Source: Myxococcota bacterium (GTDB taxonomy: Bacteria; Myxococcota_A; UBA9160; UBA6930). Taken from it: 64,000 bases of DNA. Positions 1-64,000 of this stretch are shown piece after piece. The notes beneath the pieces were generated by a model, which worked only from the letters and a program-made list of their open reading frames with translations, had not been told where the DNA came from and made no database searches. The stretch covers positions 544,001 to 608,000 of the forward strand of contig OZ245015.1 in the NCBI GenBank assembly GCA_965223705.1, given 5' to 3'. The position numbers and the translations under genes were made by a program. The first letter of the stretch is position 1, and the number at the start of each line of letters is the position of its first letter.

Positions 1-1882
1 CCGACATCGCTTCCCGCGCCTGGGCCAACAAGCCTTCGCGCGCTTCCTCGGGAACTTCGCGAACGTGGAAGGTCAGCGTCGGTCCCTTGGACTCCGTCCA
101 GGCACCGTCGGTTTCGAGAGCCTTGAGGGTCGCGGCCAGTTCTTCCGCACGTCCTTGGTAATGGACGAGATCTTCATGTCGGAAACTCGTGATTCCCGGG
201 CCTTCGATTTCGAGTCCGTGGTTTCCGGCGTAGATCACCTCCGACTCTCCGACCATGCGACGCACGTCGTGAAGCGAACGCCCGCTCACGATGGCGACTT
301 CCGTGTCGTCGCGTTCGATGCAGCCGCGGAGCGATGTCCGGGTTTCTTCGCTCAATCGCGCACGGCTCGGGTGGTCCACCAGAGGCGTCAGCGTTCCGTC
401 GTAGTCGAGGAACAAGATCAGCCGATAGCCGCGAATGAAATCCGAAAGCCAACTCGAGACTTCATCGTTCGTAACGGGGTGCAGCTGCTCGGTATTGACG
501 GTCGCTTCCGAGAGGAACTTCCGCACCCAGGCTTCGACGTCGTCGCGCCGCTCACGGCGACGGAGGCCCCGCATCCGGGACGCGCGCTCTCCCTCCTCCA
601 TCGACAGCGCGCGGTGGATCGCCTCAGCCGTCTCGTCGATGTTGTAAGGGTTCACCAACAGCGCCTCGCGCATGGTGGCTGCGGCCCCCGCGAGTTTTGA
701 AAGAATGAGGACGCCGGGGTCGTTGACTTGGCAGGCGACGTACTCCTTCGCGACGAGATTCATTCCGTCCCGCAGCGGGGTGACGAGCGCGACCGAGGCG
801 TCTCGATAGAGTGCCGCGAGACGCTCTCTCGACATCGATCGATACATGTATCGGATCGGCGACCAGTTCGCGGTGGCGAAGCGCCCGTTCACGCGGCCCA
901 CCATTTCGTCGATTTCACGCTTGAGCGACCGATATTCTGCGACCTGAGCGCGGCTCGGAACGGCGAGTTGCAGGAACGTCACCTGCTCCCGATGTTCCGG
1001 GTGAAGCTCCATCAAGCGCTCGAAGGCGCGGATGCGATGCGGGATGCCTTTCGTGTAGTCGAGCCGATCGACACCGAGGACCACCTGCTCGCGTCGCGGC
1101 GCTCCGGGGTCGGTCTCACCGTAGGCCGTCTGTTCGAAATCTCGAAAACTGATTCCGATCGGGAACACGCCGATGCGCGCCGTTCGATTTCCGTATTCCA
1201 CGATGCGGCGCTTGCGGTCGACCCGGGCGCCGAGGCCTCGCTCGACGCAGTCCATGAAGTTCTGTGCGTAGCTCTCCACGTGAAAGCCGATCAGCTGGCA
1301 ACCGAGGAGCCCGGTCAGCAATTCCCCTTCCCAGGGGCACAGACGGAACAGGTCGTAGGGCGGAAACGGGACGTGGAGAAAGAAAGCGAGTCGCCGGTTC
1401 GGCGCGCGCTGCCGAACTTTCTCCGGGACGAGCATCAAGTGGTAGTCGTGGACCCAGACGAGATCGCCATCATCGGTGACGTCGTCGACGCGCTCGGCAA
1501 ACCGCGAATTCACGCGCTCATAGGTTCGCCAGTGTTGCCGCTCGAATCGGGCGAGTACCGGAAGGGAGTGAAGAAGCGGCCAGAGTGTCCCGTTCGAGAA
1601 GCCCTGGTAGTAGCGGTTGACTTCGGACTCCGACAGCGACACCGAAGCGATCCGGTACGGCAAGGTATTGGGGATTTCTTCGCCCGGGCGTTGCTCGATA
1701 CCGGGCCAACCGATCCAGGTTCCTCCGCGGGCGCGCAGCACCGGATCGAGCGCGCTGACGAGGCCGCCTGCCGAGGGAGTCACCACAGGGCCTCGCGGGC
1801 CACGCTGTACCGTAATTGGCAATCGGTTCGAGACGACGACGACCGACGCGTCGAGCTCGTTGGTTTTCGTTTCGTCGCTCAC
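1..1882 (-). CDS. otsAB: Bifunctional trehalose-6-phosphate synthase/phosphatase (GT20 + HAD fusion); 3' end runs off the window start
   Basis: Not in the ORF track because there is no stop in the window. Read manually from GTG at 1882: VVVVSNRLP, SAGGLVSAL, WIGWPG, YYQGFSNGTLWPLLH, WVHDYHL, LGVDRLDYTKGIPHRIRAF, LRDGMNLVAKEYVAC, then the HAD motif LFLDYDGTLTP and IVSGR. Confidence 0.93.
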   Translation of the reverse strand, partial: MSDETKTNELDASVVVVSNRLPITVQRGPRGPVVTPSAGGLVSALDPVLRARGGTWIGWPGIEQRPGEEIPNTLPYRIASVSLSESEVNRYYQGFSNGTLWPLLHSLPVLARFERQHWRTYERVNSRFAERVDDVTDDGDLVWVHDYHLMLVPEKVRQRAPNRRLAFFLHVPFPPYDLFRLCPWEGELLTGLLGCQLIGFHVESYAQNFMDCVERGLGARVDRKRRIVEYGNRTARIGVFPIGISFRDFEQTAYGETDPGAPRREQVVLGVDRLDYTKGIPHRIRAFERLMELHPEHREQVTFLQLAVPSRAQVAEYRSLKREIDEMVGRVNGRFATANWSPIRYMYRSMSRERLAALYRDASVALVTPLRDGMNLVAKEYVACQVNDPGVLILSKLAGAAATMREALLVNPYNIDETAEAIHRALSMEEGERASRMRGLRRRERRDDVEAWVRKFLSEATVNTEQLHPVTNDEVSSWLSDFIRGYRLILFLDYDGTLTPLVDHPSRARLSEETRTSLRGCIERDDTEVAIVSGRSLHDVRRMVGESEVIYAGNHGLEIEGPGITSFRHEDLVHYQGRAEELAATLKALETDGAWTESKGPTLTFHVREVPEEAREGLLAQAREAMS

Positions 1883-1924
1883 ATCGCCAGGGTAGCGATT
1901 GCCCGCCCGCGCGCTCAGCGAGCC

Positions 1925-2260
1925 TCAGCGTAAGAATGAGACCCCGAGGACGATCAACGCCAAACCCGCGATCGCGCGGAGAGGGACCGTCGCGTTGCCG
2001 ACGACCGCGGCGAAAAGGAAGGAGACCACGACGCCGATCGAGATGACTACGGCTACTGGAAAGCTCGAAGCGCGGGTCGCGAAAAAGAGCGCGACGCTGA
2101 ACCCCAGGTTCCCGAGCGCGATCAGTGCGAAGTTGAGCGGATCTCGAACCGGAGCGAGGAGCGCTTCCAGGGCGCTCTGTGCGTCACCGGCGCGCATCCC
2201 GAACCATGAGAACATGCTGTAGGCGAAGGCTGTGCAGCACACGGTCAGAACCCAGTTCAC
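1925..2260 (-). CDS. Small multi-TM membrane protein (SMR/DMT-like), translationally coupled to pqqE
   Basis: GTG start overlaps the pqqE stop (GTGA); ~111 aa with about 4 hydrophobic segments, ending GLALIVLGVSFLR. Confidence 0.65.
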   Translation of the reverse strand: MNWVLTVCCTAFAYSMFSWFGMRAGDAQSALEALLAPVRDPLNFALIALGNLGFSVALFFATRASSFPVAVVISIGVVVSFLFAAVVGNATVPLRAIAGLALIVLGVSFLR

Positions 2261-3378
2261 GGGTTGACTTCGCTCTTGCCGCGGCCGCGCGCCGGCGCGC
2301 GGTAGACGAACGCATCGTCGGCCGGCTCGTCTCGCGCTTCGAGGATGATGCTCCGATGCGGCGACAAGGAGCAAGCGGGGTCCGTGGCCCTCGCATCGCC
2401 CGTGAGAGCGAAGGCCTGGCAGCGGCAACCGCCAAAATCGCGCTCGCGATCGGGGCAGCTGCGGCATGGTTCGCGCATCCAGTCTTCGCCTCGAAACGCG
2501 TTCATCCCCGGAGCTTCCGACCAGCATGCCGCGAGCGGGTGTTCGTTGACGGACCAGAATTCCAGCTCGGGCAGCTCGCTGGCATTGTGGCACGGCAGCA
2601 CTTGCCCATTCGGCGTGACGACCATCGTATTACGGCCCCAGCCGCCCATGCAGGGCTTGGGGCGATCGCTGTAATAGTCGGGGAGTACAAAAAGGATTTC
2701 GAGATTCGGATATTCGGGTCGCAGCTCGCGAACCGTCTTTGCCGCTTCCCGCAGTTGCGACTCACTCGGCAAGAGCGCCGCGCGGTTCTTGAGCGCCCAT
2801 CCGTGATATTGCGTGTTGGCGAGCTCGAGCCGATGCGCGCCGAACTCGTCGGCGAGCGCGATCACCTCCGCTACGTGATGCAGGTTCTGTCGATGGAGAA
2901 CGACGTTCAGGATGAGAGGCAGGTCGAGGGCCCGCGCCGCTTCGGCGAAGGCGCGTTTCTTGGGGAAGCTCTTCGCGCCGGCGATCCGGTCCGACTCGGC
3001 CGGATCGCTGTCCTGCACCGAAAGCTGCACACTGCACAGCCCTTGTTCTTTGAGGCCCGCAAGGCGCTCGTGATCGATCGGAAAGCCCGCCGTCACCAGG
3101 TGGGTGTAGAGCGATCGTGCAGACGCTTCCGCGACGATCGGTTCGAGGTCCGTACGCAGTGACGGCTCGCCGCCGGTCAAACCCACGTGTACGACGCCGA
3201 GCTCCGCCGCTTCTCGGAGAACGCGACACCAATCCTCGGTCGACAGCGCGGCGGGAAAGCGATCGAGCTCGAGTGGGTTCGAGCAGTACGGGCACCGGAG
3301 CGGACAGCGATACGTCAGCTCCGCGATCAAGTTGTAAGGACGTGTCGCGAGATCGCTCCCCTCGCTAGCCGAAGTCAC
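2257..3378 (-). CDS. pqqE: PQQ biosynthesis radical SAM/SPASM enzyme PqqE
   Basis: AELTYRCPLRCPYCSNP (CxxxCxxC), LELANTQYHGWALKNR, PKPCMGGWG, CRSCPDRERDFGGCRCQAFALTGDA; GTG start overlaps the pqqCD stop. Confidence 0.95.
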   Translation of the reverse strand: MTSASEGSDLATRPYNLIAELTYRCPLRCPYCSNPLELDRFPAALSTEDWCRVLREAAELGVVHVGLTGGEPSLRTDLEPIVAEASARSLYTHLVTAGFPIDHERLAGLKEQGLCSVQLSVQDSDPAESDRIAGAKSFPKKRAFAEAARALDLPLILNVVLHRQNLHHVAEVIALADEFGAHRLELANTQYHGWALKNRAALLPSESQLREAAKTVRELRPEYPNLEILFVLPDYYSDRPKPCMGGWGRNTMVVTPNGQVLPCHNASELPELEFWSVNEHPLAACWSEAPGMNAFRGEDWMREPCRSCPDRERDFGGCRCQAFALTGDARATDPACSLSPHRSIILEARDEPADDAFVYRAPARGRGKSEVNP

Positions 3379-4289
3379 GCTGCGAACTCGAGTGCGCCGG
3401 CGTCCATCGTACCCTCGAGGAATGCGTAGACATCGTCTTCCACGCCTTCCGCATGGGGATGTCGCTCTCGGCAGGCCGAAGCAATCGCGTTGATGGTGCG
3501 CTCCCCGTCGCACAGTTCGATCACGAACCGTCCGGTGGGGTTCATTTCGATCGCGCGTTCGGGCAGGACGATCATGTTGTCAGGCTCCCGCAACCGGGCG
3601 CGAGACACCAACCGCGGCTTCTTGTGTGCCCACTCGACGGCATCGAGGAGGTCCCAGAGAATTTCGCACTTCCGTGTGAGGGCGGCGATGCAGGCCGCTT
3701 GATCGGCCTCGCTCACCGCGTGCAGGGCGACGTAGGCCAAGCCTTCTCGAGCGTCCCGCGGTGCCTGTTCGGTCCGACTTCGGAAGTAGTCGAGGGCTTC
3801 GGGGGCGATCCAGTCGTAGTGGGCCTCGAACGCTTGGATCCGTTTGCCCATCAGGATTCCCGCGTACATCTCGGTCAGCGACGATGCGACACTCTCGAGA
3901 AGTTCGTGACTGTTGACGAATGCGACGTACGCGTCGCAAGCGCGCCGTACGCCAGGAAGAACGTTGCGCAGCGATTCTACTTCTTCGCGATCGAGGCCGA
4001 CGCCATCGCCGAGTCGCAACCAAAGCTCGAGCCCGCCCGCCTTCGTTTCGTCTCCGTCGTGATCCCGTACGCGACGAACCCAATTGCGCCGAAACCCCGG
4101 ATCATCCGTTTTCGTCAGGATGGCGCTGTCCTTCATCGGAATCCGCGTCTGGTAGTAGTAGCGGTTCCGAATCCACGTGCGGAGTTCTTCACGGGTCAGC
4201 GTTCCCTCGTGCATCCGCACGTTGAACGGATGGCGGTGGTGGTAGCGCTCGTCGAGGAGCTTCCGAAGGCGAGCCTCGATGTCGCTCAT
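3375..4289 (-). CDS. pqqC: PqqC-PqqD fusion (PQQ synthase plus C-terminal PqqD/RRE domain)
   Basis: N-terminal RYHHRHPF, WIRNRYYYQTRIPMKD, VASSLTEMYA, YFRSR, KCEILWDLLDA; C-terminal ~80 aa VLPERAIEMNPTGRFVIELCDGERTINAI is PqqD-like. Confidence 0.92.
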   Translation of the reverse strand: MSDIEARLRKLLDERYHHRHPFNVRMHEGTLTREELRTWIRNRYYYQTRIPMKDSAILTKTDDPGFRRNWVRRVRDHDGDETKAGGLELWLRLGDGVGLDREEVESLRNVLPGVRRACDAYVAFVNSHELLESVASSLTEMYAGILMGKRIQAFEAHYDWIAPEALDYFRSRTEQAPRDAREGLAYVALHAVSEADQAACIAALTRKCEILWDLLDAVEWAHKKPRLVSRARLREPDNMIVLPERAIEMNPTGRFVIELCDGERTINAIASACRERHPHAEGVEDDVYAFLEGTMDAGALEFAA

Positions 4290-5209
4290 ACGACGAACTC
4301 CATCCCGTCGAAGGCGATTTCAACACCCGCACTTCGTACCGCCGCCGTCGCTTTCGAGTTCGCGTCGAGCATCGGATTCGTATTGTTCATGTGGATGTAG
4401 AGACTACGACCTTCGAACGACTGAAGCCTTACGAGGCTCCCATCGTCCCCGGAAACCGGTGCGTGCCCCATCTTGCGCGCCGCGTGAGCGTCGGGTCGCA
4501 GGGCGAGGAGTTCGGTTTCGGTAAAGAACGTCCCGTCGACGAAGCGACAGTCCGCTTGGCGCAGCTCTTCGACGGTGGCTTCGTCGTAGTCCTGGAGGCC
4601 TGGGGCGTACACGAGGCGCTTCCCGCTCCGCCGATCCGTGATTCGCAGACAGACCGTCGCCTCGGGGTGGTTCGTTTCAAGGGGCTGCAAGTAGATCGGA
4701 ACTTTCCCGGGGACGGGAAAAAAGCGTGCTTCGAGGTGCTCCGTTCGGTCGAGGAAAAACGGCTCGTCGATCTTGGCCTCGCCCCACGCGGGTTCGATGA
4801 GTTTGAAACACGCGTTGTGGGTGAGGACCGCATGGCGCGTCCAAGGCGTCGAGATCACGCGATAGGGAAGCGACTCGCGAAGGATCAGCAAGCCGATCGT
4901 GTGGTCGAGATCCGGGTTGGTCACGCACACCGTGTCGAGGGGGATATCGCGTGTGCCCGGCCGTGGGTGTAGGCCGGGGAATTTCGCGAACTGATCGCGG
5001 ATATCCGGGCTGGCGTTGATGACGGACCAGCGGACGCCGTCGGCCGAAACGGCGATCGAGGGCTGACTTCTCGGGGGAACCGATTGGTCGCCGCGCCGCG
5101 CCCGGACCGAATGTTCGCCGCCGCAATTCCACTGGGGAAGGCCGCCGCCGGCCGCCGAGCCCAGCACCCGGACATGAAACGCTTGGTTTTTGGCGTCTTC
5201 GCTCTGCAT
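4286..5209 (-). CDS. pqqB: PQQ biosynthesis protein PqqB (MBL fold)
   Basis: VLGSAAGGGLPQWNC, INASPDIRDQ, VDGTFF, KMGHAPVSG, IHMNNTNPML; ATG at 5209. Confidence 0.95.
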   Translation of the reverse strand: MQSEDAKNQAFHVRVLGSAAGGGLPQWNCGGEHSVRARRGDQSVPPRSQPSIAVSADGVRWSVINASPDIRDQFAKFPGLHPRPGTRDIPLDTVCVTNPDLDHTIGLLILRESLPYRVISTPWTRHAVLTHNACFKLIEPAWGEAKIDEPFFLDRTEHLEARFFPVPGKVPIYLQPLETNHPEATVCLRITDRRSGKRLVYAPGLQDYDEATVEELRQADCRFVDGTFFTETELLALRPDAHAARKMGHAPVSGDDGSLVRLQSFEGRSLYIHMNNTNPMLDANSKATAAVRSAGVEIAFDGMEFVV

Positions 5210-5252
5210 TCCGGGAGGATACCACCGGCGACCCGCGCCGGGAGACGCCGTT

Positions 5253-8200
5253 CTACGTGGCTCGTTCGATGACAAAGCGCACGGTTTCGCCGCCGATCTC
5301 GATTTCGTGGGCAGCGCCGACGTGGCCCTCTTTGAGCGGACCGAAAGTCGGAGCGGCGGCCAGGGTTTGTTCGCCGATCCAGTCGCCGAATGTTTCGGCG
5401 CCTCTCCAGGCGTCGGGCAAGGCGACGCGCAGCCGGATCCGATCGGCGACGTGAAGATCCATGTCTCGACGGGCTTGTTGAACGGCTCGCACCACGTCTC
5501 GCGCGAAGCCCTCGGCGATGAGCTCGTCGTCGAGCTCGAAATCGAGGATGGCGACCATGTCGTTCCCGGGCAGGGCCTGGCATGCGACACCTTCGGCCGG
5601 CTCGAGAAGAAGCTGGAACTCGCCCTGCGACAAACGCTCGCCGGCGATCACGAGCTCTTCGCCGTCCTGGCTCCAGTCTCCGGCCCTGGCCGCGGCGAGT
5701 ACGGTCTTCATCGCCCCTCCAAGCCGCGGACCGACGCTTCGCGCGTCGACTTTCAAGCGGAAAGAAGCAAAAGAGCCGATGTCGCTCTGGAACACGACAT
5801 CCTTCACGTTCACCTCGTCCGCGATGAGTTCCGCATACGATTCGAGCCGAGACGCATCCGCACCCGCCACCGTGAGTCGGCGGAGCGGTTGCCGAACGCG
5901 AACGTCGTGCGCCCGGCGAAGCGCGAGCGCCGAGCTGCAGAGATCGCGCACGCGATCCATTTCGGAAACCAGATCGGGATCCGCGGGTAGCTCTTCGGGG
6001 TCGGGCCAATCTTCTAGGTGGACGCTCTCCCGCGACGTGAGGCCGCGGTACACCGTCTCGCTCAGGAACGGAAGCAGCGGACTCGCGACCCGGCACAGGG
6101 TCTCGAGCACGGTCCACAAGGTGTCGTAGGCGGCGCGTTTGTCGTCGTCCTTCGTCGCGCGCCAAAAACGGTCGCGGCTTCGGCGGATGTACCAGTTGTT
6201 CGTGGCGTCGAGGAACGCGACGATCCGTTGGCACGCCGCTGCAATCTCGTACGCGTCCATCAGCTCGGTGAGCTCGACCACGAGTTCGCGCGTCTTCGCC
6301 AGGATGTAGCGATCGAGCAAGTGGCGGGGCTTCTCCATCCGCGAAGCCGTGATGCCGTCGCTGTTCGCGTAGAGCGCGAAGAAGTACCATGCGTTCCAGA
6401 TCGGATTGAGGACGTTCCGCACGACGTCGCCGATCGCCTTTCCGTCTTTCTCGACCTTGAGGTCGCCGCCCTTCAGCAACGGCGACGAGACGAGATGCCA
6501 GCGCAGGGCGTCCGATCCGTGGGTGTTGAAGACCTCTTCGGGGTCGGGATAGTTCCGCAATCGCTTCGAGAGCTTCTGACCGTCTTCCGCCAGGGTCACA
6601 CCGTGACAGATGCAGTTGCGGAAGGGCGGGCGGTCGAAGAGCGCCGTGCCGAGTACGACCAACGTGTAGAACCAGCCCCGCGTCTGCGCGACGTATTCGA
6701 CGATGAAATCCGCAGGCGAATGGTTGTCGAACCAGTCGCGATTTTCGAAGGGGTAGTGAACCTGCGCGAACGGCATCGACCCCGAGTCGAACCAACCGTC
6801 GAGCACGTCGGGAATGCGACGCATGGTGGCACGGCCGCTCGGATCGTCGGGGTTGGGTCGCGTAAGGGCGTCGATCGTGGGGCGATGGAGGTCGTCGGGT
6901 CGCGTTCCGAAGTCGCGCTCGATTTCGTCCAGGCTCCCGTAGACGTCGAGTCTCGGAAACTTCGGGTCATCGCTCTTCCAGACGGGGATCGGCGAGCCCC
7001 AAAAGCGATTGCGGCTGATCGACCAATCCCGCGCGTTTGCGATCCAGTTCCCGAACAGGCCGTCCTTGATGTGTCCGGGGATCCAGTTGATCTCTTGATT
7101 CAGTTCGACCATCCGGTCGCGGAACGCCGTGACGCGCACGTACCAGGAGTTCACCGCGCGGTAGATGAGCGGCGTGTCCGTGCGCCAGCAGTGCGGATAG
7201 TTGTGGACGTAGCTCTCGTGTCGAACGAGCTTGCCGGACTCGCGCAGTTTCCGGACGATCGGTGTGTTTGCGTCAAACACCTGGACGCCTTCGAAGTCGG
7301 GCACTTCAGCCGTAAATCGACCGTGATCGTCCACCGGGCAGACGACTTCGATTCCCGCGGCACTGCACGCTTCCATATCGTCTTCACCGAACCCCGGCGC
7401 GAGGTGCACGACGCCCGTTCCTTCCGCGGTATCGATCCAATCCGCGGAGAGGATGCGGTGGGCGTTCTCCCGCCCGAGGAAGTAGTCGAAGGGCGGGTGA
7501 TAGCGCGCCCCGACGAGCTCTCGGCCCGATACGGTCCCGATTTGCGTCGCGTCGGCGAGCTCTTTCGCGTACTTCTCGGCGCATTCGGCGCCGAGAAGTA
7601 CGACGCGGTCGCCCTGTTCGAAGATCGCGTACGAGATGTCCGGACCGACGGCCAAGGCGAGGTTCGACGGCAACGTCCACGGCGTTGTGGTCCACGCCAG
7701 GACGTCGACGGGCTTGCCGTCGCGCGGTTCCAGAAGCGTGAACCGCACGGTGACCGCCGGGTCCTGCCGCTCCCGATAGGAATCGTCGAGTCGCGTTTCG
7801 AAGTTCGATACCGGCGTCTCGCAAGCCCAGGAGTAGGGGAGAACGCGGTAGCCCTCGTACAGGAGGCCGCGTTCGTAGAGGGTCTTGAACGCCCACATCA
7901 CGCTCTCGATGTAGGACGTGTCCATCGTCTTGTAGTCGTTTTCGAAGTCGACCCACCGCGCTTGCCGCGTGACGTAGCGCTCCCATTCCCCGGTGTAGCG
8001 GAGCACGGTCTTTCGACAGTGCTCATTGAAACGGTCGATACCGAACTCTTGGATGGCCAGGCGGCCCGACACCTCGAGCTCGCGCTCGGCCTCCATCTCC
8101 GCGGGAAGGCCGTGACAGTCCCAGCCGAAACGTCGCTCGACGCGCTTGCCCCGCAGCGTCTGGTAGCGGGGCACGATGTCCTTGACGTAGCCGGTCAGGA

Positions 8201-8414
8201 GATGGCCGAAATGGGGGAGGCCGTTCGCAAAGGGCGGCCCATCGTAAAAGACGAACTCGTTCGAGCCTTTCTCGCCGGCCGGCCGGCCTTCGACGGATCG
8301 CTCGAAGGTGTGGTCGCGGTTCCAGCGCTCGAGGGTTTCCATCTCGAGGGCCGGAAAGTTCGCCTGTTGAGGAACGTCCGGGTACGGGGATGTCGCGGAG
8401 CCATGTTCGGGCAC
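5253..8414 (-). CDS. ileS: Isoleucine--tRNA ligase (type 2-like)
   Basis: FVFYDGPPFANGLPHFGH, RRFGWDCHGLP, WTTTPWTLPSN, RDWSISRNRFWGSPIP, KLSKRLRNYPDP. Confidence 0.97.
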   Translation of the reverse strand: MPEHGSATSPYPDVPQQANFPALEMETLERWNRDHTFERSVEGRPAGEKGSNEFVFYDGPPFANGLPHFGHLLTGYVKDIVPRYQTLRGKRVERRFGWDCHGLPAEMEAERELEVSGRLAIQEFGIDRFNEHCRKTVLRYTGEWERYVTRQARWVDFENDYKTMDTSYIESVMWAFKTLYERGLLYEGYRVLPYSWACETPVSNFETRLDDSYRERQDPAVTVRFTLLEPRDGKPVDVLAWTTTPWTLPSNLALAVGPDISYAIFEQGDRVVLLGAECAEKYAKELADATQIGTVSGRELVGARYHPPFDYFLGRENAHRILSADWIDTAEGTGVVHLAPGFGEDDMEACSAAGIEVVCPVDDHGRFTAEVPDFEGVQVFDANTPIVRKLRESGKLVRHESYVHNYPHCWRTDTPLIYRAVNSWYVRVTAFRDRMVELNQEINWIPGHIKDGLFGNWIANARDWSISRNRFWGSPIPVWKSDDPKFPRLDVYGSLDEIERDFGTRPDDLHRPTIDALTRPNPDDPSGRATMRRIPDVLDGWFDSGSMPFAQVHYPFENRDWFDNHSPADFIVEYVAQTRGWFYTLVVLGTALFDRPPFRNCICHGVTLAEDGQKLSKRLRNYPDPEEVFNTHGSDALRWHLVSSPLLKGGDLKVEKDGKAIGDVVRNVLNPIWNAWYFFALYANSDGITASRMEKPRHLLDRYILAKTRELVVELTELMDAYEIAAACQRIVAFLDATNNWYIRRSRDRFWRATKDDDKRAAYDTLWTVLETLCRVASPLLPFLSETVYRGLTSRESVHLEDWPDPEELPADPDLVSEMDRVRDLCSSALALRRAHDVRVRQPLRRLTVAGADASRLESYAELIADEVNVKDVVFQSDIGSFASFRLKVDARSVGPRLGGAMKTVLAAARAGDWSQDGEELVIAGERLSQGEFQLLLEPAEGVACQALPGNDMVAILDFELDDELIAEGFARDVVRAVQQARRDMDLHVADRIRLRVALPDAWRGAETFGDWIGEQTLAAAPTFGPLKEGHVGAAHEIEIGGETVRFVIERAT

Positions 8415-8462
8415 CGGGGGAATCTACCCCCCCGTTCTGTAAGATCCAGCTCTCAGAGCCCC

Positions 8463-9338
8463 ATGCCGGAACTTCCTGAAGTCGAGGTCACCTGCCAGCG
8501 GATCGCGCCCGTTATCTGCGGGCGTCGCATCGCGTCCGTTCACACGACGCCACCCAGCTATTTCTTCATCACGCCCCCGGAGCATCTCAAGGACGCGCTC
8601 CCCGGCCTGTCGATCCTGCGACTCCGGCGCCTGGGCAAATACCTCCTGGCCGAGCTTTGCGACGGGAGTCGCCTGCTGCTCCATCTCGGTATGACCGGCC
8701 AGCTGTTCGCCGAAGGTGCCTCGAGTCCCCGCCTGCTCTCGGCGACCGCCCGTACGTCGCTCCCCCCGGAAGCGCAGACCCGCTTCGAGGCCGACGCGCA
8801 CACCCACTTGCGGCTGGCCTTCGCGGATGACGGCCCCGATGTCCTGTTCCGAGATGTGCGCAAGTTCGGCAAGGTCCAGCTGCTCGCTCCCGGGGAGAGC
8901 TCGGAGCGGCTCGACCGCCTCGGGCCGGACGCGCTCGAGCTCGACGGCGAGACCCTGTTCCGGGCGACGCGCAAACGCAGCGTGGCGATCAAGAGCCTGC
9001 TCCTCGATCAGAGCGTGGTTGCCGGGAGTGGCAATATCTACGCGGACGAAGCCCTCTTCTTGGCAGGGGTTCGTCCACGGCGGACCGCGCGACGGGTCTC
9101 GAGAAAGGCGTGCGACGCGATTGTCGCGTCGATGCAGGCGGTGATGCGACGCTCCATCGAAACCGGGGGGTCGAGCATCAGCGACTACGTCAATCCCGAC
9201 GGAAGCGACGGAGCTTACCAGGACGAGCGCCAAGTCTACGCGCGAGAGGGGGAGCCGTGCAGACGTTGCCGCCGCACCATCAAACGCATCGTGTTGGGGC
9301 AGCGGAGCGCGCACTACTGCCCGGGGTGTCAGCAATGA
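8463..9338 (+). CDS. mutM: Formamidopyrimidine-DNA glycosylase Fpg/MutM
   Basis: N-terminal MPELPEVE, RRLGKYLL, HLGMTG, GNIYADEALF, C-terminal zinc finger CRRC..YCPGCQ. True start 8463; the upstream part of the track ORF is antisense to ileS. Confidence 0.95.
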   Translation: MPELPEVEVTCQRIAPVICGRRIASVHTTPPSYFFITPPEHLKDALPGLSILRLRRLGKYLLAELCDGSRLLLHLGMTGQLFAEGASSPRLLSATARTSLPPEAQTRFEADAHTHLRLAFADDGPDVLFRDVRKFGKVQLLAPGESSERLDRLGPDALELDGETLFRATRKRSVAIKSLLLDQSVVAGSGNIYADEALFLAGVRPRRTARRVSRKACDAIVASMQAVMRRSIETGGSSISDYVNPDGSDGAYQDERQVYAREGEPCRRCRRTIKRIVLGQRSAHYCPGCQQ

Positions 9339-9351
9339 GAGCGGCCCGATC

Positions 9352-10860
9352 GTGCTGAGCCTCGTCGAATTGCATCGCGCCGCCGGACTCGTATCAGGGC
9401 GAAATGGCGCGAGACTCGATCGCGTGGTCCAAGACGGGCCCGATCGGTTGGTTCTCGCGCTGTCCGGCGGCGGGGATCGGCCCGCCCGCGATCGACAGTT
9501 CCTGCGTCTATGCGTCTCCCAAGCCGGCGGCAGGATTTCCGAACGATCGGAGCTGCCGCGCGCACCCGAGCGGCCCCCCGCTTTCGCTCAGTACCTGAAA
9601 GCACACTTTCAAGGCCACCGGTTGCGACAGGTCGACACCGAGCCCGACGATCGAATTGCCCGTTTCGTCTTTCAACACGCCGAAGGCGACGCAACCCTGC
9701 TTCTCCAGTTGCTCGGCCCCCGAAGCAATCTCTACGCGCTGACCCCGGACGGGCGGATCGGCGCGACACTGCGCCCACTGCGCGAGACGCGTCGCGAACT
9801 GGCTCTGGGCGAGCCCTGGCGTCGCAGCGAAGGTCGCGTGCCGCGCGCGGGCGAAGACCGTTTCGCGGAGTCTCCGGACGAGACGTTCCTCGCGGATATC
9901 GAGGCTCACTACGGAGAGCGCGAGCGTGAGGCCGGCGAAGACGAGCTGACGCAGCGCCTTCTCAAGACGCTGCGCAAGCAGCGCGCTGGCATCGATCGCA
10001 AGCTCCGGAAGCTCGAGAAAGAAGCGTCCGCCGCTTCCGAGGGTGAGTCCTTCCGCCGGATGGGGGAAGCCTTGAAGGGTGTCCTGGCCGACGTGGCGCC
10101 CGGTGATACGGAGGTCGTGGCGACGGATTTTTCGACGGGGGAGCCGCTGACGATCCCCCTCGACCCGAAGAAGAATGCGGCCGAGAATCTCGCCGACTAC
10201 TTCAAGCGACACAAGAAAGCGGAACGCACCTTGCGACGCGCGGAGCAGGAGCTCGGGGCGACGCGCGCCCGGCTGGAGGAGCAGGAGCGACTCGAGCGTG
10301 AGCTCGAAGATCTGCGCGAGGCCGGGGATGCCGAAGGGATCGGAGCGTTTTCCGAGCGCCCCGAGATCGCGCGCTCTCTGTCGCGCTTTTTCCCGGACCC
10401 GACTCCGGGGCACGCGGAGAAACCTAAAAAGGTGTTTCGCGTCGGCAAGCGCGAGCTCCCGACCCGTCTGGTTCCGAAGCGCTACGTGTCGGGCACCGGT
10501 CACGAGATCTGGGTCGGTAAGAACGACGAAGGCAACGACACGCTCACGATGAAGCTCGCCCGGGGAAACGATCTCTTCTTTCACCTCGAGGCTTCGCCGG
10601 GGAGCCACGTCATTCTTCGCGTCGAGGGCTCGGAAGAACCGCCCCAAGAGGCTTTGCTCGACGCGTCGGAGTTGGCGGTCCACTTCTCGAAAGGGCGCGC
10701 GGCGGGCCGCGCGAGCGTGCATATCGCACGCTGTAAGGACATTTCGAAGCCGCGTGGCGCGAAGCCCGGCCTCGTCTATGTCCACCGCGGCCGTACGCTC
10801 CATCTTCGACGGGACGAGGAACGGTTGCGTCGCGTCCTCGATTCCCGAATCGAGGATTGA
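9352..10860 (+). CDS. NFACT family (FbpA/RqcH-like) protein with C-terminal NFACT-R domain
   Basis: IPLDPKKNAAENLADYFKRHKK, coiled coil, IWVGKNDEGNDTLT, FFHLEASPGSHVIL, SKPRGAKPGLV. Confidence 0.88.
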   Translation: MLSLVELHRAAGLVSGRNGARLDRVVQDGPDRLVLALSGGGDRPARDRQFLRLCVSQAGGRISERSELPRAPERPPAFAQYLKAHFQGHRLRQVDTEPDDRIARFVFQHAEGDATLLLQLLGPRSNLYALTPDGRIGATLRPLRETRRELALGEPWRRSEGRVPRAGEDRFAESPDETFLADIEAHYGEREREAGEDELTQRLLKTLRKQRAGIDRKLRKLEKEASAASEGESFRRMGEALKGVLADVAPGDTEVVATDFSTGEPLTIPLDPKKNAAENLADYFKRHKKAERTLRRAEQELGATRARLEEQERLERELEDLREAGDAEGIGAFSERPEIARSLSRFFPDPTPGHAEKPKKVFRVGKRELPTRLVPKRYVSGTGHEIWVGKNDEGNDTLTMKLARGNDLFFHLEASPGSHVILRVEGSEEPPQEALLDASELAVHFSKGRAAGRASVHIARCKDISKPRGAKPGLVYVHRGRTLHLRRDEERLRRVLDSRIED

Positions 10861-11991
10861 CTAGAACTCCCGTCCCTCTCCGATATCGAAAATCCAAATC
10901 CCGTCGGGCTCGCGCCCCGCGCTCTCCATGGCTTTGCGAAAGCGCGTCGGCGGCTCGTCGAGGGGTTCGTCTGTGAGGTCGAAGGTTCCGTAGTGAATCG
11001 CCAGGACCCGGCGACTTCCGAGCAGTGAAGCCGCGCGGGTGGTCTCCTCGGGGTTCATGTGAAACGTCTTCATCATGGCGCTGGGTTCATACGCACCGAT
11101 CGGAAGCGCGGCGAGATCGAACGGACCGACGGTCTTTCCGATGAGTTCGAACTCGGGGAAGAAACCCGAATCTCCGCCGAAGAAGAAGCGCTTCGTCGAG
11201 CCACGGACGGCCCAAGAGGACCACAAACCGCGACGCGCATCGAACAACCCCCGGCGGCTCCAGTGTTGTACCGGGAGGCAAATGATCTCGAGTCCACGCT
11301 TCACCACCGTCTCGCCCCAATCGAGTTGGATGAGTTCCGCGACGTCGACGGACTCGAGAACTTCGCGATGGCCGAGGGGCGTGATCAATACGAGCGCTGG
11401 ATTTCGCTCTGCGAGCTCGCGAAGGGTCGGAAGGTCGAGATGGTCGTAGTGGTTGTGAGAGATCAACACCACGTCGATAGCCGGCAACACATCGAGCGGG
11501 ACGGCGGGCGGCGCGAGGCGCCTGGCTCCGATACGTCCGCCCGGGCCCGCCGCATCCGACCAGATCGGGTCGGTCAGAACCGTGCGCCCGTCGAGCCGGG
11601 CGAGCACCGTCGCATGACCGATCCAATACGCGAAGTCGTCGGGCCCCTGGGTCAGTCGGAGGAGTTGTTCGGCGGACTGCGAAGCGACCCTCGCGGCCCC
11701 GGTTCGCGTTCGGAAGGACCCCAGGGCTCGTCGCCAGAAGAAGGGAAGGCGAACCCCGAGACCAGCGCGGGGCGACGCGTCCTGAAGGTTCAGGAAGCGC
11801 CCTGCATCGTCGCGCGGGGCTCGGGGGATTTCTGGAATCCGCTCACCGAAAGCGGCGTTCGGGGAAACCATCACGAGCAATAGGGCGAGACATGCAGCGA
11901 TGGGGAGGGGTTTCCCCCGGTTGTTCGCTTCTCCTTCAAGTCTCGGCGGAGTGTTCCGATGACACTTCACAGATGAATCTGAGTTTCGCAT
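10861..11991 (-). CDS. MBL-fold metallo-hydrolase (NAPE-PLD-like); start codon uncertain, probably downstream
   Basis: WIGHATVL, LTDPIWS, ISHNHYDHLD, QHWSRRG, GDSG, LPIGAYEP, HMNPEE, IHYGTFDL. Confidence 0.88.
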   Translation of the reverse strand: MRNSDSSVKCHRNTPPRLEGEANNRGKPLPIAACLALLLVMVSPNAAFGERIPEIPRAPRDDAGRFLNLQDASPRAGLGVRLPFFWRRALGSFRTRTGAARVASQSAEQLLRLTQGPDDFAYWIGHATVLARLDGRTVLTDPIWSDAAGPGGRIGARRLAPPAVPLDVLPAIDVVLISHNHYDHLDLPTLRELAERNPALVLITPLGHREVLESVDVAELIQLDWGETVVKRGLEIICLPVQHWSRRGLFDARRGLWSSWAVRGSTKRFFFGGDSGFFPEFELIGKTVGPFDLAALPIGAYEPSAMMKTFHMNPEETTRAASLLGSRRVLAIHYGTFDLTDEPLDEPPTRFRKAMESAGREPDGIWIFDIGEGREF

Positions 11992-12742
11992 GACGGAAGC
12001 CTACGCCGGCAAGGGGGGGATGCGCCCCCGCATCTTCGTATTTCGAGACACACACTTGTTTCGATTGAAGCTCTCCCACTTGCTCGAGGGCTCTGGGTTC
12101 GAGGTCCTGCGTTGTTCGCCGTCGGCAGATATCGAGGAAGCGCTCGCGAATCTCCGCGGCGAGCTCGACCTGCTCATCATGCCCGTCGACCCCTCCGATC
12201 CCGCGACGTTCCGAGCCCTCGAGGTGACGAGCCGACACGAGCTCACCCATCGCGTGCCGGTCCTCGGGCTGACGACGCTCTCTCGAGAGGGGCTCGACAT
12301 CAAGAAGCTCCGGATCCTCCGGGTGATCGGTTTGATCGACAAACGGTGGATTCCCGAACAAATCGTCGCGCGGGTCCATCAGGCGGTGAGTCCGCATCAC
12401 AACCAGCGTCGCCACACGCGCGCAGCCGTCTTCATGCCTGTGGACGTCCGCACGCCGGATTTCCGGAGTACCGAGTACGCCCTCGACCTCTCCGTCGGTG
12501 GAATGCGCTTGACGTGCTCACAGCAGCTACCGACGAACACGGACCTATCGCTTTGTTTCGAACTCGAGGGTGAGCAGAAGACCTGGGTGGAAGCATCCGC
12601 CCGCGTGATGCACTGCGGGCGTTCGCGGAGCGGATCGGTTCCGTACGAGATCGGCGTCTTCTTCTACCCCCTTCCCGGGGACCTCGCGCAAAGTATCGAG
12701 GACTACGTCGCGAGGCTCATCGAAGTCCAGGGCGATTTCTGA
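11990..12742 (+). CDS. Receiver-like domain + PilZ domain protein
   Basis: N-terminal REC-like pattern; C-terminal QRRHTR (RxxxR) and DLSVGG (DxSxxG). Confidence 0.8.
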   Translation: MTEAYAGKGGMRPRIFVFRDTHLFRLKLSHLLEGSGFEVLRCSPSADIEEALANLRGELDLLIMPVDPSDPATFRALEVTSRHELTHRVPVLGLTTLSREGLDIKKLRILRVIGLIDKRWIPEQIVARVHQAVSPHHNQRRHTRAAVFMPVDVRTPDFRSTEYALDLSVGGMRLTCSQQLPTNTDLSLCFELEGEQKTWVEASARVMHCGRSRSGSVPYEIGVFFYPLPGDLAQSIEDYVARLIEVQGDF

Positions 12743-12799
12743 CTCCGCATTTGTCGATCACCGGAGTGCGTGCTAGCTCCCGCCTGGTAGGAGGGCGCA

Positions 12800-13921
12800 T
12801 TGCTGCACTCAAAGATCTGCGAAATGTTCGGCATCGAAGTCCCGATCGTGTTGGCGGGGATGGGAGAGGCGAGCACGCCGGCCCTGGCCGCGGCCGTCTC
12901 CGAAGCGGGCGGGCTCGGTGTATTGGGCGCCGCAGCGTGTGGCCCCGCGAAACTCCGCCGCTGGATTCACGAAGTTCGATCGCTCACGGATCGTCCGTTC
13001 GGCGTCGATACCCTGCTTCCCGCTTCGGTTCGTCGCGAGCCCGGCGGTAACGCGACCGCCTCCCGAGTCGATCTCGAAGCGCACCGCGCGTTCTCCGCCG
13101 AGTTCATGAAGCGCGAATCCCTCGAACCGAACGTTCCATCGGGAGACGCCCTCGAACGAGCCGAGCGTCGCGGCGAGCCGCGCCTCTTTACCCGCGAGTT
13201 CTTCGAAGCGCAGATGGAAGTCGTCATCGAAGAAGAGGTGCCCGTGTACGCGGCGGGGCTCGGCGACCCCGGGCCCTACGTCGAAAGGCTTCACGCCGCG
13301 GGGACGAAGGTCCTCTCGGTCGTCGGCGCCGTGCGGCATGCGCGCAAAGTGGCTTCGTCCGGGGTCGATGCGGTCGTCGCGCAAGGTCACGACGGCGGCG
13401 GTCACAATGCATCGGTGGGGACACTCGCCCTGATCCCCCAAGTGCGCGACGCCCTCGGCGACTTGCCCCTCCTCGCGGCTGGAGGGATCACCGACGGGCG
13501 GGGCGTCGCCGCTGCACTCATGCTCGGCGCTGCCGGTGCGTGGGTCGGCACCGCGTTCCTCGCGACGGACGAAGCGGGGCTTCCGCCGTACAAGAAAAAA
13601 GCGCTCGTCGAAGCCGGTGACCAGAGCACGGTCGTTTCGCGGTCGGTTACAGGCAAGCCCGCCAGGCTCCTTCGCACGCGTTGGACGGATGCCTGGGAGG
13701 AAGCTTCCATCAAACCTCTTCCCATGCCGTACCAGAGCGTGATCGCCGGCCCGGTCCTCGCTTCCGGAGAAGCGGCGGAGCGCCCCGACATCGATGCCGG
13801 ATTTGCCGGACAAGGGCTTGGGTTGGTCCACGCGGTGCGGCCCGCGGCCGAGGTCCTTCGAGAGATCGTCGCGCAAGCCGAAGACGCGCTGCGAAGCGGC
13901 GAGCGCTTCTTGCGCGCCTAG
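12800..13921 (+). CDS. Nitronate monooxygenase / FabK-like flavin oxidoreductase
   Basis: PIVLAGMG, AAVSEAGGLGVL, QGHDGGGH, AAGGITDGRGVAAALMLGA, GTAFLATDE. Confidence 0.9.
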   Translation: MLHSKICEMFGIEVPIVLAGMGEASTPALAAAVSEAGGLGVLGAAACGPAKLRRWIHEVRSLTDRPFGVDTLLPASVRREPGGNATASRVDLEAHRAFSAEFMKRESLEPNVPSGDALERAERRGEPRLFTREFFEAQMEVVIEEEVPVYAAGLGDPGPYVERLHAAGTKVLSVVGAVRHARKVASSGVDAVVAQGHDGGGHNASVGTLALIPQVRDALGDLPLLAAGGITDGRGVAAALMLGAAGAWVGTAFLATDEAGLPPYKKKALVEAGDQSTVVSRSVTGKPARLLRTRWTDAWEEASIKPLPMPYQSVIAGPVLASGEAAERPDIDAGFAGQGLGLVHAVRPAAEVLREIVAQAEDALRSGERFLRA

Positions 13922-14883
13922 GGATCCTCAGCGGCGAACTGTTTCGCGATTCTCCGAACCTCCGGATGAGCGATCAGCGCCAACGTATTCCCGTCCTTCA
14001 GGTAGCTTGCGATTTCAGGGTCCTCCGCGAGAGCGCGGATCTGCGGATCGTCGCGCAGCTTTTTCAGCCGCGGCGCGAGTCGTTCGAGGATCGGAACGAG
14101 CTCTTCGCGCATGGCACGCGGGTCTGCCGACCGTATTTCGTCGACGAATCCCAAGTTTGCAAATTCTCTCCGTACGTCTTCGTCATGGATCAGTCGTTGG
14201 AAGCTCAGTTGATTCGCGGCGCGATCGGCGGCGCCGTTCGCGACGAGCGTCCAGAAGAACGTGTCGGCTTGGAGCCCGCGCAGGCTGTCGTTCGAAGTGA
14301 GCGCCTGCAAGCTCACAAGACTTTCACTCGGGCGGCCGGCCACACGGGCTAGCACCCGGCCCGCCGGGAGATCACCGGAAGCCGCTTCCAGCGCATTTTC
14401 GACGAGGCCGCCGGCGATTCTCGCGGCGACGGAATCGTCGGTGAGTCCCGCCGAGGCGTCTGCGCTCCGCGCTTCGGGGCGCGTCTTCAAGGCGGCATCG
14501 ATCCAGTTGCCCAAGTACGACACGAGAAAGACCAGGAGCAGGCCGCGGACACCTCCAAAGAGGCCTCCCAGGAGACGATCGATCGACGGGCGAGACTCGT
14601 CTCCCAGCCGTTCGCGTTCTCGCCTCCGTAGGGCGCTTCCGAACGCCGAGAACAGGATGTAGGCCAGTAGGCCCGATGCCGCGCCCGCGATCGGGGCCGC
14701 GACCAAAACCGGAAGCTCGAGACGATCCGCGGCGCGTACGCCGAGAAAGTATGAACCGGCGAGGGCCGCACCGTAGGCGAGGAGAAGGCCCGCCAACGAG
14801 AGGCCACTGGCGAGACCGCCACGCCAGGCGCCCAGCGCGGCGAAAAGAGCCAAGATCGCGAAAGCGAGAAGATCGAGCGTCAC
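13918..14883 (-). CDS. CvpA-family membrane protein with C-terminal extension
   Basis: LDLLAFAIL..GAWRG start, 4 TM segments, IDRLLGGLFGGVRGLLL; GTG start at 14883. Confidence 0.75.
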   Translation of the reverse strand: MTLDLLAFAILALFAALGAWRGGLASGLSLAGLLLAYGAALAGSYFLGVRAADRLELPVLVAAPIAGAASGLLAYILFSAFGSALRRRERERLGDESRPSIDRLLGGLFGGVRGLLLVFLVSYLGNWIDAALKTRPEARSADASAGLTDDSVAARIAGGLVENALEAASGDLPAGRVLARVAGRPSESLVSLQALTSNDSLRGLQADTFFWTLVANGAADRAANQLSFQRLIHDEDVRREFANLGFVDEIRSADPRAMREELVPILERLAPRLKKLRDDPQIRALAEDPEIASYLKDGNTLALIAHPEVRRIAKQFAAEDP

Positions 14884-14931
14884 GCCCAACACTATCGGCT
14901 GGCCGGTGGGACTTCCTGACCGGCGCTCGCT

Positions 14932-16713
14932 TCAACCCACCCGGTGCGAACGCGGCGCTCGTAGGGCACCCGCGAGTGCCGCCGGACTACTCACGGTCGA
15001 GGCCCCCAGGCGCGACACAAAAGAGCGACGATCTGGTTCGGCCGTGCTTTCGAGTTCGAGCGCCACATCGCCGGGTCCAGCGAGGGCGCGAAGACGTTCT
15101 TCTTCCAGGGCGTCGGTCAGCATGACGACGTCGAGTACGGCAGGCTTGGGAAGATGGTTCGCGTAGGCGCGTTCCACCGCTGCGACAGCTTCTTCGTAAG
15201 GCCCGTCGAGTGCAGCGTCGTGGCGAAGAAAAAGTTGCACGTCGTCGTGTTCGACCAGGAGCGTTCCGTAGTCCCGGAGCAAGAGGTCGATTTCCGTGTC
15301 TCCCTGCCAGTGGGGCCATGCGAAGACGCGTATCGGTTCTCGTTCGAACTGCTCGCACAACGCGTCGATCGCTGCGCGGCGCCGCGGCTCGCGCAGGGGC
15401 TCGCCTGCTGCACTCGCCGCGCCGCGCTCGGCAAAGCGCGAGACGTCTTCTGCAGAGCCGAGAAGCGCCGCCGCTTCTGCCGCTAGGTACCACGCGTCGG
15501 GATCGTTGCGTTCGACGAAGGGTGTGAGCCTCTTCAGGGCGCGATCCGGGGAGTCGCAGACGATATCGAGCTCGGCTCGGAGGAGTTCGGAGATATCCGA
15601 AGCCTGTTCGAGTCGATCGAGAGCCTGACGCGCGGGAGCCGCATTGCCCCGTGCGAGCTCGACAGACGCCAAGCCGAGCCGCGAACGATCTCCCGTGGCG
15701 CCCGCGATCACCTCTGCCGTAAAGGGCTGGCCCGCTCTCTCGAGCGCCGCTCGGTAGGCTTTTGCCGCGCGTTGCCAATGATCCTTTCGAACCTCATCGC
15801 TCGTTTCTTGGGCGAGTACCCGACGCGCTTCCGCTTCGAGAAAGTCGAGGTTCGGGTGCGGATCTGCGAGCCGGCGTCCCTTCTCGACGAGCGCGAGCGC
15901 TTCCTCGGCGCGACCTTCGTGCAACCGATAACCCGCGAGCAGAGTCAGGGGCAGCACGGGGTCGTAGCGGCCGGGCTGTTCCTTCGCGATCGAAACGAGC
16001 GTGTCCCATGCGCGCAAAGCCTCGTCGGACGCGCGCCGCAAATCTCCGGCTCGCTCGTACTCCCGCGCCAGATGCGCCCGCATCAGCGGGTGGTTCGGCT
16101 CTTGTTCACACCGGCGTTCGAGAAGCTCGAGATTGCGGCGATCCTTGCCCAAGGCCTCCCTGACGGACGGGATGGCGCCGAGGTGGATGATGGGGGCGGT
16201 CAGGGTTCGTATGACACGGCCCGGTCGCATGGCCCACCGGTCGACGTTCTCGTGAACGGCCCCTTCCCACGCGAGGTCATCGGTCTTTCGGAAGAGTCGC
16301 GCGAGCAAAATGGGATCTCCTCGGCGAGCATCGCCCGAGAGGACGGAGGCGTCGTCGGCGTCGACAGTGGACGCGTTGTGTAGGGGCATCAGTCCGAGGT
16401 CGACTTTTTGTTTCTTGGTGACCCTGCGGAGGGTTCGACCCGCCCCCCGGGCGAGTCGTTCATCCGCGTCGAGCACCAACACGTAGTCCGCCCGCACCTC
16501 GGGCAGAGCCGCGTTGCGCGCCGCCGAGAAATCGTCATTCCACTCGTGCGTGACCACGAGCGCGCCGAATTCACGCGCGATGTCCGCCGTGCGGTCTCGA
16601 CTTCCGGTGTCGACGACGACGATCTGATCGACGGCGCTCTTTGCGGAACGCAGACAGGCACCGAGGTTCGCTTCCTCATCCCGGGCGATGATGCAGAGAC
16701 AAATCGTGCTCAT
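14932..16713 (-). CDS. GT2 glycosyltransferase with TPR-like helical region
   Basis: CIIARDEE, VVDTGSRD, WNDDFSAARNAAL, VLDADE, WEGAVHE, followed by an Ala-rich helical repeat region. Confidence 0.88.
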   Translation of the reverse strand: MSTICLCIIARDEEANLGACLRSAKSAVDQIVVVDTGSRDRTADIAREFGALVVTHEWNDDFSAARNAALPEVRADYVLVLDADERLARGAGRTLRRVTKKQKVDLGLMPLHNASTVDADDASVLSGDARRGDPILLARLFRKTDDLAWEGAVHENVDRWAMRPGRVIRTLTAPIIHLGAIPSVREALGKDRRNLELLERRCEQEPNHPLMRAHLAREYERAGDLRRASDEALRAWDTLVSIAKEQPGRYDPVLPLTLLAGYRLHEGRAEEALALVEKGRRLADPHPNLDFLEAEARRVLAQETSDEVRKDHWQRAAKAYRAALERAGQPFTAEVIAGATGDRSRLGLASVELARGNAAPARQALDRLEQASDISELLRAELDIVCDSPDRALKRLTPFVERNDPDAWYLAAEAAALLGSAEDVSRFAERGAASAAGEPLREPRRRAAIDALCEQFEREPIRVFAWPHWQGDTEIDLLLRDYGTLLVEHDDVQLFLRHDAALDGPYEEAVAAVERAYANHLPKPAVLDVVMLTDALEEERLRALAGPGDVALELESTAEPDRRSFVSRLGASTVSSPAALAGALRAPRSHRVG

Positions 16714-18569
16714 GCTGGTCCTCCCAGATGGCAGGGAATCGAGATCCGGAGCCCCTCCGACGTTGCTGGAGGGTTGGCGAACAGCGGCTGCAAGAAGCCG
16801 TAGTCGCCGTAGGGCGCACCGTCACGACCGCCCCATTTGTCGACAAAGCGATTCCAGTTCTCGCGCAGGAGCTTCTCGTGACGATGGGTCTTTTCGGGTG
16901 TGTAGATTCCGTGTCGAACGAAGACGTCGAGAGCGAGTCGGTTTCGGAATCCGGCGAGCGAAGCGCGCAAGGCAAAATCGTCGTCTTCGAAGCCCCAGGG
17001 CGAGAAACGCTCGTCGAAGCCTCCGATGGCGTCGATCACTTCGCGACGAACCATCACGCAGAAGGAAGTGAAGATTCTCTTGTATCGAGCCTGACCTCGG
17101 AAGTCTCGAGCTCGATCGGCCGCGAAGTGCCTCGTCGAAGCGAGGTCCTCGCCCGCGTCGTAGTCGATGCGCTGGCCGTGGGCCGCTCGATTCGAGACCG
17201 GACTCACGCAGCCGACCTTGGGGTCGGCCGACGCGTGCCACCGCATGAGGTCGAGCCAGCCCGGTGACACGAACGCGTCGTTGTCGAGGAACACGAGCCA
17301 ACGGCCCCGTGCGCGGGAGAGGGCCTGATTGCGCGCGGCGGGAGCGCCGATGTTCTCGAGATTGCAGATCAACTCGAGATCGGGTTGCTCGGCCAGGAAG
17401 GCGGTCGAGCCATCACGCGAACCATTGTCGACCCACACAATTTCGGTGGGATATCTGGGGTCTTCGGCGTGCCGAATGGCTTCGAGACATTTCTTCGTGT
17501 CGTCCAGTCCGTCACTCGACACCACGACGATCGAGGTCAGTTCGCCTTCGCGGGGCCCCGCACAGATTCGCTTTTCGGGATCCTCGCCGTGCTCCATCGC
17601 CACGGCCTCGCGCAGGATGTGATGCGTCGAGATCTGGCGGACGACAGGGGTCAATTGTTGGCGTAGCTCGTCGGGAAGGGGCTTCCCGTGTTGTTCTCGT
17701 TCGAGGCGCTCGATGGTTTGCAACCCCCGCGCCGCCACCTCGCGGAACGCCTCGAAATGGAGCTGACGGGCTTCGGCTTTGACGTTGTCGAGTTCCCCGA
17801 GTTGGCTGACGAACGGAATCACATCTCCGTGCTTCTCTCGGAACAAAACCATGTTTCGCGCCCACGATCGCTGTCGGCGGAAGTATCCCTCCGGCGTCAG
17901 CACGTGATCGTGGTGGCACACCGCATCTTCTCGGTAGAGCACCGAGTAACCCTGTTGTTGGAGCCGGTAGCCCAACTCGACGTCCTCGACGATCGCCTCC
18001 TTGAAGCGCACAGCGTCAAACCCTCCGACGTCGCGGATCGCCTCGACCGGTAAGCTCAAGTTGCAGGTCCAAAAAAAGGTCCAGTCGTGATGCTCTCCGT
18101 GACGGAGGGCGGGGAAGTTGAACAAGAGATCCGAGGCATCCAGAATTTGGACGAAAGGACTGGCACAGGCCTCGGCCGTGAAGTGGAAGCTTCCGAGAAC
18201 GGCCGTGTGATCCGGGGCTTCGTCGTGTGCCGCCAGATGCGTCGCAATCAACGCCCGGTCGGGGACCGCATCGTCGTTGAGGATGAGGACCAAGTGCGCG
18301 CGGCATGCCTCGAGCCCGCAGTTCCGCGCTGCTGCGGGACCGGCGTTGTCTTGGCGGATGACGCGGAGATCGAACGGGAAGCGGTTCTCGTCGAACGTCA
18401 CCGGTTCCGGGCTGCCGTCGTCGACGACAATCACCTCGAACCGGCCGGGTTCGCAGGTCTGTGCGGTGAGCCTGGTGAGTAGCGTCTCGATCGCTTCCGA
18501 CCGGTTGTAGGTCGGAACCAATACAGAAATTTCGGGCATGGATTCTTGCATGGGCTCAATCTCGCGCAT
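16710..18569 (-). CDS. Tandem double-domain GT2 glycosyltransferase
   Basis: Domain 1 SVLVPTYNR, VVDDGS, GPAAARN, EDVELGYRL; domain 2 VDNGSRDGS, FLDND, GGFDERFSPWGFEDDDF. ATG overlaps the upstream stop (TGATG). Confidence 0.9.
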   Translation of the reverse strand: MREIEPMQESMPEISVLVPTYNRSEAIETLLTRLTAQTCEPGRFEVIVVDDGSPEPVTFDENRFPFDLRVIRQDNAGPAAARNCGLEACRAHLVLILNDDAVPDRALIATHLAAHDEAPDHTAVLGSFHFTAEACASPFVQILDASDLLFNFPALRHGEHHDWTFFWTCNLSLPVEAIRDVGGFDAVRFKEAIVEDVELGYRLQQQGYSVLYREDAVCHHDHVLTPEGYFRRQRSWARNMVLFREKHGDVIPFVSQLGELDNVKAEARQLHFEAFREVAARGLQTIERLEREQHGKPLPDELRQQLTPVVRQISTHHILREAVAMEHGEDPEKRICAGPREGELTSIVVVSSDGLDDTKKCLEAIRHAEDPRYPTEIVWVDNGSRDGSTAFLAEQPDLELICNLENIGAPAARNQALSRARGRWLVFLDNDAFVSPGWLDLMRWHASADPKVGCVSPVSNRAAHGQRIDYDAGEDLASTRHFAADRARDFRGQARYKRIFTSFCVMVRREVIDAIGGFDERFSPWGFEDDDFALRASLAGFRNRLALDVFVRHGIYTPEKTHRHEKLLRENWNRFVDKWGGRDGAPYGDYGFLQPLFANPPATSEGLRISIPCHLGGPA

Positions 18570-20143
18570 CACACACCGCCGAACCAATCGGCGAAGAACG
18601 CATCCTCTTCGGAAGTCGTACGCGCTTGCTCAGCAGGGGTCGGCGGAGCGACCAGAGGCCTTTCGCCGAGAAGGATCTCGCACAACGCGTCGAGTTCCGG
18701 ATCGCAACCGGGAGCGAGTGCGTCGGTGTGGTCGTACGTGAGGGTCCCCGCATGGCGCGGCTCTTCCTTCACCCACGGAAACGGCCGACCGAGTTCTCGG
18801 TAGTAGCGAAACGCGAACCGAAACGCGTGGCGCGCCGTTTCTCTCGCAGGCGGACGCGCGAGGTTGGCCGCAGCCACCGCGGCGTATTGGGTCGCGTCGT
18901 CGAGGGACGTTACAAACGGGCAATGCCCGAACCATCCTCGGGCGACGGTCACAACGGGCTGACCGCTTGCGGCCATCTCGAGGCCCAAGGTCGACGAAAA
19001 CACGACGCCCAGCGCCGCGAGATCGGCGAGCGTATAGGAGCTGACCTCTTCGTCGGGGTCTACGATACGGACGTTGTCCGGCGCATCGCGGCGGAGACGC
19101 TCGGCCAGTTCGAGGGTCTGCCGATTTGTTCCTTCTTTGGTCAAATTCGGATGCAGCCGGACGACGATTTGAGCGTGCGGCAACGTCGCGCCCAGGCGCA
19201 CCGTCTCCTCGAACCAGTGCAGAGAATCCCGGAAAGCACCGGCGTTGCGTTCATCGAACGCGGCACACTCATCGTCCGAGCTCGTGAACGCCACGACCAC
19301 GGGGCGGTCGTCGAGAGCGAGTTTTGATCTCACATCGGCTTCGGGCTCCGGCAACGGGCTGTAGCGCAGGTACGGGATGCCGCGACCGAATCGGCGGTCG
19401 TCGAGGAGCGCTTCCGTCCAGAGGAGCTCGTTGCGACTGAGCGGCACGTCGCCCCACAGCGACGAGATCTCTTCAAACAGGGAAAGATCGTGGACACGAC
19501 TATTCTCTGCGAAGCGCAGGGTGCCGGCGCGCATGCCGCGCTCGTGCGTCACGACCCGGATGCCCCGCGCGAGGGCGAGCTCGATGGCCGCCCAATGGGA
19601 GAAGAAGCGGCCGTTCAGCAGGACGAGAAGCTCCGGGCAAAAGCGGTCGAACGCGTTCTCGAGTCCGTTGATCGCAAGCGCGCACCCGGCGAGGTGATCC
19701 CTTGCGCCGGCAGCCAAGGTCTTGTCGGTCAGGTCGATGCGAGACGCCCGGTAGTGAAAGTGCACCGACGACCGAATCCAGTTTCCGACGGGATACCCGC
19801 GATAGTGGGCGTCGAGGAGCTCTCCGTCCTCGAGGCTGTCGACCCAAGACTCGATTTCACGCTCGATTCCCGGAGTGACGTGGCGCCCGAGCCATTCGTA
19901 GTGAGTCGCCATACCGTCGTACAAAGAGGCTGTGGTTTTCTGGCACGACAGACATGAAAGGGGGGTGCGTGGAGACGTCGCCTCGCGAAACACATCGCAG
20001 GTCGGGAAGAGCCCGTCACATGCCACGAAGCGTACATCGACGCCCCGAGCTGCCAACGCGTGCGCCATCGTCGTTTCGCACGCGCCGTGGTAGTGCCACT
20101 GGCCGTACGGGGAGAAGAACAGCGCGCGGGAGATGTCAGACAT
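18569..20143 (-). CDS. Capsule polysaccharide biosynthesis/modification-type protein (KpsS/Capsule_synth-like)
   Basis: VTHERG, VVRLHPN, VSSYTL, SSTLGLEMAASGQPVV; N-terminal Cys cluster. Confidence 0.65.
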   Translation of the reverse strand: MSDISRALFFSPYGQWHYHGACETTMAHALAARGVDVRFVACDGLFPTCDVFREATSPRTPLSCLSCQKTTASLYDGMATHYEWLGRHVTPGIEREIESWVDSLEDGELLDAHYRGYPVGNWIRSSVHFHYRASRIDLTDKTLAAGARDHLAGCALAINGLENAFDRFCPELLVLLNGRFFSHWAAIELALARGIRVVTHERGMRAGTLRFAENSRVHDLSLFEEISSLWGDVPLSRNELLWTEALLDDRRFGRGIPYLRYSPLPEPEADVRSKLALDDRPVVVAFTSSDDECAAFDERNAGAFRDSLHWFEETVRLGATLPHAQIVVRLHPNLTKEGTNRQTLELAERLRRDAPDNVRIVDPDEEVSSYTLADLAALGVVFSSTLGLEMAASGQPVVTVARGWFGHCPFVTSLDDATQYAAVAAANLARPPARETARHAFRFAFRYYRELGRPFPWVKEEPRHAGTLTYDHTDALAPGCDPELDALCEILLGERPLVAPPTPAEQARTTSEEDAFFADWFGGV

Positions 20144-21095
20144 CGCGACGCTGCGCCGTCATCCACAACGTGTCGCACACAAAGTTGCGGCAGAGATCCT
20201 TCGCGTACGCTTCGCGAGTCTCCCGCCCGATCAGATCATCGAGCCACCCTTCGCCTCCGGGCTCGCCGCGCGTCGCCCAATGGAGGTGATTTCCAATGGA
20301 GTAGCGCTGCAGCGGCTCGACTTTGGCGGCAAATCCGGCGCGGTGTGCGGTGTCGAGGAGCGTATTCTTCGAAAAGTAGACGCGATGAGCGGGGTGCCAG
20401 TAGAAGCGCTGAAACGGCTCGATCTCATAGACCGACAGGAGTGCGTCGTCGACATTGGGGACTTCGACGGCGAGCGCACCACCGGTTTCCAGTCGCGTGG
20501 CGAGGCCGAGGAGAAACTGAACCGGATTCGAGACGTGTTCCAAGACGTGGAACAGGACGATCAAATCGAAACGTTCTTGCCGAAGGTCATCGAGTTCGCG
20601 GACGCATGTGAGCCCGCGTCCGCGTGCGTAGCGCCGCTGTGCGTCGTCGAGCTCAACCCCGGCGATTCCGCGAACGTCTTTTCGCGGAGCGACTTCTTCG
20701 AGAAAGTAGCCGGTCGCGGAACCGACCTCGAGCACGGTCCCCCGGAGCAAACCCGCGCGGTCGAGCTGTTCCGCTCGACGCTTTGCTTCGCGCTTGCCGA
20801 GCTCGTGAAATTGATCGAGGTCGTAGTGTTTCCCGTGGTAGAGGGCGCGGTAACTCGAGCGGTAGAACCGCGCTTCATCTTTCTCCGAGAAGGGAGGGTG
20901 GAGGTAGACGAGGTCACATCGCCGACACTTGTAGGGGAACATGTTGAACCGACGTTCCCAACCGGAGCGAATGGACGCGGAAAGCTTGTCGGCGCGGTAG
21001 GAGCCGCACGTCGGGCATACCGCGGGCGTCGTCGCGCGGCGTGTGACCCGCTTCCTCGGGGTCTCCTCGGGTCGTCGATCAGCGGTGGTGGGCAA
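20136..21095 (-). CDS. Class I SAM-dependent methyltransferase with N-terminal Cys pairs
   Basis: CPTC..CRRC, VLEVGSATGYFL, FDLIVLFHVLEHV, VEVPN; start uncertain. Confidence 0.88.
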   Translation of the reverse strand: MPTTADRRPEETPRKRVTRRATTPAVCPTCGSYRADKLSASIRSGWERRFNMFPYKCRRCDLVYLHPPFSEKDEARFYRSSYRALYHGKHYDLDQFHELGKREAKRRAEQLDRAGLLRGTVLEVGSATGYFLEEVAPRKDVRGIAGVELDDAQRRYARGRGLTCVRELDDLRQERFDLIVLFHVLEHVSNPVQFLLGLATRLETGGALAVEVPNVDDALLSVYEIEPFQRFYWHPAHRVYFSKNTLLDTAHRAGFAAKVEPLQRYSIGNHLHWATRGEPGGEGWLDDLIGRETREAYAKDLCRNFVCDTLWMTAQRRDV

Positions 21096-22020
21096 GCGGT
21101 GACCTCAGGTGCGGGGCGGGCGTCGGTCGCGGCCTGCGGACTCCATGGTCTCGCTCCGAGGGATGGACGTAACGGAGCTTGTCTCTCGCCGCGCGCTCCG
21201 TATCGTTGACGCGAACCGTGCCATCCCCGCGTACCGCTTCCGCGCTCCGCACGAAACGAACGAGCTTGATCAGCCCGACAGGTTCGACCGAAGAGCGTTG
21301 ATCCGATCCATAGAGGCGGCGATCCAAGGTGATGTGTCGCTCGATGGCGACGGCGCCCAGGCTGACCGCGACCAGCGTGGGTACAAGACCGAACTCGTGA
21401 CCGCTGTAGCCCACGGGACAGTCGTAGCGCTGTCGTAGCGTCGTGATGCAGTCGAGGTCGAGCTCTTCCGTCGGGGCCGGGTAGGAGGAGTGGCAATGCA
21501 TCACGACGAACGGGGATCCGCCGTCGCGGAGTACGCTCACAGCGTCGTCGATTTCGGGCAGGGTGCTCATCCCGGTGCTCAGGTAGGTCGTGATGCCGGT
21601 CTTCGACGCTGCGCGCAACAGCGCGGTGTGGGTCAACATCGCGGAGGGAATCTTCAACGACTGCGGCTCGTACCGAAGTGCGAATTCCAGACTGGGAAGA
21701 TCCCACACGGACAGAAACCACTCGATTCCCTGTGCCTGGCAGTAGCGATCGATCTCGTCGAATTCTCCTCGCCCGAACTCCAAGCGATGCCGGTAGTCGA
21801 GGTACGTCATTTCGCCCCACGGTGTTTCCCGTCGGGTGTTTTGCATCGAGGGGGGCACGCAGAGTTCCGGCGTGCGCTTCTGGAACTTTACGGCGTCGAC
21901 GCCCGCCACCTTGGCGACGTCGATCAACTGCTTGGCTGCTTCCAAGCTCCCGTTGTGGTTGATTCCGATCTCTGCGATGACCGTCGTGGCATGCGACTTG
22001 TCAACGTTGGCTGTACGCAA
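21079..22020 (-). CDS. neuB: N-acetylneuraminate synthase family (NeuB-like)
   Basis: IAEIGINHNG, AVKFQKR, KIPSA, STGMS, HCHSSYP, VGYSGHE, IERHITLDR. Confidence 0.9.
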   Translation of the reverse strand: MRTANVDKSHATTVIAEIGINHNGSLEAAKQLIDVAKVAGVDAVKFQKRTPELCVPPSMQNTRRETPWGEMTYLDYRHRLEFGRGEFDEIDRYCQAQGIEWFLSVWDLPSLEFALRYEPQSLKIPSAMLTHTALLRAASKTGITTYLSTGMSTLPEIDDAVSVLRDGGSPFVVMHCHSSYPAPTEELDLDCITTLRQRYDCPVGYSGHEFGLVPTLVAVSLGAVAIERHITLDRRLYGSDQRSSVEPVGLIKLVRFVRSAEAVRGDGTVRVNDTERAARDKLRYVHPSERDHGVRRPRPTPAPHLRSPLAHHR

Positions 22021-23185
22021 CTTGAGTCTCCCGGAGCGGAATGCCGCTCGCCTGCGCGACTCGGAGCACGTCGCGGTTGAGTTGATCGAACTCCTTCAAA
22101 AGTGCACGTCGGTTCTGCGCCAACGCCGCGGCGAGCGGGCGGTTGTCGATCAGACCATGCAACTTCATCGCAAGTTCGGATGGAGAAAGGGCGCCGCTCC
22201 AGATTTGCTCCGGAGAGACGGAGAGCCTCATCAAGCTCTGGTCCTTCAGAAAGAAGTCGGTCTTTGCGTGGGTCGAGAGCGCCACGAAAGGCTTACCGAG
22301 CCCGAACGGGATCATGCACGCGTGACCGCGCATCCCGACGACGAGATCGCAGGCGGCGTAGGCGCCGACGAACGCGCGGGAGGATTCGGCGCGCGCCGGA
22401 AATACCGAAGGCGTGAGCTCTGGGAGTCGGTAGACGTGATCGCTTCCGATGATCTGAGAAATGAGTGCGTCGTAACGCTCGTCAATCGTCCGCAGATGCG
22501 GGATCAGCAGGACGCGCGCTCCGTGGTTCCGACACAACTCGCGAAGCGCGAGGGCCACGCGCTCGACGCATGTCGCTTCCAGCTCGAGGTGCGGTTCCGG
22601 GTAGCGGTGTCGCGGGCGATCCCCACTGAAGTTCCACCCGATGAGCGGCCCGTCGCCGGGAATCTCACTCGCCTCGGACCAGTTGTTCCAAGGCGCGAAA
22701 ATGCCGGCGTCGGGGACCACACGGATGCGACCCGGCGAAAGTCCCAAGGAAGCGAGCGCCGAACGAGAGCCCGTATTCCGGACCGAGAAGATCGCCGCGC
22801 GATCCTGGACTTCGCACAGATGCGCGGCCAACCGCGCGGTGTCCGAGTTGCGATCGTAGGGAAAGCGGTTGTAGCCCACGCCGTAGACCGCGATCGGCAC
22901 GCGAATTCGTCGGAGGTCCTCCTGGCGAATGTTCCACTGCCATCCCGAGACGCTGCGGTCTTCCGGGCGATGAAACACCAGACCGCCGCCACCGATGAGG
23001 AGCAGGTCCGCAGTGTCGTTCAGCTCTTCGATCTTCTTGCGGTCGTAACACGTCTTCTGACTGTCGACGGAAGTGAACGAGACCTTGCGGCGCGTCGTTC
23101 GCGAGAGGTGGTGTTGAATGGATTCGTGGAGGACCCAATCCCCCAGATTGCGGTTCCATGCACCGTGGTGCCAGATTCGGGTCAC
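22001..23185 (-). CDS. Polysaccharide pyruvyl transferase family protein
   Basis: NRNLGD, LIGGGGL, GVG, FSVRNTGS, VPDAG, VVGMRGH. Confidence 0.8.
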   Translation of the reverse strand: MTRIWHHGAWNRNLGDWVLHESIQHHLSRTTRRKVSFTSVDSQKTCYDRKKIEELNDTADLLLIGGGGLVFHRPEDRSVSGWQWNIRQEDLRRIRVPIAVYGVGYNRFPYDRNSDTARLAAHLCEVQDRAAIFSVRNTGSRSALASLGLSPGRIRVVPDAGIFAPWNNWSEASEIPGDGPLIGWNFSGDRPRHRYPEPHLELEATCVERVALALRELCRNHGARVLLIPHLRTIDERYDALISQIIGSDHVYRLPELTPSVFPARAESSRAFVGAYAACDLVVGMRGHACMIPFGLGKPFVALSTHAKTDFFLKDQSLMRLSVSPEQIWSGALSPSELAMKLHGLIDNRPLAAALAQNRRALLKEFDQLNRDVLRVAQASGIPLRETQVAYSQR

Positions 23186-23895
23186 TTGGTTGCTCCTCGA
23201 GATCGCGATCCCAGGCCTCGCAACAGTGTTTCAGCGAGTTCGAGATCGGCTTCCGTGTCGACGTCGACCGAGTTCGCAGCGGACATCGCGTAGGCGAGCG
23301 GCTCTCCGTAGTGAAAGCTCCGATGCTCGATGAGCTCCGCCGAGGGTGCGCAGTAGACACTTCCGTTCAAGGCGTAGAGAGCGGGCGCGGCGTCCGATTG
23401 GAAATTGCGCGGCACCTTGTCGGCGATGGGACGAAGCGCGCCGTCTTCGTCGATCACGCGCAGATGGAGGAGGTTTTTTCCGAGTGGTGTCACGGAAACG
23501 ACGTTGTGGTGATGCCGTGTCGACAGCGACACGACGTCCTCGATCGCTTTCACACCGCGGAGAGGCGAGGTCGGCAACAGCATCGCGCAGTGCGAGAAGC
23601 GGGAGGCACCCCCCAACGCTTGGAGCAGGTCGATCACCGGGACGGAAGCGTGCACATCGTCGCGACTGTGTCGAGCATCTCGCAGAGCCGGCACGTCTGC
23701 GCCCTCCGCCGTGCAGAGTTCGGCGATCTCCGGACAGTCCGTGGAAACCGCGACATGGACGATGCCGTCGGCGGCGAGGGCCGCTCGGACCGAGTGGAGG
23801 ACCAAGGGCACGCCGGCGAGGGGTCTCAGATTTTTCCTCGACAACCGGCGGGAACGCCGCTTGGCCGGTATCACGCATAGAACTGAGGCCGTCAT
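23182..23895 (-). CDS. neuA: Acylneuraminate cytidylyltransferase family (NeuA-like)
   Basis: VIPAKRRSRRLSRKNLRPLAG, VSTD, LLPTSPLR, NGSVY, SVDVDTEADL; ATG at 23895. Confidence 0.88.
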   Translation of the reverse strand: MTASVLCVIPAKRRSRRLSRKNLRPLAGVPLVLHSVRAALAADGIVHVAVSTDCPEIAELCTAEGADVPALRDARHSRDDVHASVPVIDLLQALGGASRFSHCAMLLPTSPLRGVKAIEDVVSLSTRHHHNVVSVTPLGKNLLHLRVIDEDGALRPIADKVPRNFQSDAAPALYALNGSVYCAPSAELIEHRSFHYGEPLAYAMSAANSVDVDTEADLELAETLLRGLGSRSRGATK

Positions 23896-24059
23896 GTCGA
23901 TTCCGTTCCCACTGGAGACTTCTCGCCTCATCGGAGTGGGAACGCGCACACTTGACGATGAATTGCATGCGCACGCGGCGGAGCTACGGGCGCAACTGCG
24001 CCGGTGCAAAAAGGCCTCGCTTAGCGCCACCTGGCGCTTTGGGTCAGGCTTTCACCTGA

Positions 24060-24914
24060 ATGGAAAGCGGGCTGATCGATCGGGTGGTTTGGATCACGGG
24101 CGCCTCCGGCGGGATCGGGCGGGCGACCGCCCGCCGCTTTGCAGGGGAAGGCGCGAGGTTGCTGCTGCAGGCGGGGCAACGACTCGGGGTGGTCGAGCAG
24201 TTCGCCGAGACCTTGGGGCTCGGCGACCGCTGCCTCTGCGTTCGAGGCGACGTGCGCGATCCAGAGGCGCTCGCGTCTTCGGTCGACGCGGGCGTGCGGC
24301 ACTTCGGCGGCATCGACATCACCGTCGTCAACGCGGGAATCTGGCCGCCGGAAGATCGGCCGCTTCACAAGATGCCTGCCGAGCGCTTGCGGGAGGTGAT
24401 CGACGTCAATCAAGTCGGAGCGCTCCTCACGGCGCGCGCATTTCTCCGTCAGCTCTCCGCCCGGACCGAACGGACGCCCGGCGCAAGTATGTGTCTCGTC
24501 GGATCGACAGCGGGACGTTTCGGGGAACGGGGCCACGTCGCGTACGCGGCTACGAAGTCCGCACTCTACGGTTCGCTCCACACCTTGAAGAACGAGATCG
24601 TGACCCTCGATCCGGAGGGACGCGTCAACTTGGTCGAGCCGGGCTGGACGCACACTGAAATGACGGAAGCCACCCTCGCGGATAGCACCATGATCCGCCG
24701 GGCACTCCGGACCATGCCGATCCGGCGCATCGCTCACGCCGAAGACATTGCGAATGCCATCGTGTTCTTCTCGTCGCCACGGCTCGCAAGGCATTTGACC
24801 GGCCAGACGCTGACCGTCGCGGGTGGTATGGAGGGTCGGATCCTTTGGGACGAAGACGACATCGATCCCGAGGCGGTGCGGCGTGATCTCGAAGTTCGGC
24901 CCGGCGACCGCTAG
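24060..24914 (+). CDS. SDR family oxidoreductase
   Basis: TGASGGIG, NAG, YAATK, VNLVEPGW. Confidence 0.9.
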   Translation: MESGLIDRVVWITGASGGIGRATARRFAGEGARLLLQAGQRLGVVEQFAETLGLGDRCLCVRGDVRDPEALASSVDAGVRHFGGIDITVVNAGIWPPEDRPLHKMPAERLREVIDVNQVGALLTARAFLRQLSARTERTPGASMCLVGSTAGRFGERGHVAYAATKSALYGSLHTLKNEIVTLDPEGRVNLVEPGWTHTEMTEATLADSTMIRRALRTMPIRRIAHAEDIANAIVFFSSPRLARHLTGQTLTVAGGMEGRILWDEDDIDPEAVRRDLEVRPGDR

Positions 24915-24934
24915 CCTTAGGAGGAGGCCGCGCC

Positions 24935-25786
24935 ATGAATGAGCCCAACGCGAGTGAGCCGCAAACCGGGGACGCGAAGCCGCGAGAGCCCGTGCTCTTC
25001 ATTCGAAGCGCCCACTCCGAGCCGGTGATCGTCGAAACCGCGGCCGGTCGAGCGGCTGTCTACTCGCGGCCCGCCCCGTATCCCGAGCGCGTCAACGAAG
25101 ACGCCGCCGTGCTGATTCCTCTTTCGGAGAGCGACGGGCTCCTCGTCGTCGCCGACGGTGTCGGTGGCGCTCGAGACGGCGCGCGCGCTTCGCGCCGCGT
25201 TGTCGAGCGACTCGCGGGCGCGTTCAGTGAGCTCGACTTTCGTACGGATCTGGCGGTGCGGAGCATGACCCTCGATGCCGTCGAAGAAACGAATCGAGAG
25301 CTCCTCGAGGCGGGTTCCGGGTCGACGACGATCGCCATCGCCGAACTCCGCGAGGGGCAGGTGCGCTCCTACCACGTGGGCGATTCCGAGATCTGGTTGA
25401 TCGGAGGGGGCGGAAAGGTTCGCTGGCGGACCACGTCCCATTCGCCCACCGGCTACGCCGTCGAAGCAGGGCTCATGGGGGAATCGGAAGCGCTCGGTCA
25501 TCACGAGCGGCACCTGATCTCGAACGCCGTCGGAGCTTCGGACATGCGGGTCGAAATCGGGTCGTTTCGGGCGCTCCGTCCGCGCGATACGTTGCTCGCC
25601 GCCACCGATGGATTGTTCGATAACTTGCAGAGCGAACAAATCGTCGAACTCGTCCGGAAGGGGCCACTCGAGCGAGCGGCGAGCGACCTCGCCGCGGCGG
25701 CCGTAGCTCGGATGGATGATTCCGAAAGCGCAACTCCGGGGAAACCCGATGATCTGACGTTCGTGCTCTACCGACCCAATCGCTAG
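24935..25786 (+). CDS. PP2C-family Ser/Thr protein phosphatase
   Basis: NEDA, VVADGVGG, GSTT, HVGDS, ATDGLFDN, GKPDDLT. Confidence 0.9.
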   Translation: MNEPNASEPQTGDAKPREPVLFIRSAHSEPVIVETAAGRAAVYSRPAPYPERVNEDAAVLIPLSESDGLLVVADGVGGARDGARASRRVVERLAGAFSELDFRTDLAVRSMTLDAVEETNRELLEAGSGSTTIAIAELREGQVRSYHVGDSEIWLIGGGGKVRWRTTSHSPTGYAVEAGLMGESEALGHHERHLISNAVGASDMRVEIGSFRALRPRDTLLAATDGLFDNLQSEQIVELVRKGPLERAASDLAAAAVARMDDSESATPGKPDDLTFVLYRPNR

Positions 25787-25794
25787 CCCGACCT

Positions 25795-27123
25795 ATGCGA
25801 CGCGGAAAACGCCTCGGGAAATACCGTCTCGAACGACGGATCGGTTCTGGAAGCTTCGCCGAAGTGTGGAAGGCTCGAGATACCATCGAGCAGCGGGATG
25901 TCGCGCTCAAGATCGCGACGCCTGGGGTCATCGACCTTCATGGCAAGAAGGAAGTCGAGCACGAAGCGCGCATCGCGTCGAAGCTCACACATCCCAATAT
26001 CGTTTCGGTTCGCAACGCGGACTGGATTGAGGGACATTTCGTCCTGGCGACCGATCTCGCGGAGAAGAACCTCGCTCAATACGCAGGGGCGAAACGTTCC
26101 GAATCCGTCGCCCTGCGCGTCATTCGCGACGTCGCTGCGGGGTTGGCCCACGCTCACGACCACCGTGTCCTTCACCGAGATATCAAGCCCGAGAACGTAT
26201 TGATCTTCAAAGACCGTCGGGCGGCGCTCGGGGATTTCGGTGTCGCGCGTTTCGCGAAAGGTCCTACGCGAGTGTTCACCGAAGCTGGAACGCTGGGCTA
26301 CATGGCGCCGGAACAGGCCTACGGACGGCCGACCTACGCTTCGGATGTCTTCTCGCTCGCGCTGGTCGGTTATGAGATTCTCGCGGGTGAGCTTCCGTCG
26401 TGGCCCTTCGAGGCGCCGCTCGCCGGGCACCGGCGATTCGAATCGCGGACGCCGCCCGCGATCGCGCGCATCATCCGCCGCTCGATTCGACTCGACGCGA
26501 ACCGCCGCCCTGAAAACGGCCACCTGTTCTTCCGCGACTTCGAGAAAGCGCTCGTTCGGGCGGAGTCAAAGCCGACTCCCCGTCGGCGCAAGAGCCCGGG
26601 GCCCCGCGCGTCCACGCCGTTTGAAGTCGAAGCGCAGCTGTTCTTGCGTCGGTATCAACGATCCTTGGGTCTGGCGTACGACTGCTATCGCTGCGGTGGC
26701 CCGATCTCCGAAGCGATGAGCTACTGCCCCTGGTGCCGGACCCACGACAACTCGCTGATCGACGTGACTCAGTATCCGATTGTCTGTCCGGAATGTGAGC
26801 ACGGAGTGCGACCGGAATGGACAGCGTGTCCCTGGTGCTTCCGCGGAAGTTTCCAAGGCAACGGGAAGAAGCCGCGCCCCGATCCACGAGCCGAGAGGAC
26901 GTGCTCAAGGCGCGGGTGCGAAGGCGAGCTGCGAACGTTCATGAAGTACTGTCCGCTGTGCAAGGAGCGACCGCGGCGTCCTTGGAGCCATCCGGATCTG
27001 CCCGACCGTTGTATGCACTGTCGCTGGCCGATCAATCGGCTGTTTTGGCGCCACTGCCCTTGGTGTGGGAGAGGGACGGGCAGGCCCACGGGCCCGGCCA
27101 ATACCCGACGCGCAAGTCGCTAG
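25795..27123 (+). CDS. Hanks-type Ser/Thr kinase with four C-terminal zinc-ribbon motifs
   Basis: IGSGSFAEVWKA, VALK, HRDIKPEN, DFG, GTLGYMAPE, SDVFS; four Cys-pair/CPxC motifs at the C-terminus. Confidence 0.92.
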   Translation: MRRGKRLGKYRLERRIGSGSFAEVWKARDTIEQRDVALKIATPGVIDLHGKKEVEHEARIASKLTHPNIVSVRNADWIEGHFVLATDLAEKNLAQYAGAKRSESVALRVIRDVAAGLAHAHDHRVLHRDIKPENVLIFKDRRAALGDFGVARFAKGPTRVFTEAGTLGYMAPEQAYGRPTYASDVFSLALVGYEILAGELPSWPFEAPLAGHRRFESRTPPAIARIIRRSIRLDANRRPENGHLFFRDFEKALVRAESKPTPRRRKSPGPRASTPFEVEAQLFLRRYQRSLGLAYDCYRCGGPISEAMSYCPWCRTHDNSLIDVTQYPIVCPECEHGVRPEWTACPWCFRGSFQGNGKKPRPDPRAERTCSRRGCEGELRTFMKYCPLCKERPRRPWSHPDLPDRCMHCRWPINRLFWRHCPWCGRGTGRPTGPANTRRASR

Positions 27124-27132
27124 GAGAGGGTG

Positions 27133-27615
27133 ATGGATAAGTACGTCGTCAAACGCGCAGAAATCGACGCGATGGAAGGGCTCCGCAAAGCGCACTACTT
27201 GAACCCCGACGCGCAGCGCATCAATAAATCCCTGGGAGACATGGTCGGACTCACCGGGTTCGGTTTTCACATCATCGACGTTCCGCCCGGAAAAGAGTCG
27301 ACCGAGTACCACGTCCATCACTTTGAAGACGAATGCGCGTACGTGCTGTCCGGTACGGGCCGCGTCACCATCGGAGAGGAAGAAATCGACATCGGCGAGG
27401 GCGATTTCATCGGCTACCGGAAGTCCGGGAAACCGCACACCATGCGAAACACCGGAGACGATGTCCTCCGCTGCATCGTCGTCGGAGAGCGCCTTCCTCA
27501 CGACGTCGGCGACTACCCGCGTCTACACAAGCGCTTGTACCGGAGCCCGGGCCGACCCTGGGATCTTGTGGATCACGACGCGATCGCGAACCCGGAGGCC
27601 GGCCGGAAGGCCTAG
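27133..27615 (+). CDS. Cupin domain protein
   Basis: PGKESTEYHVHHFEDECAYVLSG, GDFIGY, PHTMRN. Confidence 0.85.
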   Translation: MDKYVVKRAEIDAMEGLRKAHYLNPDAQRINKSLGDMVGLTGFGFHIIDVPPGKESTEYHVHHFEDECAYVLSGTGRVTIGEEEIDIGEGDFIGYRKSGKPHTMRNTGDDVLRCIVVGERLPHDVGDYPRLHKRLYRSPGRPWDLVDHDAIANPEAGRKA

Positions 27616-28763
27616 CCCGACAGGCTCATCATCCTGGCGAAGTTGCCGGCGTAGAACCTCTCCTGCGCGGTGTCGCTCTGCGCCTCGATCATGGCGGAAA
27701 ACCGCCCGAGCGGATCGCGTCCGCCTTCGATGTGGGGATAGTCCGAAGAGAACATGTAGAGCTCGTCCGACGACTCGCGGATCAGCCGACCGACGTCTTC
27801 GAACGGGTACGGTGTGAACGCCAGCTGTTCGCGGATTTGTGCCGACGGCAGTCGACCCATCTCCCGAAGCTCTGGCTCGGAACGGCGCCACAACGAGACA
27901 ATGTTGTCCAAGCGTCGCATCAACGACGGGACCCAATCCGCGCCGAGTTCGATCGCGCCGCCGCGGAGTTTCGGGAACCGCTCGAGAACGCCGTCGAGGA
28001 TGAGTGTCGACAGAAAAGCTTCCGCGTCGTGGTGCAGCGTGGCCATGTCCTTGCCGCGAATGTTCTCTCCGCCGCCGAGCCAGTCCGCCGGCACCTCGCG
28101 ACCGTTGTCCATGTACTCGGAGCGGATCTTGAGCGCCGAACCGCCGACGTGGAGCAAGAAAGGCACCGCGGCGTCAGACAACGCCGCCCACACGGGATCG
28201 AGGTCGCTGTGTCCGGGTGACCGGTTGCCCGCCGGGAGGGACGGCACCCAGAATGCGTCGAGCCCCTCACGGAGAGCAGCGTCGATTTCCTTCAGTGCGC
28301 GTTCCGTATCCGCAAGCGAGACGACCCCCACTCCGAGAAGGCGCGGATCGTCGGCGCAGAACGCCGCCATCGCGCGGTTCGCGGCGCGAACGCCGGCGTA
28401 GACCAGCTCGAGGTCGTCGCCGAGCGCGTAGGTTTGGAACGAGAACGTCGGGAAGACGAGCTGTTTTTCGAAGCCCAAGCGGTCAAGCGCCCGGGAGCGC
28501 TCGCTCGAATTGAAGGAGCCGAGTGCGCCCCAGCCTTTCGGCCCACCGATGACGTTCTTCTCGAGCTCCCTCGCGACGTCCGGGACGTGTGCGCGCCGAT
28601 CGCCGAGGGCCTGCAGGTCCTCCGCCATCTTTCCGGCGGCCGCCAGGTCGATCTCGGGAAGGCGCTCCCGGTATTTAGGATCGGCAAATTCGAGCGCCCA
28701 GTCGGGGAACTCCATGATGTGACTGTCGGCGTCGTAGAATGTTCGGCCACTGGCGTAGGGCAT
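27612..28763 (-). CDS. Amidohydrolase family (amidohydro_2) protein
   Basis: DADSHIME, LLHVG, GVLERFPKLR..IELG, FSSDYPHIEG. Confidence 0.9.
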   Translation of the reverse strand: MPYASGRTFYDADSHIMEFPDWALEFADPKYRERLPEIDLAAAGKMAEDLQALGDRRAHVPDVARELEKNVIGGPKGWGALGSFNSSERSRALDRLGFEKQLVFPTFSFQTYALGDDLELVYAGVRAANRAMAAFCADDPRLLGVGVVSLADTERALKEIDAALREGLDAFWVPSLPAGNRSPGHSDLDPVWAALSDAAVPFLLHVGGSALKIRSEYMDNGREVPADWLGGGENIRGKDMATLHHDAEAFLSTLILDGVLERFPKLRGGAIELGADWVPSLMRRLDNIVSLWRRSEPELREMGRLPSAQIREQLAFTPYPFEDVGRLIRESSDELYMFSSDYPHIEGGRDPLGRFSAMIEAQSDTAQERFYAGNFARMMSLSG

Positions 28764-28805
28764 CGGCGGTCTCCCGTTGACACGTAAGAGGATAGCCCGT
28801 GCGCG

Positions 28806-29615
28806 CTAGCGATCGACGTCGTTGAGAGACCAGTCGTAGCGGTGGTCGTCGACGGAGCGACGCCCCTGCAGCCGCGTTTTCAGTTTGGGTTTCGCGTACT
28901 GGCGAAGGTGCGCCAGCACACCGGCGTCGTTTCCTCCAAAATCTTCCTCGAACCAGCGATAGATGCTCGAAACCACGAGCTCTCCGTCGACGATGGCCGC
29001 CCCGCGCGGGTGGTTGACGTACGCGCGGGCTGCATCGTCGAGTAGGCCTTCAGCGTTCTCGGCGGTGAACGCATCGATCTGCAAGTTCGGGCACCCGAGC
29101 GATGCGCAGTTCACCGCGTAGTGAACCCGGGGATCCCGCCATACCGGGCGCAGGATGCGGTGTTCGATGTCGTCGAGGGTGATCTCCTGCCCATCGACGG
29201 TTATCCACGCTTTTTTCCACGGTCCACGGTGGAGCCAGTTCGGCCGAATATCGCGGATCGAGTCAACCGGGTAATGATCGAGAATCACCTTCACGGTGAG
29301 GGCGTTGTACAGATTGATCCAATAGGCGCGCTGCTCGTTTCGGTTGAGCTGCGTCGGGGCGACGGCGCGGAGCGATTCGAGATAGGTCGCCAGGTTGCGG
29401 CGGTCGTCGCCGGTGACCTCGCCATAACGCACCCGATGAATCCCGGTCGCGTCGGCGACGACATAGCGTTTCAGAAACGCGTCCCACACATCGTGAGAAA
29501 TGCGCACCGTCGAGTCTGCACGATGCGGCTCGAATCGTTCCCAGGGCTCGGCTCCGGCCCAGCCCGCGGTGGTGACACCGAGAAGCAGTATGACGAAGCG
29601 AATGGCGCGACTCAT
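28806..29615 (-). CDS. DUF547 family exported protein
   Basis: Signal peptide; AYWINLYNALT, TLDDIEHRILR, DPRVHYAVNCASLGCP, YDWSLN. Confidence 0.88.
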   Translation of the reverse strand: MSRAIRFVILLLGVTTAGWAGAEPWERFEPHRADSTVRISHDVWDAFLKRYVVADATGIHRVRYGEVTGDDRRNLATYLESLRAVAPTQLNRNEQRAYWINLYNALTVKVILDHYPVDSIRDIRPNWLHRGPWKKAWITVDGQEITLDDIEHRILRPVWRDPRVHYAVNCASLGCPNLQIDAFTAENAEGLLDDAARAYVNHPRGAAIVDGELVVSSIYRWFEEDFGGNDAGVLAHLRQYAKPKLKTRLQGRRSVDDHRYDWSLNDVDR

Positions 29616-29670
29616 CGGTCTCCTCGATCGTACTACGTCGGAACGCCCCGAAGCGTTACGCTCCGTTCCC

Positions 29671-30063
29671 ATGTTGCACGTCAAATCGATCCACGAAACG
29701 TCCGACGTGCGAGACGGTCTCAGAATTCTCGCGACCCGATTTCGAGGCAGAGGGCTGTCCAAGGATCGCTACGACGTCTGGATGGCGAACTTGGGCCCGA
29801 GCGAAGTCCTGCTTCGCGATTTCCTCGAAGAGCGTGTGACCTGGGCGGAATTCGGCCGCCGCTACCGGACGGAGCTCTTCGCGCCAGCGGAGGTCGATTC
29901 TCGGAACCGGACGATTCGGAACCACGGTCAAAAATTTACGCTCCGCCTGATCAAAGAACTTTCGGCTTCCGGTGACGTGACGTTGTTGTGCCACTGCGCC
30001 GCGGATGTGACGCGGTGTCACCGCCACCTCTTGAAACGCGTGATCGAAAGCCGGCGGGTCTGA
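29671..30063 (+). CDS. DUF488 (YeaO-like) protein
   Basis: DGLRILATRFRGRGLSK, WMANLGPS, VTLLCHC..CHRHLL. Confidence 0.8.
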   Translation: MLHVKSIHETSDVRDGLRILATRFRGRGLSKDRYDVWMANLGPSEVLLRDFLEERVTWAEFGRRYRTELFAPAEVDSRNRTIRNHGQKFTLRLIKELSASGDVTLLCHCAADVTRCHRHLLKRVIESRRV

Positions 30064-30092
30064 TACGCTTGTCGACAACCGAGGTGACTCCT

Positions 30093-30551
30093 ATGACACA
30101 GACGACGAAACCGAAGGTCGATGGCGAATACGTGAAGCTCGACACCGTCGGATGGCAGCCTTTCCCCGACGCTTTCTCGGATGGAGGAATCCGCTGGAAG
30201 CTCCTGCATGTGTCACCCGAGATGGGTGCTTGGACCGCGATCTTCGATTGTCCCGCCGGCTCCTCTTTCGCGCGACATATCCATGTCGGCCCCGGTGAAT
30301 ATCTGCTGACCCGCGGGCGGATGGAGGTGCGCGGAGGCGACGCGTCGGGCGGCGCAACCGCGGAGGCCACGAGCTACGGGTATGAAGCGTGCAACGCCCG
30401 GCACGATCGCACGTTCTTTCCCGAAGCGAGCGAGTTCTACATGACGTTTCTCGGCCCCCTCCAATTCGTGGACGAGGAGGAAAAACCGCTCGCCGTGGTC
30501 GGGTGGGAGCAAGCGCAGGCGTTGTGGGCCCAGCAGACGGGCGCTGCCTAG
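30093..30551 (+). CDS. Cupin (ChrR-like / 2,4'-dihydroxyacetophenone dioxygenase-like)
   Basis: KLLHVSPEMGAWT, RHIHVGP, YGYEACNARH, FLGPLQFVD; SD GAGG upstream. Confidence 0.75.
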   Translation: MTQTTKPKVDGEYVKLDTVGWQPFPDAFSDGGIRWKLLHVSPEMGAWTAIFDCPAGSSFARHIHVGPGEYLLTRGRMEVRGGDASGGATAEATSYGYEACNARHDRTFFPEASEFYMTFLGPLQFVDEEEKPLAVVGWEQAQALWAQQTGAA

Positions 30552-31367
30552 CTAGGCGCTTCGCACCTTTTCGAGATAGGGTCGGCAATCCGGTGCAAAC
30601 GCCGGATGTTCGACGAGTCGGTCGAAATGCTCAAAGGCCTGTGGGAAGGCCTCGCTATCGATCATCTGCTGCAGCACGCAGGGCAAGTTTCGCCTCGCGA
30701 GTTCGGCTCGCTGCCGAAGCTCGGCGTGGCACAAGAGCAGCTCACACGCGAACGCGATATCCGCGAGGGTCACGCGATCTCCGACGAGAAAGGAGCGACC
30801 GCCCCGTAGGGCTCGTTCGATTCCTCCGAGGTAGGTCTCATAGGCCGCTTGCGCTTGACGGCTCACGGAGGGGTCGATGTCGCCACCTCCACTCGCGAGC
30901 AGATAGATCTGCGTCTCTCTCGCGAACACCAAGCTGACGTCGAGAAAAGAATCGATGCGCGCAGCCTCGAGCCCGGTCTGTCCGTAGAGCCCGGACTCGG
31001 GGTCCCCGAGTCGCGCCACGGCTCGAAGGATGCTGTTCGACTCGAAGATCCCTACGGCCCCGTCGGCGCTCCACGCGGCGGGTACGGTTCCGAAGGGATG
31101 GGCGTCGAGAAAGGCGTCGGTCTTGACGAGTCTTCCGGTAAAGCCGACTCGACTGGTTCGGTCGTTTTGCGACGTGCTTTGTCGCTCCCTTTCCGTCAGC
31201 GGCCGCGCGTCAAAATCCCACAACCATTCGGCGAGGGCCGCAGGGCGGTCGCCTCGCCATTCGATATCGACGCCGCAGATCCTGCCGGCGATGGTGGCTT
31301 TGAAGACGCGTGGGTTCGGGATATAGGAAAAGATGCGTAGACGAGGCTTTTCGCGGCCTTCGTTCAT
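30552..31367 (-). CDS. Glutathione S-transferase family protein
   Basis: HPFGTVPA, IFESNSILR, FLVGDRVTLADI. Confidence 0.8.
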   Translation of the reverse strand: MNEGREKPRLRIFSYIPNPRVFKATIAGRICGVDIEWRGDRPAALAEWLWDFDARPLTERERQSTSQNDRTSRVGFTGRLVKTDAFLDAHPFGTVPAAWSADGAVGIFESNSILRAVARLGDPESGLYGQTGLEAARIDSFLDVSLVFARETQIYLLASGGGDIDPSVSRQAQAAYETYLGGIERALRGGRSFLVGDRVTLADIAFACELLLCHAELRQRAELARRNLPCVLQQMIDSEAFPQAFEHFDRLVEHPAFAPDCRPYLEKVRSA

Positions 31368-31436
31368 GATGAACGTCCCCCCGATTGGTTCGATGGTACA
31401 TTGTCGGGGTCCGAGGGACGGAGGACGAGACCGCGA

Positions 31437-31814
31437 ATGGTCGGACATTCCGCCGCCACAAACCTGCTCGCGATCGATCCTTTCGCCGCCGTCCAGCACG
31501 CGGAGTTCCGCGAGTACTTGCCGTACCTGATTCCCATCGGCTTGCTCCTCGTCTGGTATATCCGCGGCATCGCGATCGACGTGTTTCGGGACTTTCTCCG
31601 CGTCCGGCGCCGCCGCCTGTTTCGGGTGATCCGCCGGAGTGGCGTCATTCGCAGCTATGGCTACAGCCAACACTATCTGGGTGAGCTCGGGCCCTGTGTC
31701 GGTTCCGTCTTCTACGAACCGTGGCAGCGTTGGTGTTCGCGCCGCCAGGGGCGTGTCGCAGCGGTGGTCCGCCACGCGACGCGGTTCCCCGAGACCGTTC
31801 GCAAAGGCGCCTAG
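31437..31814 (+). CDS. Hypothetical protein with one hydrophobic segment
   Basis: GGAGG upstream; fills the gap and ends 2 nt before the next start; no recognised motif. Confidence 0.4.
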   Translation: MVGHSAATNLLAIDPFAAVQHAEFREYLPYLIPIGLLLVWYIRGIAIDVFRDFLRVRRRRLFRVIRRSGVIRSYGYSQHYLGELGPCVGSVFYEPWQRWCSRRQGRVAAVVRHATRFPETVRKGA

Positions 31815-31816
31815 CC

Positions 31817-33010
31817 GTGTCCTACTCCCAAGGTCGGCGTATCTGCGATGCGGACAGCCATTTGATGGAGCTCCCGAATTTTCTCGAGCGTCACGCCGAT
31901 CCGGGCTTCGCCGATCGCCTGCCGCGCCCAGAAGAGGTGGCGGCGCAGATTCGCGACGTCGCAGCGGACGAAGTCGCGACGACCACGAGGCGTGAGGGAC
32001 CGTCGGGCCATCCACTCGCCGTGGCCGAGCAGCTCGAATCGCTCGGCGACGATCTCATTCGGCGCGGGCCCAAGTGGCACGCCGCCCTGGGGGCGTTTTC
32101 GGGAGCCGAGCGGAGTCGCGCGCTCGACCTGCTCGGTTTCGAGCGCCAGGTGATCTTCTCTTCTCTCACCGCGGTCAGCGTATTCACACTGAATGAACCG
32201 GACGTCGTCTACGCCGCGTGCCGCGCGCACAACAGCGCCATGGCGGAGTTTTGTTCCGGCGATTCGCGCTTACTCGGAGTGGGCCTTCTATCACTCGAAG
32301 AGCCGGACCGCGCGGCCCTGGAGATCGACCGGATGGTCGACGCGGGCCTCGCAGCGGCGTGGATTCCCGCCGACCCGCCGGCGAACCGATCGCCGGGGCA
32401 TCCGCGAAACGACCTCGTGTGGCAGCGACTCGCCGAGACCGGCCTTCCGTTCATCCTCCACGTCGGGAGCTCACCGCTCTCGATCGACGCGGCATGGATG
32501 GACGACGGCATGCCCGATCGACGCAGCGCAAGAGGCGGCGCTGAAGTCGTGGGCGCGAAAGACATGACGACCATCTATCAGCCGGCGGAGCGCTTCATCT
32601 CGGTCCTCATTCTCGACGGTGTGCTCGAACGATTCCCCACCCTGCGCGGCGCGGTCATGGAGCTCGGGGCGGGCTGGGTGCCGGCGATGCTACGCCGACT
32701 CGACCAAGTCACAGCCATTTGGTCGAAGAGCGAGCCGCATCTAGCGGAAATGTCTCGAACGCCTTCTCAGCAGGCGAAAGACCAACTGCGCTTCACGCCC
32801 TATCCCTTTGAAGACGTCGGCCAACTCATCGAAGAGTCGGATGCGGAGTTGTACCTCTTCTCCACCGACTACCCTCACGCCGAAGGCGGACGGGACCCCT
32901 TGGCGCGCTTTCAGCGCTCCCTCGTCGACCACGACGAGGTGACCCAGCAAAAATTTTTCGCCGAGAACTTCGACGGACTGTTCGGCGCTATGGAAACGGG
33001 TTCAACATGA
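31817..33010 (+). CDS. Amidohydrolase family (amidohydro_2) protein, paralog of 27612..28763
   Basis: DADSHLME, ILHVG, GVLERFP, FSTDYPHAEGGRDP. Confidence 0.9.
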   Translation: MSYSQGRRICDADSHLMELPNFLERHADPGFADRLPRPEEVAAQIRDVAADEVATTTRREGPSGHPLAVAEQLESLGDDLIRRGPKWHAALGAFSGAERSRALDLLGFERQVIFSSLTAVSVFTLNEPDVVYAACRAHNSAMAEFCSGDSRLLGVGLLSLEEPDRAALEIDRMVDAGLAAAWIPADPPANRSPGHPRNDLVWQRLAETGLPFILHVGSSPLSIDAAWMDDGMPDRRSARGGAEVVGAKDMTTIYQPAERFISVLILDGVLERFPTLRGAVMELGAGWVPAMLRRLDQVTAIWSKSEPHLAEMSRTPSQQAKDQLRFTPYPFEDVGQLIEESDAELYLFSTDYPHAEGGRDPLARFQRSLVDHDEVTQQKFFAENFDGLFGAMETGST

Positions 33011-33864
33011 AACTAGGCATCATGAGCTTCAACACCGACACGATGATGCGCGCCGACGAGTTGGCACGCGAAGTGGAATCCCGCGGCTTCGAGTCGCTGT
33101 GGTTCCCCGAGCACACCCACATTCCCGCGAGTCGCGAAACGCCGTTCCCGGGTGGCGGTCCACTGCCCGAACGCTATGCGCATATGTCGGATCCCTTCGT
33201 GAGCATCGCTTCCGCGGCGTCCGTCACGAAGACGCTGAAATTCGGAACCGGGATCTGCCTCGTCATCCAGCATGATCCGATCGTGTTGGCGAAGACCGTC
33301 GCAACCGTCGATCGACTGTCCGATGGCCGGTTTCTGTTCGGCGTTGGGGCGGGTTGGAACGTGGAGGAGATGGAAAACCACGGCACCCGTTTCCCCGATC
33401 GTTGGAAAGTTCTTCGAGAGCGCGTCGAGGCGATGAAGGTGCTTTGGACCGAAGATGAAGCGACGTATCACGGCGAGTTCGTCAATTTCGATCGGGTGTG
33501 GTCCTTTCCGAAACCGGTTCAGCGACCCCATCCTCCCATCATTCTCGGCACGTTCGCGTCGCACTGGGGACGCCAGCGCGTCGCCGATTTCGGCGACGGA
33601 TGGATCCCGGTCGGCGGATTTCATCGAGGTGAGATCGGCGCTCACGTCGAAGATTTGCGCGAGCGGATTCGGAAGAACGGAAGGGATCCGGACTCCGTTT
33701 CCCTGTCGATGTTCGACGTGATGGAAACGCCCGACGACGTTCTGCTGCGCTACCGAGACCTGGGCTGCTTCGAGCGCGCCATTACGGCAATCCCGGTGGC
33801 CGACCGGGAGACGGTACTGCCCGTGTTGGATCACTACGCCGAACTCGCGAAGAAGCTCGCTTAG
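33007..33864 (+). CDS. LLM-class (probably F420-dependent) oxidoreductase
   Basis: GFESLWFPEHTHIP, DPFV, LAKTVATVDRLSDGRFLFGVGAGWNVEEM, PKPVQRPHPPI. Confidence 0.88.
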   Translation: MKLGIMSFNTDTMMRADELAREVESRGFESLWFPEHTHIPASRETPFPGGGPLPERYAHMSDPFVSIASAASVTKTLKFGTGICLVIQHDPIVLAKTVATVDRLSDGRFLFGVGAGWNVEEMENHGTRFPDRWKVLRERVEAMKVLWTEDEATYHGEFVNFDRVWSFPKPVQRPHPPIILGTFASHWGRQRVADFGDGWIPVGGFHRGEIGAHVEDLRERIRKNGRDPDSVSLSMFDVMETPDDVLLRYRDLGCFERAITAIPVADRETVLPVLDHYAELAKKLA

Positions 33865-34451
33865 TGGCCGACTTCACGCTCCACCAGACGCGGACCTCGC
33901 CCTACGCTCGAATGGTCCGGATCGTCATCGCGGAGAAGGGTTTGCAAGACCGGGTTCGGGTCGTCGAAGCGAAGACTCGGACCGAAGGAAGTCCCTACTA
34001 CGCCGTGAATCCTTCCGGTCGGGTTCCGTTTCTCGAACGTCCCGAGGGTCCCGGCCTCGAAGATTCGTCGCTCATTATCGAATACCTGGACGGCCTCGAC
34101 GGGACACCAGCATTCGAAACGGACTTCGATGTTCGACGTCTCGAGTCGGTGGCACGCAGCATGCTCGACGGACTCGCCGTGTGGGCCCGCGAATCTCGCC
34201 GGCCGAGCGGAGAACAGAGTCCGACGATCTTGCGTCACGAAGAAGCTCGGGCCGCGCGCTTAGTCGACGTGTGGGAGAGCGAAATCGAGCATCCCGTCAT
34301 GTCGGGGGAGTTCAACCTGGCGCAACTGACCCTCTTCGTGGCACTCAAGCTCGAGGGGCGTTTCGGCTTCGAGTGGCGCCAGGGGCATCCGAAGCTCGCG
34401 GCTTGGGTCGATCGACTGGCCGAAAGACCCTCCGTTCGAAGCGAACCGTGA
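33864..34451 (+). CDS. Glutathione S-transferase family protein
   Basis: TSPYARMVRI, NPSGRVPFL, EDSSLIIEYLD, WRQGHPKLAAW. Confidence 0.85.
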   Translation: MADFTLHQTRTSPYARMVRIVIAEKGLQDRVRVVEAKTRTEGSPYYAVNPSGRVPFLERPEGPGLEDSSLIIEYLDGLDGTPAFETDFDVRRLESVARSMLDGLAVWARESRRPSGEQSPTILRHEEARAARLVDVWESEIEHPVMSGEFNLAQLTLFVALKLEGRFGFEWRQGHPKLAAWVDRLAERPSVRSEP

Positions 34452-34846
34452 GCCAGACCGTGACGCACCGGGGAGGCTGCCACTGCGGGGCCGTACGGTT
34501 CGAGGTCGACGCTCCAGCGGATCTCCGCGTTCTTGAATGCAATTGCTCCATCTGCGCACCGATGGCGTACCTCCATCTCGTGGTGCCGCGCGAGCAGTTT
34601 CGTCTGCTCACGGACGAAAGCGCGCTGACGACCTACACCTTCAACACCGGCACGGCGAAGCACTTGTTTTGTTCGCGGTGCGGCGTGAAGTCGTTCTACG
34701 TTCCGCGCTCCCACCCCGATGGCTACAGCGTGAACGCCCGCTGCCTCGAAGCGGGCAGCGTGCGAAGCCGTCACGTCGAGTCGTTCGACGGAGCCAACTG
34801 GGAAGCGCATATCGCCGATATCGAGGGCTACGGCGACGGGCGCTAG
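34448..34846 (+). CDS. GFA/CENP-V family zinc protein
   Basis: GGCHCGAVRF, CNCSIC, HLFCSRCGVKSF, SVNARC. Confidence 0.9.
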   Translation: MSQTVTHRGGCHCGAVRFEVDAPADLRVLECNCSICAPMAYLHLVVPREQFRLLTDESALTTYTFNTGTAKHLFCSRCGVKSFYVPRSHPDGYSVNARCLEAGSVRSRHVESFDGANWEAHIADIEGYGDGR

Positions 34847-35238
34847 GACTTATCGCCCAAGTAAGCCGTGCATTTGATTTCGACTTCGAGGCCCGGCATC
34901 GCGAGGGAAGTGACGCCGACGCCGGTCCACGTCGGGTAGCGATTCGTTATGTATCGATCTTTTACCTCCATGAAGAGCGCGAGATCACGCATGTCGGTGT
35001 GGTAGGTCACCATCTCGACCACGTCGTCGAAGTCGGCGCCGGCTTCGGCGAGCACCGTCTTTACGTTCTCGAACGCCTGGGCAAACTGCGCTTCTTTTCC
35101 GACGACGACATTCAGGTCGGCATCGCGGCCCACTTGGCCCGCGATATACAGCATGTCGCCGGCGCGAACGCCCGGTGAGTAGTGGAAACGCTGGTTGATT
35201 TCCCGCATGGCGGCGGGGACAAGGTCGGTTCTCGGCAT
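34843..35238 (-). CDS. RidA/YjgF family protein
   Basis: YSPGVRAGDMLYIAGQVG, YPTWTGVGVTSL, LEVEIKCTA; SD AAGGAGG. Confidence 0.9.
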   Translation of the reverse strand: MPRTDLVPAAMREINQRFHYSPGVRAGDMLYIAGQVGRDADLNVVVGKEAQFAQAFENVKTVLAEAGADFDDVVEMVTYHTDMRDLALFMEVKDRYITNRYPTWTGVGVTSLAMPGLEVEIKCTAYLGDKS

Positions 35239-35292
35239 GATTCCTCCTTACGCTGGATGCGCCGCGGGGAAATCTACCACTCCTCCTGATGC

Positions 35293-36426
35293 TCAGGGCC
35301 TCGAGAGGAAGTCGACGACGGCGCACACGATTCGCGGGGCGGCGTGACCGTCGCCGAAGGGATTGACGCCCGACTGCACCCGATCGTCAGCCCGGAGAGA
35401 ATGAGCGGTGTACATCGACTCGAGTTTCTGAGCGAGCTTTCCGACGTCGGGTCCGAGAAGTTCGATCGATCCCGTGTCGAGGGCTTCGGGCCGCTCCGTG
35501 CTGTCGCGGAGAACGAGCAAAGGTTTGTCGAGTGAAGCGGCTTCTTCCTGAAGGCCGCCCGAGTCCGACAACAGGAGCCAGCACTGGTCCAGAAGGTGGA
35601 TGAAGTCGGGGTAGGGCAGCGGTTCGAGGAGTCGAATCCGCGGATGCCCGCCGAGCGCCCACTCCGCCGCGGCGAGCACGTTCGGATTGGGATGGACCGG
35701 AAACAGCAGCTCGAGATCGGAGTGCCGCTCGATGAACGAACGGATGGTCGACAACTGTTCGGTCAACACCGCGCCGAAACGTTCTCGGCGATGCGCCGTC
35801 AGGAGCACGCGGCGGGCGGCACGCGGCTCGTCGAGCAGGGCGCGCAGTGCCGCCGACGGTGCGAGGTGATCCCGCACCCACTGGAGGGAATCGACGACGG
35901 GGTTGCCTGTGACGAACACGCGGGAGCTGTCGATCCCCTCGCGTCGCAAGGTGCGCGCGTTTCCATTCGTCGCGGCGAAATGGAGATCCGCGAGCTGTGT
36001 GACTTGTCGCCGGTTCATTTCCTCCGGGAAGGGGTTCCTTCGGTCACTGGTTCGAAGCCCGGCCTCGATGTGCCCCGTCGCGACGCCGCAGTGAAAGCCC
36101 ACGAATGCCCCCACGAACGCGGTCATCGTGTCGCCTTGCACGAGAATGAATTCGGGCTCTACGCGCAGAACGAGCTCCCGGAGCGATCCGATAGCCCGTT
36201 GGCAGAACTCGAGCGGAGTCTGATTCGGGCGCATCAAGTCGAGCGAGTGATCGACCTCGATGCCGAACGCCGGGAGGAGGTCTGCGACGAGTTCTCGGTG
36301 TTGCCCTGTACTGACGACGCAACTTTCGACAGCGGCACTCGCTTCGCGAAGCGCACGGATCACCGGAGCGACCTTGATCGCTTCGGGCCGCGTACCGAAC
36401 ACCGTCATCACCACGGAGCGGCTCAT
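35293..36426 (-). CDS. wecB: UDP-N-acetylglucosamine 2-epimerase (non-hydrolysing)
   Basis: VFGTRPEAIK, STGQHRE, VQGDT, HIEAGLRT, PFPEEMNR, TGNPVVD, SDSGGLQEEA, NPFGDG. Confidence 0.95.
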   Translation of the reverse strand: MSRSVVMTVFGTRPEAIKVAPVIRALREASAAVESCVVSTGQHRELVADLLPAFGIEVDHSLDLMRPNQTPLEFCQRAIGSLRELVLRVEPEFILVQGDTMTAFVGAFVGFHCGVATGHIEAGLRTSDRRNPFPEEMNRRQVTQLADLHFAATNGNARTLRREGIDSSRVFVTGNPVVDSLQWVRDHLAPSAALRALLDEPRAARRVLLTAHRRERFGAVLTEQLSTIRSFIERHSDLELLFPVHPNPNVLAAAEWALGGHPRIRLLEPLPYPDFIHLLDQCWLLLSDSGGLQEEAASLDKPLLVLRDSTERPEALDTGSIELLGPDVGKLAQKLESMYTAHSLRADDRVQSGVNPFGDGHAAPRIVCAVVDFLSRP

Positions 36427-37673
36427 GACGGAAGCCCCCTTCGGATCTCCACCCGTACGAAGTGATGCGCAGTGAACGCCACCCAAAGGATGAGGAACGG
36501 GACGCAGACAACGAAGAGTCGCCCCGTGCTGCTCATCAGCGAGTGCGAGGCGGTGCCGAGGGCGAACATGCCGAGTAGGACGAGAAGGCCCGCCGGAACG
36601 GACGAGCGGTTTCGCCAAGCGGCGACGAAGGAGGCTCCGAAGGCCATCAGCAGGGCGGCGTTGGGCAGGACGTAGCCGAGCGTCCGGATACTCTGCCCTC
36701 GACGCGACCACGGGTAGTTGAACAACAACCGAGAGACGTTCCCGACCCAGTTCTTCGCGTACGCGGTCGGGTTCGTGCGCAGGTTCTCGACCACTCGGGC
36801 CTTGAACCGACGATCCGCCTCGATGGCGGGCAGCGCCGCCATCGCTTCGAGGAAAGTCAGGTGATCGCGGCGGAGATCTTCGTGCTCGCGGACGGTCTCG
36901 ATCGGAAGCCAGGTCCCCGAAAGGCCCGGGCCATCGACGGTCATCCAGTAGAGAACGTCCCCGCCGTTCGTCCCCCAGTAGAACAACTGATCCGTGAGCT
37001 GATAGGTGTACGCGAGGTAGGGCGCGCACACGGCCAACGCGCCGGCAAAAACCCACTCCGGCGCGTGCGCTTCGGCGACGGCCTGGCGGATTGCCGGGAC
37101 GGCGCGCGCCATCACGAGGAGCACGAGAACCGCGAGAACGACGTAGCCGTACGCGACTTTCGTGAGGACGAAGCCGCCGAGAAGAGCCGCTGCGAGCCAC
37201 GGGTCGCGAGCCGCCGCCGCGGAACCGCTCTGCCAACGCAGGAAGTGGAAGGCGAACCCGAGCCACAACGCGATGGCCAGGGGCTCGCTCAACAGGTCAC
37301 CCGAGAGCAACCACAGGGGTGGATAACTCGCCAGGGCGGCCGCCGCCCATGCGGCGGTCCGCCGGTCCGAGAGCCTGGCGACCAGCGCAAATAGGTAGGC
37401 CAAAGCGATGAGGACCAGCGGGATCTGGGTGAAGCGAAGGGCCGGACCGTCGAGGCCGGCGGCCAGAAACGGTGCCAGGTAGAGCGGGTACCCCGGCCCG
37501 TTCTCGATGAGGCCGGTTTCGGGCTGGGCGTAGCCTCCGGCGAGGAGGTTCTCGGCGTAGCTCTTGTACCGGGCTTCGTCTCCGATCAGCGGCTCGCCCC
37601 GGTCGAGGGCGATGTTGGCCGCGAGGAGGGCGGCGAGCAGGGTCAGGGCTGCGGCAGAGCGAACCGAATCCAC
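36423..37673 (-). CDS. GT-C fold membrane glycosyltransferase (ArnT/PMT-like)
   Basis: First-loop GDE motif, PGYPLYL, LLSEPL, about 10 TM segments. Confidence 0.75.
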   Translation of the reverse strand: MDSVRSAAALTLLAALLAANIALDRGEPLIGDEARYKSYAENLLAGGYAQPETGLIENGPGYPLYLAPFLAAGLDGPALRFTQIPLVLIALAYLFALVARLSDRRTAAWAAAALASYPPLWLLSGDLLSEPLAIALWLGFAFHFLRWQSGSAAAARDPWLAAALLGGFVLTKVAYGYVVLAVLVLLVMARAVPAIRQAVAEAHAPEWVFAGALAVCAPYLAYTYQLTDQLFYWGTNGGDVLYWMTVDGPGLSGTWLPIETVREHEDLRRDHLTFLEAMAALPAIEADRRFKARVVENLRTNPTAYAKNWVGNVSRLLFNYPWSRRGQSIRTLGYVLPNAALLMAFGASFVAAWRNRSSVPAGLLVLLGMFALGTASHSLMSSTGRLFVVCVPFLILWVAFTAHHFVRVEIRRGLPS

Positions 37674-37709
37674 AACCCGAAGTGTAGTGTATTCACTACG
37701 TATTGGTCG

Positions 37710-37907
37710 CTATCGGGCGGAGGCGCATTCGGCCGCCCAACGATCCTTGAACATCTCCATGAAAAGCGCGGAGGGTCCCTCTCCAGCGATCATCGAGAAG
37801 TGTCCGCTGCCAGCGAACTCCGTCCCGCAGGACGCGCATTCGGCATCGAATTCGGAAACGGTGGCGAGGCAGGACAAGCAGAGGCGGTCTTCGTGTTGCT
37901 GGTTCAT
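37710..37907 (-). CDS. Small zinc-ribbon-like hypothetical protein (65 aa)
   Basis: MNQQHEDRLCLSC..ECASCG; SD AAGGAG upstream of ATG 37907; preceded by the ECF motif. Confidence 0.6.
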   Translation of the reverse strand: MNQQHEDRLCLSCLATVSEFDAECASCGTEFAGSGHFSMIAGEGPSALFMEMFKDRWAAECASAR

Positions 37908-37930
37908 GTCGAACTCCTTGTTTGTGAAGG

Positions 37931-37957
37931 AGTCGATCTCGAGCTGTTTTCGGATCA
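37931..37957 (-). promoter_or_regulatory. ECF-type promoter motif copy 1
   Basis: TGATCC-gaaaacagctcgagat-CGACT (16-nt spacer). Confidence 0.8.
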
Positions 37958-37989
37958 CCCGCCCGGCCATCAAAAAAAACTGCGCAAGG

Positions 37990-38016
37990 TGATCCGGTTC
38001 GGGTGCCGCGGCGACT
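37990..38016 (+). promoter_or_regulatory. ECF-type promoter motif copy 2 (divergent from copy 1)
   Basis: TGATCC-ggttcgggtgccgcgg-CGACT, preceded by an A-tract. Confidence 0.8.
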
Positions 38017-38287
38017 TCTCAGCAGATCGTGCGTTGGATGTACCCACCCGGAACAGCAACACACAAAGAGCAGCCGGTACGGCGCATCGCTCGATCGAAA
38101 CGGCGCCGGCCCCCTAGGGTCGGCGCCGCTCCGTCGTTCCGGAGACGGAACGGCGGGCGGAGCTCGCGGCAGGGTGTCGCGCGCTCGAGCCCACGGCGTG
38201 CATGGGGACGGCAGCCCCGCGCTACCCTTGGGTCACCCGGTGCCTGATGCGGGGACGGGTGCCACCCACAAAGCAAGGAGGGTGAGC

Positions 38288-38695
38288 ATGCCCAATTCAC
38301 GAACAACCTTTGACTGGAAGAACCGAGTCTCGGTGCGCGCGACGCGTGCGCGGCTACAAGCCGCGCTATTGGCTGCCGGCGTCGCGTGCGCGATCGGGCC
38401 ATGGCAGGAGGCCTACGCCGGCATCATCGTCGGAGAGGAGAAGACGCAGAGTCTTCCCCTGGGCGCTGTCGTACCCGATTCGAGCACGGTGGGGGTGGTA
38501 TTTCCGCCCTCGCATTATCGGTTTCCCGGCTATGCCGGGTACGGCTATGGCTACGGCTATCCGTACGGATCGTTTGGAGCTTTTGGCTACTACGGCCGGG
38601 AGTACCTCCACTTCAATCCGGACCGAGCCTTCCGCCGCCATCTTCGCGCCGACCAAGTCGGGAGCATGCGCGAACTGCGGCGCGGGAGGCGCTAG
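38288..38695 (+). CDS. Exported Gly/Tyr-rich hypothetical protein
   Basis: SD AAGGAGG; hydrophobic segment ending AYA; low-complexity GYAGYGYGYGYPYGSFGAFGYYG; terminator follows. Confidence 0.6.
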   Translation: MPNSRTTFDWKNRVSVRATRARLQAALLAAGVACAIGPWQEAYAGIIVGEEKTQSLPLGAVVPDSSTVGVVFPPSHYRFPGYAGYGYGYGYPYGSFGAFGYYGREYLHFNPDRAFRRHLRADQVGSMRELRRGRR

Positions 38696-38708
38696 AGCTT
38701 AGAGCTCG

Positions 38709-38744
38709 CCGGGGCGGGGGTGAACCCGCCCCGGTTTCTCTTTT
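38709..38744 (+). terminator. Rho-independent terminator
   Basis: CCGGGGCGGG-loop-CCCGCCCCGG followed by TTTCTCTTTT. Confidence 0.8.
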
Positions 38745-38765
38745 CGGGAAGTCTTGCACGGGGAT

Positions 38766-38895
38766 CGAGGTTTGGCCGTGGCCAGTGGGGGCACCGTGCT
38801 CAAACATCCTCGCGCCGATGCGGCAACGAGGTCGCCTCGCGTGCCTCGGCGGCGCTGCGGAACTGCGCGCGGTACCCCCACTGGCCACGGCCTCG
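38766..38895. repeat. ~130-bp dispersed palindromic element, copy A
   Basis: Similar to 54970..55098; 23-bp terminal inverted repeat; lies between convergent genes. Confidence 0.85.
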
Positions 38896-38942
38896 CGACG
38901 CCTAGCTAGACCGCCTCCCTTGACCCCGTCTGCAGAAGATTT

Positions 38943-41480
38943 CTAGCCGGCGGGTATCACCGCTGGGACGAAGAAGAAGTCGCCGGACTCGTGGCCCGCG
39001 AATCGGATGGGGGAATACTGGGGTAGCTGCTCGATGGGCGCTTCGTAGGTCACGCGCGCCGAGACTTCCTGGAAGACGCGCTGCGCTTCGAGGATCACGT
39101 CGTTGCTCTCGAGAACTTCGATCAACGCGCGAGCGAAGATCGAGTGCGCGCCGCCCCCGGCATCGAGAACCGGAGCGAGTCCGCCCGAAGTCAGCGCCGT
39201 TCGGGAGCGCTTCGCGGCCATGGTCTCGATCCACTTCACGCGCGCCTGCTCGCTCATCCCCGCTTCCAATCGGGCGAGCGATGAGCGCGTGAGCGCACCG
39301 GAGTAGCACGAGTCTGCGATCACGAGTACGTGGCGCGCGCTCATCGAATTCAACATGTCCGTCAGGGCCACGTTCGAGATCCAGTTCGCCGTGCTGTCGG
39401 CTTCGGCATCGATCGGGAGCCAATGGCCGCGCATGTTCGTCTTGTCGAGCTCGCCGTGACCCGCGTAGTAGATGAGAAGGTTGTCGTCCTCTGTCAGCTC
39501 GCGACGCAGATTGTTGAGTGCGGAAAGCGTCTGGTAGCGATCCGCGTCGTAGATCGTGGTGACCTTGAAGCCGTACTTGTCGCGCAGCAGACCCGAGACC
39601 ACCTTGGCGTCGTTGCGCGCGGTGTCGAGGGTCGGCAGCGACCGATACGCATTGTTCCCGATGACGAGCGCGTGGTAGTTGCCGAAGTTGATCGGCGGAA
39701 GCTTCGGTCGATCGGGTGCGGCGGCTACCGCCGGCGGTTCAATGGTGCGGACGCCGCTGGCCTGCACCAGGAAGTTCCGCGAGGCGCGTTTGCCGAGTTC
39801 ATCGATCGCGACGATGCGGACATCCGTGCCGTTCTCTCCCACCGGGAGCTCGCGTTCGAAGATGCCGTGCGCCGTCACTTCGATCGCCTTGTCATTGAGT
39901 GTCACGGAATACAAACCCGCGGGCGCTTCCACGCGTCCCACGACCCGTTGCACGTCGGAGGTCGCCATAAATACGGGTCGGATGCCACGCGTCATGCGAA
40001 GGGGGGGCTCGATGATCTGGATCGACGGCCCGGCGATCTCTTCGCCTTCGCCGCTCGCCGGTTTCGCCAGTTGTGCGACTTCGACCTTGCGGGCTTCCGC
40101 CTGATCCCGGAGTCGCTTGATCTCTTGGTCGAGGGCCGCGAGTTCTGCGCTCTTCGCTTCGAGCGCCGCCTCGCGCTCGGCGACGCGTTGTTCACGGGCT
40201 GTCACGGCTTCCCCGCGATCGCCCATCGCCTCCTCTGCGGCCTCGAACTCCGCTTCGAGCCGGGCGAGGTTCGCTTCGCGCTCCGCGAGCTCCCGCCGTT
40301 GCGCCTCGCGGGCCCGGTCGAGCTCAGCGCGCTGCGCGCCGAGCTCAGCGCGCTCCGACTCGAGTGTCGCGGCGGAAGCTGCCAGCGCTTCGCGTTCCGA
40401 ACCGAGCTTGTGTCGCTCCGCGGCGAGCGCTTCGCTCGCGGCGGCATTGGCCTCGCCTGTGCGCTCGCTTTCGCCGAGAGCGCGCTCTCGACGATCGAGC
40501 TCCTCGGCGCGAGCCGCAAGCCGAGCGCGCTCCTGCGACACGGCGTCGTCCCGCGCGCCGAGCTCCGCTTCGCGTCGGTCGAGTTCGCTCTGCCGCACGG
40601 ACGTGTCGTCGTTGGCTTCCCGTTCGAAAGCTTGAACCGCGGCGCGCTCCTCGGTCAGGCGGCGCTCTCGCTCTGCGATATCGCGTTGCTGCTCGGCGAG
40701 CTCGCGCTTGCGCGCTTCGAGCTCTGCGCGCTCCACGGCGAGTGCGTCTCGTTCGCGTGCCGCTGCGGCCTCATCATTCGAGAGCCGAGCGCGCGATTGC
40801 GACAGCTCCCCCTCGAGACGACTGATCTCCGAGCGCATTTCCGTGCGATCGCGCTCGCTCTCGGCGAGTTCTGCGCGAAGACTCGCGAGCTGCGTCGTCT
40901 CCCCCGGCGCCGAAACGAACGCGACGTCGGTGCCTTCGAGACCCGAGGCTCGGCGGTACCACGACACTGCGGTCTCCATGTCGGCGGGTACGCCGAGTCC
41001 GCGTTCGTAGAGCTGGCCGAGATTGACCTGCGCCGCGGCGTGGCCCTGCTCAGCAGATTTCCGGTACCAGGTCGCGGCGGCTTTGTAATCGGGTGCCGTG
41101 CCGAGCCCGCGCTCGTAGATCTCGCCGACGTAGTTCTGGGCGACGGGGTCGCCGCTCTCCGCGGACTGCTGCCAAACGCGCAGTGCCGTGCGGTAGTCCG
41201 CCCGGTCGTAACTCACGTATTCGCCGCCGCGGATCTCGCAGTCGAGGCCCGTGGTCTTCACGGGCTTTCGGGGGGCTAGGTAGGTGACCTTGCGCCCCAT
41301 CTTGCGGACCCGCGCGGGCAGGAGACAATCGACGACGAGGAGGTCGTCGGGGTCCTGCACGGCGGCCACGGGGTTCGGCGCGGCATGGGCCTGGGGTAAA
41401 CCTGCGATGAGAACAAGCAGCAGCAACGCGAGCGCGCGGCGCAGGACGGTGGCGTCCCGGCCTAGGGGTGCGGCAAGCAT
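38943..41480 (-). CDS. Exported Sel1-repeat / coiled-coil / caspase-like (peptidase C14) protein
   Basis: Signal-like N-terminus; Sel1 repeats (AQNYVGEIYERGLG, AQVNLGQLYERGLGV); long E/R/A coiled coil; YHALVIGNNAY; catalytic YYAGHG and IADSCYSG. Confidence 0.9.
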   Translation of the reverse strand: MLAAPLGRDATVLRRALALLLLVLIAGLPQAHAAPNPVAAVQDPDDLLVVDCLLPARVRKMGRKVTYLAPRKPVKTTGLDCEIRGGEYVSYDRADYRTALRVWQQSAESGDPVAQNYVGEIYERGLGTAPDYKAAATWYRKSAEQGHAAAQVNLGQLYERGLGVPADMETAVSWYRRASGLEGTDVAFVSAPGETTQLASLRAELAESERDRTEMRSEISRLEGELSQSRARLSNDEAAAARERDALAVERAELEARKRELAEQQRDIAERERRLTEERAAVQAFEREANDDTSVRQSELDRREAELGARDDAVSQERARLAARAEELDRRERALGESERTGEANAAASEALAAERHKLGSEREALAASAATLESERAELGAQRAELDRAREAQRRELAEREANLARLEAEFEAAEEAMGDRGEAVTAREQRVAEREAALEAKSAELAALDQEIKRLRDQAEARKVEVAQLAKPASGEGEEIAGPSIQIIEPPLRMTRGIRPVFMATSDVQRVVGRVEAPAGLYSVTLNDKAIEVTAHGIFERELPVGENGTDVRIVAIDELGKRASRNFLVQASGVRTIEPPAVAAAPDRPKLPPINFGNYHALVIGNNAYRSLPTLDTARNDAKVVSGLLRDKYGFKVTTIYDADRYQTLSALNNLRRELTEDDNLLIYYAGHGELDKTNMRGHWLPIDAEADSTANWISNVALTDMLNSMSARHVLVIADSCYSGALTRSSLARLEAGMSEQARVKWIETMAAKRSRTALTSGGLAPVLDAGGGAHSIFARALIEVLESNDVILEAQRVFQEVSARVTYEAPIEQLPQYSPIRFAGHESGDFFFVPAVIPAG

Positions 41481-42303
41481 GGGGAGATCCTCCGCTCGAA
41501 AGGCAAGACTCGGGCTCTCAGCGCTGCTCGGTCTCGCAATTTGGGCCCTGGGTTGTGCCGCGCCGGCGAAGCGTTTCGACGCGACGGCCCGGGACCTCGG
41601 TTTCACACGAGAAGTCGTCCGAGGCACCCGTTTCGATCACATAGTTTACCACCGGCGCCGAAAACCCTCGGAGGGGACGCTCCACATCTACCTCGCGGGC
41701 GACGCCGATCCGAGGCGCGCGACGCGTTGGTTCCCACCGGATCCGACCCCAGGGGGGCTCCCCCTTTTCCTGATGGCCTCGGATCCCGGACCGAGTCTTC
41801 TCCTCGGACGCCCGTGCGCCCACGACGCGACGCGCTGCGACGAGGTCGCGCCCTGGACGAGCGCCCGCTACGGCGAGGCCGTCGTCGAGAGTCTCGGCGC
41901 GGCGATCGATAGCTTGGAGCCCGCGACGGGTGACCGCGGTGTCGTGTTGATCGGTTACAGCGGCGGCGGGACGCTCGCGATGCTCGTGGCGGAGCGGCTC
42001 GCCCAGGTGCGTCGCGTGGTGACGCTGGCGGGCAACCTCGACACGGCGGCCTGGGTCGGCCACCACGGCTTCCCCGGGCTGCCGGATTCACTCAACCCCG
42101 CCGAGCGGCCCCCGCTCTCGGTCCCTCAACTGCACCTCGTCGGCGAAAACGACAAGGTCGTCCCGCCCCATTTGGGGCGAACTCTTTGGGAACGTCAGCC
42201 GAACGCGGAAGTGCGCCGGCTTCCCGGCGTCGATCACACCTGCTGCTGGGAGCGCGTTTGGCCCGCCGTCGCTCGCGAGCTCCGCGAAACACCGGCCCGC
42301 TAG
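41479..42303 (+). CDS. Alpha/beta hydrolase, probable lipoprotein
   Basis: Lipobox-like ALGC, LIGYSGGG (GxSxG), DKVVP, DHTCCW. Confidence 0.82.
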   Translation: MGRSSARKARLGLSALLGLAIWALGCAAPAKRFDATARDLGFTREVVRGTRFDHIVYHRRRKPSEGTLHIYLAGDADPRRATRWFPPDPTPGGLPLFLMASDPGPSLLLGRPCAHDATRCDEVAPWTSARYGEAVVESLGAAIDSLEPATGDRGVVLIGYSGGGTLAMLVAERLAQVRRVVTLAGNLDTAAWVGHHGFPGLPDSLNPAERPPLSVPQLHLVGENDKVVPPHLGRTLWERQPNAEVRRLPGVDHTCCWERVWPAVARELRETPAR

Positions 42304-43709
42304 AACTGGTACCGCAGCCCGCCGCTCAGGGTGTAGAGGTCGACGGAGCGGAGTCCCAGCACGGTCTCGAAATCGATGAAAAAGGACAGTCCGCCCGAGA
42401 GCGCTGCGGCGATTCCCGCCGCCACGTTCGCGTAGGTCCGATCCGGCCCGTGGGCGCGGAACGTGAACCCGTTCTGGTTCGGGTCCGCGACGAAGGTCGC
42501 CCTCAAATCACGGCCGTCGTCTCCGTATTCCTGCTCCCACTCGGCCCGGATGTACGGCGTGAGCACGCCGAAGCTCGTCGACAGCGCATACCGAATCGAG
42601 AGACCCACGTCGCTCGTGAGCGAGCGCACCGTTTGATCGTCGAAGTCGAGGCGCAACGCACTGGCGATGCCGGAACCGCTTTCCGTGTAGCCGTCGATGT
42701 CGAGGTGGGTGTAGTTCACGCGAACGTAGGGTTCGATTTCCCAAGCGCCGCGGTTGATCGCGTAACCCGCGCCGACGCTGACCGCGATTTCGTCTCCGTC
42801 CGTATCGCCGGACAAGGTCCCGGTTACCGGCGCTGCGGAAGCCAGCGCGTACGCGATATCGCGGTCGAGGTCGTAATCGATGTCGGCGTAGCTGATCACG
42901 CCGTCGACGTACCAGCGCTCCATCTGATAGCTGGCGTAAGCGGAGAGGTGCAGCGCCTCCTTGTCGAGGTCACCGGCGCTGTCGTCAAAGTCGAACGTCG
43001 ATTCCGAATAACCGATCGAGATACCGGCCGCCGTCGCGTCGGAAAAGCGGTAGTCGACGCCGCCCACGATGCCGTAGGCGTCTTCGATATCGAAGCCCGC
43101 CTCTTCTTCGGTTTGATCGTAGTCGCCCCACGACCCGAGTCCTGTCACCCAGACGCCGATCCGATCGCCCAACAGGCCGCTTACCGGGTCGTCGCCGGCG
43201 GCAAACCGCTCGGCGAAAGCGACTTCGAGATCCTCGCCGCGCAGCGAGTCCCCGTCCGCGTCGCGCAACGTCAGGCCCGCGAGTTGGATGCCGCGGTGTC
43301 CGTCGCGCAACGCGATCAGTCGGCCCTTCATGAGGTCGATGTTCGTCGCGGTGGTTTCCGTCGAGGCGGCGCGCGTCGCCGACAACTCGTCGAAAGCGAC
43401 ATTCGAGTAGCCGATGTTGCGTTCGGCATCGCTCAGGCCGGTGGGATCATTTCCCAGGGTGCCGTCGCCGTCGAAATCGTTGACGACCATTTCGGTGCAC
43501 AGACCGGAGAGTCGCTCCGTTTCATTCGCCGAATTTCGATTCGGCGTCGCTCCGAGAAAAGGGCACACGGAGAAAATGAACTCCTCCCCCTTCTGGGGGA
43601 CGATGGACTGGAGCGAATCGTCGATCGGTGACTGCGCCAGCGCTTGACCGCTGCCGAAGAGCACCATCGAGAGTGCGAACGCAATGAGTAGCTTGGCCTT
43701 GACGTACAT
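42300..43709 (-). CDS. Autotransporter beta-domain outer-membrane protein with short passenger
   Basis: Signal peptide ..QALA|Q; GVDYRFSD, IDGYTESG, PYIRAEWEQEY, C-terminal GLRYQF. Confidence 0.88.
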   Translation of the reverse strand: MYVKAKLLIAFALSMVLFGSGQALAQSPIDDSLQSIVPQKGEEFIFSVCPFLGATPNRNSANETERLSGLCTEMVVNDFDGDGTLGNDPTGLSDAERNIGYSNVAFDELSATRAASTETTATNIDLMKGRLIALRDGHRGIQLAGLTLRDADGDSLRGEDLEVAFAERFAAGDDPVSGLLGDRIGVWVTGLGSWGDYDQTEEEAGFDIEDAYGIVGGVDYRFSDATAAGISIGYSESTFDFDDSAGDLDKEALHLSAYASYQMERWYVDGVISYADIDYDLDRDIAYALASAAPVTGTLSGDTDGDEIAVSVGAGYAINRGAWEIEPYVRVNYTHLDIDGYTESGSGIASALRLDFDDQTVRSLTSDVGLSIRYALSTSFGVLTPYIRAEWEQEYGDDGRDLRATFVADPNQNGFTFRAHGPDRTYANVAAGIAAALSGGLSFFIDFETVLGLRSVDLYTLSGGLRYQF

Positions 43710-43757
43710 CTCCGGTGATTCCTTCCCTGAATCGAGCCGCAACGGCGGCCCAGTGTA

Positions 43758-45779
43758 CTAAGAACGGGGCATGCTGCGAAGCGGCACGCGATCGATCGCC
43801 CAGCCGGCGGGCCGAGGCGCTGCGGGCCCCGAGCCGATGTGCTCGAGAAGCGATTCGACCCAGCTCGTACTGCGTGTTCGGCGGGCTTCTCCCACGAGCA
43901 CGGTCGGGTCGTCGATCGGGTCCTCGGTCGACAGCAGCACGAGTGTGTCGGTTCCAAAGGGCGGAGCGACTTCGATCCCGGTGCGTCCCAAAGGAACAAG
44001 AGGCGGGGGAACTTCGTCCGCCGATACGGGAACCCGGTTTCCCACATTGCCGGATTCTGCGCGGGGAAAGAGCAGGGCGCGCTCGCCGTACCCGTCGACC
44101 ACGAAAACGTAGACGTAGCGCTGTTCGACGCTGGACGTTTCGACATCGTTTCGGCGCTGCAGCATCAACTCGAAACGGTCGCCTTCGAAGACCACGCCAC
44201 CCGGAATGACGCGGCCCGCCGAGGTGTCCCGCAAGACCAGGCGGTAGGGGAAGGCCGAAGCGTTTTCGGGGGATTCGAGCAGCAGCCAGTTTCGCGCGAC
44301 AGCCAAGCGTCGGGCGTTCTCCGCGAGGAGCGCCGCTGCATTCGGCGCGGTCTCGGGAATTCCGGCCCCACGGGGCGGGAGCCCCGACGCTTCGCCCGTC
44401 CGCCGCTGCCAGTGAAGCTCCGGCGCCGGCCCGGAGTGGTCTGCGGCGAGGACGTAGTGGGCCTGCGCTTCGGAAACGAGCTCGACCCCGGGAACCGATG
44501 GGATCGAGTGGGCGAGCTCTTGGCGAAGCGTCGGCGGAACCAGTGCGGGCAGCGCGACCTGGAGGGCGCCGCCGGTCGGGTGCGCCCAGCGGACCACGCG
44601 AAACAGCGTGCCGGTTCGGACCGCCTCGGGATCTCCGGCAAGAACCCGTGCCGTCGAGCGATTCAAGCCGCTCACCTGTTCGACCTGTATGCGGACGCTG
44701 GTTTCTTCGGAGACGAGCTCGCTACCGCGAAAAATGCCGGCCGCGGTGCCCGCTCGGAGAACCACCGAGTCGCCGTCCGCCGGTCCCAACGCTGCGAAGT
44801 GCCGTCCCGGGCGTGCGGTTGCGGGCGCGGCCCCGAAAAGCGCGCGTTCCCGTCGCTCGAGGGAGCCCGCCAGCACGGGTGTTTGCACGTTGTGCCCGCT
44901 GCCGAGCAGGGCGCGCGTTCGGGCGAAGAGCTTCGACACAGGCTCGTCAGCCGGGGCCTGCCCCAGGGCCTCGAACAGGGCAACGCTGAAGGCCCCGTGG
45001 TATTCGCCGCTCGCGTCGCGGGATTCTCGGGCGAGCTCACCGTCGGAGGTCGCCGCCAAGACGAGCGCACCGCGCTCCTCCGGTGCTCCTCGGGGGTCGA
45101 AGGGCGGCGTCGCGGCTCCCGCCTCGGCTTCGTAGCGGGGGGGAAGCGTCCGCACGTCTTCTACCGCGTGGAAGCTTCGAGTGGCCGAGCCGCTGTGACA
45201 GCTGTCGAGAATCACGACGAGCTCGGCGCCGCGATCGAGGACGTCGTTGAACAAGCTGCGGAGCTCTTTGTCCCGGATGTCCGCGGCGCCGCGATTCGCG
45301 TCGGCCGGCACGATCGTTTCGTCGAGGAGGTCCGCTTCGGTAGACGCCGCGTTCCGCAACTGTGAGCCGTGCCCCGCGAAGTAGAACAAGTTGACGTCGC
45401 CCGGGCCCGAAGCCTCGATCAGATGCTCGCGTATGGCGTTGAGGATGCCGTCGCGGGTGGCTTCGCCGTCGGTCAGTACACGAACGGACTCGCTCGGAAA
45501 CCCAAACCGTCCTTGTAGGATCGCCCGGAGCGCTTCGGCATCGTTCACCGCGCCGCGGAGATCGACCCAACTCGCGGAGGCTTTCGCCCGCCCGCGCGTC
45601 ACAGCGACCGCGCCGGCTTCCGGTCTGTAGCGGTCGATGCCCACCAAGAGCGCGCGTTGTGCGCCGGCGGCAGCGTCGGCGAAGCAACAGATGGCGAGGG
45701 CGGCGAGGAGCCAAAGGGTCGGCCGACGCCGCGCCTTGTGCACAACGTCGGCCGACCGATGGTGGGAGTTTCGGATCAC
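43758..45779 (-). CDS. Exported caspase-like (C14) protease with C-terminal DUF4384-like domain
   Basis: Signal-like N-terminus; RALLVGIDRY, LRGAVNDA, FYFAGHGS, ILDSCHSG, HGAFS; C-terminal YVYVFVVDGYG..LLFP..PPFGTDTLVLL. Confidence 0.88.
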   Translation of the reverse strand: MIRNSHHRSADVVHKARRRPTLWLLAALAICCFADAAAGAQRALLVGIDRYRPEAGAVAVTRGRAKASASWVDLRGAVNDAEALRAILQGRFGFPSESVRVLTDGEATRDGILNAIREHLIEASGPGDVNLFYFAGHGSQLRNAASTEADLLDETIVPADANRGAADIRDKELRSLFNDVLDRGAELVVILDSCHSGSATRSFHAVEDVRTLPPRYEAEAGAATPPFDPRGAPEERGALVLAATSDGELARESRDASGEYHGAFSVALFEALGQAPADEPVSKLFARTRALLGSGHNVQTPVLAGSLERRERALFGAAPATARPGRHFAALGPADGDSVVLRAGTAAGIFRGSELVSEETSVRIQVEQVSGLNRSTARVLAGDPEAVRTGTLFRVVRWAHPTGGALQVALPALVPPTLRQELAHSIPSVPGVELVSEAQAHYVLAADHSGPAPELHWQRRTGEASGLPPRGAGIPETAPNAAALLAENARRLAVARNWLLLESPENASAFPYRLVLRDTSAGRVIPGGVVFEGDRFELMLQRRNDVETSSVEQRYVYVFVVDGYGERALLFPRAESGNVGNRVPVSADEVPPPLVPLGRTGIEVAPPFGTDTLVLLSTEDPIDDPTVLVGEARRTRSTSWVESLLEHIGSGPAAPRPAGWAIDRVPLRSMPRS

Positions 45780-46318
45780 TAGTTCGCCTTGCGGAACTGT
45801 ACGCGTCGGTTCTTCGATGCCGTGGGCTTCACCTCGGGCAGCGGCGTGTCTTCGCCGCGACCCACGGTGACGAGCCGAGCCGGGTCGATCTGGTGCGACT
45901 TCACCAGGTAGTTCCGGACGGACGCCGCGCGAAGCTCGGAAAGTCGCTGGTTGTAGGTCCGCTCGCCGATCGCATCGGTGTGGCCCTCGATCACGAGTTT
46001 CTCGTTCTTCGCCTGCTCGGTGCGCAGGGCCTGGCCGAGCTGATCGAGGAAGGGCTGGGATTCCGCGAGGATCTCCGCCGAATCAAAACCGAAGCGCACC
46101 TGGAACCCGATGGTCTGGGGCGGCGTGGGCGCAGGCGCGTCCTTCATCACGATCGACCGCGTCTTGTAGGCCGGCGCTGCGGCGGGGAACAGGCGGTCCG
46201 CCAGTTCCTGGGCCGACGGGGTCGAGCCCTCGATCATGTGTACCTCTTCGGCGGAGGCGGTATTCGCCGCGAGGATCAGCGCGGCACCTGTCAGCAAGAC
46301 TCGAAGCAATCCAAACAT
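45779..46318 (-). CDS. OmpA C-terminal-type peptidoglycan-binding protein
   Basis: Signal peptide; FGFDSAEI, IEGHTDAIG..YNQRLSELRA, NRRVQF. Confidence 0.92.
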   Translation of the reverse strand: MFGLLRVLLTGAALILAANTASAEEVHMIEGSTPSAQELADRLFPAAAPAYKTRSIVMKDAPAPTPPQTIGFQVRFGFDSAEILAESQPFLDQLGQALRTEQAKNEKLVIEGHTDAIGERTYNQRLSELRAASVRNYLVKSHQIDPARLVTVGRGEDTPLPEVKPTASKNRRVQFRKAN

Positions 46319-46348
46319 GTTCAATTCTCCTTGGGCCAGGGGCCTTGG

Positions 46349-47875
46349 TTATTGCGAGACGTCGATCCCGAGGCGGCCCACCGTGAGCCCCTTCGGATCG
46401 ATCGCTTCAAAATGTCCCAACAATTCGTTCAAGTTCGCGACGGGAAGCGGCTGTAGGTCGCCGCCCTTGAGCTCGGACGGGAGATGCAGTCCGAGCTCGC
46501 GGTCGGAAGCGACGCACGCGATCTCTTCCCGCGTGTTCGGTCGTTCGAACAAGATGGTGAACGGAGCATCGCGAGACGGAACCTCGACGAAGCGCTTGCC
46601 GCCCACGTAGGAGTTCGGCTGGAAGCGGTTCGGAAAGATCCGCGCCACGTGACCGCCCGCATCGGCGTAGTAGCAGTAGACGTACGCGCTGTCCGAAGTC
46701 TCCACGGTCATGCGGAACTCTTCGCCGACTTTGTAGGTCGGGTTCGCGCCCCGCTCGTTCAGCATCTTGAGCGTCAACGGTTCGCGCGCCGCAAGCTTCT
46801 CAGGAGTCGGCACCGAGCCAGTGTCTTCGAGGCTCGGCGGACCGGCGGCGACCTGGTAGTCCGCGCCGAGAAGCGTCCGATAGAGGTCGAAACCCACGCG
46901 ACCCGTCGGCACGAGGTTATTCTCGGTTTCGAACCGTGCGATGGCTTTGCGGGTGGCGCCGTCGAGCGTTCCGGCGCTTTCTCCCTCGAGATAGCCGCCG
47001 GCGACGAGTGCGCGCTGCACGAAGAGCAAGCGCTGCTTGTCCGACATGCTGGCGTACCAGTCGCGAATCTCCGCCAACACCTCGGGGTGCGTGGACTCGA
47101 TCTGCAAGCACTCCCAGTACGGCACGCGGGCGAGCTTGCCGAGGAGCTCGATCGCGCCGAGCTCGACCAACGTACGAACGGCTTGGTGCATGCCTTCGCT
47201 GCGGTCGATATCGATGCTGAAGGAAATGCCGACTTTTTCGATCAACCCGGCGAGATCCGCGCCCTTGCCCTTGCGGCGCACGGCCAAGCGGTTGCTCGCG
47301 GTGAGCCCGGGAACGACGCGCTTCGAGGGGTACTGAACGATGTTCATGTCGAGTGCCAACACCGAGGCGGTATTCGTTGCCGCCGCGGACGCGTCACCCG
47401 AGAGATCGTCGTTGTCGTAGGAAAGGCCGCCGCCGATCGAGTTGTCTTCGACGTTTCGATCGAGCTGCGTGATCGCGCCGCGAATATAGAAGTGCGGCAG
47501 GTTCTGATTGACCGGAAGCTCGGCCTGTTTCCCGATCGTGTCGAGATAGATGATCTGCTCCTGGTACTGCAGATCCAGATAGGAGAAGGCCTGGCTTCGC
47601 ATGGTCATCCGGGAAACGGCCGACATCAGCATGTCGTCGGTACCGGCGGCGACCTTGCCCGTCGCGTCCGGGATGCCGATCGACGTGATGCGGAAACCGC
47701 GCACGCCGTTTGCCACGAACATCTGGTCCATGCACGTCAGCGACTCGCTGAAGCTCGTCATCGACCGGACCGCCTGGGTCTTCGGTACGGACGTGATGTA
47801 GGGATCTTCGGGGATGGTCTTACAGGCGACCAGCCCGAGACAAAGCGAAAGAACGAGTAGAGCTTTAGCAGCCAT
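46349..47875 (-). CDS. CsgG/HfaB-family lipoprotein fused to PG-binding and DUF4384 domains
   Basis: Lipobox LVAC; SFSESLTCM, IPDATGKV, FYIRGAITQLDRN, LALDMNIV, EGMHQAVRTLVE (CsgG/HfaB pattern); VQRALVAGGY..TRKAIARFE..NNLVPTG (PG_binding_1); YKVGEEFRMTV..AYVYCYY..IFPN (DUF4384). Confidence 0.8.
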   Translation of the reverse strand: MAAKALLVLSLCLGLVACKTIPEDPYITSVPKTQAVRSMTSFSESLTCMDQMFVANGVRGFRITSIGIPDATGKVAAGTDDMLMSAVSRMTMRSQAFSYLDLQYQEQIIYLDTIGKQAELPVNQNLPHFYIRGAITQLDRNVEDNSIGGGLSYDNDDLSGDASAAATNTASVLALDMNIVQYPSKRVVPGLTASNRLAVRRKGKGADLAGLIEKVGISFSIDIDRSEGMHQAVRTLVELGAIELLGKLARVPYWECLQIESTHPEVLAEIRDWYASMSDKQRLLFVQRALVAGGYLEGESAGTLDGATRKAIARFETENNLVPTGRVGFDLYRTLLGADYQVAAGPPSLEDTGSVPTPEKLAAREPLTLKMLNERGANPTYKVGEEFRMTVETSDSAYVYCYYADAGGHVARIFPNRFQPNSYVGGKRFVEVPSRDAPFTILFERPNTREEIACVASDRELGLHLPSELKGGDLQPLPVANLNELLGHFEAIDPKGLTVGRLGIDVSQ

Positions 47876-48200
47876 CGCGGTTGAATCCTCGGTTGATGTT
47901 GATGACGTCGCCGTCGATGACAACTTCGATCTCGTCGGGCACGTCGTTCTTGCCAGGACCGGTGAAGACGCTGCCGATCGACAGGCTACCGGTGCAGTTC
48001 ACAATATCGCCTCGGTGATAGAATTTTCCGGGCTCCTGCTCCTCGGGAACGATCGTTTCGCCCGCGACGCTGGCTTTGTGCATCTTGCGGAGATGCGAAG
48101 CCTTCACGCGGGGCTTGTTGAAATCGTTCGCCAACGCGGTGTGCGCCGGCACGAAGGAGAGGCCGAGTGCGAGTAGCAACAGGGTGTTCGTGATCTTCAT
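47865..48200 (-). CDS. Small secreted protein overlapping the start of the CsgG-like gene (candidate nucleator/adaptor)
   Basis: Signal peptide ..TALA|N; CTGSLSIGSV and EIEVVIDGDVINI; terminal Cys; SD-like GAGGGAG upstream. Confidence 0.75.
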   Translation of the reverse strand: MKITNTLLLLALGLSFVPAHTALANDFNKPRVKASHLRKMHKASVAGETIVPEEQEPGKFYHRGDIVNCTGSLSIGSVFTGPGKNDVPDEIEVVIDGDVININRGFNRDGC

Positions 48201-48242
48201 GGTGTAGCTCCCTCGGTCCTTATTGTGGACCAACTGGTTGAG

Positions 48243-48269
48243 AGTCGCGCCTTCTCTTGTCCTGGATCA
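48243..48269 (-). promoter_or_regulatory. ECF-type promoter motif copy 3 (upstream of the export operon)
   Basis: TGATCC-aggacaagagaaggcg-CGACT. Confidence 0.8.
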
Positions 48270-48518
48270 CCGAGAAGTCGGGAAATCGCTCGTATCCTCG
48301 GGAACCTGCTGGACTTCGGTGTCCGCGCGATCGCCCAAGGGGCAGAGCTCGGTCGGCGAGTCGATCGGCAAGCTCGGTACGGCTTCGAAAGACACGGTTT
48401 CGCAGTACGTGATCTCGATGGGATCGTCGACGTCCGCATCGCTGAGCGCAAACGCCGGTACGGTCGTCGTGAAGTCGAGGAAGAAGAGGGCGGTCAGCAG
48501 AAGTCGTTGTCGTTTCAT
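48267..48518 (-). CDS. Small acidic secreted protein (83 aa, 2 Cys)
   Basis: MKRQRLLLTALFFLDFTTTVPAFA signal-like segment; own promoter motif and GAGG SD. Confidence 0.55.
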   Translation of the reverse strand: MKRQRLLLTALFFLDFTTTVPAFALSDADVDDPIEITYCETVSFEAVPSLPIDSPTELCPLGDRADTEVQQVPEDTSDFPTSR

Positions 48519-48547
48519 CGGATGCCTCGGGTGCGTTGTTGATGAGG

Positions 48548-48574
48548 AGTCGACGGCGGGGGCTTCTCGGATCA
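48548..48574 (-). promoter_or_regulatory. ECF-type promoter motif copy 4
   Basis: TGATCC-gagaagcccccgccgt-CGACT. Confidence 0.8.
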
Positions 48575-48585
48575 CCGAACGCGAA

Positions 48586-48630
48586 GAAAAACGGGGTGCG
48601 GCGCCGACTCTGCGGGGGAGTCGACGCCGC
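48586..48630 (-). terminator. Hairpin / possible weak terminator after paralog 5
   Basis: GCGGCGTCGACTC..GAGTCGGCGCCGC on the minus strand; U-tract displaced by ~6 nt. Confidence 0.5.
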
Positions 48631-48669
48631 GGGGGAAGCCACGGCGTGGCTTCCAGGGCTCGTGTTTAT

Positions 48670-48996
48670 TTACTGCTGGGGTTCGCAGTCGGTCGCGGCA
48701 CCGAGCGATCCGAAGGTCGCGCACGCGTTCGACTCGTAGGATTTCGCCATGGTGTCGACGTACTTGGCGGTGCCCTCGAGGACCGGATCCCAACCGATGC
48801 GCGTGTAGTCGTGCATGGTCGCGACGCTCGTGTACGCGCTCGACTTCGTGCCCGACGCGACGGTATCGACGTTTTCACCCACCGCGAGGGTGATGAGGAG
48901 GTCGTGGACCTCGGTGGTGAAATCGCCAGCGACGCTGGCCTGGGCGAGGGAGAGAGTCGCGATCGCCGCAATCGCGACGGAGAACAAGCGGTTCAT
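48670..48996 (-). CDS. Secreted two-repeat beta-rich protein, paralog 5
   Basis: MNRLFSVAIAAIATLSLAQASVA|GDFTTEV..VDTVASGTKSSAYTSVATMHD/YTRIG..VDTMAKSYESNACATFGSLG..C; SD AAGGAG. Confidence 0.88.
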   Translation of the reverse strand: MNRLFSVAIAAIATLSLAQASVAGDFTTEVHDLLITLAVGENVDTVASGTKSSAYTSVATMHDYTRIGWDPVLEGTAKYVDTMAKSYESNACATFGSLGAATDCEPQQ

Positions 48997-49046
48997 GGTG
49001 GTGCTCCTTGTGGTGTGGGTCCCGCTATTTCCGGGACTTGAAGAGG

Positions 49047-49073
49047 AGTCGCGCCAGGGCGTGTCACGGATCA
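49047..49073 (-). promoter_or_regulatory. ECF-type promoter motif copy 5
   Basis: TGATCC-gtgacacgccctggcg-CGACT. Confidence 0.82.
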
Positions 49074-49082
49074 CCGATCCCG

Positions 49083-49116
49083 AAAAGAAAAAGCGCCGGC
49101 TCTTTCGAGCCGGCGC
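49083..49116 (-). terminator. Rho-independent terminator after paralog 4
   Basis: GCGCCGGCTC-gaaa-GAGCCGGCGC followed by TTTTTCTTTT. Confidence 0.88.
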
Positions 49117-49141
49117 CAGAGGGGCAGGGGGACGTGTTGCC

Positions 49142-49465
49142 TTAGCGGGGTTCGCAGAAAGTCGGGTTGCCGACGGAACCGAAGGACGCGCAGGCGTGCG
49201 CGTTGTAGCCGCTGGCCTTGGTCTCGATGTAGCGCGCGTCGCCCTTGAGGTTCGTCTTGTAGTTGATGAGCGTGTCGTCGTGCACTGTCGCGACACTCGT
49301 CGTGGCGCTCGAGTAGTCACCCGTGGCGAGCGTGTCGACCTGGTAGCCGTAGGCGTCGGTGTCGAGCTGCGCGCGGATCTCGGTGGTGAAGGGGTTCGCG
49401 AAGCTCACGCTCGCGATGGTCAGGGCGGCAAAGCCGGCGATGGCGGAAACGAAGAGGCGGTTCAT
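49142..49465 (-). CDS. Secreted two-repeat beta-rich protein, paralog 4
   Basis: 107 aa; signal ..VSFA|NPF; very similar to paralog 3; SD AAGGAG. Confidence 0.9.
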   Translation of the reverse strand: MNRLFVSAIAGFAALTIASVSFANPFTTEIRAQLDTDAYGYQVDTLATGDYSSATTSVATVHDDTLINYKTNLKGDARYIETKASGYNAHACASFGSVGNPTFCEPR

Positions 49466-49519
49466 GATGTTCTAGCTCCTTGGTGGTGTTTGTGGGTCGC
49501 TTCCTGCGACTTGCCTAGG

Positions 49520-49546
49520 AGTCGGGCCAGGAGGGGTCTCAGATCA
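49520..49546 (-). promoter_or_regulatory. ECF-type promoter motif copy 6
   Basis: TGATCT-gagacccctcctggcc-CGACT. Confidence 0.78.
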
Positions 49547-49554
49547 CCTGCGGC

Positions 49555-49589
49555 AAAAAAAAAGCGCCGGCTCACGAATGAGCCGGCGC
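49555..49589 (-). terminator. Rho-independent terminator after paralog 3
   Basis: GCGCCGGCTCA-ttcg-TGAGCCGGCGC followed by a T-run. Confidence 0.9.
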
Positions 49590-49614
49590 CGTCGTGTCGT
49601 GTCGGCTGCGAAGG

Positions 49615-49965
49615 TTACTCCTGGACGAGCATCTTGCTGCGCTGGCCGGGCTCGCAGTGGGTCGGGTTGCCGACGGAACCGAAGGACGCGCAGGCGTGCG
49701 AGTCGTAGCCGCTGGCCCGGGTCTCGATCCAGCGAGCGTCGCCCTTGAGGTTCGTCTTGTAGTTGATGAGCGTGAAATCGTGCACGGTCGCGACGCTCGT
49801 CGTGGCGCTCGAGTGGCGGCCCGAAGCGACGGTATCGACCTGGTAGCCGTAGGCGTCGGTGTCGAGTTGGCCGCGGACCTCGGTGGTGAAGGGGTTCGCG
49901 AAGCTCACGCTCGCGATGGACAGGGCGGCAAAGCCGGCGATGGCGGAAACGAAGAGGCGGTTCAT
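49615..49965 (-). CDS. Secreted two-repeat beta-rich protein, paralog 3
   Basis: 116 aa; same architecture with a short C-terminal extension. Confidence 0.9.
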   Translation of the reverse strand: MNRLFVSAIAGFAALSIASVSFANPFTTEVRGQLDTDAYGYQVDTVASGRHSSATTSVATVHDFTLINYKTNLKGDARWIETRASGYDSHACASFGSVGNPTHCEPGQRSKMLVQE

Positions 49966-50020
49966 GATGTTCTAGCTCCTTGGTGGTTTTTCGCGGGTCG
50001 CTCCTTACGACCCGTGAAGA

Positions 50021-50047
50021 GGTCGTTCGAGGAGCCGCCCTGGATCA
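50021..50047 (-). promoter_or_regulatory. ECF-type promoter motif copy 7
   Basis: TGATCC-agggcggctcctcgaa-CGACC. Confidence 0.8.
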
Positions 50048-50055
50048 TCGACAGC

Positions 50056-50090
50056 AAAAAAAAGCGCCGGCTCGAGGTGAGCCGGCGCTT
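50056..50090 (-). terminator. Rho-independent terminator after paralog 2
   Basis: AAGCGCCGGCTC..GAGCCGGCGC followed by a T-run. Confidence 0.9.
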
Positions 50091-50113
50091 CGGAGGCGGG
50101 GAAAACCGTCGGG

Positions 50114-50440
50114 TTAGTGCTTCGGGCGGCAGTACGTCGGGGCACCGACCGAGCCGAAGGTCGCGCAGGCGTGGGCGTTGTTGCCGCTGGCCTCGGTGCG
50201 GATGTATTCCGCCTTGCCCTTCAGGTTCGTCTTGTACTGGATGAGCGTGTAGTCGTGCACGGTCGCGACGCTCGTCATCGCGCTCGAGTTGTCGCCCGTG
50301 GCGAGGGTGTCGACGTTCTTGCCGTAAGCATCGGTGTCGAGCTGAGCCCGGACCTCGGTGGTGAAGTCATTGGCGAAGCTCACGTTGGCGATGGACAGGG
50401 CGGCGAAGCCGGCGATTGCGATAGCGAAGAAGCGGTTCAT
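50114..50440 (-). CDS. Secreted two-repeat beta-rich protein, paralog 2
   Basis: 108 aa; signal ..VSFA|NDF; two 37-aa repeats; C-x11-C. Confidence 0.9.
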   Translation of the reverse strand: MNRFFAIAIAGFAALSIANVSFANDFTTEVRAQLDTDAYGKNVDTLATGDNSSAMTSVATVHDYTLIQYKTNLKGKAEYIRTEASGNNAHACATFGSVGAPTYCRPKH

Positions 50441-50505
50441 TGGATGGTTCCTTTGGTGGGATCGTTTTCAAACTCTCTGTCGCGCCCCTGCGCGACTTGC
50501 TGAGG

Positions 50506-50532
50506 AGTCGTTCGCCGGCCGCTTCCGGATCA
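50506..50532 (-). promoter_or_regulatory. ECF-type promoter motif copy 8
   Basis: TGATCC-ggaagcggccggcgaa-CGACT. Confidence 0.82.
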
Positions 50533-50573
50533 CCCGAGCTCATTTTTTTCAGCGCGATCGCGATTTTTTCCAG

Positions 50574-50613
50574 AAAAGAAAAAGGCGCCGGCTCGAGGGG
50601 AGGAGCCGGCGCC
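50574..50613 (-). terminator. Rho-independent terminator after paralog 1
   Basis: GGCGCCGGCTC..GAGCCGGCGCC followed by TTTTTCTTTT. Confidence 0.88.
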
Positions 50614-50639
50614 TCGGGAGAGGAGGAGAGCTTTCGGGG

Positions 50640-50975
50640 TTAGTTCTTCTCCTCGCAGTGGGTCGCGGGGCCGATCGACGCGACGCTCGTGCAGGCGCGC
50701 GATCCACTGTGGCTGGCCTCGGTCCAGACGTCGCGTACGGAGACGTCGATCTTGACCGGACCCTCGATCTTCGTGTCGTCGTGGATCGACGCGACGCTCG
50801 AGTAGGCGACGGCGTTGGCGGCCGTGGCCTTCGTCGTAACGTCCCGGACTTCCACGGTAATTTCGACCCGATCCTTGATCACGGTCGAGAAGTCACCGGC
50901 GAAGCTCGCGGTGGCGAACGACATCGACACGATGCTTAGGGTGATAGCGGCGATGAGGGCGAAGGCGCGGAGCAT
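50640..50975 (-). CDS. Secreted two-repeat beta-rich protein, paralog 1 (most divergent)
   Basis: ATG 50975 with SD AGGAG; STVIKDRVEITVEVRDVTTKATAANAVAYSSVASIHD / DTKIEGPVKIDVSVRDVWTEASHSGSRACTSVASIG. Confidence 0.88.
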   Translation of the reverse strand: MLRAFALIAAITLSIVSMSFATASFAGDFSTVIKDRVEITVEVRDVTTKATAANAVAYSSVASIHDDTKIEGPVKIDVSVRDVWTEASHSGSRACTSVASIGPATHCEEKN

Positions 50976-51031
50976 GGCTTTTCTCCTGGCTTGTTGATGT
51001 CGCTGGCCGCGCATCTCGCGGCTCGTTCCGA

Positions 51032-51058
51032 AGTCGCGGGCACTTCCCGTTTGGATCA
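51032..51058 (-). promoter_or_regulatory. ECF-type promoter motif copy 9
   Basis: TGATCC-aaacgggaagtgcccg-CGACT. Confidence 0.82.
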
Positions 51059-51144
51059 CCGCGAAGGAAAAAACGATTTATCCCCACGGGGCAGTGCGGT
51101 ACAGTACGATCGAGTCCTCGGTTAGAGAGGGTCGGCGACAAGCG

Positions 51145-52017
51145 ATGGATCGAGAACAGTGGAAGACAGTTCTCAACGCGGCGAGCGACGGCGACGCGCC
51201 CGCCTTGCTTCAGCTGACCCGCCAGGTCAGCCGGCTCCTCGAGGAGTACGGCGCCTACACCGTCCGTAAGGAGTGGGCCGAGGACGTCCAGAAGATCACG
51301 GCAGCGGTTCTCGAGGGATGGGCCGAGGGTGGAACCCTCGCCGCGGACACCCATATCGAAAGCGTCACCAAGAACCGTTTTTGGGGTCAGATTCTCGATC
51401 TGATGACCCAGAACGATATGAAGGCGGGCCAGCTCTTCTTTCCGACCGTTCGCCGTCTACTCGGCAAGTGGGACGGGGCCCGGCGCGCCGAGGCGCAATG
51501 GGACGACATCGTTCAGGAGACCGCGCACCAGCTCTGGGAGAGCTGGATGAAGGGTGGGGTGAAACGCCCCTGGTCGCTGCTGTGCACCATCGCGAAACGC
51601 CGTTATCTCGACAAAATCCGCGCCGAGCGCCACACGGAAGAAATCGAGGATGAAGCTTCTGAGGAGCTGGGTGACAGCCCCGGCGAGCTCTTCACCGAAC
51701 AAGCCCTGGCCGTCCTCGAAGAAGAGGAGCGGCAGGTCATTGTCCAAATGGACATCGAGGGCAGGACGCGCGTCGAAATCGCGGATTCTCTCGGCGTGAC
51801 CGAAGGCCAGGTGCTTTCGACGCGCCGGGCGGGGTTGCGCCGCATCTGGAGATGGCTCGGCCGCGACCTTCCACCGACCTCGCGCGCCGTCTGGGAGGAG
51901 ATGTTCAAAGGCGCGCGGCGAATTCCCCCGGAGGAAGTGGCCGCCAAGCTCAGTATGGAGACCGCCGAGGTCGTCGAGATCCTCGAAGAGGCGCGCGTCC
52001 TCACGGGGCTCGCATGA
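51145..52017 (+). CDS. ECF-type sigma-70 factor with N- and C-terminal extra domains
   Basis: sigma2 WDDIVQETAHQLW..LLCTIAKRRYLDKIR; sigma4 LEEEERQVIVQMDIEGRTRVEIADSLGVTEGQVLSTRRAGLRRI. Confidence 0.85.
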   Translation: MDREQWKTVLNAASDGDAPALLQLTRQVSRLLEEYGAYTVRKEWAEDVQKITAAVLEGWAEGGTLAADTHIESVTKNRFWGQILDLMTQNDMKAGQLFFPTVRRLLGKWDGARRAEAQWDDIVQETAHQLWESWMKGGVKRPWSLLCTIAKRRYLDKIRAERHTEEIEDEASEELGDSPGELFTEQALAVLEEEERQVIVQMDIEGRTRVEIADSLGVTEGQVLSTRRAGLRRIWRWLGRDLPPTSRAVWEEMFKGARRIPPEEVAAKLSMETAEVVEILEEARVLTGLA

Positions 52018-52038
52018 GGGAAAAAACTCGCTGTGAAG

Positions 52039-52065
52039 TGATCCGGAACGTCCACTGGCGCGACT
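52039..52065 (+). promoter_or_regulatory. ECF-type promoter motif copy 10 (upstream of the anti-sigma gene)
   Basis: TGATCC-ggaacgtccactggcg-CGACT, preceded by an A-tract. Confidence 0.82.
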
Positions 52066-52129
52066 TGGGTCCAGGGGAAGGTGGGTCATCGAACCCGCCG
52101 ACAGGAGCCTCGACGAAAAGGATCGTCCC

Positions 52130-52912
52130 ATGACCAGCAAGGCCCACGAGCCTGACTTCGAAGACCGACTCGAGCGGTCCACCGGTGCCCGCCTGCGCGG
52201 CGAAGACCCGCGCGAGCTGACCTGGCACCCCTCGGACAGCGAGTTGCTCGCGTTCCACGCAGAGCCTCGCGGGATGGAGGCCTCATTGCGGTCCCGCATC
52301 CGCGATCACTTCGGGAGCTGCGGATCGTGCCGCGATGCGTTCGCGGCGTTCTCGGTACTGGCCGCCGCGCCTGCGCCCGAGGTGGCGCGCGCAGCGGCCG
52401 CCGATTCTCCTTCTCTGCTCGAGCGCTTGTTCGAGCCGTTCCGCGCGATGTTCGCGCAGCCCGCCTTGGTCTCGGCCATGGTCGCGGTCTTCGCCGTCGC
52501 GGGTTTTCTCGCGATCGACCCGATCGATCCGGGCCCCGGTGAGGGCACCCGGGGCGTGTATCCCATCGAACGCACGCCCTCGGTCGATCCCGGCACGCTC
52601 GGTTCGGCGACCGTCACCCTGGCGAGCGGCTTTCCGACGCGAGTCGAAGCCGATGCGTTGTCGGGTTCTCGGGAAGTCGTCCTCGAGCTCCTCGCGCCTT
52701 CGACGCTTCCGGCGGGGCCCGAGTTCACGGTCCGCTTGATGGGGCCCGAGGGGGCCCGCGAAGCGGTCGCCCAGCTCGGCGAAGAAGCTCCGCCGCGGAT
52801 CGCCGCGATTTTTCCGGCCGAGGCTCTGACGCCCGGCGCGTATCGGGTGACGGTCTTTCTACCCTCCGACGCGACGTCCGCGCTCGCGACCTACGAACTC
52901 GAGATCGAGTGA
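52130..52912 (+). CDS. Zinc-binding (ZAS/zf-HC2) transmembrane anti-sigma factor
   Basis: HPSDSELLAF..HFGSCGSC (HxxxCxxC), one TM helix, beta-rich extracytoplasmic domain; lies directly after the sigma gene. Confidence 0.82.
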   Translation: MTSKAHEPDFEDRLERSTGARLRGEDPRELTWHPSDSELLAFHAEPRGMEASLRSRIRDHFGSCGSCRDAFAAFSVLAAAPAPEVARAAAADSPSLLERLFEPFRAMFAQPALVSAMVAVFAVAGFLAIDPIDPGPGEGTRGVYPIERTPSVDPGTLGSATVTLASGFPTRVEADALSGSREVVLELLAPSTLPAGPEFTVRLMGPEGAREAVAQLGEEAPPRIAAIFPAEALTPGAYRVTVFLPSDATSALATYELEIE

Positions 52913-53130
52913 TGCACCGTCTTCTCGTCGCCGCGGCGTTTCTCGCGCTGGCGTGCGTCGACGGCGGACGAAGCCCCGAAGCGAGTCTCGACGGTGCGCT
53001 GCACGTGACGTGTCGCGGGGCTGGCACAGCCGTGACGGTGATTGGATCGCGCGCCGCAGACGCAGGGCGCGTCGTCGCCCGGGACGTTCGGACCGACGCC
53101 GGACGCGGCAGCCGCTGCGAAGAGTCCTAG
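52909..53130 (+). CDS. Short lipoprotein-like ORF, possibly a truncated alpha/beta-hydrolase remnant
   Basis: Overlaps the anti-sigma stop; LALAC lipobox; LHVTCRGAGTAVTVI. Confidence 0.35.
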   Translation: MMHRLLVAAAFLALACVDGGRSPEASLDGALHVTCRGAGTAVTVIGSRAADAGRVVARDVRTDAGRGSRCEES

Positions 53131-54311
53131 ACGGCTCGCTTCTCTCTGAATCCAGCGATCTCAGTCGCACTGAATCCCAGCTCGACGAGGATCTCGTCGG
53201 TGTGTTCGCCGAGCTCCGGAGCCCGATCGCGGATTTCGGCGGGTGTCCGAGACAGTTGGACCGGGGTCGTGGCGAGAGGCGCCGGCGCGCGCAGGCCCGG
53301 GAAATCGACTCCGGCGAGGAAGCCCGCGGCCTGAATATGCGGGTCGTCGAGCGCCTGCTGGGGGGAGTAGACCGGACCCGCCGGGATGCGCGCGGCCTCG
53401 AGCTCGGAAATCGCTTGGGCGGTGGTTCGCTCAGCGCACCACGCCTGCATTCGTTCGCTCAGAAGTTCGCCGTTCTCACCGCGCTTCCTGTCGTCGGCGA
53501 AGCGGGGATCTTCAAGCCACGCCTCCGCTCCGACGAGTTCTGCCCAGCGCCGGAACAGTGGCTCGCCGATCACCTGGGCCATGATCCAGCCGTCGCGCGT
53601 TTGAAACGCGTCGGAAGGGCCGGCGAGTTGGTTGCGGTTCCCGGTGCCGACGCGGTTGGGCGCGTCGAGGGCCTGCTCGATGAGATACGCGTTCGAGACC
53701 GTCAGCGCGCTCGCCAGGAGCGAGCCCGAAACCACTTGTCCTTCGCCCGATTTCTGACGCTCGAGGATCGCCATCACCGTGCCGAAAGCGTGGAGGATCG
53801 CGGTGGTGAAGTCGACGTAGGGCATTGCGGATTTCATCGGGCTTTCTGCGTCTCCGCCGAGATGCATGTTGCCCGACATCGCCTGGCCGATCGCGTCGAA
53901 GCCGACGCGCTCGCTGTAGGGTCCGCCCGCACCGTACGCCGTAATGTGCGTCAAGATGATGTCGGGCTTGATCGAACGGAGATGCTCGTAGTCGAGCCCC
54001 ATCGACTCGAGCGTCTTCCCGGGCAAGTTCGCGACGACGACGTCGGCGGTCGCGACCAGCTTTCGCACGATTTCCCGACCCTCGGGCTTCATCGGATTCA
54101 AGGTCATGCCGCGTTTGTTGCGCCCGCACTGGAGAAAGAGTGCGCCTTGGCCGCTGCCGCCCACCGGCGAGACGTGACGGTCCTCACCGCCGTCGACGCG
54201 TTCGATCCGTATCACTTCCGCGCCGTAGTCCGCCAGTAGCGTCGCGCAGTACGGACCCGCGATGTAGCGACCAAAATCGAGGACCCGAATTCCGTCTAAA
54301 ACACCGCGCAT
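53127..54311 (-). CDS. CoA-transferase family III (CaiB/BaiF)
   Basis: LDGIRVLDFGRYIAGPYCATLLADYGAEVIRIE, RNKRG, GFDAIGQAMSG, APELGEHT. Confidence 0.93.
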   Translation of the reverse strand: MRGVLDGIRVLDFGRYIAGPYCATLLADYGAEVIRIERVDGGEDRHVSPVGGSGQGALFLQCGRNKRGMTLNPMKPEGREIVRKLVATADVVVANLPGKTLESMGLDYEHLRSIKPDIILTHITAYGAGGPYSERVGFDAIGQAMSGNMHLGGDAESPMKSAMPYVDFTTAILHAFGTVMAILERQKSGEGQVVSGSLLASALTVSNAYLIEQALDAPNRVGTGNRNQLAGPSDAFQTRDGWIMAQVIGEPLFRRWAELVGAEAWLEDPRFADDRKRGENGELLSERMQAWCAERTTAQAISELEAARIPAGPVYSPQQALDDPHIQAAGFLAGVDFPGLRAPAPLATTPVQLSRTPAEIRDRAPELGEHTDEILVELGFSATEIAGFREKRAV

Positions 54312-54434
54312 GTGGGACTTCTCCTGTATTCTCGGCCCGGGGTGGGCCTCACGAGTATAGAGCCGTCGCGGGGCCCCGGTTGAAGACTGGGGCTCGTCGG
54401 CTCGTCAAACCCTTTTCACCCTCTCGGAGGCTTC

Positions 54435-54950
54435 ATGACCACCGTACGCCGCTACTTACCCGCGCTTGTCTTGGCATGCTGCAGTTCCCTCTTCGCGACG
54501 TTCCCCGCCCTGGCCGAAGAAGGGGCGACGAAGGTCGCGGACGGACGCCAGGTTTCCATCGAATACTCGCTCAAAATGGACGACGGGACCGTCGTCGACG
54601 AAAACGTCGGCCGGGACCCGCTGCGCTTCGAGCAGGGGAAAGGCCAGATCCTTCCCGCCCTAGAAGCAGAGCTCGCGGGCCTCGAGGCCGGGGACGAAAA
54701 GCACGTCACGTTGCCGCCCGAAAAAGGGTACGGCGCTGTGAACCCCGACGCCTACCACACGGTGCCGGCCGAGAAGATCCCCGAAGAGGCTCGGAAGGTC
54801 GGCGCGGTCCTGATGGCGCAGGGCGCCAACGGGCAGCAGCGGCCGATGCGGGTCCACGAAGTGAAGGGAGATGAGATCGTGATGGATCTCAATCACCCGC
54901 TGGCGGGGAAGACGCTCCACTTCGATATCAAGATCGTTTCCGTCGAATAG
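54435..54950 (+). CDS. FKBP-type PPIase, SlyD-like, with a signal peptide
   Basis: VSIEYSL, QILPALE, LPPEKGYG, DLNHPLAGKTLHFDIKIVSV; N-terminal ..PALA|EE. Confidence 0.9.
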   Translation: MTTVRRYLPALVLACCSSLFATFPALAEEGATKVADGRQVSIEYSLKMDDGTVVDENVGRDPLRFEQGKGQILPALEAELAGLEAGDEKHVTLPPEKGYGAVNPDAYHTVPAEKIPEEARKVGAVLMAQGANGQQRPMRVHEVKGDEIVMDLNHPLAGKTLHFDIKIVSVE

Positions 54951-54969
54951 GGACACGTTTGCGGAAGAC

Positions 54970-55098
54970 CGAGGCCGGGCCGGGGCAGGTGGGGGCACCG
55001 TGCGGGGACATCCTCGCGCCGACCGGGTGACGAGATCCTTCGCGCGCTTCGGCGGCGCTGCGGAACTGCGCGCGGTACCCCCACCTACCCCGGCCTCG
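54970..55098. repeat. ~130-bp dispersed palindromic element, copy B
   Basis: Shares GTGGGGGCACCGTGC, ACATCCTCGCGCCGA and TCGGCGGCGCTGCGGAACTGCGCGCGGTACCCCCAC with copy A; lies between convergent genes. Confidence 0.85.
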
Positions 55099-55108
55099 CG
55101 GCACCCAG

Positions 55109-55858
55109 CTAGCGTCCAGGCCAACGGGGGTCGCGTCGCTCGAAGAACGCGGCCACACCTTCTTTTCGATCCTCGGATTCTTCCATCACGGCTCGCGCAT
55201 CGGCGGTTGCGCTCCAGCCGAGCTCGTCGCTTTCGGAGATCACGCGATCGATGGCCTTCAGCGATTGCTGGACGGCGACCGGTGAGTTCTCGGTGATCCG
55301 TTCCGCGAAAGCGATGGCCTCTTCGAGGGCCGTGCCCGCGGGCACGATTCGATTGACGACGCCGAGGCGTTCCATGCGATCGGCGCCGACCGGCTCGCCG
55401 GTAAAGATCATTTCCTTCGCGACGTTGACCGGTAGATGTCGCGGCGCTCGGAAGATTCCGCCGCTCGTCGGCAACAGGCCGCGCTTCACTTCGGGAAGCC
55501 CGAAGCGCGCGTTGTCCGCGGCCACGATGACGTCGCAGGCCAGGGCGGTTTCAAAACCGCCACCGAACGCGAGACCTTCCACGGCCGCCACCAATGGCTT
55601 GATCCGCTGGCGCCGGATGATTCCGTACTCGCCACCCCGAGGCGTCGGCGGCCCCGAGGTCTTTTTCATGTCGGTTCCCGCGCAGAAGTAGCGAGTTCCC
55701 CCGGTGAGCACGCCGACCCAGAGCTCCGGGTCGTCGTCGAGCTCGTTCAACGCCGCGTCGAGCGCAGCCGTCATTTCTTCGTCGATCGCGTTGCGTTTGT
55801 CTTCGCGCGTCATGGTGATGATGAACACGCGTCCGCGGCGTTCGGTTGTTGCTCTCAT
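55109..55858 (-). CDS. Enoyl-CoA hydratase/crotonase family
   Basis: KRNAI, FCAGTDMK, KPLVAAVEGLAFGGGFE, FGLPEVKRG, EGVAAFFERR. Confidence 0.92.
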   Translation of the reverse strand: MRATTERRGRVFIITMTREDKRNAIDEEMTAALDAALNELDDDPELWVGVLTGGTRYFCAGTDMKKTSGPPTPRGGEYGIIRRQRIKPLVAAVEGLAFGGGFETALACDVIVAADNARFGLPEVKRGLLPTSGGIFRAPRHLPVNVAKEMIFTGEPVGADRMERLGVVNRIVPAGTALEEAIAFAERITENSPVAVQQSLKAIDRVISESDELGWSATADARAVMEESEDRKEGVAAFFERRDPRWPGR

Positions 55859-56322
55859 CCTGTGTCGTCCTTTTCGAGATCGCCGAGGAGTTTCGGAAGC
55901 CACGGCGCGAGATGCAGGGAACGGAGTTCATCAAGCGCGACGTAGCGCAGAGAGTGAAATTCTTCCCGGTCGGGACGAAGCTCTCCCGACCGCACCGTTC
56001 CCTGATAGACCGCGATCATATAGGAAGTGCGGTCGCCGTTCGGGTACACGACCGTGCAATCCGGCCCGCCGTAGACGCCGACGATCCTGTCGATCGAAAC
56101 GGTGAGCCCCGTTTCTTCGCGGACTTCCCGGATCGCCGCCGCTTCCGGTTCCTCCTCCGGCTCGACGGCGCCACCCGGGACGACGTGCACGTCTCCCGAG
56201 GCGTGGCGGCCGACGAGGAGTCGGCCGCGCTCGTCGAACAGCGCGACACCGACCGCCGGGACCCCGAGCAGCTGATTCCCGACCTTCTCTCGGAGCCCCT
56301 TCATGTAGGGCGACATCCCCAT
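55855..56322 (-). CDS. NUDIX hydrolase
   Basis: PGGAVEPEEEPEAAAIREVREETGL Nudix box; YPNGD. Confidence 0.92.
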   Translation of the reverse strand: MGMSPYMKGLREKVGNQLLGVPAVGVALFDERGRLLVGRHASGDVHVVPGGAVEPEEEPEAAAIREVREETGLTVSIDRIVGVYGGPDCTVVYPNGDRTSYMIAVYQGTVRSGELRPDREEFHSLRYVALDELRSLHLAPWLPKLLGDLEKDDTG

Positions 56323-56326
56323 GGAA

Positions 56327-57247
56327 CTACGGTTCCGGATCGACGAGGTGACCCTTGGCGTCGCGAATCTCCGGGCCGTTAACGCGCGCGCGACCGTCGC
56401 CGAATTGCGCATCCCGCCTCCGCAGGGTTTCGCGCAGACCGTGCTCTTTCACGGAAGCGAGAAAGCCCCGCGCAGCGCGCGTGTTGTGTCCGCGCACGTC
56501 GTTTTCCGCGGCGAGCCGCTGGAGCGTGCGCGCGCCCATCAGCTCGAGCCCGAGATTGATGATCCGCTTGTTCGCGGCCAGGAGATCCGGATCGATCGCG
56601 TGGAGGCGATCCGCAAGCTGCTCGACTTCTCGCTCGAGGTATTCAGGTGGCACCGCCTTCATGGCGAGGCCCAACTCCTGCGCTTCGCGCCCAGTGATCG
56701 AGTCGCCGGTCAACAGCAGACGTTTCGCCCACTGCGGGCCTACGTGGTAGATCCAAAAGTTCGAGGGCAGCGCGCCCAGATCACGCGCTGGCGGGAAACC
56801 GAAGGTCGCGTCGTCCGCGGCGATTACGAGATCGCAGAGGAGCGCGATATCGGTGCCGCCGGCGAGACAGTAGCCGTGGACCTGGGCGATGCTCGGCTTG
56901 TGCATATCGAAGAGCGCCATGCGCATCCGCTGCGCGCGTTCGAGCCGCCACGCGTCGTCATCGAAACTCGAGAACTCATGCCCGCGGTAGCGATGCTCGT
57001 CGGATTCGACCCGCGAAACCGGTACGTGCGCGCCGCCACCCGCCAGGTCATAGCCGGCGGAGAAGGCCCGGCCCGCGCCACGCAAGATCACGCAGTGGAC
57101 GTCGCGTCGGTTGTCCGCCTCCCACAGGGCTTCTTCGAGCTCCTTCTGCATCTCGAGAGAGATCGCGTTCAACTTGTCCGGCCGGTTCAGCGTAATCCGC
57201 GCGCGGCCCTCGTCTACTTCGTACGTAATGCTCGAAAAAGCGCTCAT
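56327..57247 (-). CDS. Crotonase/enoyl-CoA hydratase family
   Basis: LNRPDKLNAI, AFSAGYDL, KPSIAQVHGYCLAGG. Confidence 0.9.
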   Translation of the reverse strand: MSAFSSITYEVDEGRARITLNRPDKLNAISLEMQKELEEALWEADNRRDVHCVILRGAGRAFSAGYDLAGGGAHVPVSRVESDEHRYRGHEFSSFDDDAWRLERAQRMRMALFDMHKPSIAQVHGYCLAGGTDIALLCDLVIAADDATFGFPPARDLGALPSNFWIYHVGPQWAKRLLLTGDSITGREAQELGLAMKAVPPEYLEREVEQLADRLHAIDPDLLAANKRIINLGLELMGARTLQRLAAENDVRGHNTRAARGFLASVKEHGLRETLRRRDAQFGDGRARVNGPEIRDAKGHLVDPEP

Positions 57248-57312
57248 CGAAACTCCTGACTCACCGGGTCGCGGCTACTCTATCACCGCAACCCCACGGA
57301 GCTTAAGCACAC

Positions 57313-58170
57313 ATGAAGCGGTTAGAGGGAAAGACGGCGGTGATCACGGGAGCGGCGAGCGGGATCGGAGCGGCGACGGCCGAACGCTTCGTCGCCGAGG
57401 GCGCGCGCGTCGTGATCGCCGATATCCAAGACGACATCGGTGAGGCGGTCGCTGCGGGGCTCGGCGACCACGCGGTCTATCGGCACTGTGACGTGATCGA
57501 AGAAGCCGATGTCCGCGGTGCGATCGAGGAGGCCACCCGCCGCTGGGGACGGCTCGACGTGCTGTTCAACAACGCGGGGTTCGCGGGCGTTGCCGGTCCG
57601 ATCGAGGAAGTGACGACCGAGAGCTACGACAACACGATGAACGTGCTCCTTCGCAGCGTCTTCTACGGAATGAAGCACGCCGCGCCGATCATGAAAGAGC
57701 AGCGCTCGGGAAGCATCATCAGCACCGCGAGCGTGTGCGGCATTCAGGCCGGGATCGGTCCGCATCTCTACACGGCGGCCAAGGCCGGTGTCGTGTCGCT
57801 GACGGAATCCGCGGCCCTCGAGTTCGCGGAATGGAACGTTCGCGTGAACGCCATTTGTCCCGGCTACATCGCGACTCAGCTCGCCGCGGGTCGCTCACTT
57901 TCCGACGTGTCGGCGGAAGAGGCCGCGCGTCGCCTCGATCTCACCCGCGACATCGTGAAGGATTCGCAGCCCATCGCGCGCATGGGTGAGCCCGAGGACA
58001 TCGCGGCAATCGCCCTGTTTCTCGCGAGCGACGAATCCGTTTGGATGACGGGGACCGCCCAAGTGATGGACGGCGGACTCATGGCGGGAAAGCCCTGGCG
58101 AAAACAGCCCAGCGCGCTGACCGAGAACCGTCCCATCCGCATGTACGACCCGGCTGAGCGCAAGCGCTAA
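57313..58170 (+). CDS. SDR family oxidoreductase
   Basis: TGAASGIG, FNNAG, YTAAK, VNAICPG. Confidence 0.92.
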   Translation: MKRLEGKTAVITGAASGIGAATAERFVAEGARVVIADIQDDIGEAVAAGLGDHAVYRHCDVIEEADVRGAIEEATRRWGRLDVLFNNAGFAGVAGPIEEVTTESYDNTMNVLLRSVFYGMKHAAPIMKEQRSGSIISTASVCGIQAGIGPHLYTAAKAGVVSLTESAALEFAEWNVRVNAICPGYIATQLAAGRSLSDVSAEEAARRLDLTRDIVKDSQPIARMGEPEDIAAIALFLASDESVWMTGTAQVMDGGLMAGKPWRKQPSALTENRPIRMYDPAERKR

Positions 58171-58266
58171 CGGCGAAGCGGCTGAGCGCAAGCGCTAGCG
58201 GCGAAGCCGACCCGGCTGAGCGCAAGCGCTAGCGGCGAAGCCGACCCGGCTGAGCGCAAGCGCTAG
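58147..58266. repeat. Tandem repeat, 4 copies of a 28-34 bp unit with an internal palindrome
   Basis: Core CGGCTGAGCGCAAGCGCTA at 58151, 58179, 58213 and 58247. Confidence 0.9.
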
Positions 58267-58328
58267 TTCTGAAGCGTTGACGGTCACTCGGATAGTTTTC
58301 ACACTCCCCCACGGTCTTTGGGGGGATC

Positions 58329-58625
58329 ATGAAACGCTTCTTCGCCGCTCTTCTCGTGTGCGCGTTCGCCGTGAGCGCGACCGGGTGCGTCTACACCAAC
58401 ATCACCGCGCCGCTCGACACGGATCTCGACGCGACGGAACTCGGGAGCAAGGTCGGACGCTCGGAAGCACAGAGCGTTCTCGGTCTCGTCGCGTGGGGCG
58501 ACGCCGGAACCCAGGCCGCGGCGAACGAAGGCGGCATCACCACATTGCGCCACGCCGACCGTGAGGTGTTTTCGATCCTCGGCGTCGTCTACGTCCGCAG
58601 CCGGACGGTGGTCTACGGCGACTAG
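58329..58625 (+). CDS. TRL-like small lipoprotein
   Basis: Lipobox ATGC; KVGRSEAQSVLGLVAWGDAG..AANEGGIT..SILGVVY..TVVYGD. Confidence 0.8.
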   Translation: MKRFFAALLVCAFAVSATGCVYTNITAPLDTDLDATELGSKVGRSEAQSVLGLVAWGDAGTQAAANEGGITTLRHADREVFSILGVVYVRSRTVVYGD

Positions 58626-58627
58626 TC

Positions 58628-58951
58628 GTGCGATCCGCTGTTCGACTCGCTCTCGCGTCCGCAACGCTCGTCGTGTCGGTGGGCTGTGTGAACGGTGCAA
58701 TCCTCACGCGAACCGTGCGCCCGCTCGACGTCAACCTTCGCGAAACACCGGTCTTCGACCGCACGGCGAGTAGCGGAGCGAACACGGTGCAGTACTACGT
58801 GCGCATCGACTGGGGCAGCTTCGGAACGGGCGACGTGGCGAAGCGCTACGGCTTCTCCGAAATCCATTACGCGGATCTCGAGACGCTCTCCGTTCTGGGG
58901 TTCTTCACGCGCCGCACGGTCCACGTGTACGGCGAACACGCGAAACCGTAA
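58628..58951 (+). CDS. TRL-like small lipoprotein (second family member)
   Basis: Lipobox SVGC; AKRYGFSEIHYAD..SVLGFF..TVHVYGE. Confidence 0.75.
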   Translation: MRSAVRLALASATLVVSVGCVNGAILTRTVRPLDVNLRETPVFDRTASSGANTVQYYVRIDWGSFGTGDVAKRYGFSEIHYADLETLSVLGFFTRRTVHVYGEHAKP

Positions 58952-59134
58952 CCACAGCGTTCTGCCAGGCCTCGAAACCGTCACCAGACGCGCAGGCCGC
59001 GGTTGTTTTTCTCCGACAATCCCCCTCAACTAGTCACGAAACCTCCCGCCTGGTGTGACCCCTTCGGCGTTTGGCGTTCCTAGGCTCCTATGGGATTTGG
59101 GAGCCGTGTGGGAGCGGCTTTGGGGGAACGGCTT

Positions 59135-59902
59135 ATGAGAAGTGTATTTTCGATTCGCGCCGTGGCAGCGGGCGCTCTCGCGGTGTTGCTTGCCACGTCG
59201 GCGAATGCCGCGACTTTTTCGCCCTCGGTCTGGTTGGAGATCCAAAGCAACGAGGGCAGCTCGAACGTGAGCTTCAATCAGTTCGGCAGCATGAGCGGGA
59301 CGGAGACCGAGGTCGCCACCTGGACGATGGTGGGGCCGTGGACCGATGGGAACGGGGTTTGGGTCAACTCTTGGGAGACCGATCTCAAGGTCGATCCTTT
59401 CGTGACGAATAGCCTCGACGTGACGAACAGCTCCGCTGTAGCGCAGACCTTCGTCGCGACCATCTTGCTACCGATTCCGGCGTTCAGCTACGACGAGATT
59501 GTCGGCTCGAGTCTCGGTGCCACGGTGACCGACAGTGACGGCAACAACGTGCTGAGTTTCTCGGACAATGCTGTCGTTACGATGTATCAGGGGTTGATCA
59601 ACGGTGTGTCCCTTCTCGATCTGAATACGCCCGCCAACCCGATTACGACGGCCGACTGTCCGGTTGCATTCGGAGGGTGCACGGCCGTTTCCGCGACGGG
59701 TGTGGCTTCCCTGGCGGTCGCTCCCGGAATCGCAAACGAGATCGGTATCACGCTCACATTTACGCTCAGCCCCGGAGACTCGGCGGCGGTGACGAGCCGT
59801 TTCGAGATCGTGCCCGAGCCCGGCACGGTGGCGCTCCTGACCATGGGCTTGGTCGGCCTCGGCTATTCGGGCCGAGTTCGACGCATCCGAGGCGCCGCAT
59901 AG
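59135..59902 (+). CDS. PEP-CTERM sorting-domain surface protein
   Basis: Signal peptide ..SANA|ATF; S/T-rich body; VPEPGTVALLTMGLVGLGYSGRVRR. Confidence 0.92.
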   Translation: MRSVFSIRAVAAGALAVLLATSANAATFSPSVWLEIQSNEGSSNVSFNQFGSMSGTETEVATWTMVGPWTDGNGVWVNSWETDLKVDPFVTNSLDVTNSSAVAQTFVATILLPIPAFSYDEIVGSSLGATVTDSDGNNVLSFSDNAVVTMYQGLINGVSLLDLNTPANPITTADCPVAFGGCTAVSATGVASLAVAPGIANEIGITLTFTLSPGDSAAVTSRFEIVPEPGTVALLTMGLVGLGYSGRVRRIRGAA

Positions 59903-60061
59903 GACCGCTCCGTGGGGGACCCTGCCCCTCGGGTCCCGCACGCCACACCCTCGCCGAACGGTTCGCCGTTCTGAATGGGTTACCCTCACGGGCTGCCAGC
60001 ACTTTGGCTGGCCGGCACCGGGAGCCAGGGCTTCCGGCCGACCTGTGAGGCGACCGATCCG

Positions 60062-60310
60062 ATGAGCAACTTCGTTTTCAACCGACCGACGGAACTCTTC
60101 CCGGTTCAGGAGCGCGAACCCGTAGCGGGTGCCTGCTCCGAGTGCGGGGAAGAGCACTTGCAGCGCTACCCCGTCTTGTCCGAAGGCGGTTGGTTCATGG
60201 TGGTAAAGTGCCAAACGTGTCTCCATTCCGAGAGCCGCGAACGTTGGCACCGGTTGGGGCACGTGCAGCTCGCTACAGACGCGCTCGCCCGCTCGGGTTC
60301 GGAGGGCTAG
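60062..60310 (+). CDS. Small CxxC..CxxC protein preceding the hydantoinase genes
   Basis: CSECG..YPVLSEGGWFMVVKCQTC; stops 4 nt before the hydantoinase A start. Confidence 0.7.
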   Translation: MSNFVFNRPTELFPVQEREPVAGACSECGEEHLQRYPVLSEGGWFMVVKCQTCLHSESRERWHRLGHVQLATDALARSGSEG

Positions 60311-60314
60311 CGCG

Positions 60315-62336
60315 ATGATGGCAGTCGATGTCGGGGGCACGTTTACCGACGTGGTGTCCGTCGAAGACGGACAGATCCGGACGGCAAAGGTTTCGACGGA
60401 CGGTGAGCAAGTCGATCGTGGCGTGATCGAAGGAGCGCAGGAGCTCTCCGTCGAGGCCGCGACGGTGTTCAACCACGCGAGCACCCATGGGTTGAACGCG
60501 ATCATCACGAGGTCGCTCCCCAAGATCGGCTTTCTCACGACGGAAGGTCATCGGGACATTCCGGATATGGGGCGTTGCTGGCGCCCCGCTTCGGCGGTGA
60601 CCGACCCGACCTGGCGGCGCTCGTTCGGCGACGCGATGAAGCCGCTTGTCGAGCGCTATCTGCGCCGGGGCATCGTCGAGCGGATGATGGCCTCGGGCGA
60701 GGTGTTCACGCCCCTCGATGAAGATCAAGCGCGAGAACAGATCCGGGTGCTCGGGCGCTGCGACGTTGCGGGCGTCGCGATCTGCTTGATCAACGCGTAC
60801 ACGAATGACGCTCACGAGAAGCGGTTGCGTGAGCTCGTGCGCGAAGAGCTCGGCGACGTTCCCTGCTCGGTGTCGAGCGAGATTTCGCCGCTCGCGAAGG
60901 AATACGCACGCGCGTCGACGACCTTAGTCGACGTGTTCATGAAGATCATCTACCAGGAGTACACCGAGCGCCTCGACGCCGGCTTGCGGAAGGCGGGCTT
61001 TTCCGGCGAGCTCAACTTCGCCGACTGCACAGCGAACCTCGTCCCGGCGCGCGACGCGATGTCGAACCCGTTCCAGGTGGTCTTCTCGGGCCCGGCGGCG
61101 GGCACCGTGGGTTGCGCACACTTCGGCAAACTGATCGACGCGTCGAATCTCCTCTGCGCCGATGTCGGCGGCACGTCGTGCGACATCAGCCTGGTCACCG
61201 ACGGCCAACCGTTCGTGAACACGACCTTCGAGCTCGAGCACGACCTCATCGTCAATGCGCTCTCGAACGACATTTCGAGCATCGGTGCCGGCGGCGGTAG
61301 CATCGTCGCGATCTCCGCGACGGGCGACGTCACCGTCGGCCCCGAGAGCGCCGGAGCCGCGCCCGGGCCCGCGTGCTACGGGCGGGGCGGCACGCAACCG
61401 ACGATGACGGATCTTTGCGTGCTCGCGGGTCTGCTCGATCCCGGCGCCTTTGCCGGCGGCAAGATGTCGCTCGACGCCGATCTAGCACGCCAGGCGTTCG
61501 AAAATCTCGACACGCCGTTGCCCTTCGAACAGCGGGTCCGTTACGCGTACGACATCGGCTTGAACAACATCGCCGAAGGCATCTTCAATATCGCGATCAA
61601 GCACGGCATCGATCCGCGCGACTACACCTTGGTCGCCTACGGAGCCGCGGGGCCGCTGCTGCTCCCGGCGATCGCCGATCTCATCCGTGTGAGTCGTGTC
61701 GTCGTCCCGCCGCACCCCGGGTTGTTCTCGGCGTTGGGTCTGCTCTCCGCCGATCAGGCGTACTCGTTGAGCCGAAGCGCTTACACCGTGCTCACGCCGG
61801 ATTCCGCCGATCAAATCGGCCGGGTCTTCGAGCAAATGGAAAAGCAGTTGCGAGAACGGCTCGGCGGGGGCGACTACGAACTCGTGCGGTCGTTCGATGG
61901 GCAGTTGATGGGTCAGACCTGGGACACACCGTTCGTCGCTGTCCCCAGCGGGCGGCTCGACGCCGACACCATCGGCGGCATGATCAAGAACTTCCACGAC
62001 GCGTACGAAGCGCACCACGGCAACCGCTTCGAGGCGATCCCGGTGCAGGGCGTGACCTATCGCGTTCGCGCCGTCGTCCCGACCGAGAAGGTGCAGTACG
62101 CCGAGCTGCCGGAGCGCGGGAGCGAGCCCCTCCGCAGCATCGGAACGAGCGTGTTGCGGTACCTCACCGACGGGGAGCAGCTCGCACAGGTCTACGACCG
62201 CGAATCGCTGCGGGCCGGCGACGAAGTGCCGGGGCCGGCGATCATCCGCGAGGCGCTCTCGACGACGCACATCACGCAGAATCAAGTCGCTCGAGTAGGA
62301 CGCTTCGGCGAACTCAGCATCGAACAGAGCGCATAG
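60315..62336 (+). CDS. Hydantoinase/oxoprolinase family, ATP-binding subunit A
   Basis: VDVGGTFTD, SGPAAG, DVGGTSCD, SIGAGGGS, GPESAGAAPGPACYGRGG, YGAAGPL. Confidence 0.93.
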   Translation: MMAVDVGGTFTDVVSVEDGQIRTAKVSTDGEQVDRGVIEGAQELSVEAATVFNHASTHGLNAIITRSLPKIGFLTTEGHRDIPDMGRCWRPASAVTDPTWRRSFGDAMKPLVERYLRRGIVERMMASGEVFTPLDEDQAREQIRVLGRCDVAGVAICLINAYTNDAHEKRLRELVREELGDVPCSVSSEISPLAKEYARASTTLVDVFMKIIYQEYTERLDAGLRKAGFSGELNFADCTANLVPARDAMSNPFQVVFSGPAAGTVGCAHFGKLIDASNLLCADVGGTSCDISLVTDGQPFVNTTFELEHDLIVNALSNDISSIGAGGGSIVAISATGDVTVGPESAGAAPGPACYGRGGTQPTMTDLCVLAGLLDPGAFAGGKMSLDADLARQAFENLDTPLPFEQRVRYAYDIGLNNIAEGIFNIAIKHGIDPRDYTLVAYGAAGPLLLPAIADLIRVSRVVVPPHPGLFSALGLLSADQAYSLSRSAYTVLTPDSADQIGRVFEQMEKQLRERLGGGDYELVRSFDGQLMGQTWDTPFVAVPSGRLDADTIGGMIKNFHDAYEAHHGNRFEAIPVQGVTYRVRAVVPTEKVQYAELPERGSEPLRSIGTSVLRYLTDGEQLAQVYDRESLRAGDEVPGPAIIREALSTTHITQNQVARVGRFGELSIEQSA

Positions 62337-62344
62337 GGGATTCC

Positions 62345-64000
62345 ATGAGCCAGCAAATTACGCCCCACCCGGAACACGATCAGAACAGTGACCGCCTGCG
62401 CAACTGGACCGAAGAGCAGTTCGAGCGCGCCTACCACTGCGATCGTTTCACGGCGACCGTGTTGTCGAACCGCCTGCGTTACACCACCGATCACATGGGC
62501 ACCGGGCTCATGGTGGGATCCTTCTCTCCCATCATCAGCGACTGGTACGACTTCGCGATCAGCATCTCCGGGCCGCCGGACATGGATTACGCGATGCCGG
62601 CGGTGAGCAGCAGCCTGCTCGTCTTCCTGGGGACGATGGAAGACGCGTGCCGCAACATCGTCGAGGAATACGGCCCCGAAAACTTGAAGCCCGGCGACGT
62701 GCTGATCTGCAACGATCCCTATCGAAACGGTCGCCACGTAAACGACGTGTGCTTCATTCGCCCCGTATTCCACCGGGACAAGCTCACCGCGTTCGTCAAC
62801 GTCTGCGCCCATCAGCTCGACATGGGCGGGATCGTGCCCGGCGGTTTCAGCGCGTCGAAAGCGAACGTGTTCGAAACCGGCCTCGTCATGGGACCGACGC
62901 TCCTGTTCGAAAACGACGAGATGGTGCGTCGGACGATGAGCCTGGTGTTCGACAACACCCGCTTTGGGGAGCTCCTGCGAGCGGATTTCATGACGATGTT
63001 CGAGCAGCTCCAGCTCGGCGAGCGACTCGTCGGAGAGATCATCGAGCGCTACGGCATCGACGCGTTCCGCGGCACGGTGCGCTACTGCTGCGACGCCTCG
63101 GCGGAGATGATGCGCGATTCGTTCGAAGCCCTGCCCGACGGCGTCTACGAAACCGAGGATTGTCTCGACGCCGACGGCGCGGGAGACGACGAAGAACTCG
63201 TCGTGCGCGCGAAGGTCACGAAAGCGCGCGGCCGCATCGAAGTCGATCTCAGCGGCTCTTCACGGCAAGCACGCACGTGCATCAACGCAGGGCCCCTCGA
63301 CGCGAAGACCGCGATCGGCGCGGTGTTCAAGATTCTCTTCGACCGAAAGTCGCCGTTTACATCCGGCGCCTACCGTCACATCGACGTGGTGGTGCCCCCC
63401 GGAACGGTGTTGTCGGCCATGCCGCCCGACGGCGCCATCATGCTCTATTGGGAAGTCACCCAGACACTGCTCTGCGCCATCCTTCGCGAGCTCGGCCGCG
63501 CGATGGGCGACGTGTCTGTCGGCGGGGACTACGGTGCGATGAGCGTCCACAACGCGCACGGCCTTCGGCCCGACGGAACGCCGTGGTCGAACGTCGTCAT
63601 CTGTGGAGGCGAGCACGGACCCTGGGGCGCCGACAAGGATCACGACGGCGACAGCTACACCCTGACTTACATGGTGAATGCGATCGACCCGCCGACGGAA
63701 ACGATGGAGCAGGATTCTCCGGTGCTGATGATGCGCAAGGAGTACGCCATCGATACCGGCGGCCCGGGAGAAAACCGCGGCGGCGCGAGCGTCGTCAAGG
63801 ACGCGTTCTGGCAGGAGCCCGGCGAGCACCACACGTCGCCGCTTCGCTACAAGCGGCCGACCGGCTTCGGAACGAACGGCGGTGAGCCGGGGAAGCTCGG
63901 TGCGGCGTGGTTCTTCGACCCGGAGGTCGTTCCCGAGAACGGGCTTCTTCCGCGCGATCCGGCCGTCTACAAAGGCTCGACGCCGCTCGCGGGAATGCTC
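62345..64000 (+). CDS. Hydantoinase B/oxoprolinase family; 3' end runs off the window
   Basis: Not in the ORF track. ATG 62345 with GGGGA SD; FSPIISDWYDF, LKPGDVLICNDPYRNGRHVND, HQLDMGGIVPGG, DTGGPGENRGG. Confidence 0.92.
   Translation, partial: MSQQITPHPEHDQNSDRLRNWTEEQFERAYHCDRFTATVLSNRLRYTTDHMGTGLMVGSFSPIISDWYDFAISISGPPDMDYAMPAVSSSLLVFLGTMEDACRNIVEEYGPENLKPGDVLICNDPYRNGRHVNDVCFIRPVFHRDKLTAFVNVCAHQLDMGGIVPGGFSASKANVFETGLVMGPTLLFENDEMVRRTMSLVFDNTRFGELLRADFMTMFEQLQLGERLVGEIIERYGIDAFRGTVRYCCDASAEMMRDSFEALPDGVYETEDCLDADGAGDDEELVVRAKVTKARGRIEVDLSGSSRQARTCINAGPLDAKTAIGAVFKILFDRKSPFTSGAYRHIDVVVPPGTVLSAMPPDGAIMLYWEVTQTLLCAILRELGRAMGDVSVGGDYGAMSVHNAHGLRPDGTPWSNVVICGGEHGPWGADKDHDGDSYTLTYMVNAIDPPTETMEQDSPVLMMRKEYAIDTGGPGENRGGASVVKDAFWQEPGEHHTSPLRYKRPTGFGTNGGEPGKLGAAWFFDPEVVPENGLLPRDPAVYKGSTPLAGML

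What the first reader, a model, noticed from the sequence alone, without database searches (positions are those of the whole stretch)
37710..52912. Candidate undescribed curli/Fap-analogous surface-fibre system with its own ECF regulon
Seen: five tandem paralogous secreted repeat proteins are co-oriented with two further small secreted proteins, a CsgG/HfaB-like lipoprotein, an OmpA-type PG anchor, an exported C14 protease and a short-passenger autotransporter. A second exported Sel1-C14 protease and a lipoprotein hydrolase follow. A divergent ECF sigma/anti-sigma pair and 10 copies of one promoter motif complete the island. Established: CsgG is the curli (type VIII) outer-membrane channel, HfaB its holdfast-anchor homologue, and the Pseudomonas fap operon couples repeat subunits to a beta-barrel and a cysteine peptidase (FapD, family C39). 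Inference: this locus exports and polymerises a non-curlin, non-FapC beta-solenoid fibre or matrix protein, with C14 proteases handling processing or signalling. Individual parts may be known from other genomes; I cannot confirm novelty without a search.
Basis: partly seen in the sequence, partly recalled or inferred. Interest (0 to 1): 0.92.

Follow-up and report, generated by a model that had tools for sequence, protein, structure and literature searches.

The report
New repeat-fibre export via CsgG-like pore
Five tandem genes for an unnamed family of small secreted repeat proteins, each with its own copy of one promoter motif, sit beside a distant relative of the curli export channel; the pairing recurs from marine Myxococcota to methanotrophs, so it likely builds a kind of bacterial surface fibre that we did not find described.

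Summary
Five paralogues (signal peptide plus two ~37-aa repeats) define a family with no Pfam or NCBIfam model: 331 clusters at 50% identity, with 2 to more than 10 repeats. They precede a small partner gene (X7), a lipoprotein that aligns with E. coli CsgG over 221 columns and keeps both amphipathic hairpins, and an OmpA anchor.

This order recurs in Myxococcota, Methylotuvimicrobium, Magnetococcus and Azospirillum lipoferum. Subunits adjoin the lipoprotein in 18 of 20 informative metagenome loci outside one clade, but in 0 of 16 inside it. X7 ends in one repeat rung that matches its own subunit type, which suggests a nucleator or anchor. The promoter motif is real: 10 copies in 15 kb against 13 in the rest of the chromosome, and it is conserved in relatives. 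Published M. buryatense data show the orthologous cluster co-induced 2-5-fold, but one subunit gene at only 5-16 TPM.

Best reading (0.6): a type VIII-like system exporting a cross-beta fibre with a new subunit. Polymerisation, pore formation and the protease roles are untested. It is not curli, holdfast or Fap. Six literature searches found no description.

The parts
50640..50975 (-). Subunit S1 (most divergent paralogue): signal peptide, two ~37-aa repeats, C-terminal Cys pair
50114..50440 (-). Subunit S2; AF2 model has two beta-arch rungs, mean pLDDT 77
49615..49965 (-). Subunit S3 (88% identical to S4)
49142..49465 (-). Subunit S4
48670..48996 (-). Subunit S5
48267..48518 (-). X6: small acidic, probably exported ORF behind its own motif copy; no homologue found, may be lineage-specific
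47865..48200 (-). X7: conserved partner (signal peptide, predicted basic helix, one circularly permuted subunit-type rung between two Cys); inferred nucleator/anchor; overlaps the lipoprotein start by 11 nt
46349..47875 (-). CsgG/HfaB-like outer-membrane lipoprotein with C-terminal PG_binding_1 and DUF4384 domains
45779..46318 (-). Periplasmic OmpA-family peptidoglycan-binding protein with a conserved R[SGA][ILVG] linker motif
43758..45779 (-). Exported C14 protease (His and Cys motifs intact) with weak C-terminal DUF4384
42300..43709 (-). Autotransporter beta-barrel with a very short N-terminal region; orthologues in G014, G402, G110, G354, G062, G055
41479..42303 (+). Alpha/beta-hydrolase lipoprotein, convergent with the autotransporter
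38943..41480 (-). Exported Sel1 / long coiled-coil / C14 protease, dyad motifs intact in 6 of 6 full-length orthologues
38288..38695 (+). Gly/Tyr-rich, probably exported ORF about 300 nt downstream of the + strand motif; no homologue found
37710..37907 (-). Small zinc-ribbon-like protein behind a motif copy; homologues beside the system in G014 and G055
51145..52017 (+). ECF-type sigma factor with an N-terminal duplicate of the sigma2 region and an extra C-terminal HTH-like segment; 52-56% identical orthologues in G014 and G055
52130..52912 (+). Anti-sigma: HxxxCxxC motif, one TM helix, periplasmic C-terminus with an xRG motif after the TM
51032..51059 (-). Promoter motif GTGATCC-N16-CGAC[TC] before S1
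50506..50533 (-). Promoter motif before S2
50021..50048 (-). Promoter motif (weaker copy) before S3
49520..49547 (-). Promoter motif before S4
49047..49074 (-). Promoter motif before S5
48548..48575 (-). Promoter motif before X6
48243..48270 (-). Promoter motif before the X7-lipoprotein-OmpA-C14-autotransporter run
52038..52065 (+). Promoter motif before the anti-sigma gene
37931..38016 (.). Back-to-back motif pair (37958 on -, 37989 on +)

Best explanation
Five paralogous two-repeat proteins, a one-rung partner (X7), a CsgG-like lipoprotein and an OmpA anchor form a conserved gene module that likely works as a type VIII (curli-like) export system, in which Sec-exported unfolded subunits are predicted to pass through a ring of the lipoprotein and would stack into a cross-beta surface fibre nucleated or anchored by X7. 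Shown: the gene content, the repeat family, CsgG homology with both hairpins, co-occurrence across phyla, and the shared promoter motif. Inferred: the lipoprotein ring is tied to the cell wall by its own PG-binding domain and the OmpA protein; the local ECF sigma factor reads the motif and switches on subunits, channel and its own anti-sigma; and the exported C14 proteases cut after Arg in the xRG/RS motifs of the anti-sigma and OmpA linkers, so they more likely regulate the system than mature the subunits, which lack such motifs.
Confidence: 0.6

Rival explanations
1. The module is a periplasmic signalling or envelope-stress circuit. The lipoprotein is a ring scaffold like PelC or FlgT, and the repeat proteins are signals, possibly HET-s-like templating two-rung folds, that activate the exported C14 proteases, which cut the anti-sigma and amplify the regulon.
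Against: Both CsgG hairpins are conserved and amphipathic. Tandem expansion to five separately promoted copies suits a high-dose structural product. Long multi-repeat members exist. Several genomes have the core with no C14 detected within the fetched flank.
Confidence: 0.2
2. The lipoprotein exports the repeat proteins, but they form only short capped rods or a cell-surface anchor or coat (as HfaA/HfaD do for holdfast), not long fibres.
For: The closest named family by sequence is HfaB (E 3.4e-11), whereas Pfam CsgG does not hit this protein. Many members end in a Cys pair that could cap the solenoid. Asn/Gln content is low.
Against: A two-rung monomer has both solenoid ends exposed in the model. 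No HfaA/HfaD-type family matched any of 68 members. No polysaccharide export genes recur next to the core in the loci examined (by BLAST labels and by eye only).
Confidence: 0.14
3. The passenger-poor autotransporter barrel, not the lipoprotein, is the export pore (a FapF-like role).
For: The barrel recurs with the system in distant genomes, lies beside a stray subunit gene in G062, and is the most highly expressed co-induced gene in M. buryatense (462 TPM).
Against: The barrel was detected in only 1 of 80 metagenome loci, many of them short, and 0 of 19 Pseudomonadota loci, whereas subunit-X7-lipoprotein adjacency is the recurring unit.
Confidence: 0.04

Closest known systems
Curli / type VIII secretion (E. 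coli CsgA, CsgB, CsgE, CsgF, CsgG)
   Same: CsgG-homologous lipoprotein with both hairpins; Sec-exported small imperfect-repeat subunits predicted as beta-solenoids; a small partner gene directly before the channel gene.
   Different: The repeat is ~37 aa, not ~20, with no curlin repeat. There is no CsgA/B/E/F homology. The channel carries extra PG-binding and DUF4384 domains and travels with OmpA, C14 proteases and an autotransporter barrel. An ECF sigma replaces CsgD.
Caulobacter holdfast anchor HfaA-HfaB-HfaD(-HfaE)
   Same: HfaB is the best family match of the lipoprotein. HfaB is needed for surface localisation of non-curlin proteins that form SDS-resistant complexes (10.1101/2022.07.20.500906, passages).
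   Different: The score is far below the HfaB cut-off (about 40 vs 300 bits). Subunits match no Hfa family. The architecture and host range differ.
Pseudomonas Fap (FapA-F)
   Same: Repeat length of 35-40 aa, one cross-beta layer per repeat (PMC12392863, passages); a cysteine protease in the locus; the Acidovorax-type variant ends in CxxC (that FapC does so is recalled).
   Different: No sequence match to the FapC structures at E<10. The protease is C14, not C39. The candidate pore is CsgG-like, not FapF. Repeats are Asn/Gln-poor in this genome.
ECF11 (RpoE/ChrR-type) promoter
   Same: The -35 element GTGATC is identical to the ECF11 consensus (PMC7826278 supplement, passage).
   Different: The -10 element is CGAC, not CGTA. 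The anti-sigma is a TM zinc-finger type, not ChrR. The sigma has a duplicated sigma2 region. No ECF group assignment was possible.

Membership tests
Curli (type VIII) | CsgG-family outer-membrane lipoprotein | tested here: met
   hhalign E 6.4e-5 over 221 columns; family profile hits CsgG at E 3e-7; one orthologue passes the PF03783 cut-off. This protein itself does not pass PF03783, so it is a distant member.
Curli (type VIII) | Curlin-repeat subunits CsgA/CsgB | tested here: not met
   No PF07012 match in the genome, with the E. coli control positive; subunit profile vs CsgA probability 1 and E 0.26.
Curli (type VIII) | CsgF and CsgE accessory proteins | tested here: not met
   X7 vs CsgF probability 0.2; X7 and subunit HMMs vs CsgE/CsgF E>0.3. 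The genome was not searched with PF10614/PF10627.
Curli (type VIII) | Nonameric membrane-inserted pore and amyloid fibre | not testable with these tools
Holdfast anchor (Hfa) | HfaB orthologue above the family cut-off | tested here: not met
   40-43 bits vs cut-off 300.
Holdfast anchor (Hfa) | HfaA / HfaD partners | tested here: not met
   No Hfa family among NCBIfam hits of 68 subunit members at E<=0.01, nor for X7 or X6.
Fap | FapB/C/E-type repeat | tested here: inconclusive
   No PDB sequence hit at E<10; Foldseek ranks FapC first but at E 1.4.
Fap | FapF barrel and C39 peptidase FapD | tested here: not met
   The barrel is PF03797 and the proteases are PF00656; no C39 or FapF-type hit among the 21 ORFs scanned.
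C14 orthocaspases | p20 domain with His-Cys dyad | tested here: met
   PF00656 at E 1.8e-24 and 1.7e-22; AGHG and D-S-C motifs present.
ECF sigma / anti-sigma | sigma2 + sigma4 with an adjacent TM anti-sigma and a bipartite motif | tested here: met
   That this sigma reads this motif is inferred from co-conservation in G014 and G055.

The most novel reading that the evidence does not exclude
A third, widespread class of Gram-negative functional amyloid (lipoprotein in 20 of 401 sampled Pseudomonadota genomes, plus Myxococcota): a two-rung subunit exported through a wall-anchored CsgG-like pore, seeded by a single-rung nucleator fused to an anchor helix, and switched on by extracytoplasmic caspase-like proteases that cut an anti-sigma factor, giving a protease-amplified loop between fibre assembly and transcription.
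Probability: 0.3. Interest if true: 0.88.

Novelty: new variant of a known kind. Interest (0 to 1): 0.72.

Why it matters
Curli and Fap are the two reference fibre-export systems of Gram-negative bacteria, and surveys look only for their repeats (PMC12822426, passages). This module would add a third subunit family with a different repeat and wide natural variation in repeat number, and would explain a set of CsgG homologues that have no curlin. It also ties exported caspase-like proteases, whose roles are largely unknown, to a defined regulon with candidate cut sites. It can be tested now: orthologous clusters are in cultured strains (Methylotuvimicrobium buryatense EQU24_RS00125-RS00165, Azospirillum lipoferum AZOLI_RS26745-RS26730, Acidovorax).

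Tried and rejected
Searches that named nothing:
- Pfam (21 window ORFs; 34 proteins) and NCBIfam (17 ORFs; 68 members) gave no family for subunits, X6 or X7.
- ESM Atlas gave only unnamed clusters (0.89 for S2; 0.92 for the methanotroph subunit); the automatic 'DUF3060' label carried no Pfam support.
- PDB sequence searches found no relative of the lipoprotein's N-domain or of the subunit.
- Rfam found nothing near a gathering score.
- The search for longer fused forms returned 2 near-identical 950-aa proteins with no named domain; this is weak evidence, since only 8000 candidates were scored.

Tests that gave no answer:
- No RNA holder was listed for this stretch.
- Whole-genome checks of the subunit-free clade were not possible (3 loci not held).
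- A duplication of sigma4 was not supported (E 5.4); only the sigma2 duplication was (E 4e-6).
- Homology of the Magnetococcus-type divergent subunits is only partly supported by shuffles.
- CCE21738 and CCE21739, the likely 20Z subunits by gene order, are not in the proteome table; the assignment is inferred.

Rejected:
- Assembly artefact: copies are 56-88% identical in protein among S2-S5, and independent contigs hold both S3 and S4.
- Methanotroph S-layer: encoded by other genes (10.1101/2024.07.09.602694, passages).

Literature: no description of this module appeared (CsgG + DUF4384: 0 papers). The library lacks most subscription journals. The ECF supplement was cut when stored, and bioRxiv supplements could not be read.
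Full report
Setting. The window is G000:C1:544001-608000 of a 4.56-Mb, two-contig, 95%-complete genome. The nearest named homologues come from Myxococcales MAGs, so the host is probably a Myxococcota bacterium (inferred). GC content of the region (62-70%) is like the rest of the window.

Observation. The five paralogues S1-S5 each have a signal peptide, two repeats of about 37 aa and a terminal Cys pair. Each has its own copy of GTGATCC-N16-CGAC[TC], and S1-S4 end in long terminator-like stems. Then come X6, X7, the lipoprotein, OmpA, a C14-DUF4384 protease and an autotransporter barrel, all on the minus strand. The hydrolase is on the plus strand, and the Sel1-coil-C14 protease is on the minus strand beyond it. 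The ECF and anti-sigma genes diverge from S1. The strict motif occurs 10 times in 15.4 kb and 13 times in the rest of the contig. A matrix trained on 20 sites from three other genomes ranks five island sites and one outside site (C1:986152) highest. Contigs of four runs from one study cover all 30 bins.

Co-occurrence. Subunits were found in 3 of 61 relatives and the lipoprotein in 4 of 401 genomes of the phylum; all four have subunits and X7 in the same locus. In the class of G062, 11 of 401 genomes have the lipoprotein and 6 of 401 a subunit hit, all six among the eleven, seed included. Four of the other five have a divergent type II subunit next to the lipoprotein, and one contig ends there. 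Of 80 metagenome loci, 36 have at least 1250 bp upstream. Subunits are present in 18 of 20 of these outside one clade and in 0 of 16 inside it (44 loci were dropped as too short, and one weak antisense hit in L089 was excluded). That clade (27 sequences, support 0.998) is nested among subunit-linked ones and sits with a caspase, Crp and a CHASE-type cyclase. In a Pseudomonadota sample, 20 of 401 genomes have the lipoprotein. Of the 19 new ones, 9 have an HMM-detected subunit, 6 have divergent repeat proteins with an X7-like gene by eye (Acidovorax type vs family: hhalign E 3e-4, probability 40; shuffle tests mixed), 2 are truncated and 2 have none. A. lipoferum has the core and A. ramasamyi has the lipoprotein without a subunit. 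Related genomes are not independent, so these counts overstate support. The autotransporter, hydrolase and Sel1-C14 genes recur with the core in Myxococcota and in gammaproteobacterial loci.

X7. Its tail is one circularly permuted rung, and it tracks the local subunit type. Type II tails score 17.4 bits against the type II repeat (shuffles 2.6; 5 of 5 beat all 20 shuffles) and 0 of 5 beat shuffles against type I. Type I tails beat all shuffles in 22 of 41 against type I and 4 of 41 against type II; the window's X7 scores 8.4 against a best shuffle of 2.6. It is not homologous to CsgF. The inference is a nucleator and anchor that would combine the roles described for CsgB and CsgF (PMC12822426, passages).

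Regulation and proteases. The sigma factor has a duplicated sigma2 region (E 4e-6) and is conserved with the motif in G014 and G055. The -35 equals the ECF11 consensus but the -10 differs (PMC7826278 supplement, passage). Gammaproteobacterial loci use a different sigma, and the motif pattern was not found in the gammaproteobacterial and Azospirillum loci scanned. Both C14 proteins keep the dyad. An R[SGA][ILVG] motif lies in 27 of 35 OmpA linkers (shuffles mean 9.4, max 19) and 6 of 8 later ones. An xRG motif follows the TM helix in 4 of 5 anti-sigmas seen. S1, S2, S5 and X7 have no such motif. Orthocaspases cleave after positively charged residues (PMC6426788, start of abstract in a search listing). 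Site-1 cleavage of the anti-sigma is therefore a reasonable inference, and it is untested.

Expression in relatives. The G402 subunit and lipoprotein are identical to M. buryatense proteins. In PMC10466089 Dataset S1 (rows read), seven of the nine tags RS00125-RS00165 rise 2.3-5-fold at 500 ppm methane, while the neighbouring tags fall; the main-text passages searched do not mention them. Only RS00125, RS00135, RS00140 and RS00150 are identified by annotation; X7 and subunit tags are assigned by gene order. The subunit tag reaches only 16 TPM, which argues against an abundant fibre in planktonic culture. The 20Z proteome lists the lipoprotein (4-8 counts) and OmpA (2-5) (PMC6277846 supplement rows).

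Mechanism. Shown: gene content, repeat family, CsgG homology, co-occurrence, motif, and co-induction in a relative. Inferred: pore, export, stacking into a fibre, nucleation by X7, and protease control of the sigma factor. I put the fibre reading at 0.6, a periplasmic signalling circuit at 0.2, short rods or an anchor at 0.14, and export by the autotransporter at 0.04.

Known systems and novelty. It likely works like curli but fails the subunit and accessory tests for curli, the cut-off and partner tests for Hfa, and the pore and protease tests for Fap. Papers seen: passages of PMC12822426, PMC12392863, 10.1101/2022.07.20.500906, 10.1101/2024.07.09.602694 and 10.1101/2025.01.06.631565; supplement rows or passages of PMC10466089, PMC6277846 and PMC7826278; search listings otherwise. 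Searches showed no description of the module. Earlier notes of this scan describe what appears to be the same core in other genomes; they are not independent support. What this locus adds is the full regulon, the conserved accessory genes, the X7 rung, the Arg motifs and the subunit-free clade. Verdict: real, a new variant of a known kind, interest 0.72.

Noticed in passing
G000:C1:986152 (-), C1:936560 (+), C1:1755680 (+), outside the window: Further good copies of the promoter motif before an 84-aa secreted-type ORF, a 108-aa ORF and a 60-aa ORF; likely remote regulon members.
   Followed up: partly
window 51145-52017: Sigma factor with a duplicated sigma2 region and an extra C-terminal HTH-like segment, conserved in G014 and G055; not found in the ECF supplement passages searched.
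   Followed up: partly
L043, L047-L103 (27 metagenome loci): Subunit-free clade of the lipoprotein, next to a caspase, Crp, a CHASE-type adenylate cyclase, an MscS-like gene and OmpA; may be a repurposed signalling version.
   Followed up: partly
L191, L193, L194, L196 (one is Acidovorax): Variant subunits with three or more Asn-rich repeats and a terminal CxxC, which look more FapC-like but have no FapC hit.
   Followed up: partly
L200:10192-12207; L128:8212-9548; L013:1877-3219: Tandem expansion of subunit genes (3-4 copies) also in Magnetococcus, a gammaproteobacterium and G014.
   Followed up: partly
L198:1984-4344; P0267: Giant subunit-family proteins (786 and 946 aa) with many repeats and long non-repeat regions; one lies directly beside the lipoprotein gene.
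   Followed up: no
window 38837-38890 and about 55000-55080: A short palindromic element repeated at both places breaks short-read contigs; probably a REP-like repeat.
   Followed up: no
L099:1529-1939; window 38288-38695: Gly/Tyr-rich secreted-type ORFs beside the system in two unrelated loci, with no detectable homology between them.
   Followed up: partly
L002, L123, L132: A DUF2807 (GIN-head) protein follows the core in several gammaproteobacterial loci and is co-induced in M. buryatense.
   Followed up: no

Follow-up and report, generated by a model that had tools for sequence, protein, structure and literature searches.

The 64,000-nucleotide window analysed here, from contig OZ245015.1 of a Myxococcota bacterium, carries an array of five paralogous genes for small proteins with signal-like starts:

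50640..50975, minus strand: paralogue 1 (p1), 111 aa, signal peptide, two 37-aa repeats and C-x11-C; nearest to the family consensus
50114..50440, minus strand: paralogue 2 (p2), 108 aa
49615..49965, minus strand: paralogue 3 (p3), 116 aa
49142..49465, minus strand: paralogue 4 (p4), 107 aa; 70 of 82 mature residues identical to p3
48670..48996, minus strand: paralogue 5 (p5), 108 aa

Judged by eye from the sequence, each N-terminus is a hydrophobic signal-like stretch with A-x-A or similar at its end. The mature parts, of about 85 residues, can be aligned gap-free, and C-x11-C lies near the C-terminal end in all five. The initial annotation had described five paralogous signal-peptide proteins with two 37-aa repeats and C-x11-C, which the open reading frames, the alignment, self-comparison and a family profile confirm. 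It had also called p1 and p5 divergent, which holds for p1 (26–29 of 82 residues identical to the other four) and less so for p5, which is closer to p2–p4 (42–46/82). Its division into major (p2–p4) and minor or nucleating (p1, p5) subunits is unsupported: p5 groups with p2–p4, the paralogue nearest the family consensus is p1, each of the five genes has a promoter motif to itself, and between one and three copies are found in related loci. A sixth copy was not found in the genome by tblastn. We rejected an assembly artefact as the reading of the array. The near-identical p3 and p4 lie on separate pieces in public-run contigs, with one piece across the p3/p4 junction; none of the pieces covers the whole stretch, and the runs may be the source sample. 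The dN/dS values (0.4–0.5 among p2–p4, 0.75–1.5 for pairs with p1 or p5) are uninformative at a GC3 of about 0.9 (0.88–0.94 in the paralogue genes).

In self-comparison, a lag of 37 scores best in four paralogues (p1, p3, p4, p5); in p2 it comes second to a lag of 46. Shuffles matched the best score in 0 of 500 trials for p1, 2 for p3, 10 for p5, 12 for p2 and 27 for p4. Taken singly, p1 and p3 therefore show a clear repeat and p2, p4 and p5 a borderline one. A one-repeat profile finds at least two copies in 141 of 150 family proteins, and 143 of the 174 spacings are of 34–38 residues, although part of this family had gone into the construction of the profile. The family is unnamed and comprises 201 clusters at 50% identity, with a repeat length of 34–38 residues. 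Its members have two, three or four repeats, and one has ten matched stretches; CsgA homologues likewise vary in repeat number (PMC3521004). The cysteine pair is optional, with a Cys-bounded tail at the end of 95 of the 150 members and no pair in 55. Scanned against Pfam and NCBIfam, the paralogues and 88 family members gave scattered weak matches, to at most 5 of the 88 per family, none convincing. ESM Atlas gave no usable match with p1 as query and unnamed Pseudomonadota clusters, under 0.9, with an Oleiphilaceae homologue. A pattern scan of genome contigs with the family alignment yielded 23 candidates, none confirmed, and tblastn of one family member against plasmids found no match. Azospirillum lipoferum 4B, a cultured strain, has a subunit (WP_044553250.1) near the lipoprotein described below (WP_162488445.1), as well as the small protein WP_162488447.1. 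No paper describing the system was found in literature listings and the opening lines of abstracts; supplementary ECF group tables may already list the sigma factor and motif.

Known amyloid identities were rejected. The minimal curli repeat, X6QXGX2NX10 (about 23 aa, Pfam PF07012), occurs in none of the five window proteins and in 2 of 150 family proteins, whose spacing is 34–38, and PF07012 is absent from the genome at E 0.01. FapC and FapB are defined (PMC12392863) by a conserved Asn/Gln core motif and Greek-key layers joined by linkers. The NQQ motif is found in 0 of 150 family proteins, there is no Asn/Gln core, and the mature window chains contain 2–7 Asn and Gln residues each. The absence of the curlin and FapC motifs noted in the initial annotation is thus borne out in all five paralogues.

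The AlphaFold2 model of the p1 monomer is all-beta with a period of 37 and a pLDDT of 82.7, from a program known to over-predict confident beta-solenoids for repeats (PMC11795689). A four-copy ESMFold2 model of p1, made with an 88-row alignment, is a head-to-tail stack in exact i+37 register, scoring 0.79 versus 0.01 for the best of three controls, with four copies and their own alignment being outside the calibration of the complex-prediction tool. Among proteins solved as pairs of one chain, 20 of 30 reach the score mark, against 1 of 23 among those solved as single chains. Contact agreement between runs is at least 97%, with pLDDT of at least 84, and the best inter-copy contacts join residue n+37 of one copy to n of the next (50/13, 57/20, 72/35). 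The predicted stack includes the Cys tail, and both ends are in register. This model covers p1 alone among the paralogues; in p2–p5 the core residues are smaller and the self-repeat scores weak, which we counted against the fibre reading. Foldseek with the p1 model gave no match at E 0.001, its weak rows being beta-helices, and the sole VIA match was HET-s(218–289) (Z 3.3, rmsd 5.8, 68 aligned, 4% identity), results that are not in themselves proof of a new fold. Solved FapC fibrils scored E 1.9 (9nqd) and E 5.0 (9u4u) with TM under 0.2, and were absent from the VIA list. The monomer model, the in-register stack against controls and the conserved CsgG-fold neighbour described below, which the initial annotation had missed, support the proposal, made at the outset, of stackable cross-beta/beta-solenoid subunits.

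The array is followed by these genes:

48267..48518, minus strand: 83-aa acidic protein, signal-like start, no repeat (440 of 1000 shuffles score as high)
47865..48200, minus strand: small conserved exported protein, basic N-terminal segment and Cys-bounded single permuted repeat; candidate adaptor/nucleator
46349..47875, minus strand: lipoprotein (lipobox LVAC) with CsgG/HfaB-fold, peptidoglycan-binding and DUF4384 domains; candidate outer-membrane pore
45779..46324, minus strand: OmpA-family peptidoglycan-binding protein
43758..45779, minus strand: caspase-family (C14) protein, signal-like start, His-Cys dyad intact, weak DUF4384
42300..43742, minus strand: autotransporter-type beta-barrel with short N-terminal part, start uncertain
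41284..42303, plus strand: alpha/beta hydrolase, adjoining the cluster in genomes G123, G850 and G590 too
38943..41627, minus strand: Sel1-coiled coil-caspase protein, dyad intact, start uncertain

The lipoprotein model, which is of a monomer domain, has CsgG as its best match (Foldseek E 7e-7; VIA Z 12.1, rmsd 4.3, 148 aligned, next Z 9.4). LpoB, TolB-N, FlgT, PelC and LptE-like lipoproteins, which share the CsgG fold but are not known to be protein pores, score Z 5–9 in VIA. At the sequence level, the protein matches NCBIfam HfaB (NF037935) at E 3e-11 with 42.9 bits, below the cut-off of 300 bits. It is itself below Pfam CsgG detection, a homologue passes that cut-off (21.1 vs 20.8 bits), and PDB sequence searches did not reach CsgG, which the fold search alone did. 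Gly-rich alternating segments, which we take to be equivalents of the CsgG membrane hairpins, occupy both hairpin positions in the alignment, and the first putative hairpin (residues 119–144) is of low confidence in the model. The lipoprotein is thus predicted to have the CsgG fold and is the likely export pore for the paralogues. No Pfam match to CsgE or CsgF was found among 15 window proteins scanned. The one-repeat gene overlaps the lipoprotein start by 11 bp, and its product matches the repeat profile with a probability of 84% over 38 aligned columns; it is a better nucleator or adaptor candidate than p1 or p5.

The subunit was matched in 12 of 401 sampled genomes, strongly in 10, and these 10 also rank first to tenth among the 20 lipoprotein matches, with the two genes adjacent in 9; the sampled genomes are kin, so that these counts overstate independence. 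The two weak genomes (E about 1e-5) have no lipoprotein at E 1e-40. Within the organism's own class (225 genomes), all five strong subunit genomes are among the seven with the lipoprotein. A repeat protein adjoins the lipoprotein in 17 of 20 fetched loci, and was not found beside it in the other three or at the Azospirillum ramasamyi locus. Gene order is conserved as subunits, one-repeat gene, lipoprotein and OmpA. Caspases are missing from several related loci, and we noted no genes for polysaccharide export within the conserved core.

An ECF-type promoter motif, TGATCY-N16-CGACY, precedes each paralogue, with eight copies at the locus, 29–65 nt before starts. These copies, the terminator-like hairpins and the nearby regulatory genes are:

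51032..51059, minus strand: GTGATCC-N16-CGACT, 56 nt upstream of p1
50506..50533, minus strand: GTGATCC-N16-CGACT before p2
50021..50048, minus strand: variant ATGATCC-N16-CGACC before p3
49520..49547, minus strand: GTGATCT-N16-CGACT before p4
49047..49074, minus strand: same promoter motif before p5
48548..48575, minus strand: same promoter motif before the 83-aa gene
48243..48270, minus strand: same promoter motif before the run of one-repeat and lipoprotein genes
52038..52065, plus strand: same promoter motif before the anti-sigma-like gene
50582..50615, minus strand: intrinsic terminator-like hairpin after p1
50061..50091, minus strand: terminator-like hairpin after p2, same stem
49563..49590, minus strand: terminator-like hairpin after p3, same stem
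49092..49117, minus strand: terminator-like hairpin after p4, same stem
51094..52017, plus strand: ECF sigma factor, 307 aa, internally duplicated region-2-like segment, divergent from p1
52130..52912, plus strand: anti-sigma-like protein, H-x3-C-x2-C, one hydrophobic segment and a C-terminal domain, no Pfam match
52909..53130, plus strand: 73-aa lipoprotein-like gene, weak repeat-profile score (42/1000 shuffles)

The G123 counterpart of the 73-aa gene scores against the repeat profile (0/1000 shuffles). Strict motif matches concentrate within 14 kb at the locus (9 of 17 genome-wide in G000, 10 of 22 in G123, 6 of 17 in G178), and no such cluster occurs in any of five relatives without the system. 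Genome-wide counts are alike with and without it (17–22 and 11–23), and we rejected them as evidence on account of this similarity; local clustering alone counts. The excess at the motif spacer (14 vs 0–9) is largely the cluster itself. A bipartite motif of fixed spacing upstream of genes near a sigma locus identifies, at the level of sequence, a putative ECF regulon. Like the RpoE(Rsp)-type promoter TGATCC-N16-CGTA of PSPTO_1043 (PMC5507510), the locus motif has the first hexamer and the 16-nt spacer, but its second element is CGAC[TC], and the sigma factor has 307 aa with a duplicated region-2-like part.

Our data suggest that the paralogues are subunits of a curli-like, Asn/Gln-independent cross-beta fibre that is neither curli nor Fap, a reading to which we give a probability of roughly two in three. 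The subunits would add to one another head to tail, each 37-residue repeat forming one rung of a surface fibre. By analogy with curli and Fap, they would be exported by Sec and then pass unfolded through a peptidoglycan-tethered ring, with the one-repeat protein priming assembly in a CsgF/CsgB-like role. A core of Val, Ile, Ala and Thr with Gly turns would replace the Asn/Gln ladders, and the optional disulfide may pin the tail, leaving the stack uncapped. The adjacent ECF sigma factor would induce the genes jointly, with gene duplication raising subunit dose, and the caspase-like proteins might have a part in processing or quality control like that of FapD in the Fap system. A wider proposition, to which we give slightly less than even odds, joins all of these parts: a functional-amyloid pathway of Gram-negative bacteria in addition to curli and Fap, in at least two phyla, with an Asn/Gln-independent rung of 34–38 residues, a peptidoglycan-tethered CsgG-family pore, a one-repeat primer, servicing by exported caspases, a dedicated ECF sigma switch, and five paralogues co-polymerising into a mosaic fibre.

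The same CsgG-like pore might instead serve short cell-anchored oligomers, or a surface layer or anchor like HfaA/HfaD, and not long fibres. HfaB is the lipoprotein's best family match, HfaA makes SDS-resistant multimers in an HfaB-dependent manner (PMC6707917), and long and short polymers are indistinguishable from a four-copy model. The Cys-bounded tail of 95 of 150 members could limit growth, but the stack is predicted with this tail in place and both ends in register. In addition, five separately promoted copies suggest bulk production, Hfa families are unmatched among the 88 members scanned, and the conserved core comes without noted polysaccharide export genes, so that we consider this reading rather unlikely.

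The lipoprotein could also be a periplasmic peptidoglycan-tethered scaffold rather than a pore, with the repeat proteins and caspase-like proteases belonging to an envelope-stress module under ECF control, the former as periplasmic components. The cluster holds two peptidoglycan-binding domains and exported-type proteases, and non-pore lipoproteins share the fold. Yet CsgG outranks all other fold members by two methods, the Gly-rich segments stand at both presumed hairpin positions, and a repeat protein adjoins the lipoprotein in 17 of 20 loci, which makes a scaffold improbable even with most Pfam CsgG matches lying outside curli operons (171 of 601 within them, PMC3521004, Table 1). An amyloid signal of the HET-s/BASS kind, in which the two-repeat unit templates and activates neighbouring caspases, is very improbable. 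Caspase genes do adjoin, and HET-s(218–289), also with two windings per chain, is the only VIA match of the monomer, but a Z of 3.3 is within noise and several loci are without caspases. BASS motifs have been described in association with NLRs (10.1101/2020.01.06.895854), whereas signal peptides are found here and no NLR was noted nearby. The BASS identity was rejected, the repeat profile matching no caspase open reading frame in 26 loci scanned and the repeats standing in separate proteins with signal peptides.

Curli and Fap are the two well-studied functional-amyloid systems of Gram-negative bacteria, and both depend on Asn/Gln ladders. If the fibre reading is correct, a hydrophobic Val/Ile/Ala/Thr repeat would be a different way to encode controlled amyloid, and searches of biofilms and metagenomes for curli and Fap, as now made, would miss such fibres. 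Many CsgG-like proteins are encoded away from curli operons (430 of 601 Pfam matches in PMC3521004); one clade of these would then have a cargo, and DUF4384 and the exported caspases of bacteria would gain a context.

Like the subunits of curli and type VIII secretion, the paralogues are small Sec-type proteins made almost wholly of imperfect repeats of variable number, with open-ended beta-solenoid stacking predicted, and their cluster holds a CsgG-fold lipoprotein with a small accessory protein beside it. In contrast to curli, the repeat is 34–38 instead of about 23 aa without X6QXGX2NX10 or Asn/Gln ladders, a terminal disulfide is optional, the pore candidate is fused to peptidoglycan-binding and DUF4384 domains, and OmpA, caspases and an ECF sigma factor take the place of recognisable CsgC/D/E/F. 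Pseudomonas Fap shares one repeat per cross-beta layer, a repeat longer than that of curlin, a cysteine protease in the cluster and a nearby beta-barrel. Here, however, two repeats abut directly without linkers, NQQ or an Asn/Gln core is found in 0 of 150 proteins, the protease is of caspase family C14, and the conserved partner has the CsgG fold and is not FapF. The Caulobacter holdfast anchor (HfaA, HfaB, HfaD) also pairs a CsgG-like lipoprotein (HfaB, E 3e-11) with non-curlin amyloid-like cargo, but the lipoprotein here is far under the HfaB cut-off and has extra domains, its cargo has no Hfa family match, and the phyla and gene context are different. The HET-s prion-forming domain resembles the paralogues in having two windings per chain in the predicted beta-solenoid; it differs in the low similarity (Z 3.3, 4% identity), in its cytoplasmic location as opposed to exported paralogues, and in its shorter repeat.

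We propose that the five paralogous two-repeat proteins p1-p5, served by products of neighbouring genes, form a curli-like surface fibre, with a probability of about 0.67. The genes concerned are:

50640-50975, minus strand: p1
50114-50440, minus strand: p2
49615-49965, minus strand: p3
49142-49465, minus strand: p4
48670-48996, minus strand: p5
48267-48518, minus strand: 83-aa protein
47865-48200, minus strand: 111-aa one-repeat protein
46349-47875, minus strand: 508-aa lipoprotein
51094-52017, plus strand: ECF sigma factor
52130-52912, plus strand: anti-sigma-like protein

Reading the genes bore out the initial annotation of five secreted paralogues. All five genes in 48670-50975 (107-116 codons) encode a signal-like N-terminus and C-x11-C, and their mature parts align with one another without gaps. 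Among p2-p4, 59-70 of 82 residues are identical pairwise; p5 shares 42-46/82 with these three, and p1 shares 26-29/82 with the other four. The genome search found no further copy. The annotated pair of repeats with period 37 held up less evenly: lag 37 is the top self-match in four paralogues but second in p2, and the best score was reached by 0, 12, 2, 27 and 10 of 500 shuffles for p1 to p5, respectively.

Word-based searches returned close relatives only (11 for p2, 2 for p1), one of which carries the name of a Myxococcales bacterium MAG, and genome searches added diverged members from the same class and one Oleiphilaceae genome. To define the family and compare it with Pfam, as proposed at the outset, 1.84 billion representatives were searched with a 13-row profile, which gave 201 clusters at E 0.001 (53 at 1e-10); Pfam and NCBIfam scans found no fitting family. 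Among 150 listed members, 111 carry two repeats, 27 have three and 3 have four; a single repeat shows in 8, and 1 has none. These counts are too low for long members (one has 10 matched stretches). The spacing is 34-38 in 143 of 174 cases, and the terminal Cys pair is present in 95 members and absent from 55. The consensus, IxGDVxIxVxxxxVxTxAxGxxxxAxTxIGS[VI], has alternating Val/Ile/Ala/Thr and conserved Gly, with no Asn/Gln ladder. Three larger proteins lacking a Pfam match (P0143, P0134 and L084:1984-4344; 371, 453 and 786 aa) also contain the repeat. In the close homologues P0008 and P0011, the C-terminal part stops resembling the family past repeat 1 or midway through repeat 2, as frameshifts or recombination between copies would cause.

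The AlphaFold2 model of p1, built from five sequences, is all-beta with period 37 (pLDDT 82.7, pTM 0.60); fold searches found no clear structural relative. For four copies of p1, modelled from an alignment of 88 rows, the score was 0.79 and that of the best control 0.01, with contact agreement between runs of at least 97% and pLDDT of at least 84. The stacking mark was reached by 20/30 proteins solved as one-chain pairs and 1/23 solved as single chains, a calibration outside which the four-copy job falls. In the model, the second repeat of one copy contacts the first repeat of its neighbour, shifted by exactly 37 residues, so the solenoid would run on from chain to chain even with the Cys tail present. 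The stackable beta subunits expected from the annotation are thus predicted, as an in-register head-to-tail stack, for p1, the one paralogue that stack modelling covered. A solenoid bias of AlphaFold2 for repeats is documented in the available part of PMC11795689.

A motif, [GA]TGATCY-N16-CGACY, lies 29-65 nt upstream of the start of p1-p5, of the 83-aa and 111-aa genes and of the anti-sigma-like gene. Because it precedes each gene and near-identical terminator hairpins follow p1-p4, each paralogue resembles a cassette of promoter, gene and terminator that has been duplicated. The evidence for the terminators is their position and shared stem; the search itself gave 5 sites against 3.7 in shuffles. 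Strict matches cluster at the locus in the window's own genome, G000 (9/17 in 14 kb), and in the related G123 (10/22) and G178 (6/17). Five relatives without the system have no such cluster, though their totals are similar (11-23). The geometry equals that of a known ECF promoter, TGATCC-N16-CGTA, in the excerpted text of PMC5507510. The adjacent ECF sigma factor contains a region-2-like segment in tandem duplicate (25% identity over 79 aa, pairwise E 1e-7) and an extra helix-turn-helix-like tail, and the G123 and G178 loci encode close homologues; we infer that it reads the motif. A check of three named proteobacterial loci found no copy of the motif upstream of the subunit genes. At 37931-38016, two copies stand back-to-back on opposite strands, one upstream of a 65-aa Cys-rich ORF, and such pairs likewise occur in G123 and G178. 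Far from the locus in G000, at a similar start distance, the motif also stands before two ORFs, one of 108 aa and one of 84 aa that bears a signal (C1:936561 (+) and C1:986151 (-)), which are candidate regulon members by sequence.

Downstream of the paralogues, the same strand encodes the 83-aa protein, the 111-aa protein (its gene overlapping the start of the next), the 508-aa lipoprotein, OmpA, a caspase-DUF4384 protein and an autotransporter-type barrel; an opposite-strand hydrolase and a Sel1-caspase follow. In Foldseek, the lipoprotein model (pLDDT 70) is closest to CsgG (E 7e-7), and VIA agrees, with Z 12.1 for CsgG and 9.4 for the next structure. A lipoprotein homologue just passes Pfam CsgG. 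Three points count against the CsgG match: the window protein itself fails Pfam CsgG, PDB sequence searches from it did not reach CsgG, and non-pore lipoproteins have the same fold. The Cys-bounded end of the conserved 111-aa protein can be aligned with the repeat junction (probability 84%); the window protein alone gave a non-significant match (97/1000 shuffles). After the anti-sigma gene lies a 73-aa lipoprotein-like gene (52909-53130, plus strand), whose G123 counterpart resembles part of the repeat; its product is possibly a lipid-anchored primer.

For the surface fibre, subunits would be exported, pass through a peptidoglycan-tethered CsgG-fold ring, be primed by the one-repeat protein and stack head-to-tail with two rungs per chain. 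This analogy rests on the roles of CsgF, CsgB and FapD in the available portions of PMC12822426 and PMC13721041. The lipoprotein's N-terminal domain weakly matches HfaB, and the subunits might instead form short anchor-type oligomers like HfaA/HfaD (PMC6707917, in part); we consider this unlikely. A periplasmic stress scaffold, which would need no pore, seems more doubtful still. Both caspases have intact catalytic dyads. The subunits might also serve amyloid signalling to caspases (10.1101/2020.01.06.895854, in part), to which we give very little credence.

The lipoprotein accompanies the subunits across genomes, in counts that include kin, which are not independent. In 401 genomes sampled from the phylum to which the Oleiphilaceae genome belongs, the subunit profile matched 12 (10 below 1e-10, 2 near 1e-5) and the lipoprotein 20 at 1e-40. 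The 10 genomes with strong subunit matches also rank first to tenth for the lipoprotein, and 9 of them have the two genes adjacent; neither of the 2 weak ones matches the lipoprotein. Among 225 genomes of the window's own class, subunits occur in 7 at E 0.01 (5 strong, including G000) and the lipoprotein in 7, including all 5 strong ones. Of 20 fetched lipoprotein loci, 13 match the subunit profile at E 0.01 or lower, and the one-repeat gene is present in 10. Four more have an adjacent signal-bearing protein of period 35-40, selected by inspecting a self-comparison that had no controls and gave scores to many ORFs in wrong frames as well, and three, one on a 3.3-kb contig, have no adjacent repeat protein. 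For the two named plasmid loci, the subunit is present in Azospirillum lipoferum 4B and not adjacent in A. ramasamyi. Distant lipoprotein homologues adjoin secreted, Asn/Gln-richer repeat proteins of period 39-40 (L066:5985-6650, L067:9345-9845, L069:6000-6461, L070:8741-9667), possibly a sister cargo family. At the A. lipoferum 4B locus (L035, NC_016587.1, 8014-23530), an integrase precedes the cluster and FHA, PP2C, trypsin-like and Ser/Thr kinase genes follow. In the window, a PP2C-like phosphatase adjoins a Ser/Thr kinase whose C-terminal tail is rich in Cys (24935-27123, plus strand), and an exported protein (59090-59902, plus strand) ends in VPEPG, which we take to be a PEP-CTERM-like sorting motif.

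The subunits do not fit the definition of curlin in the excerpts of PMC10192328 and PMC3521004, nor that of FapC in the excerpt of PMC12392863, and the lipoprotein falls below the curated HfaB cut-off; we rejected all three identities. The system should not be classed as curli, Fap or Hfa. We found no description of this cluster in open-licence literature and bioRxiv, supplements aside. New here are the controlled in-register stacking prediction, the per-gene ECF-type promoter cassettes, the one-repeat protein as an adaptor candidate and a cultured strain in which the cluster is open to testing. Its predicted working mode would be like that of curli.
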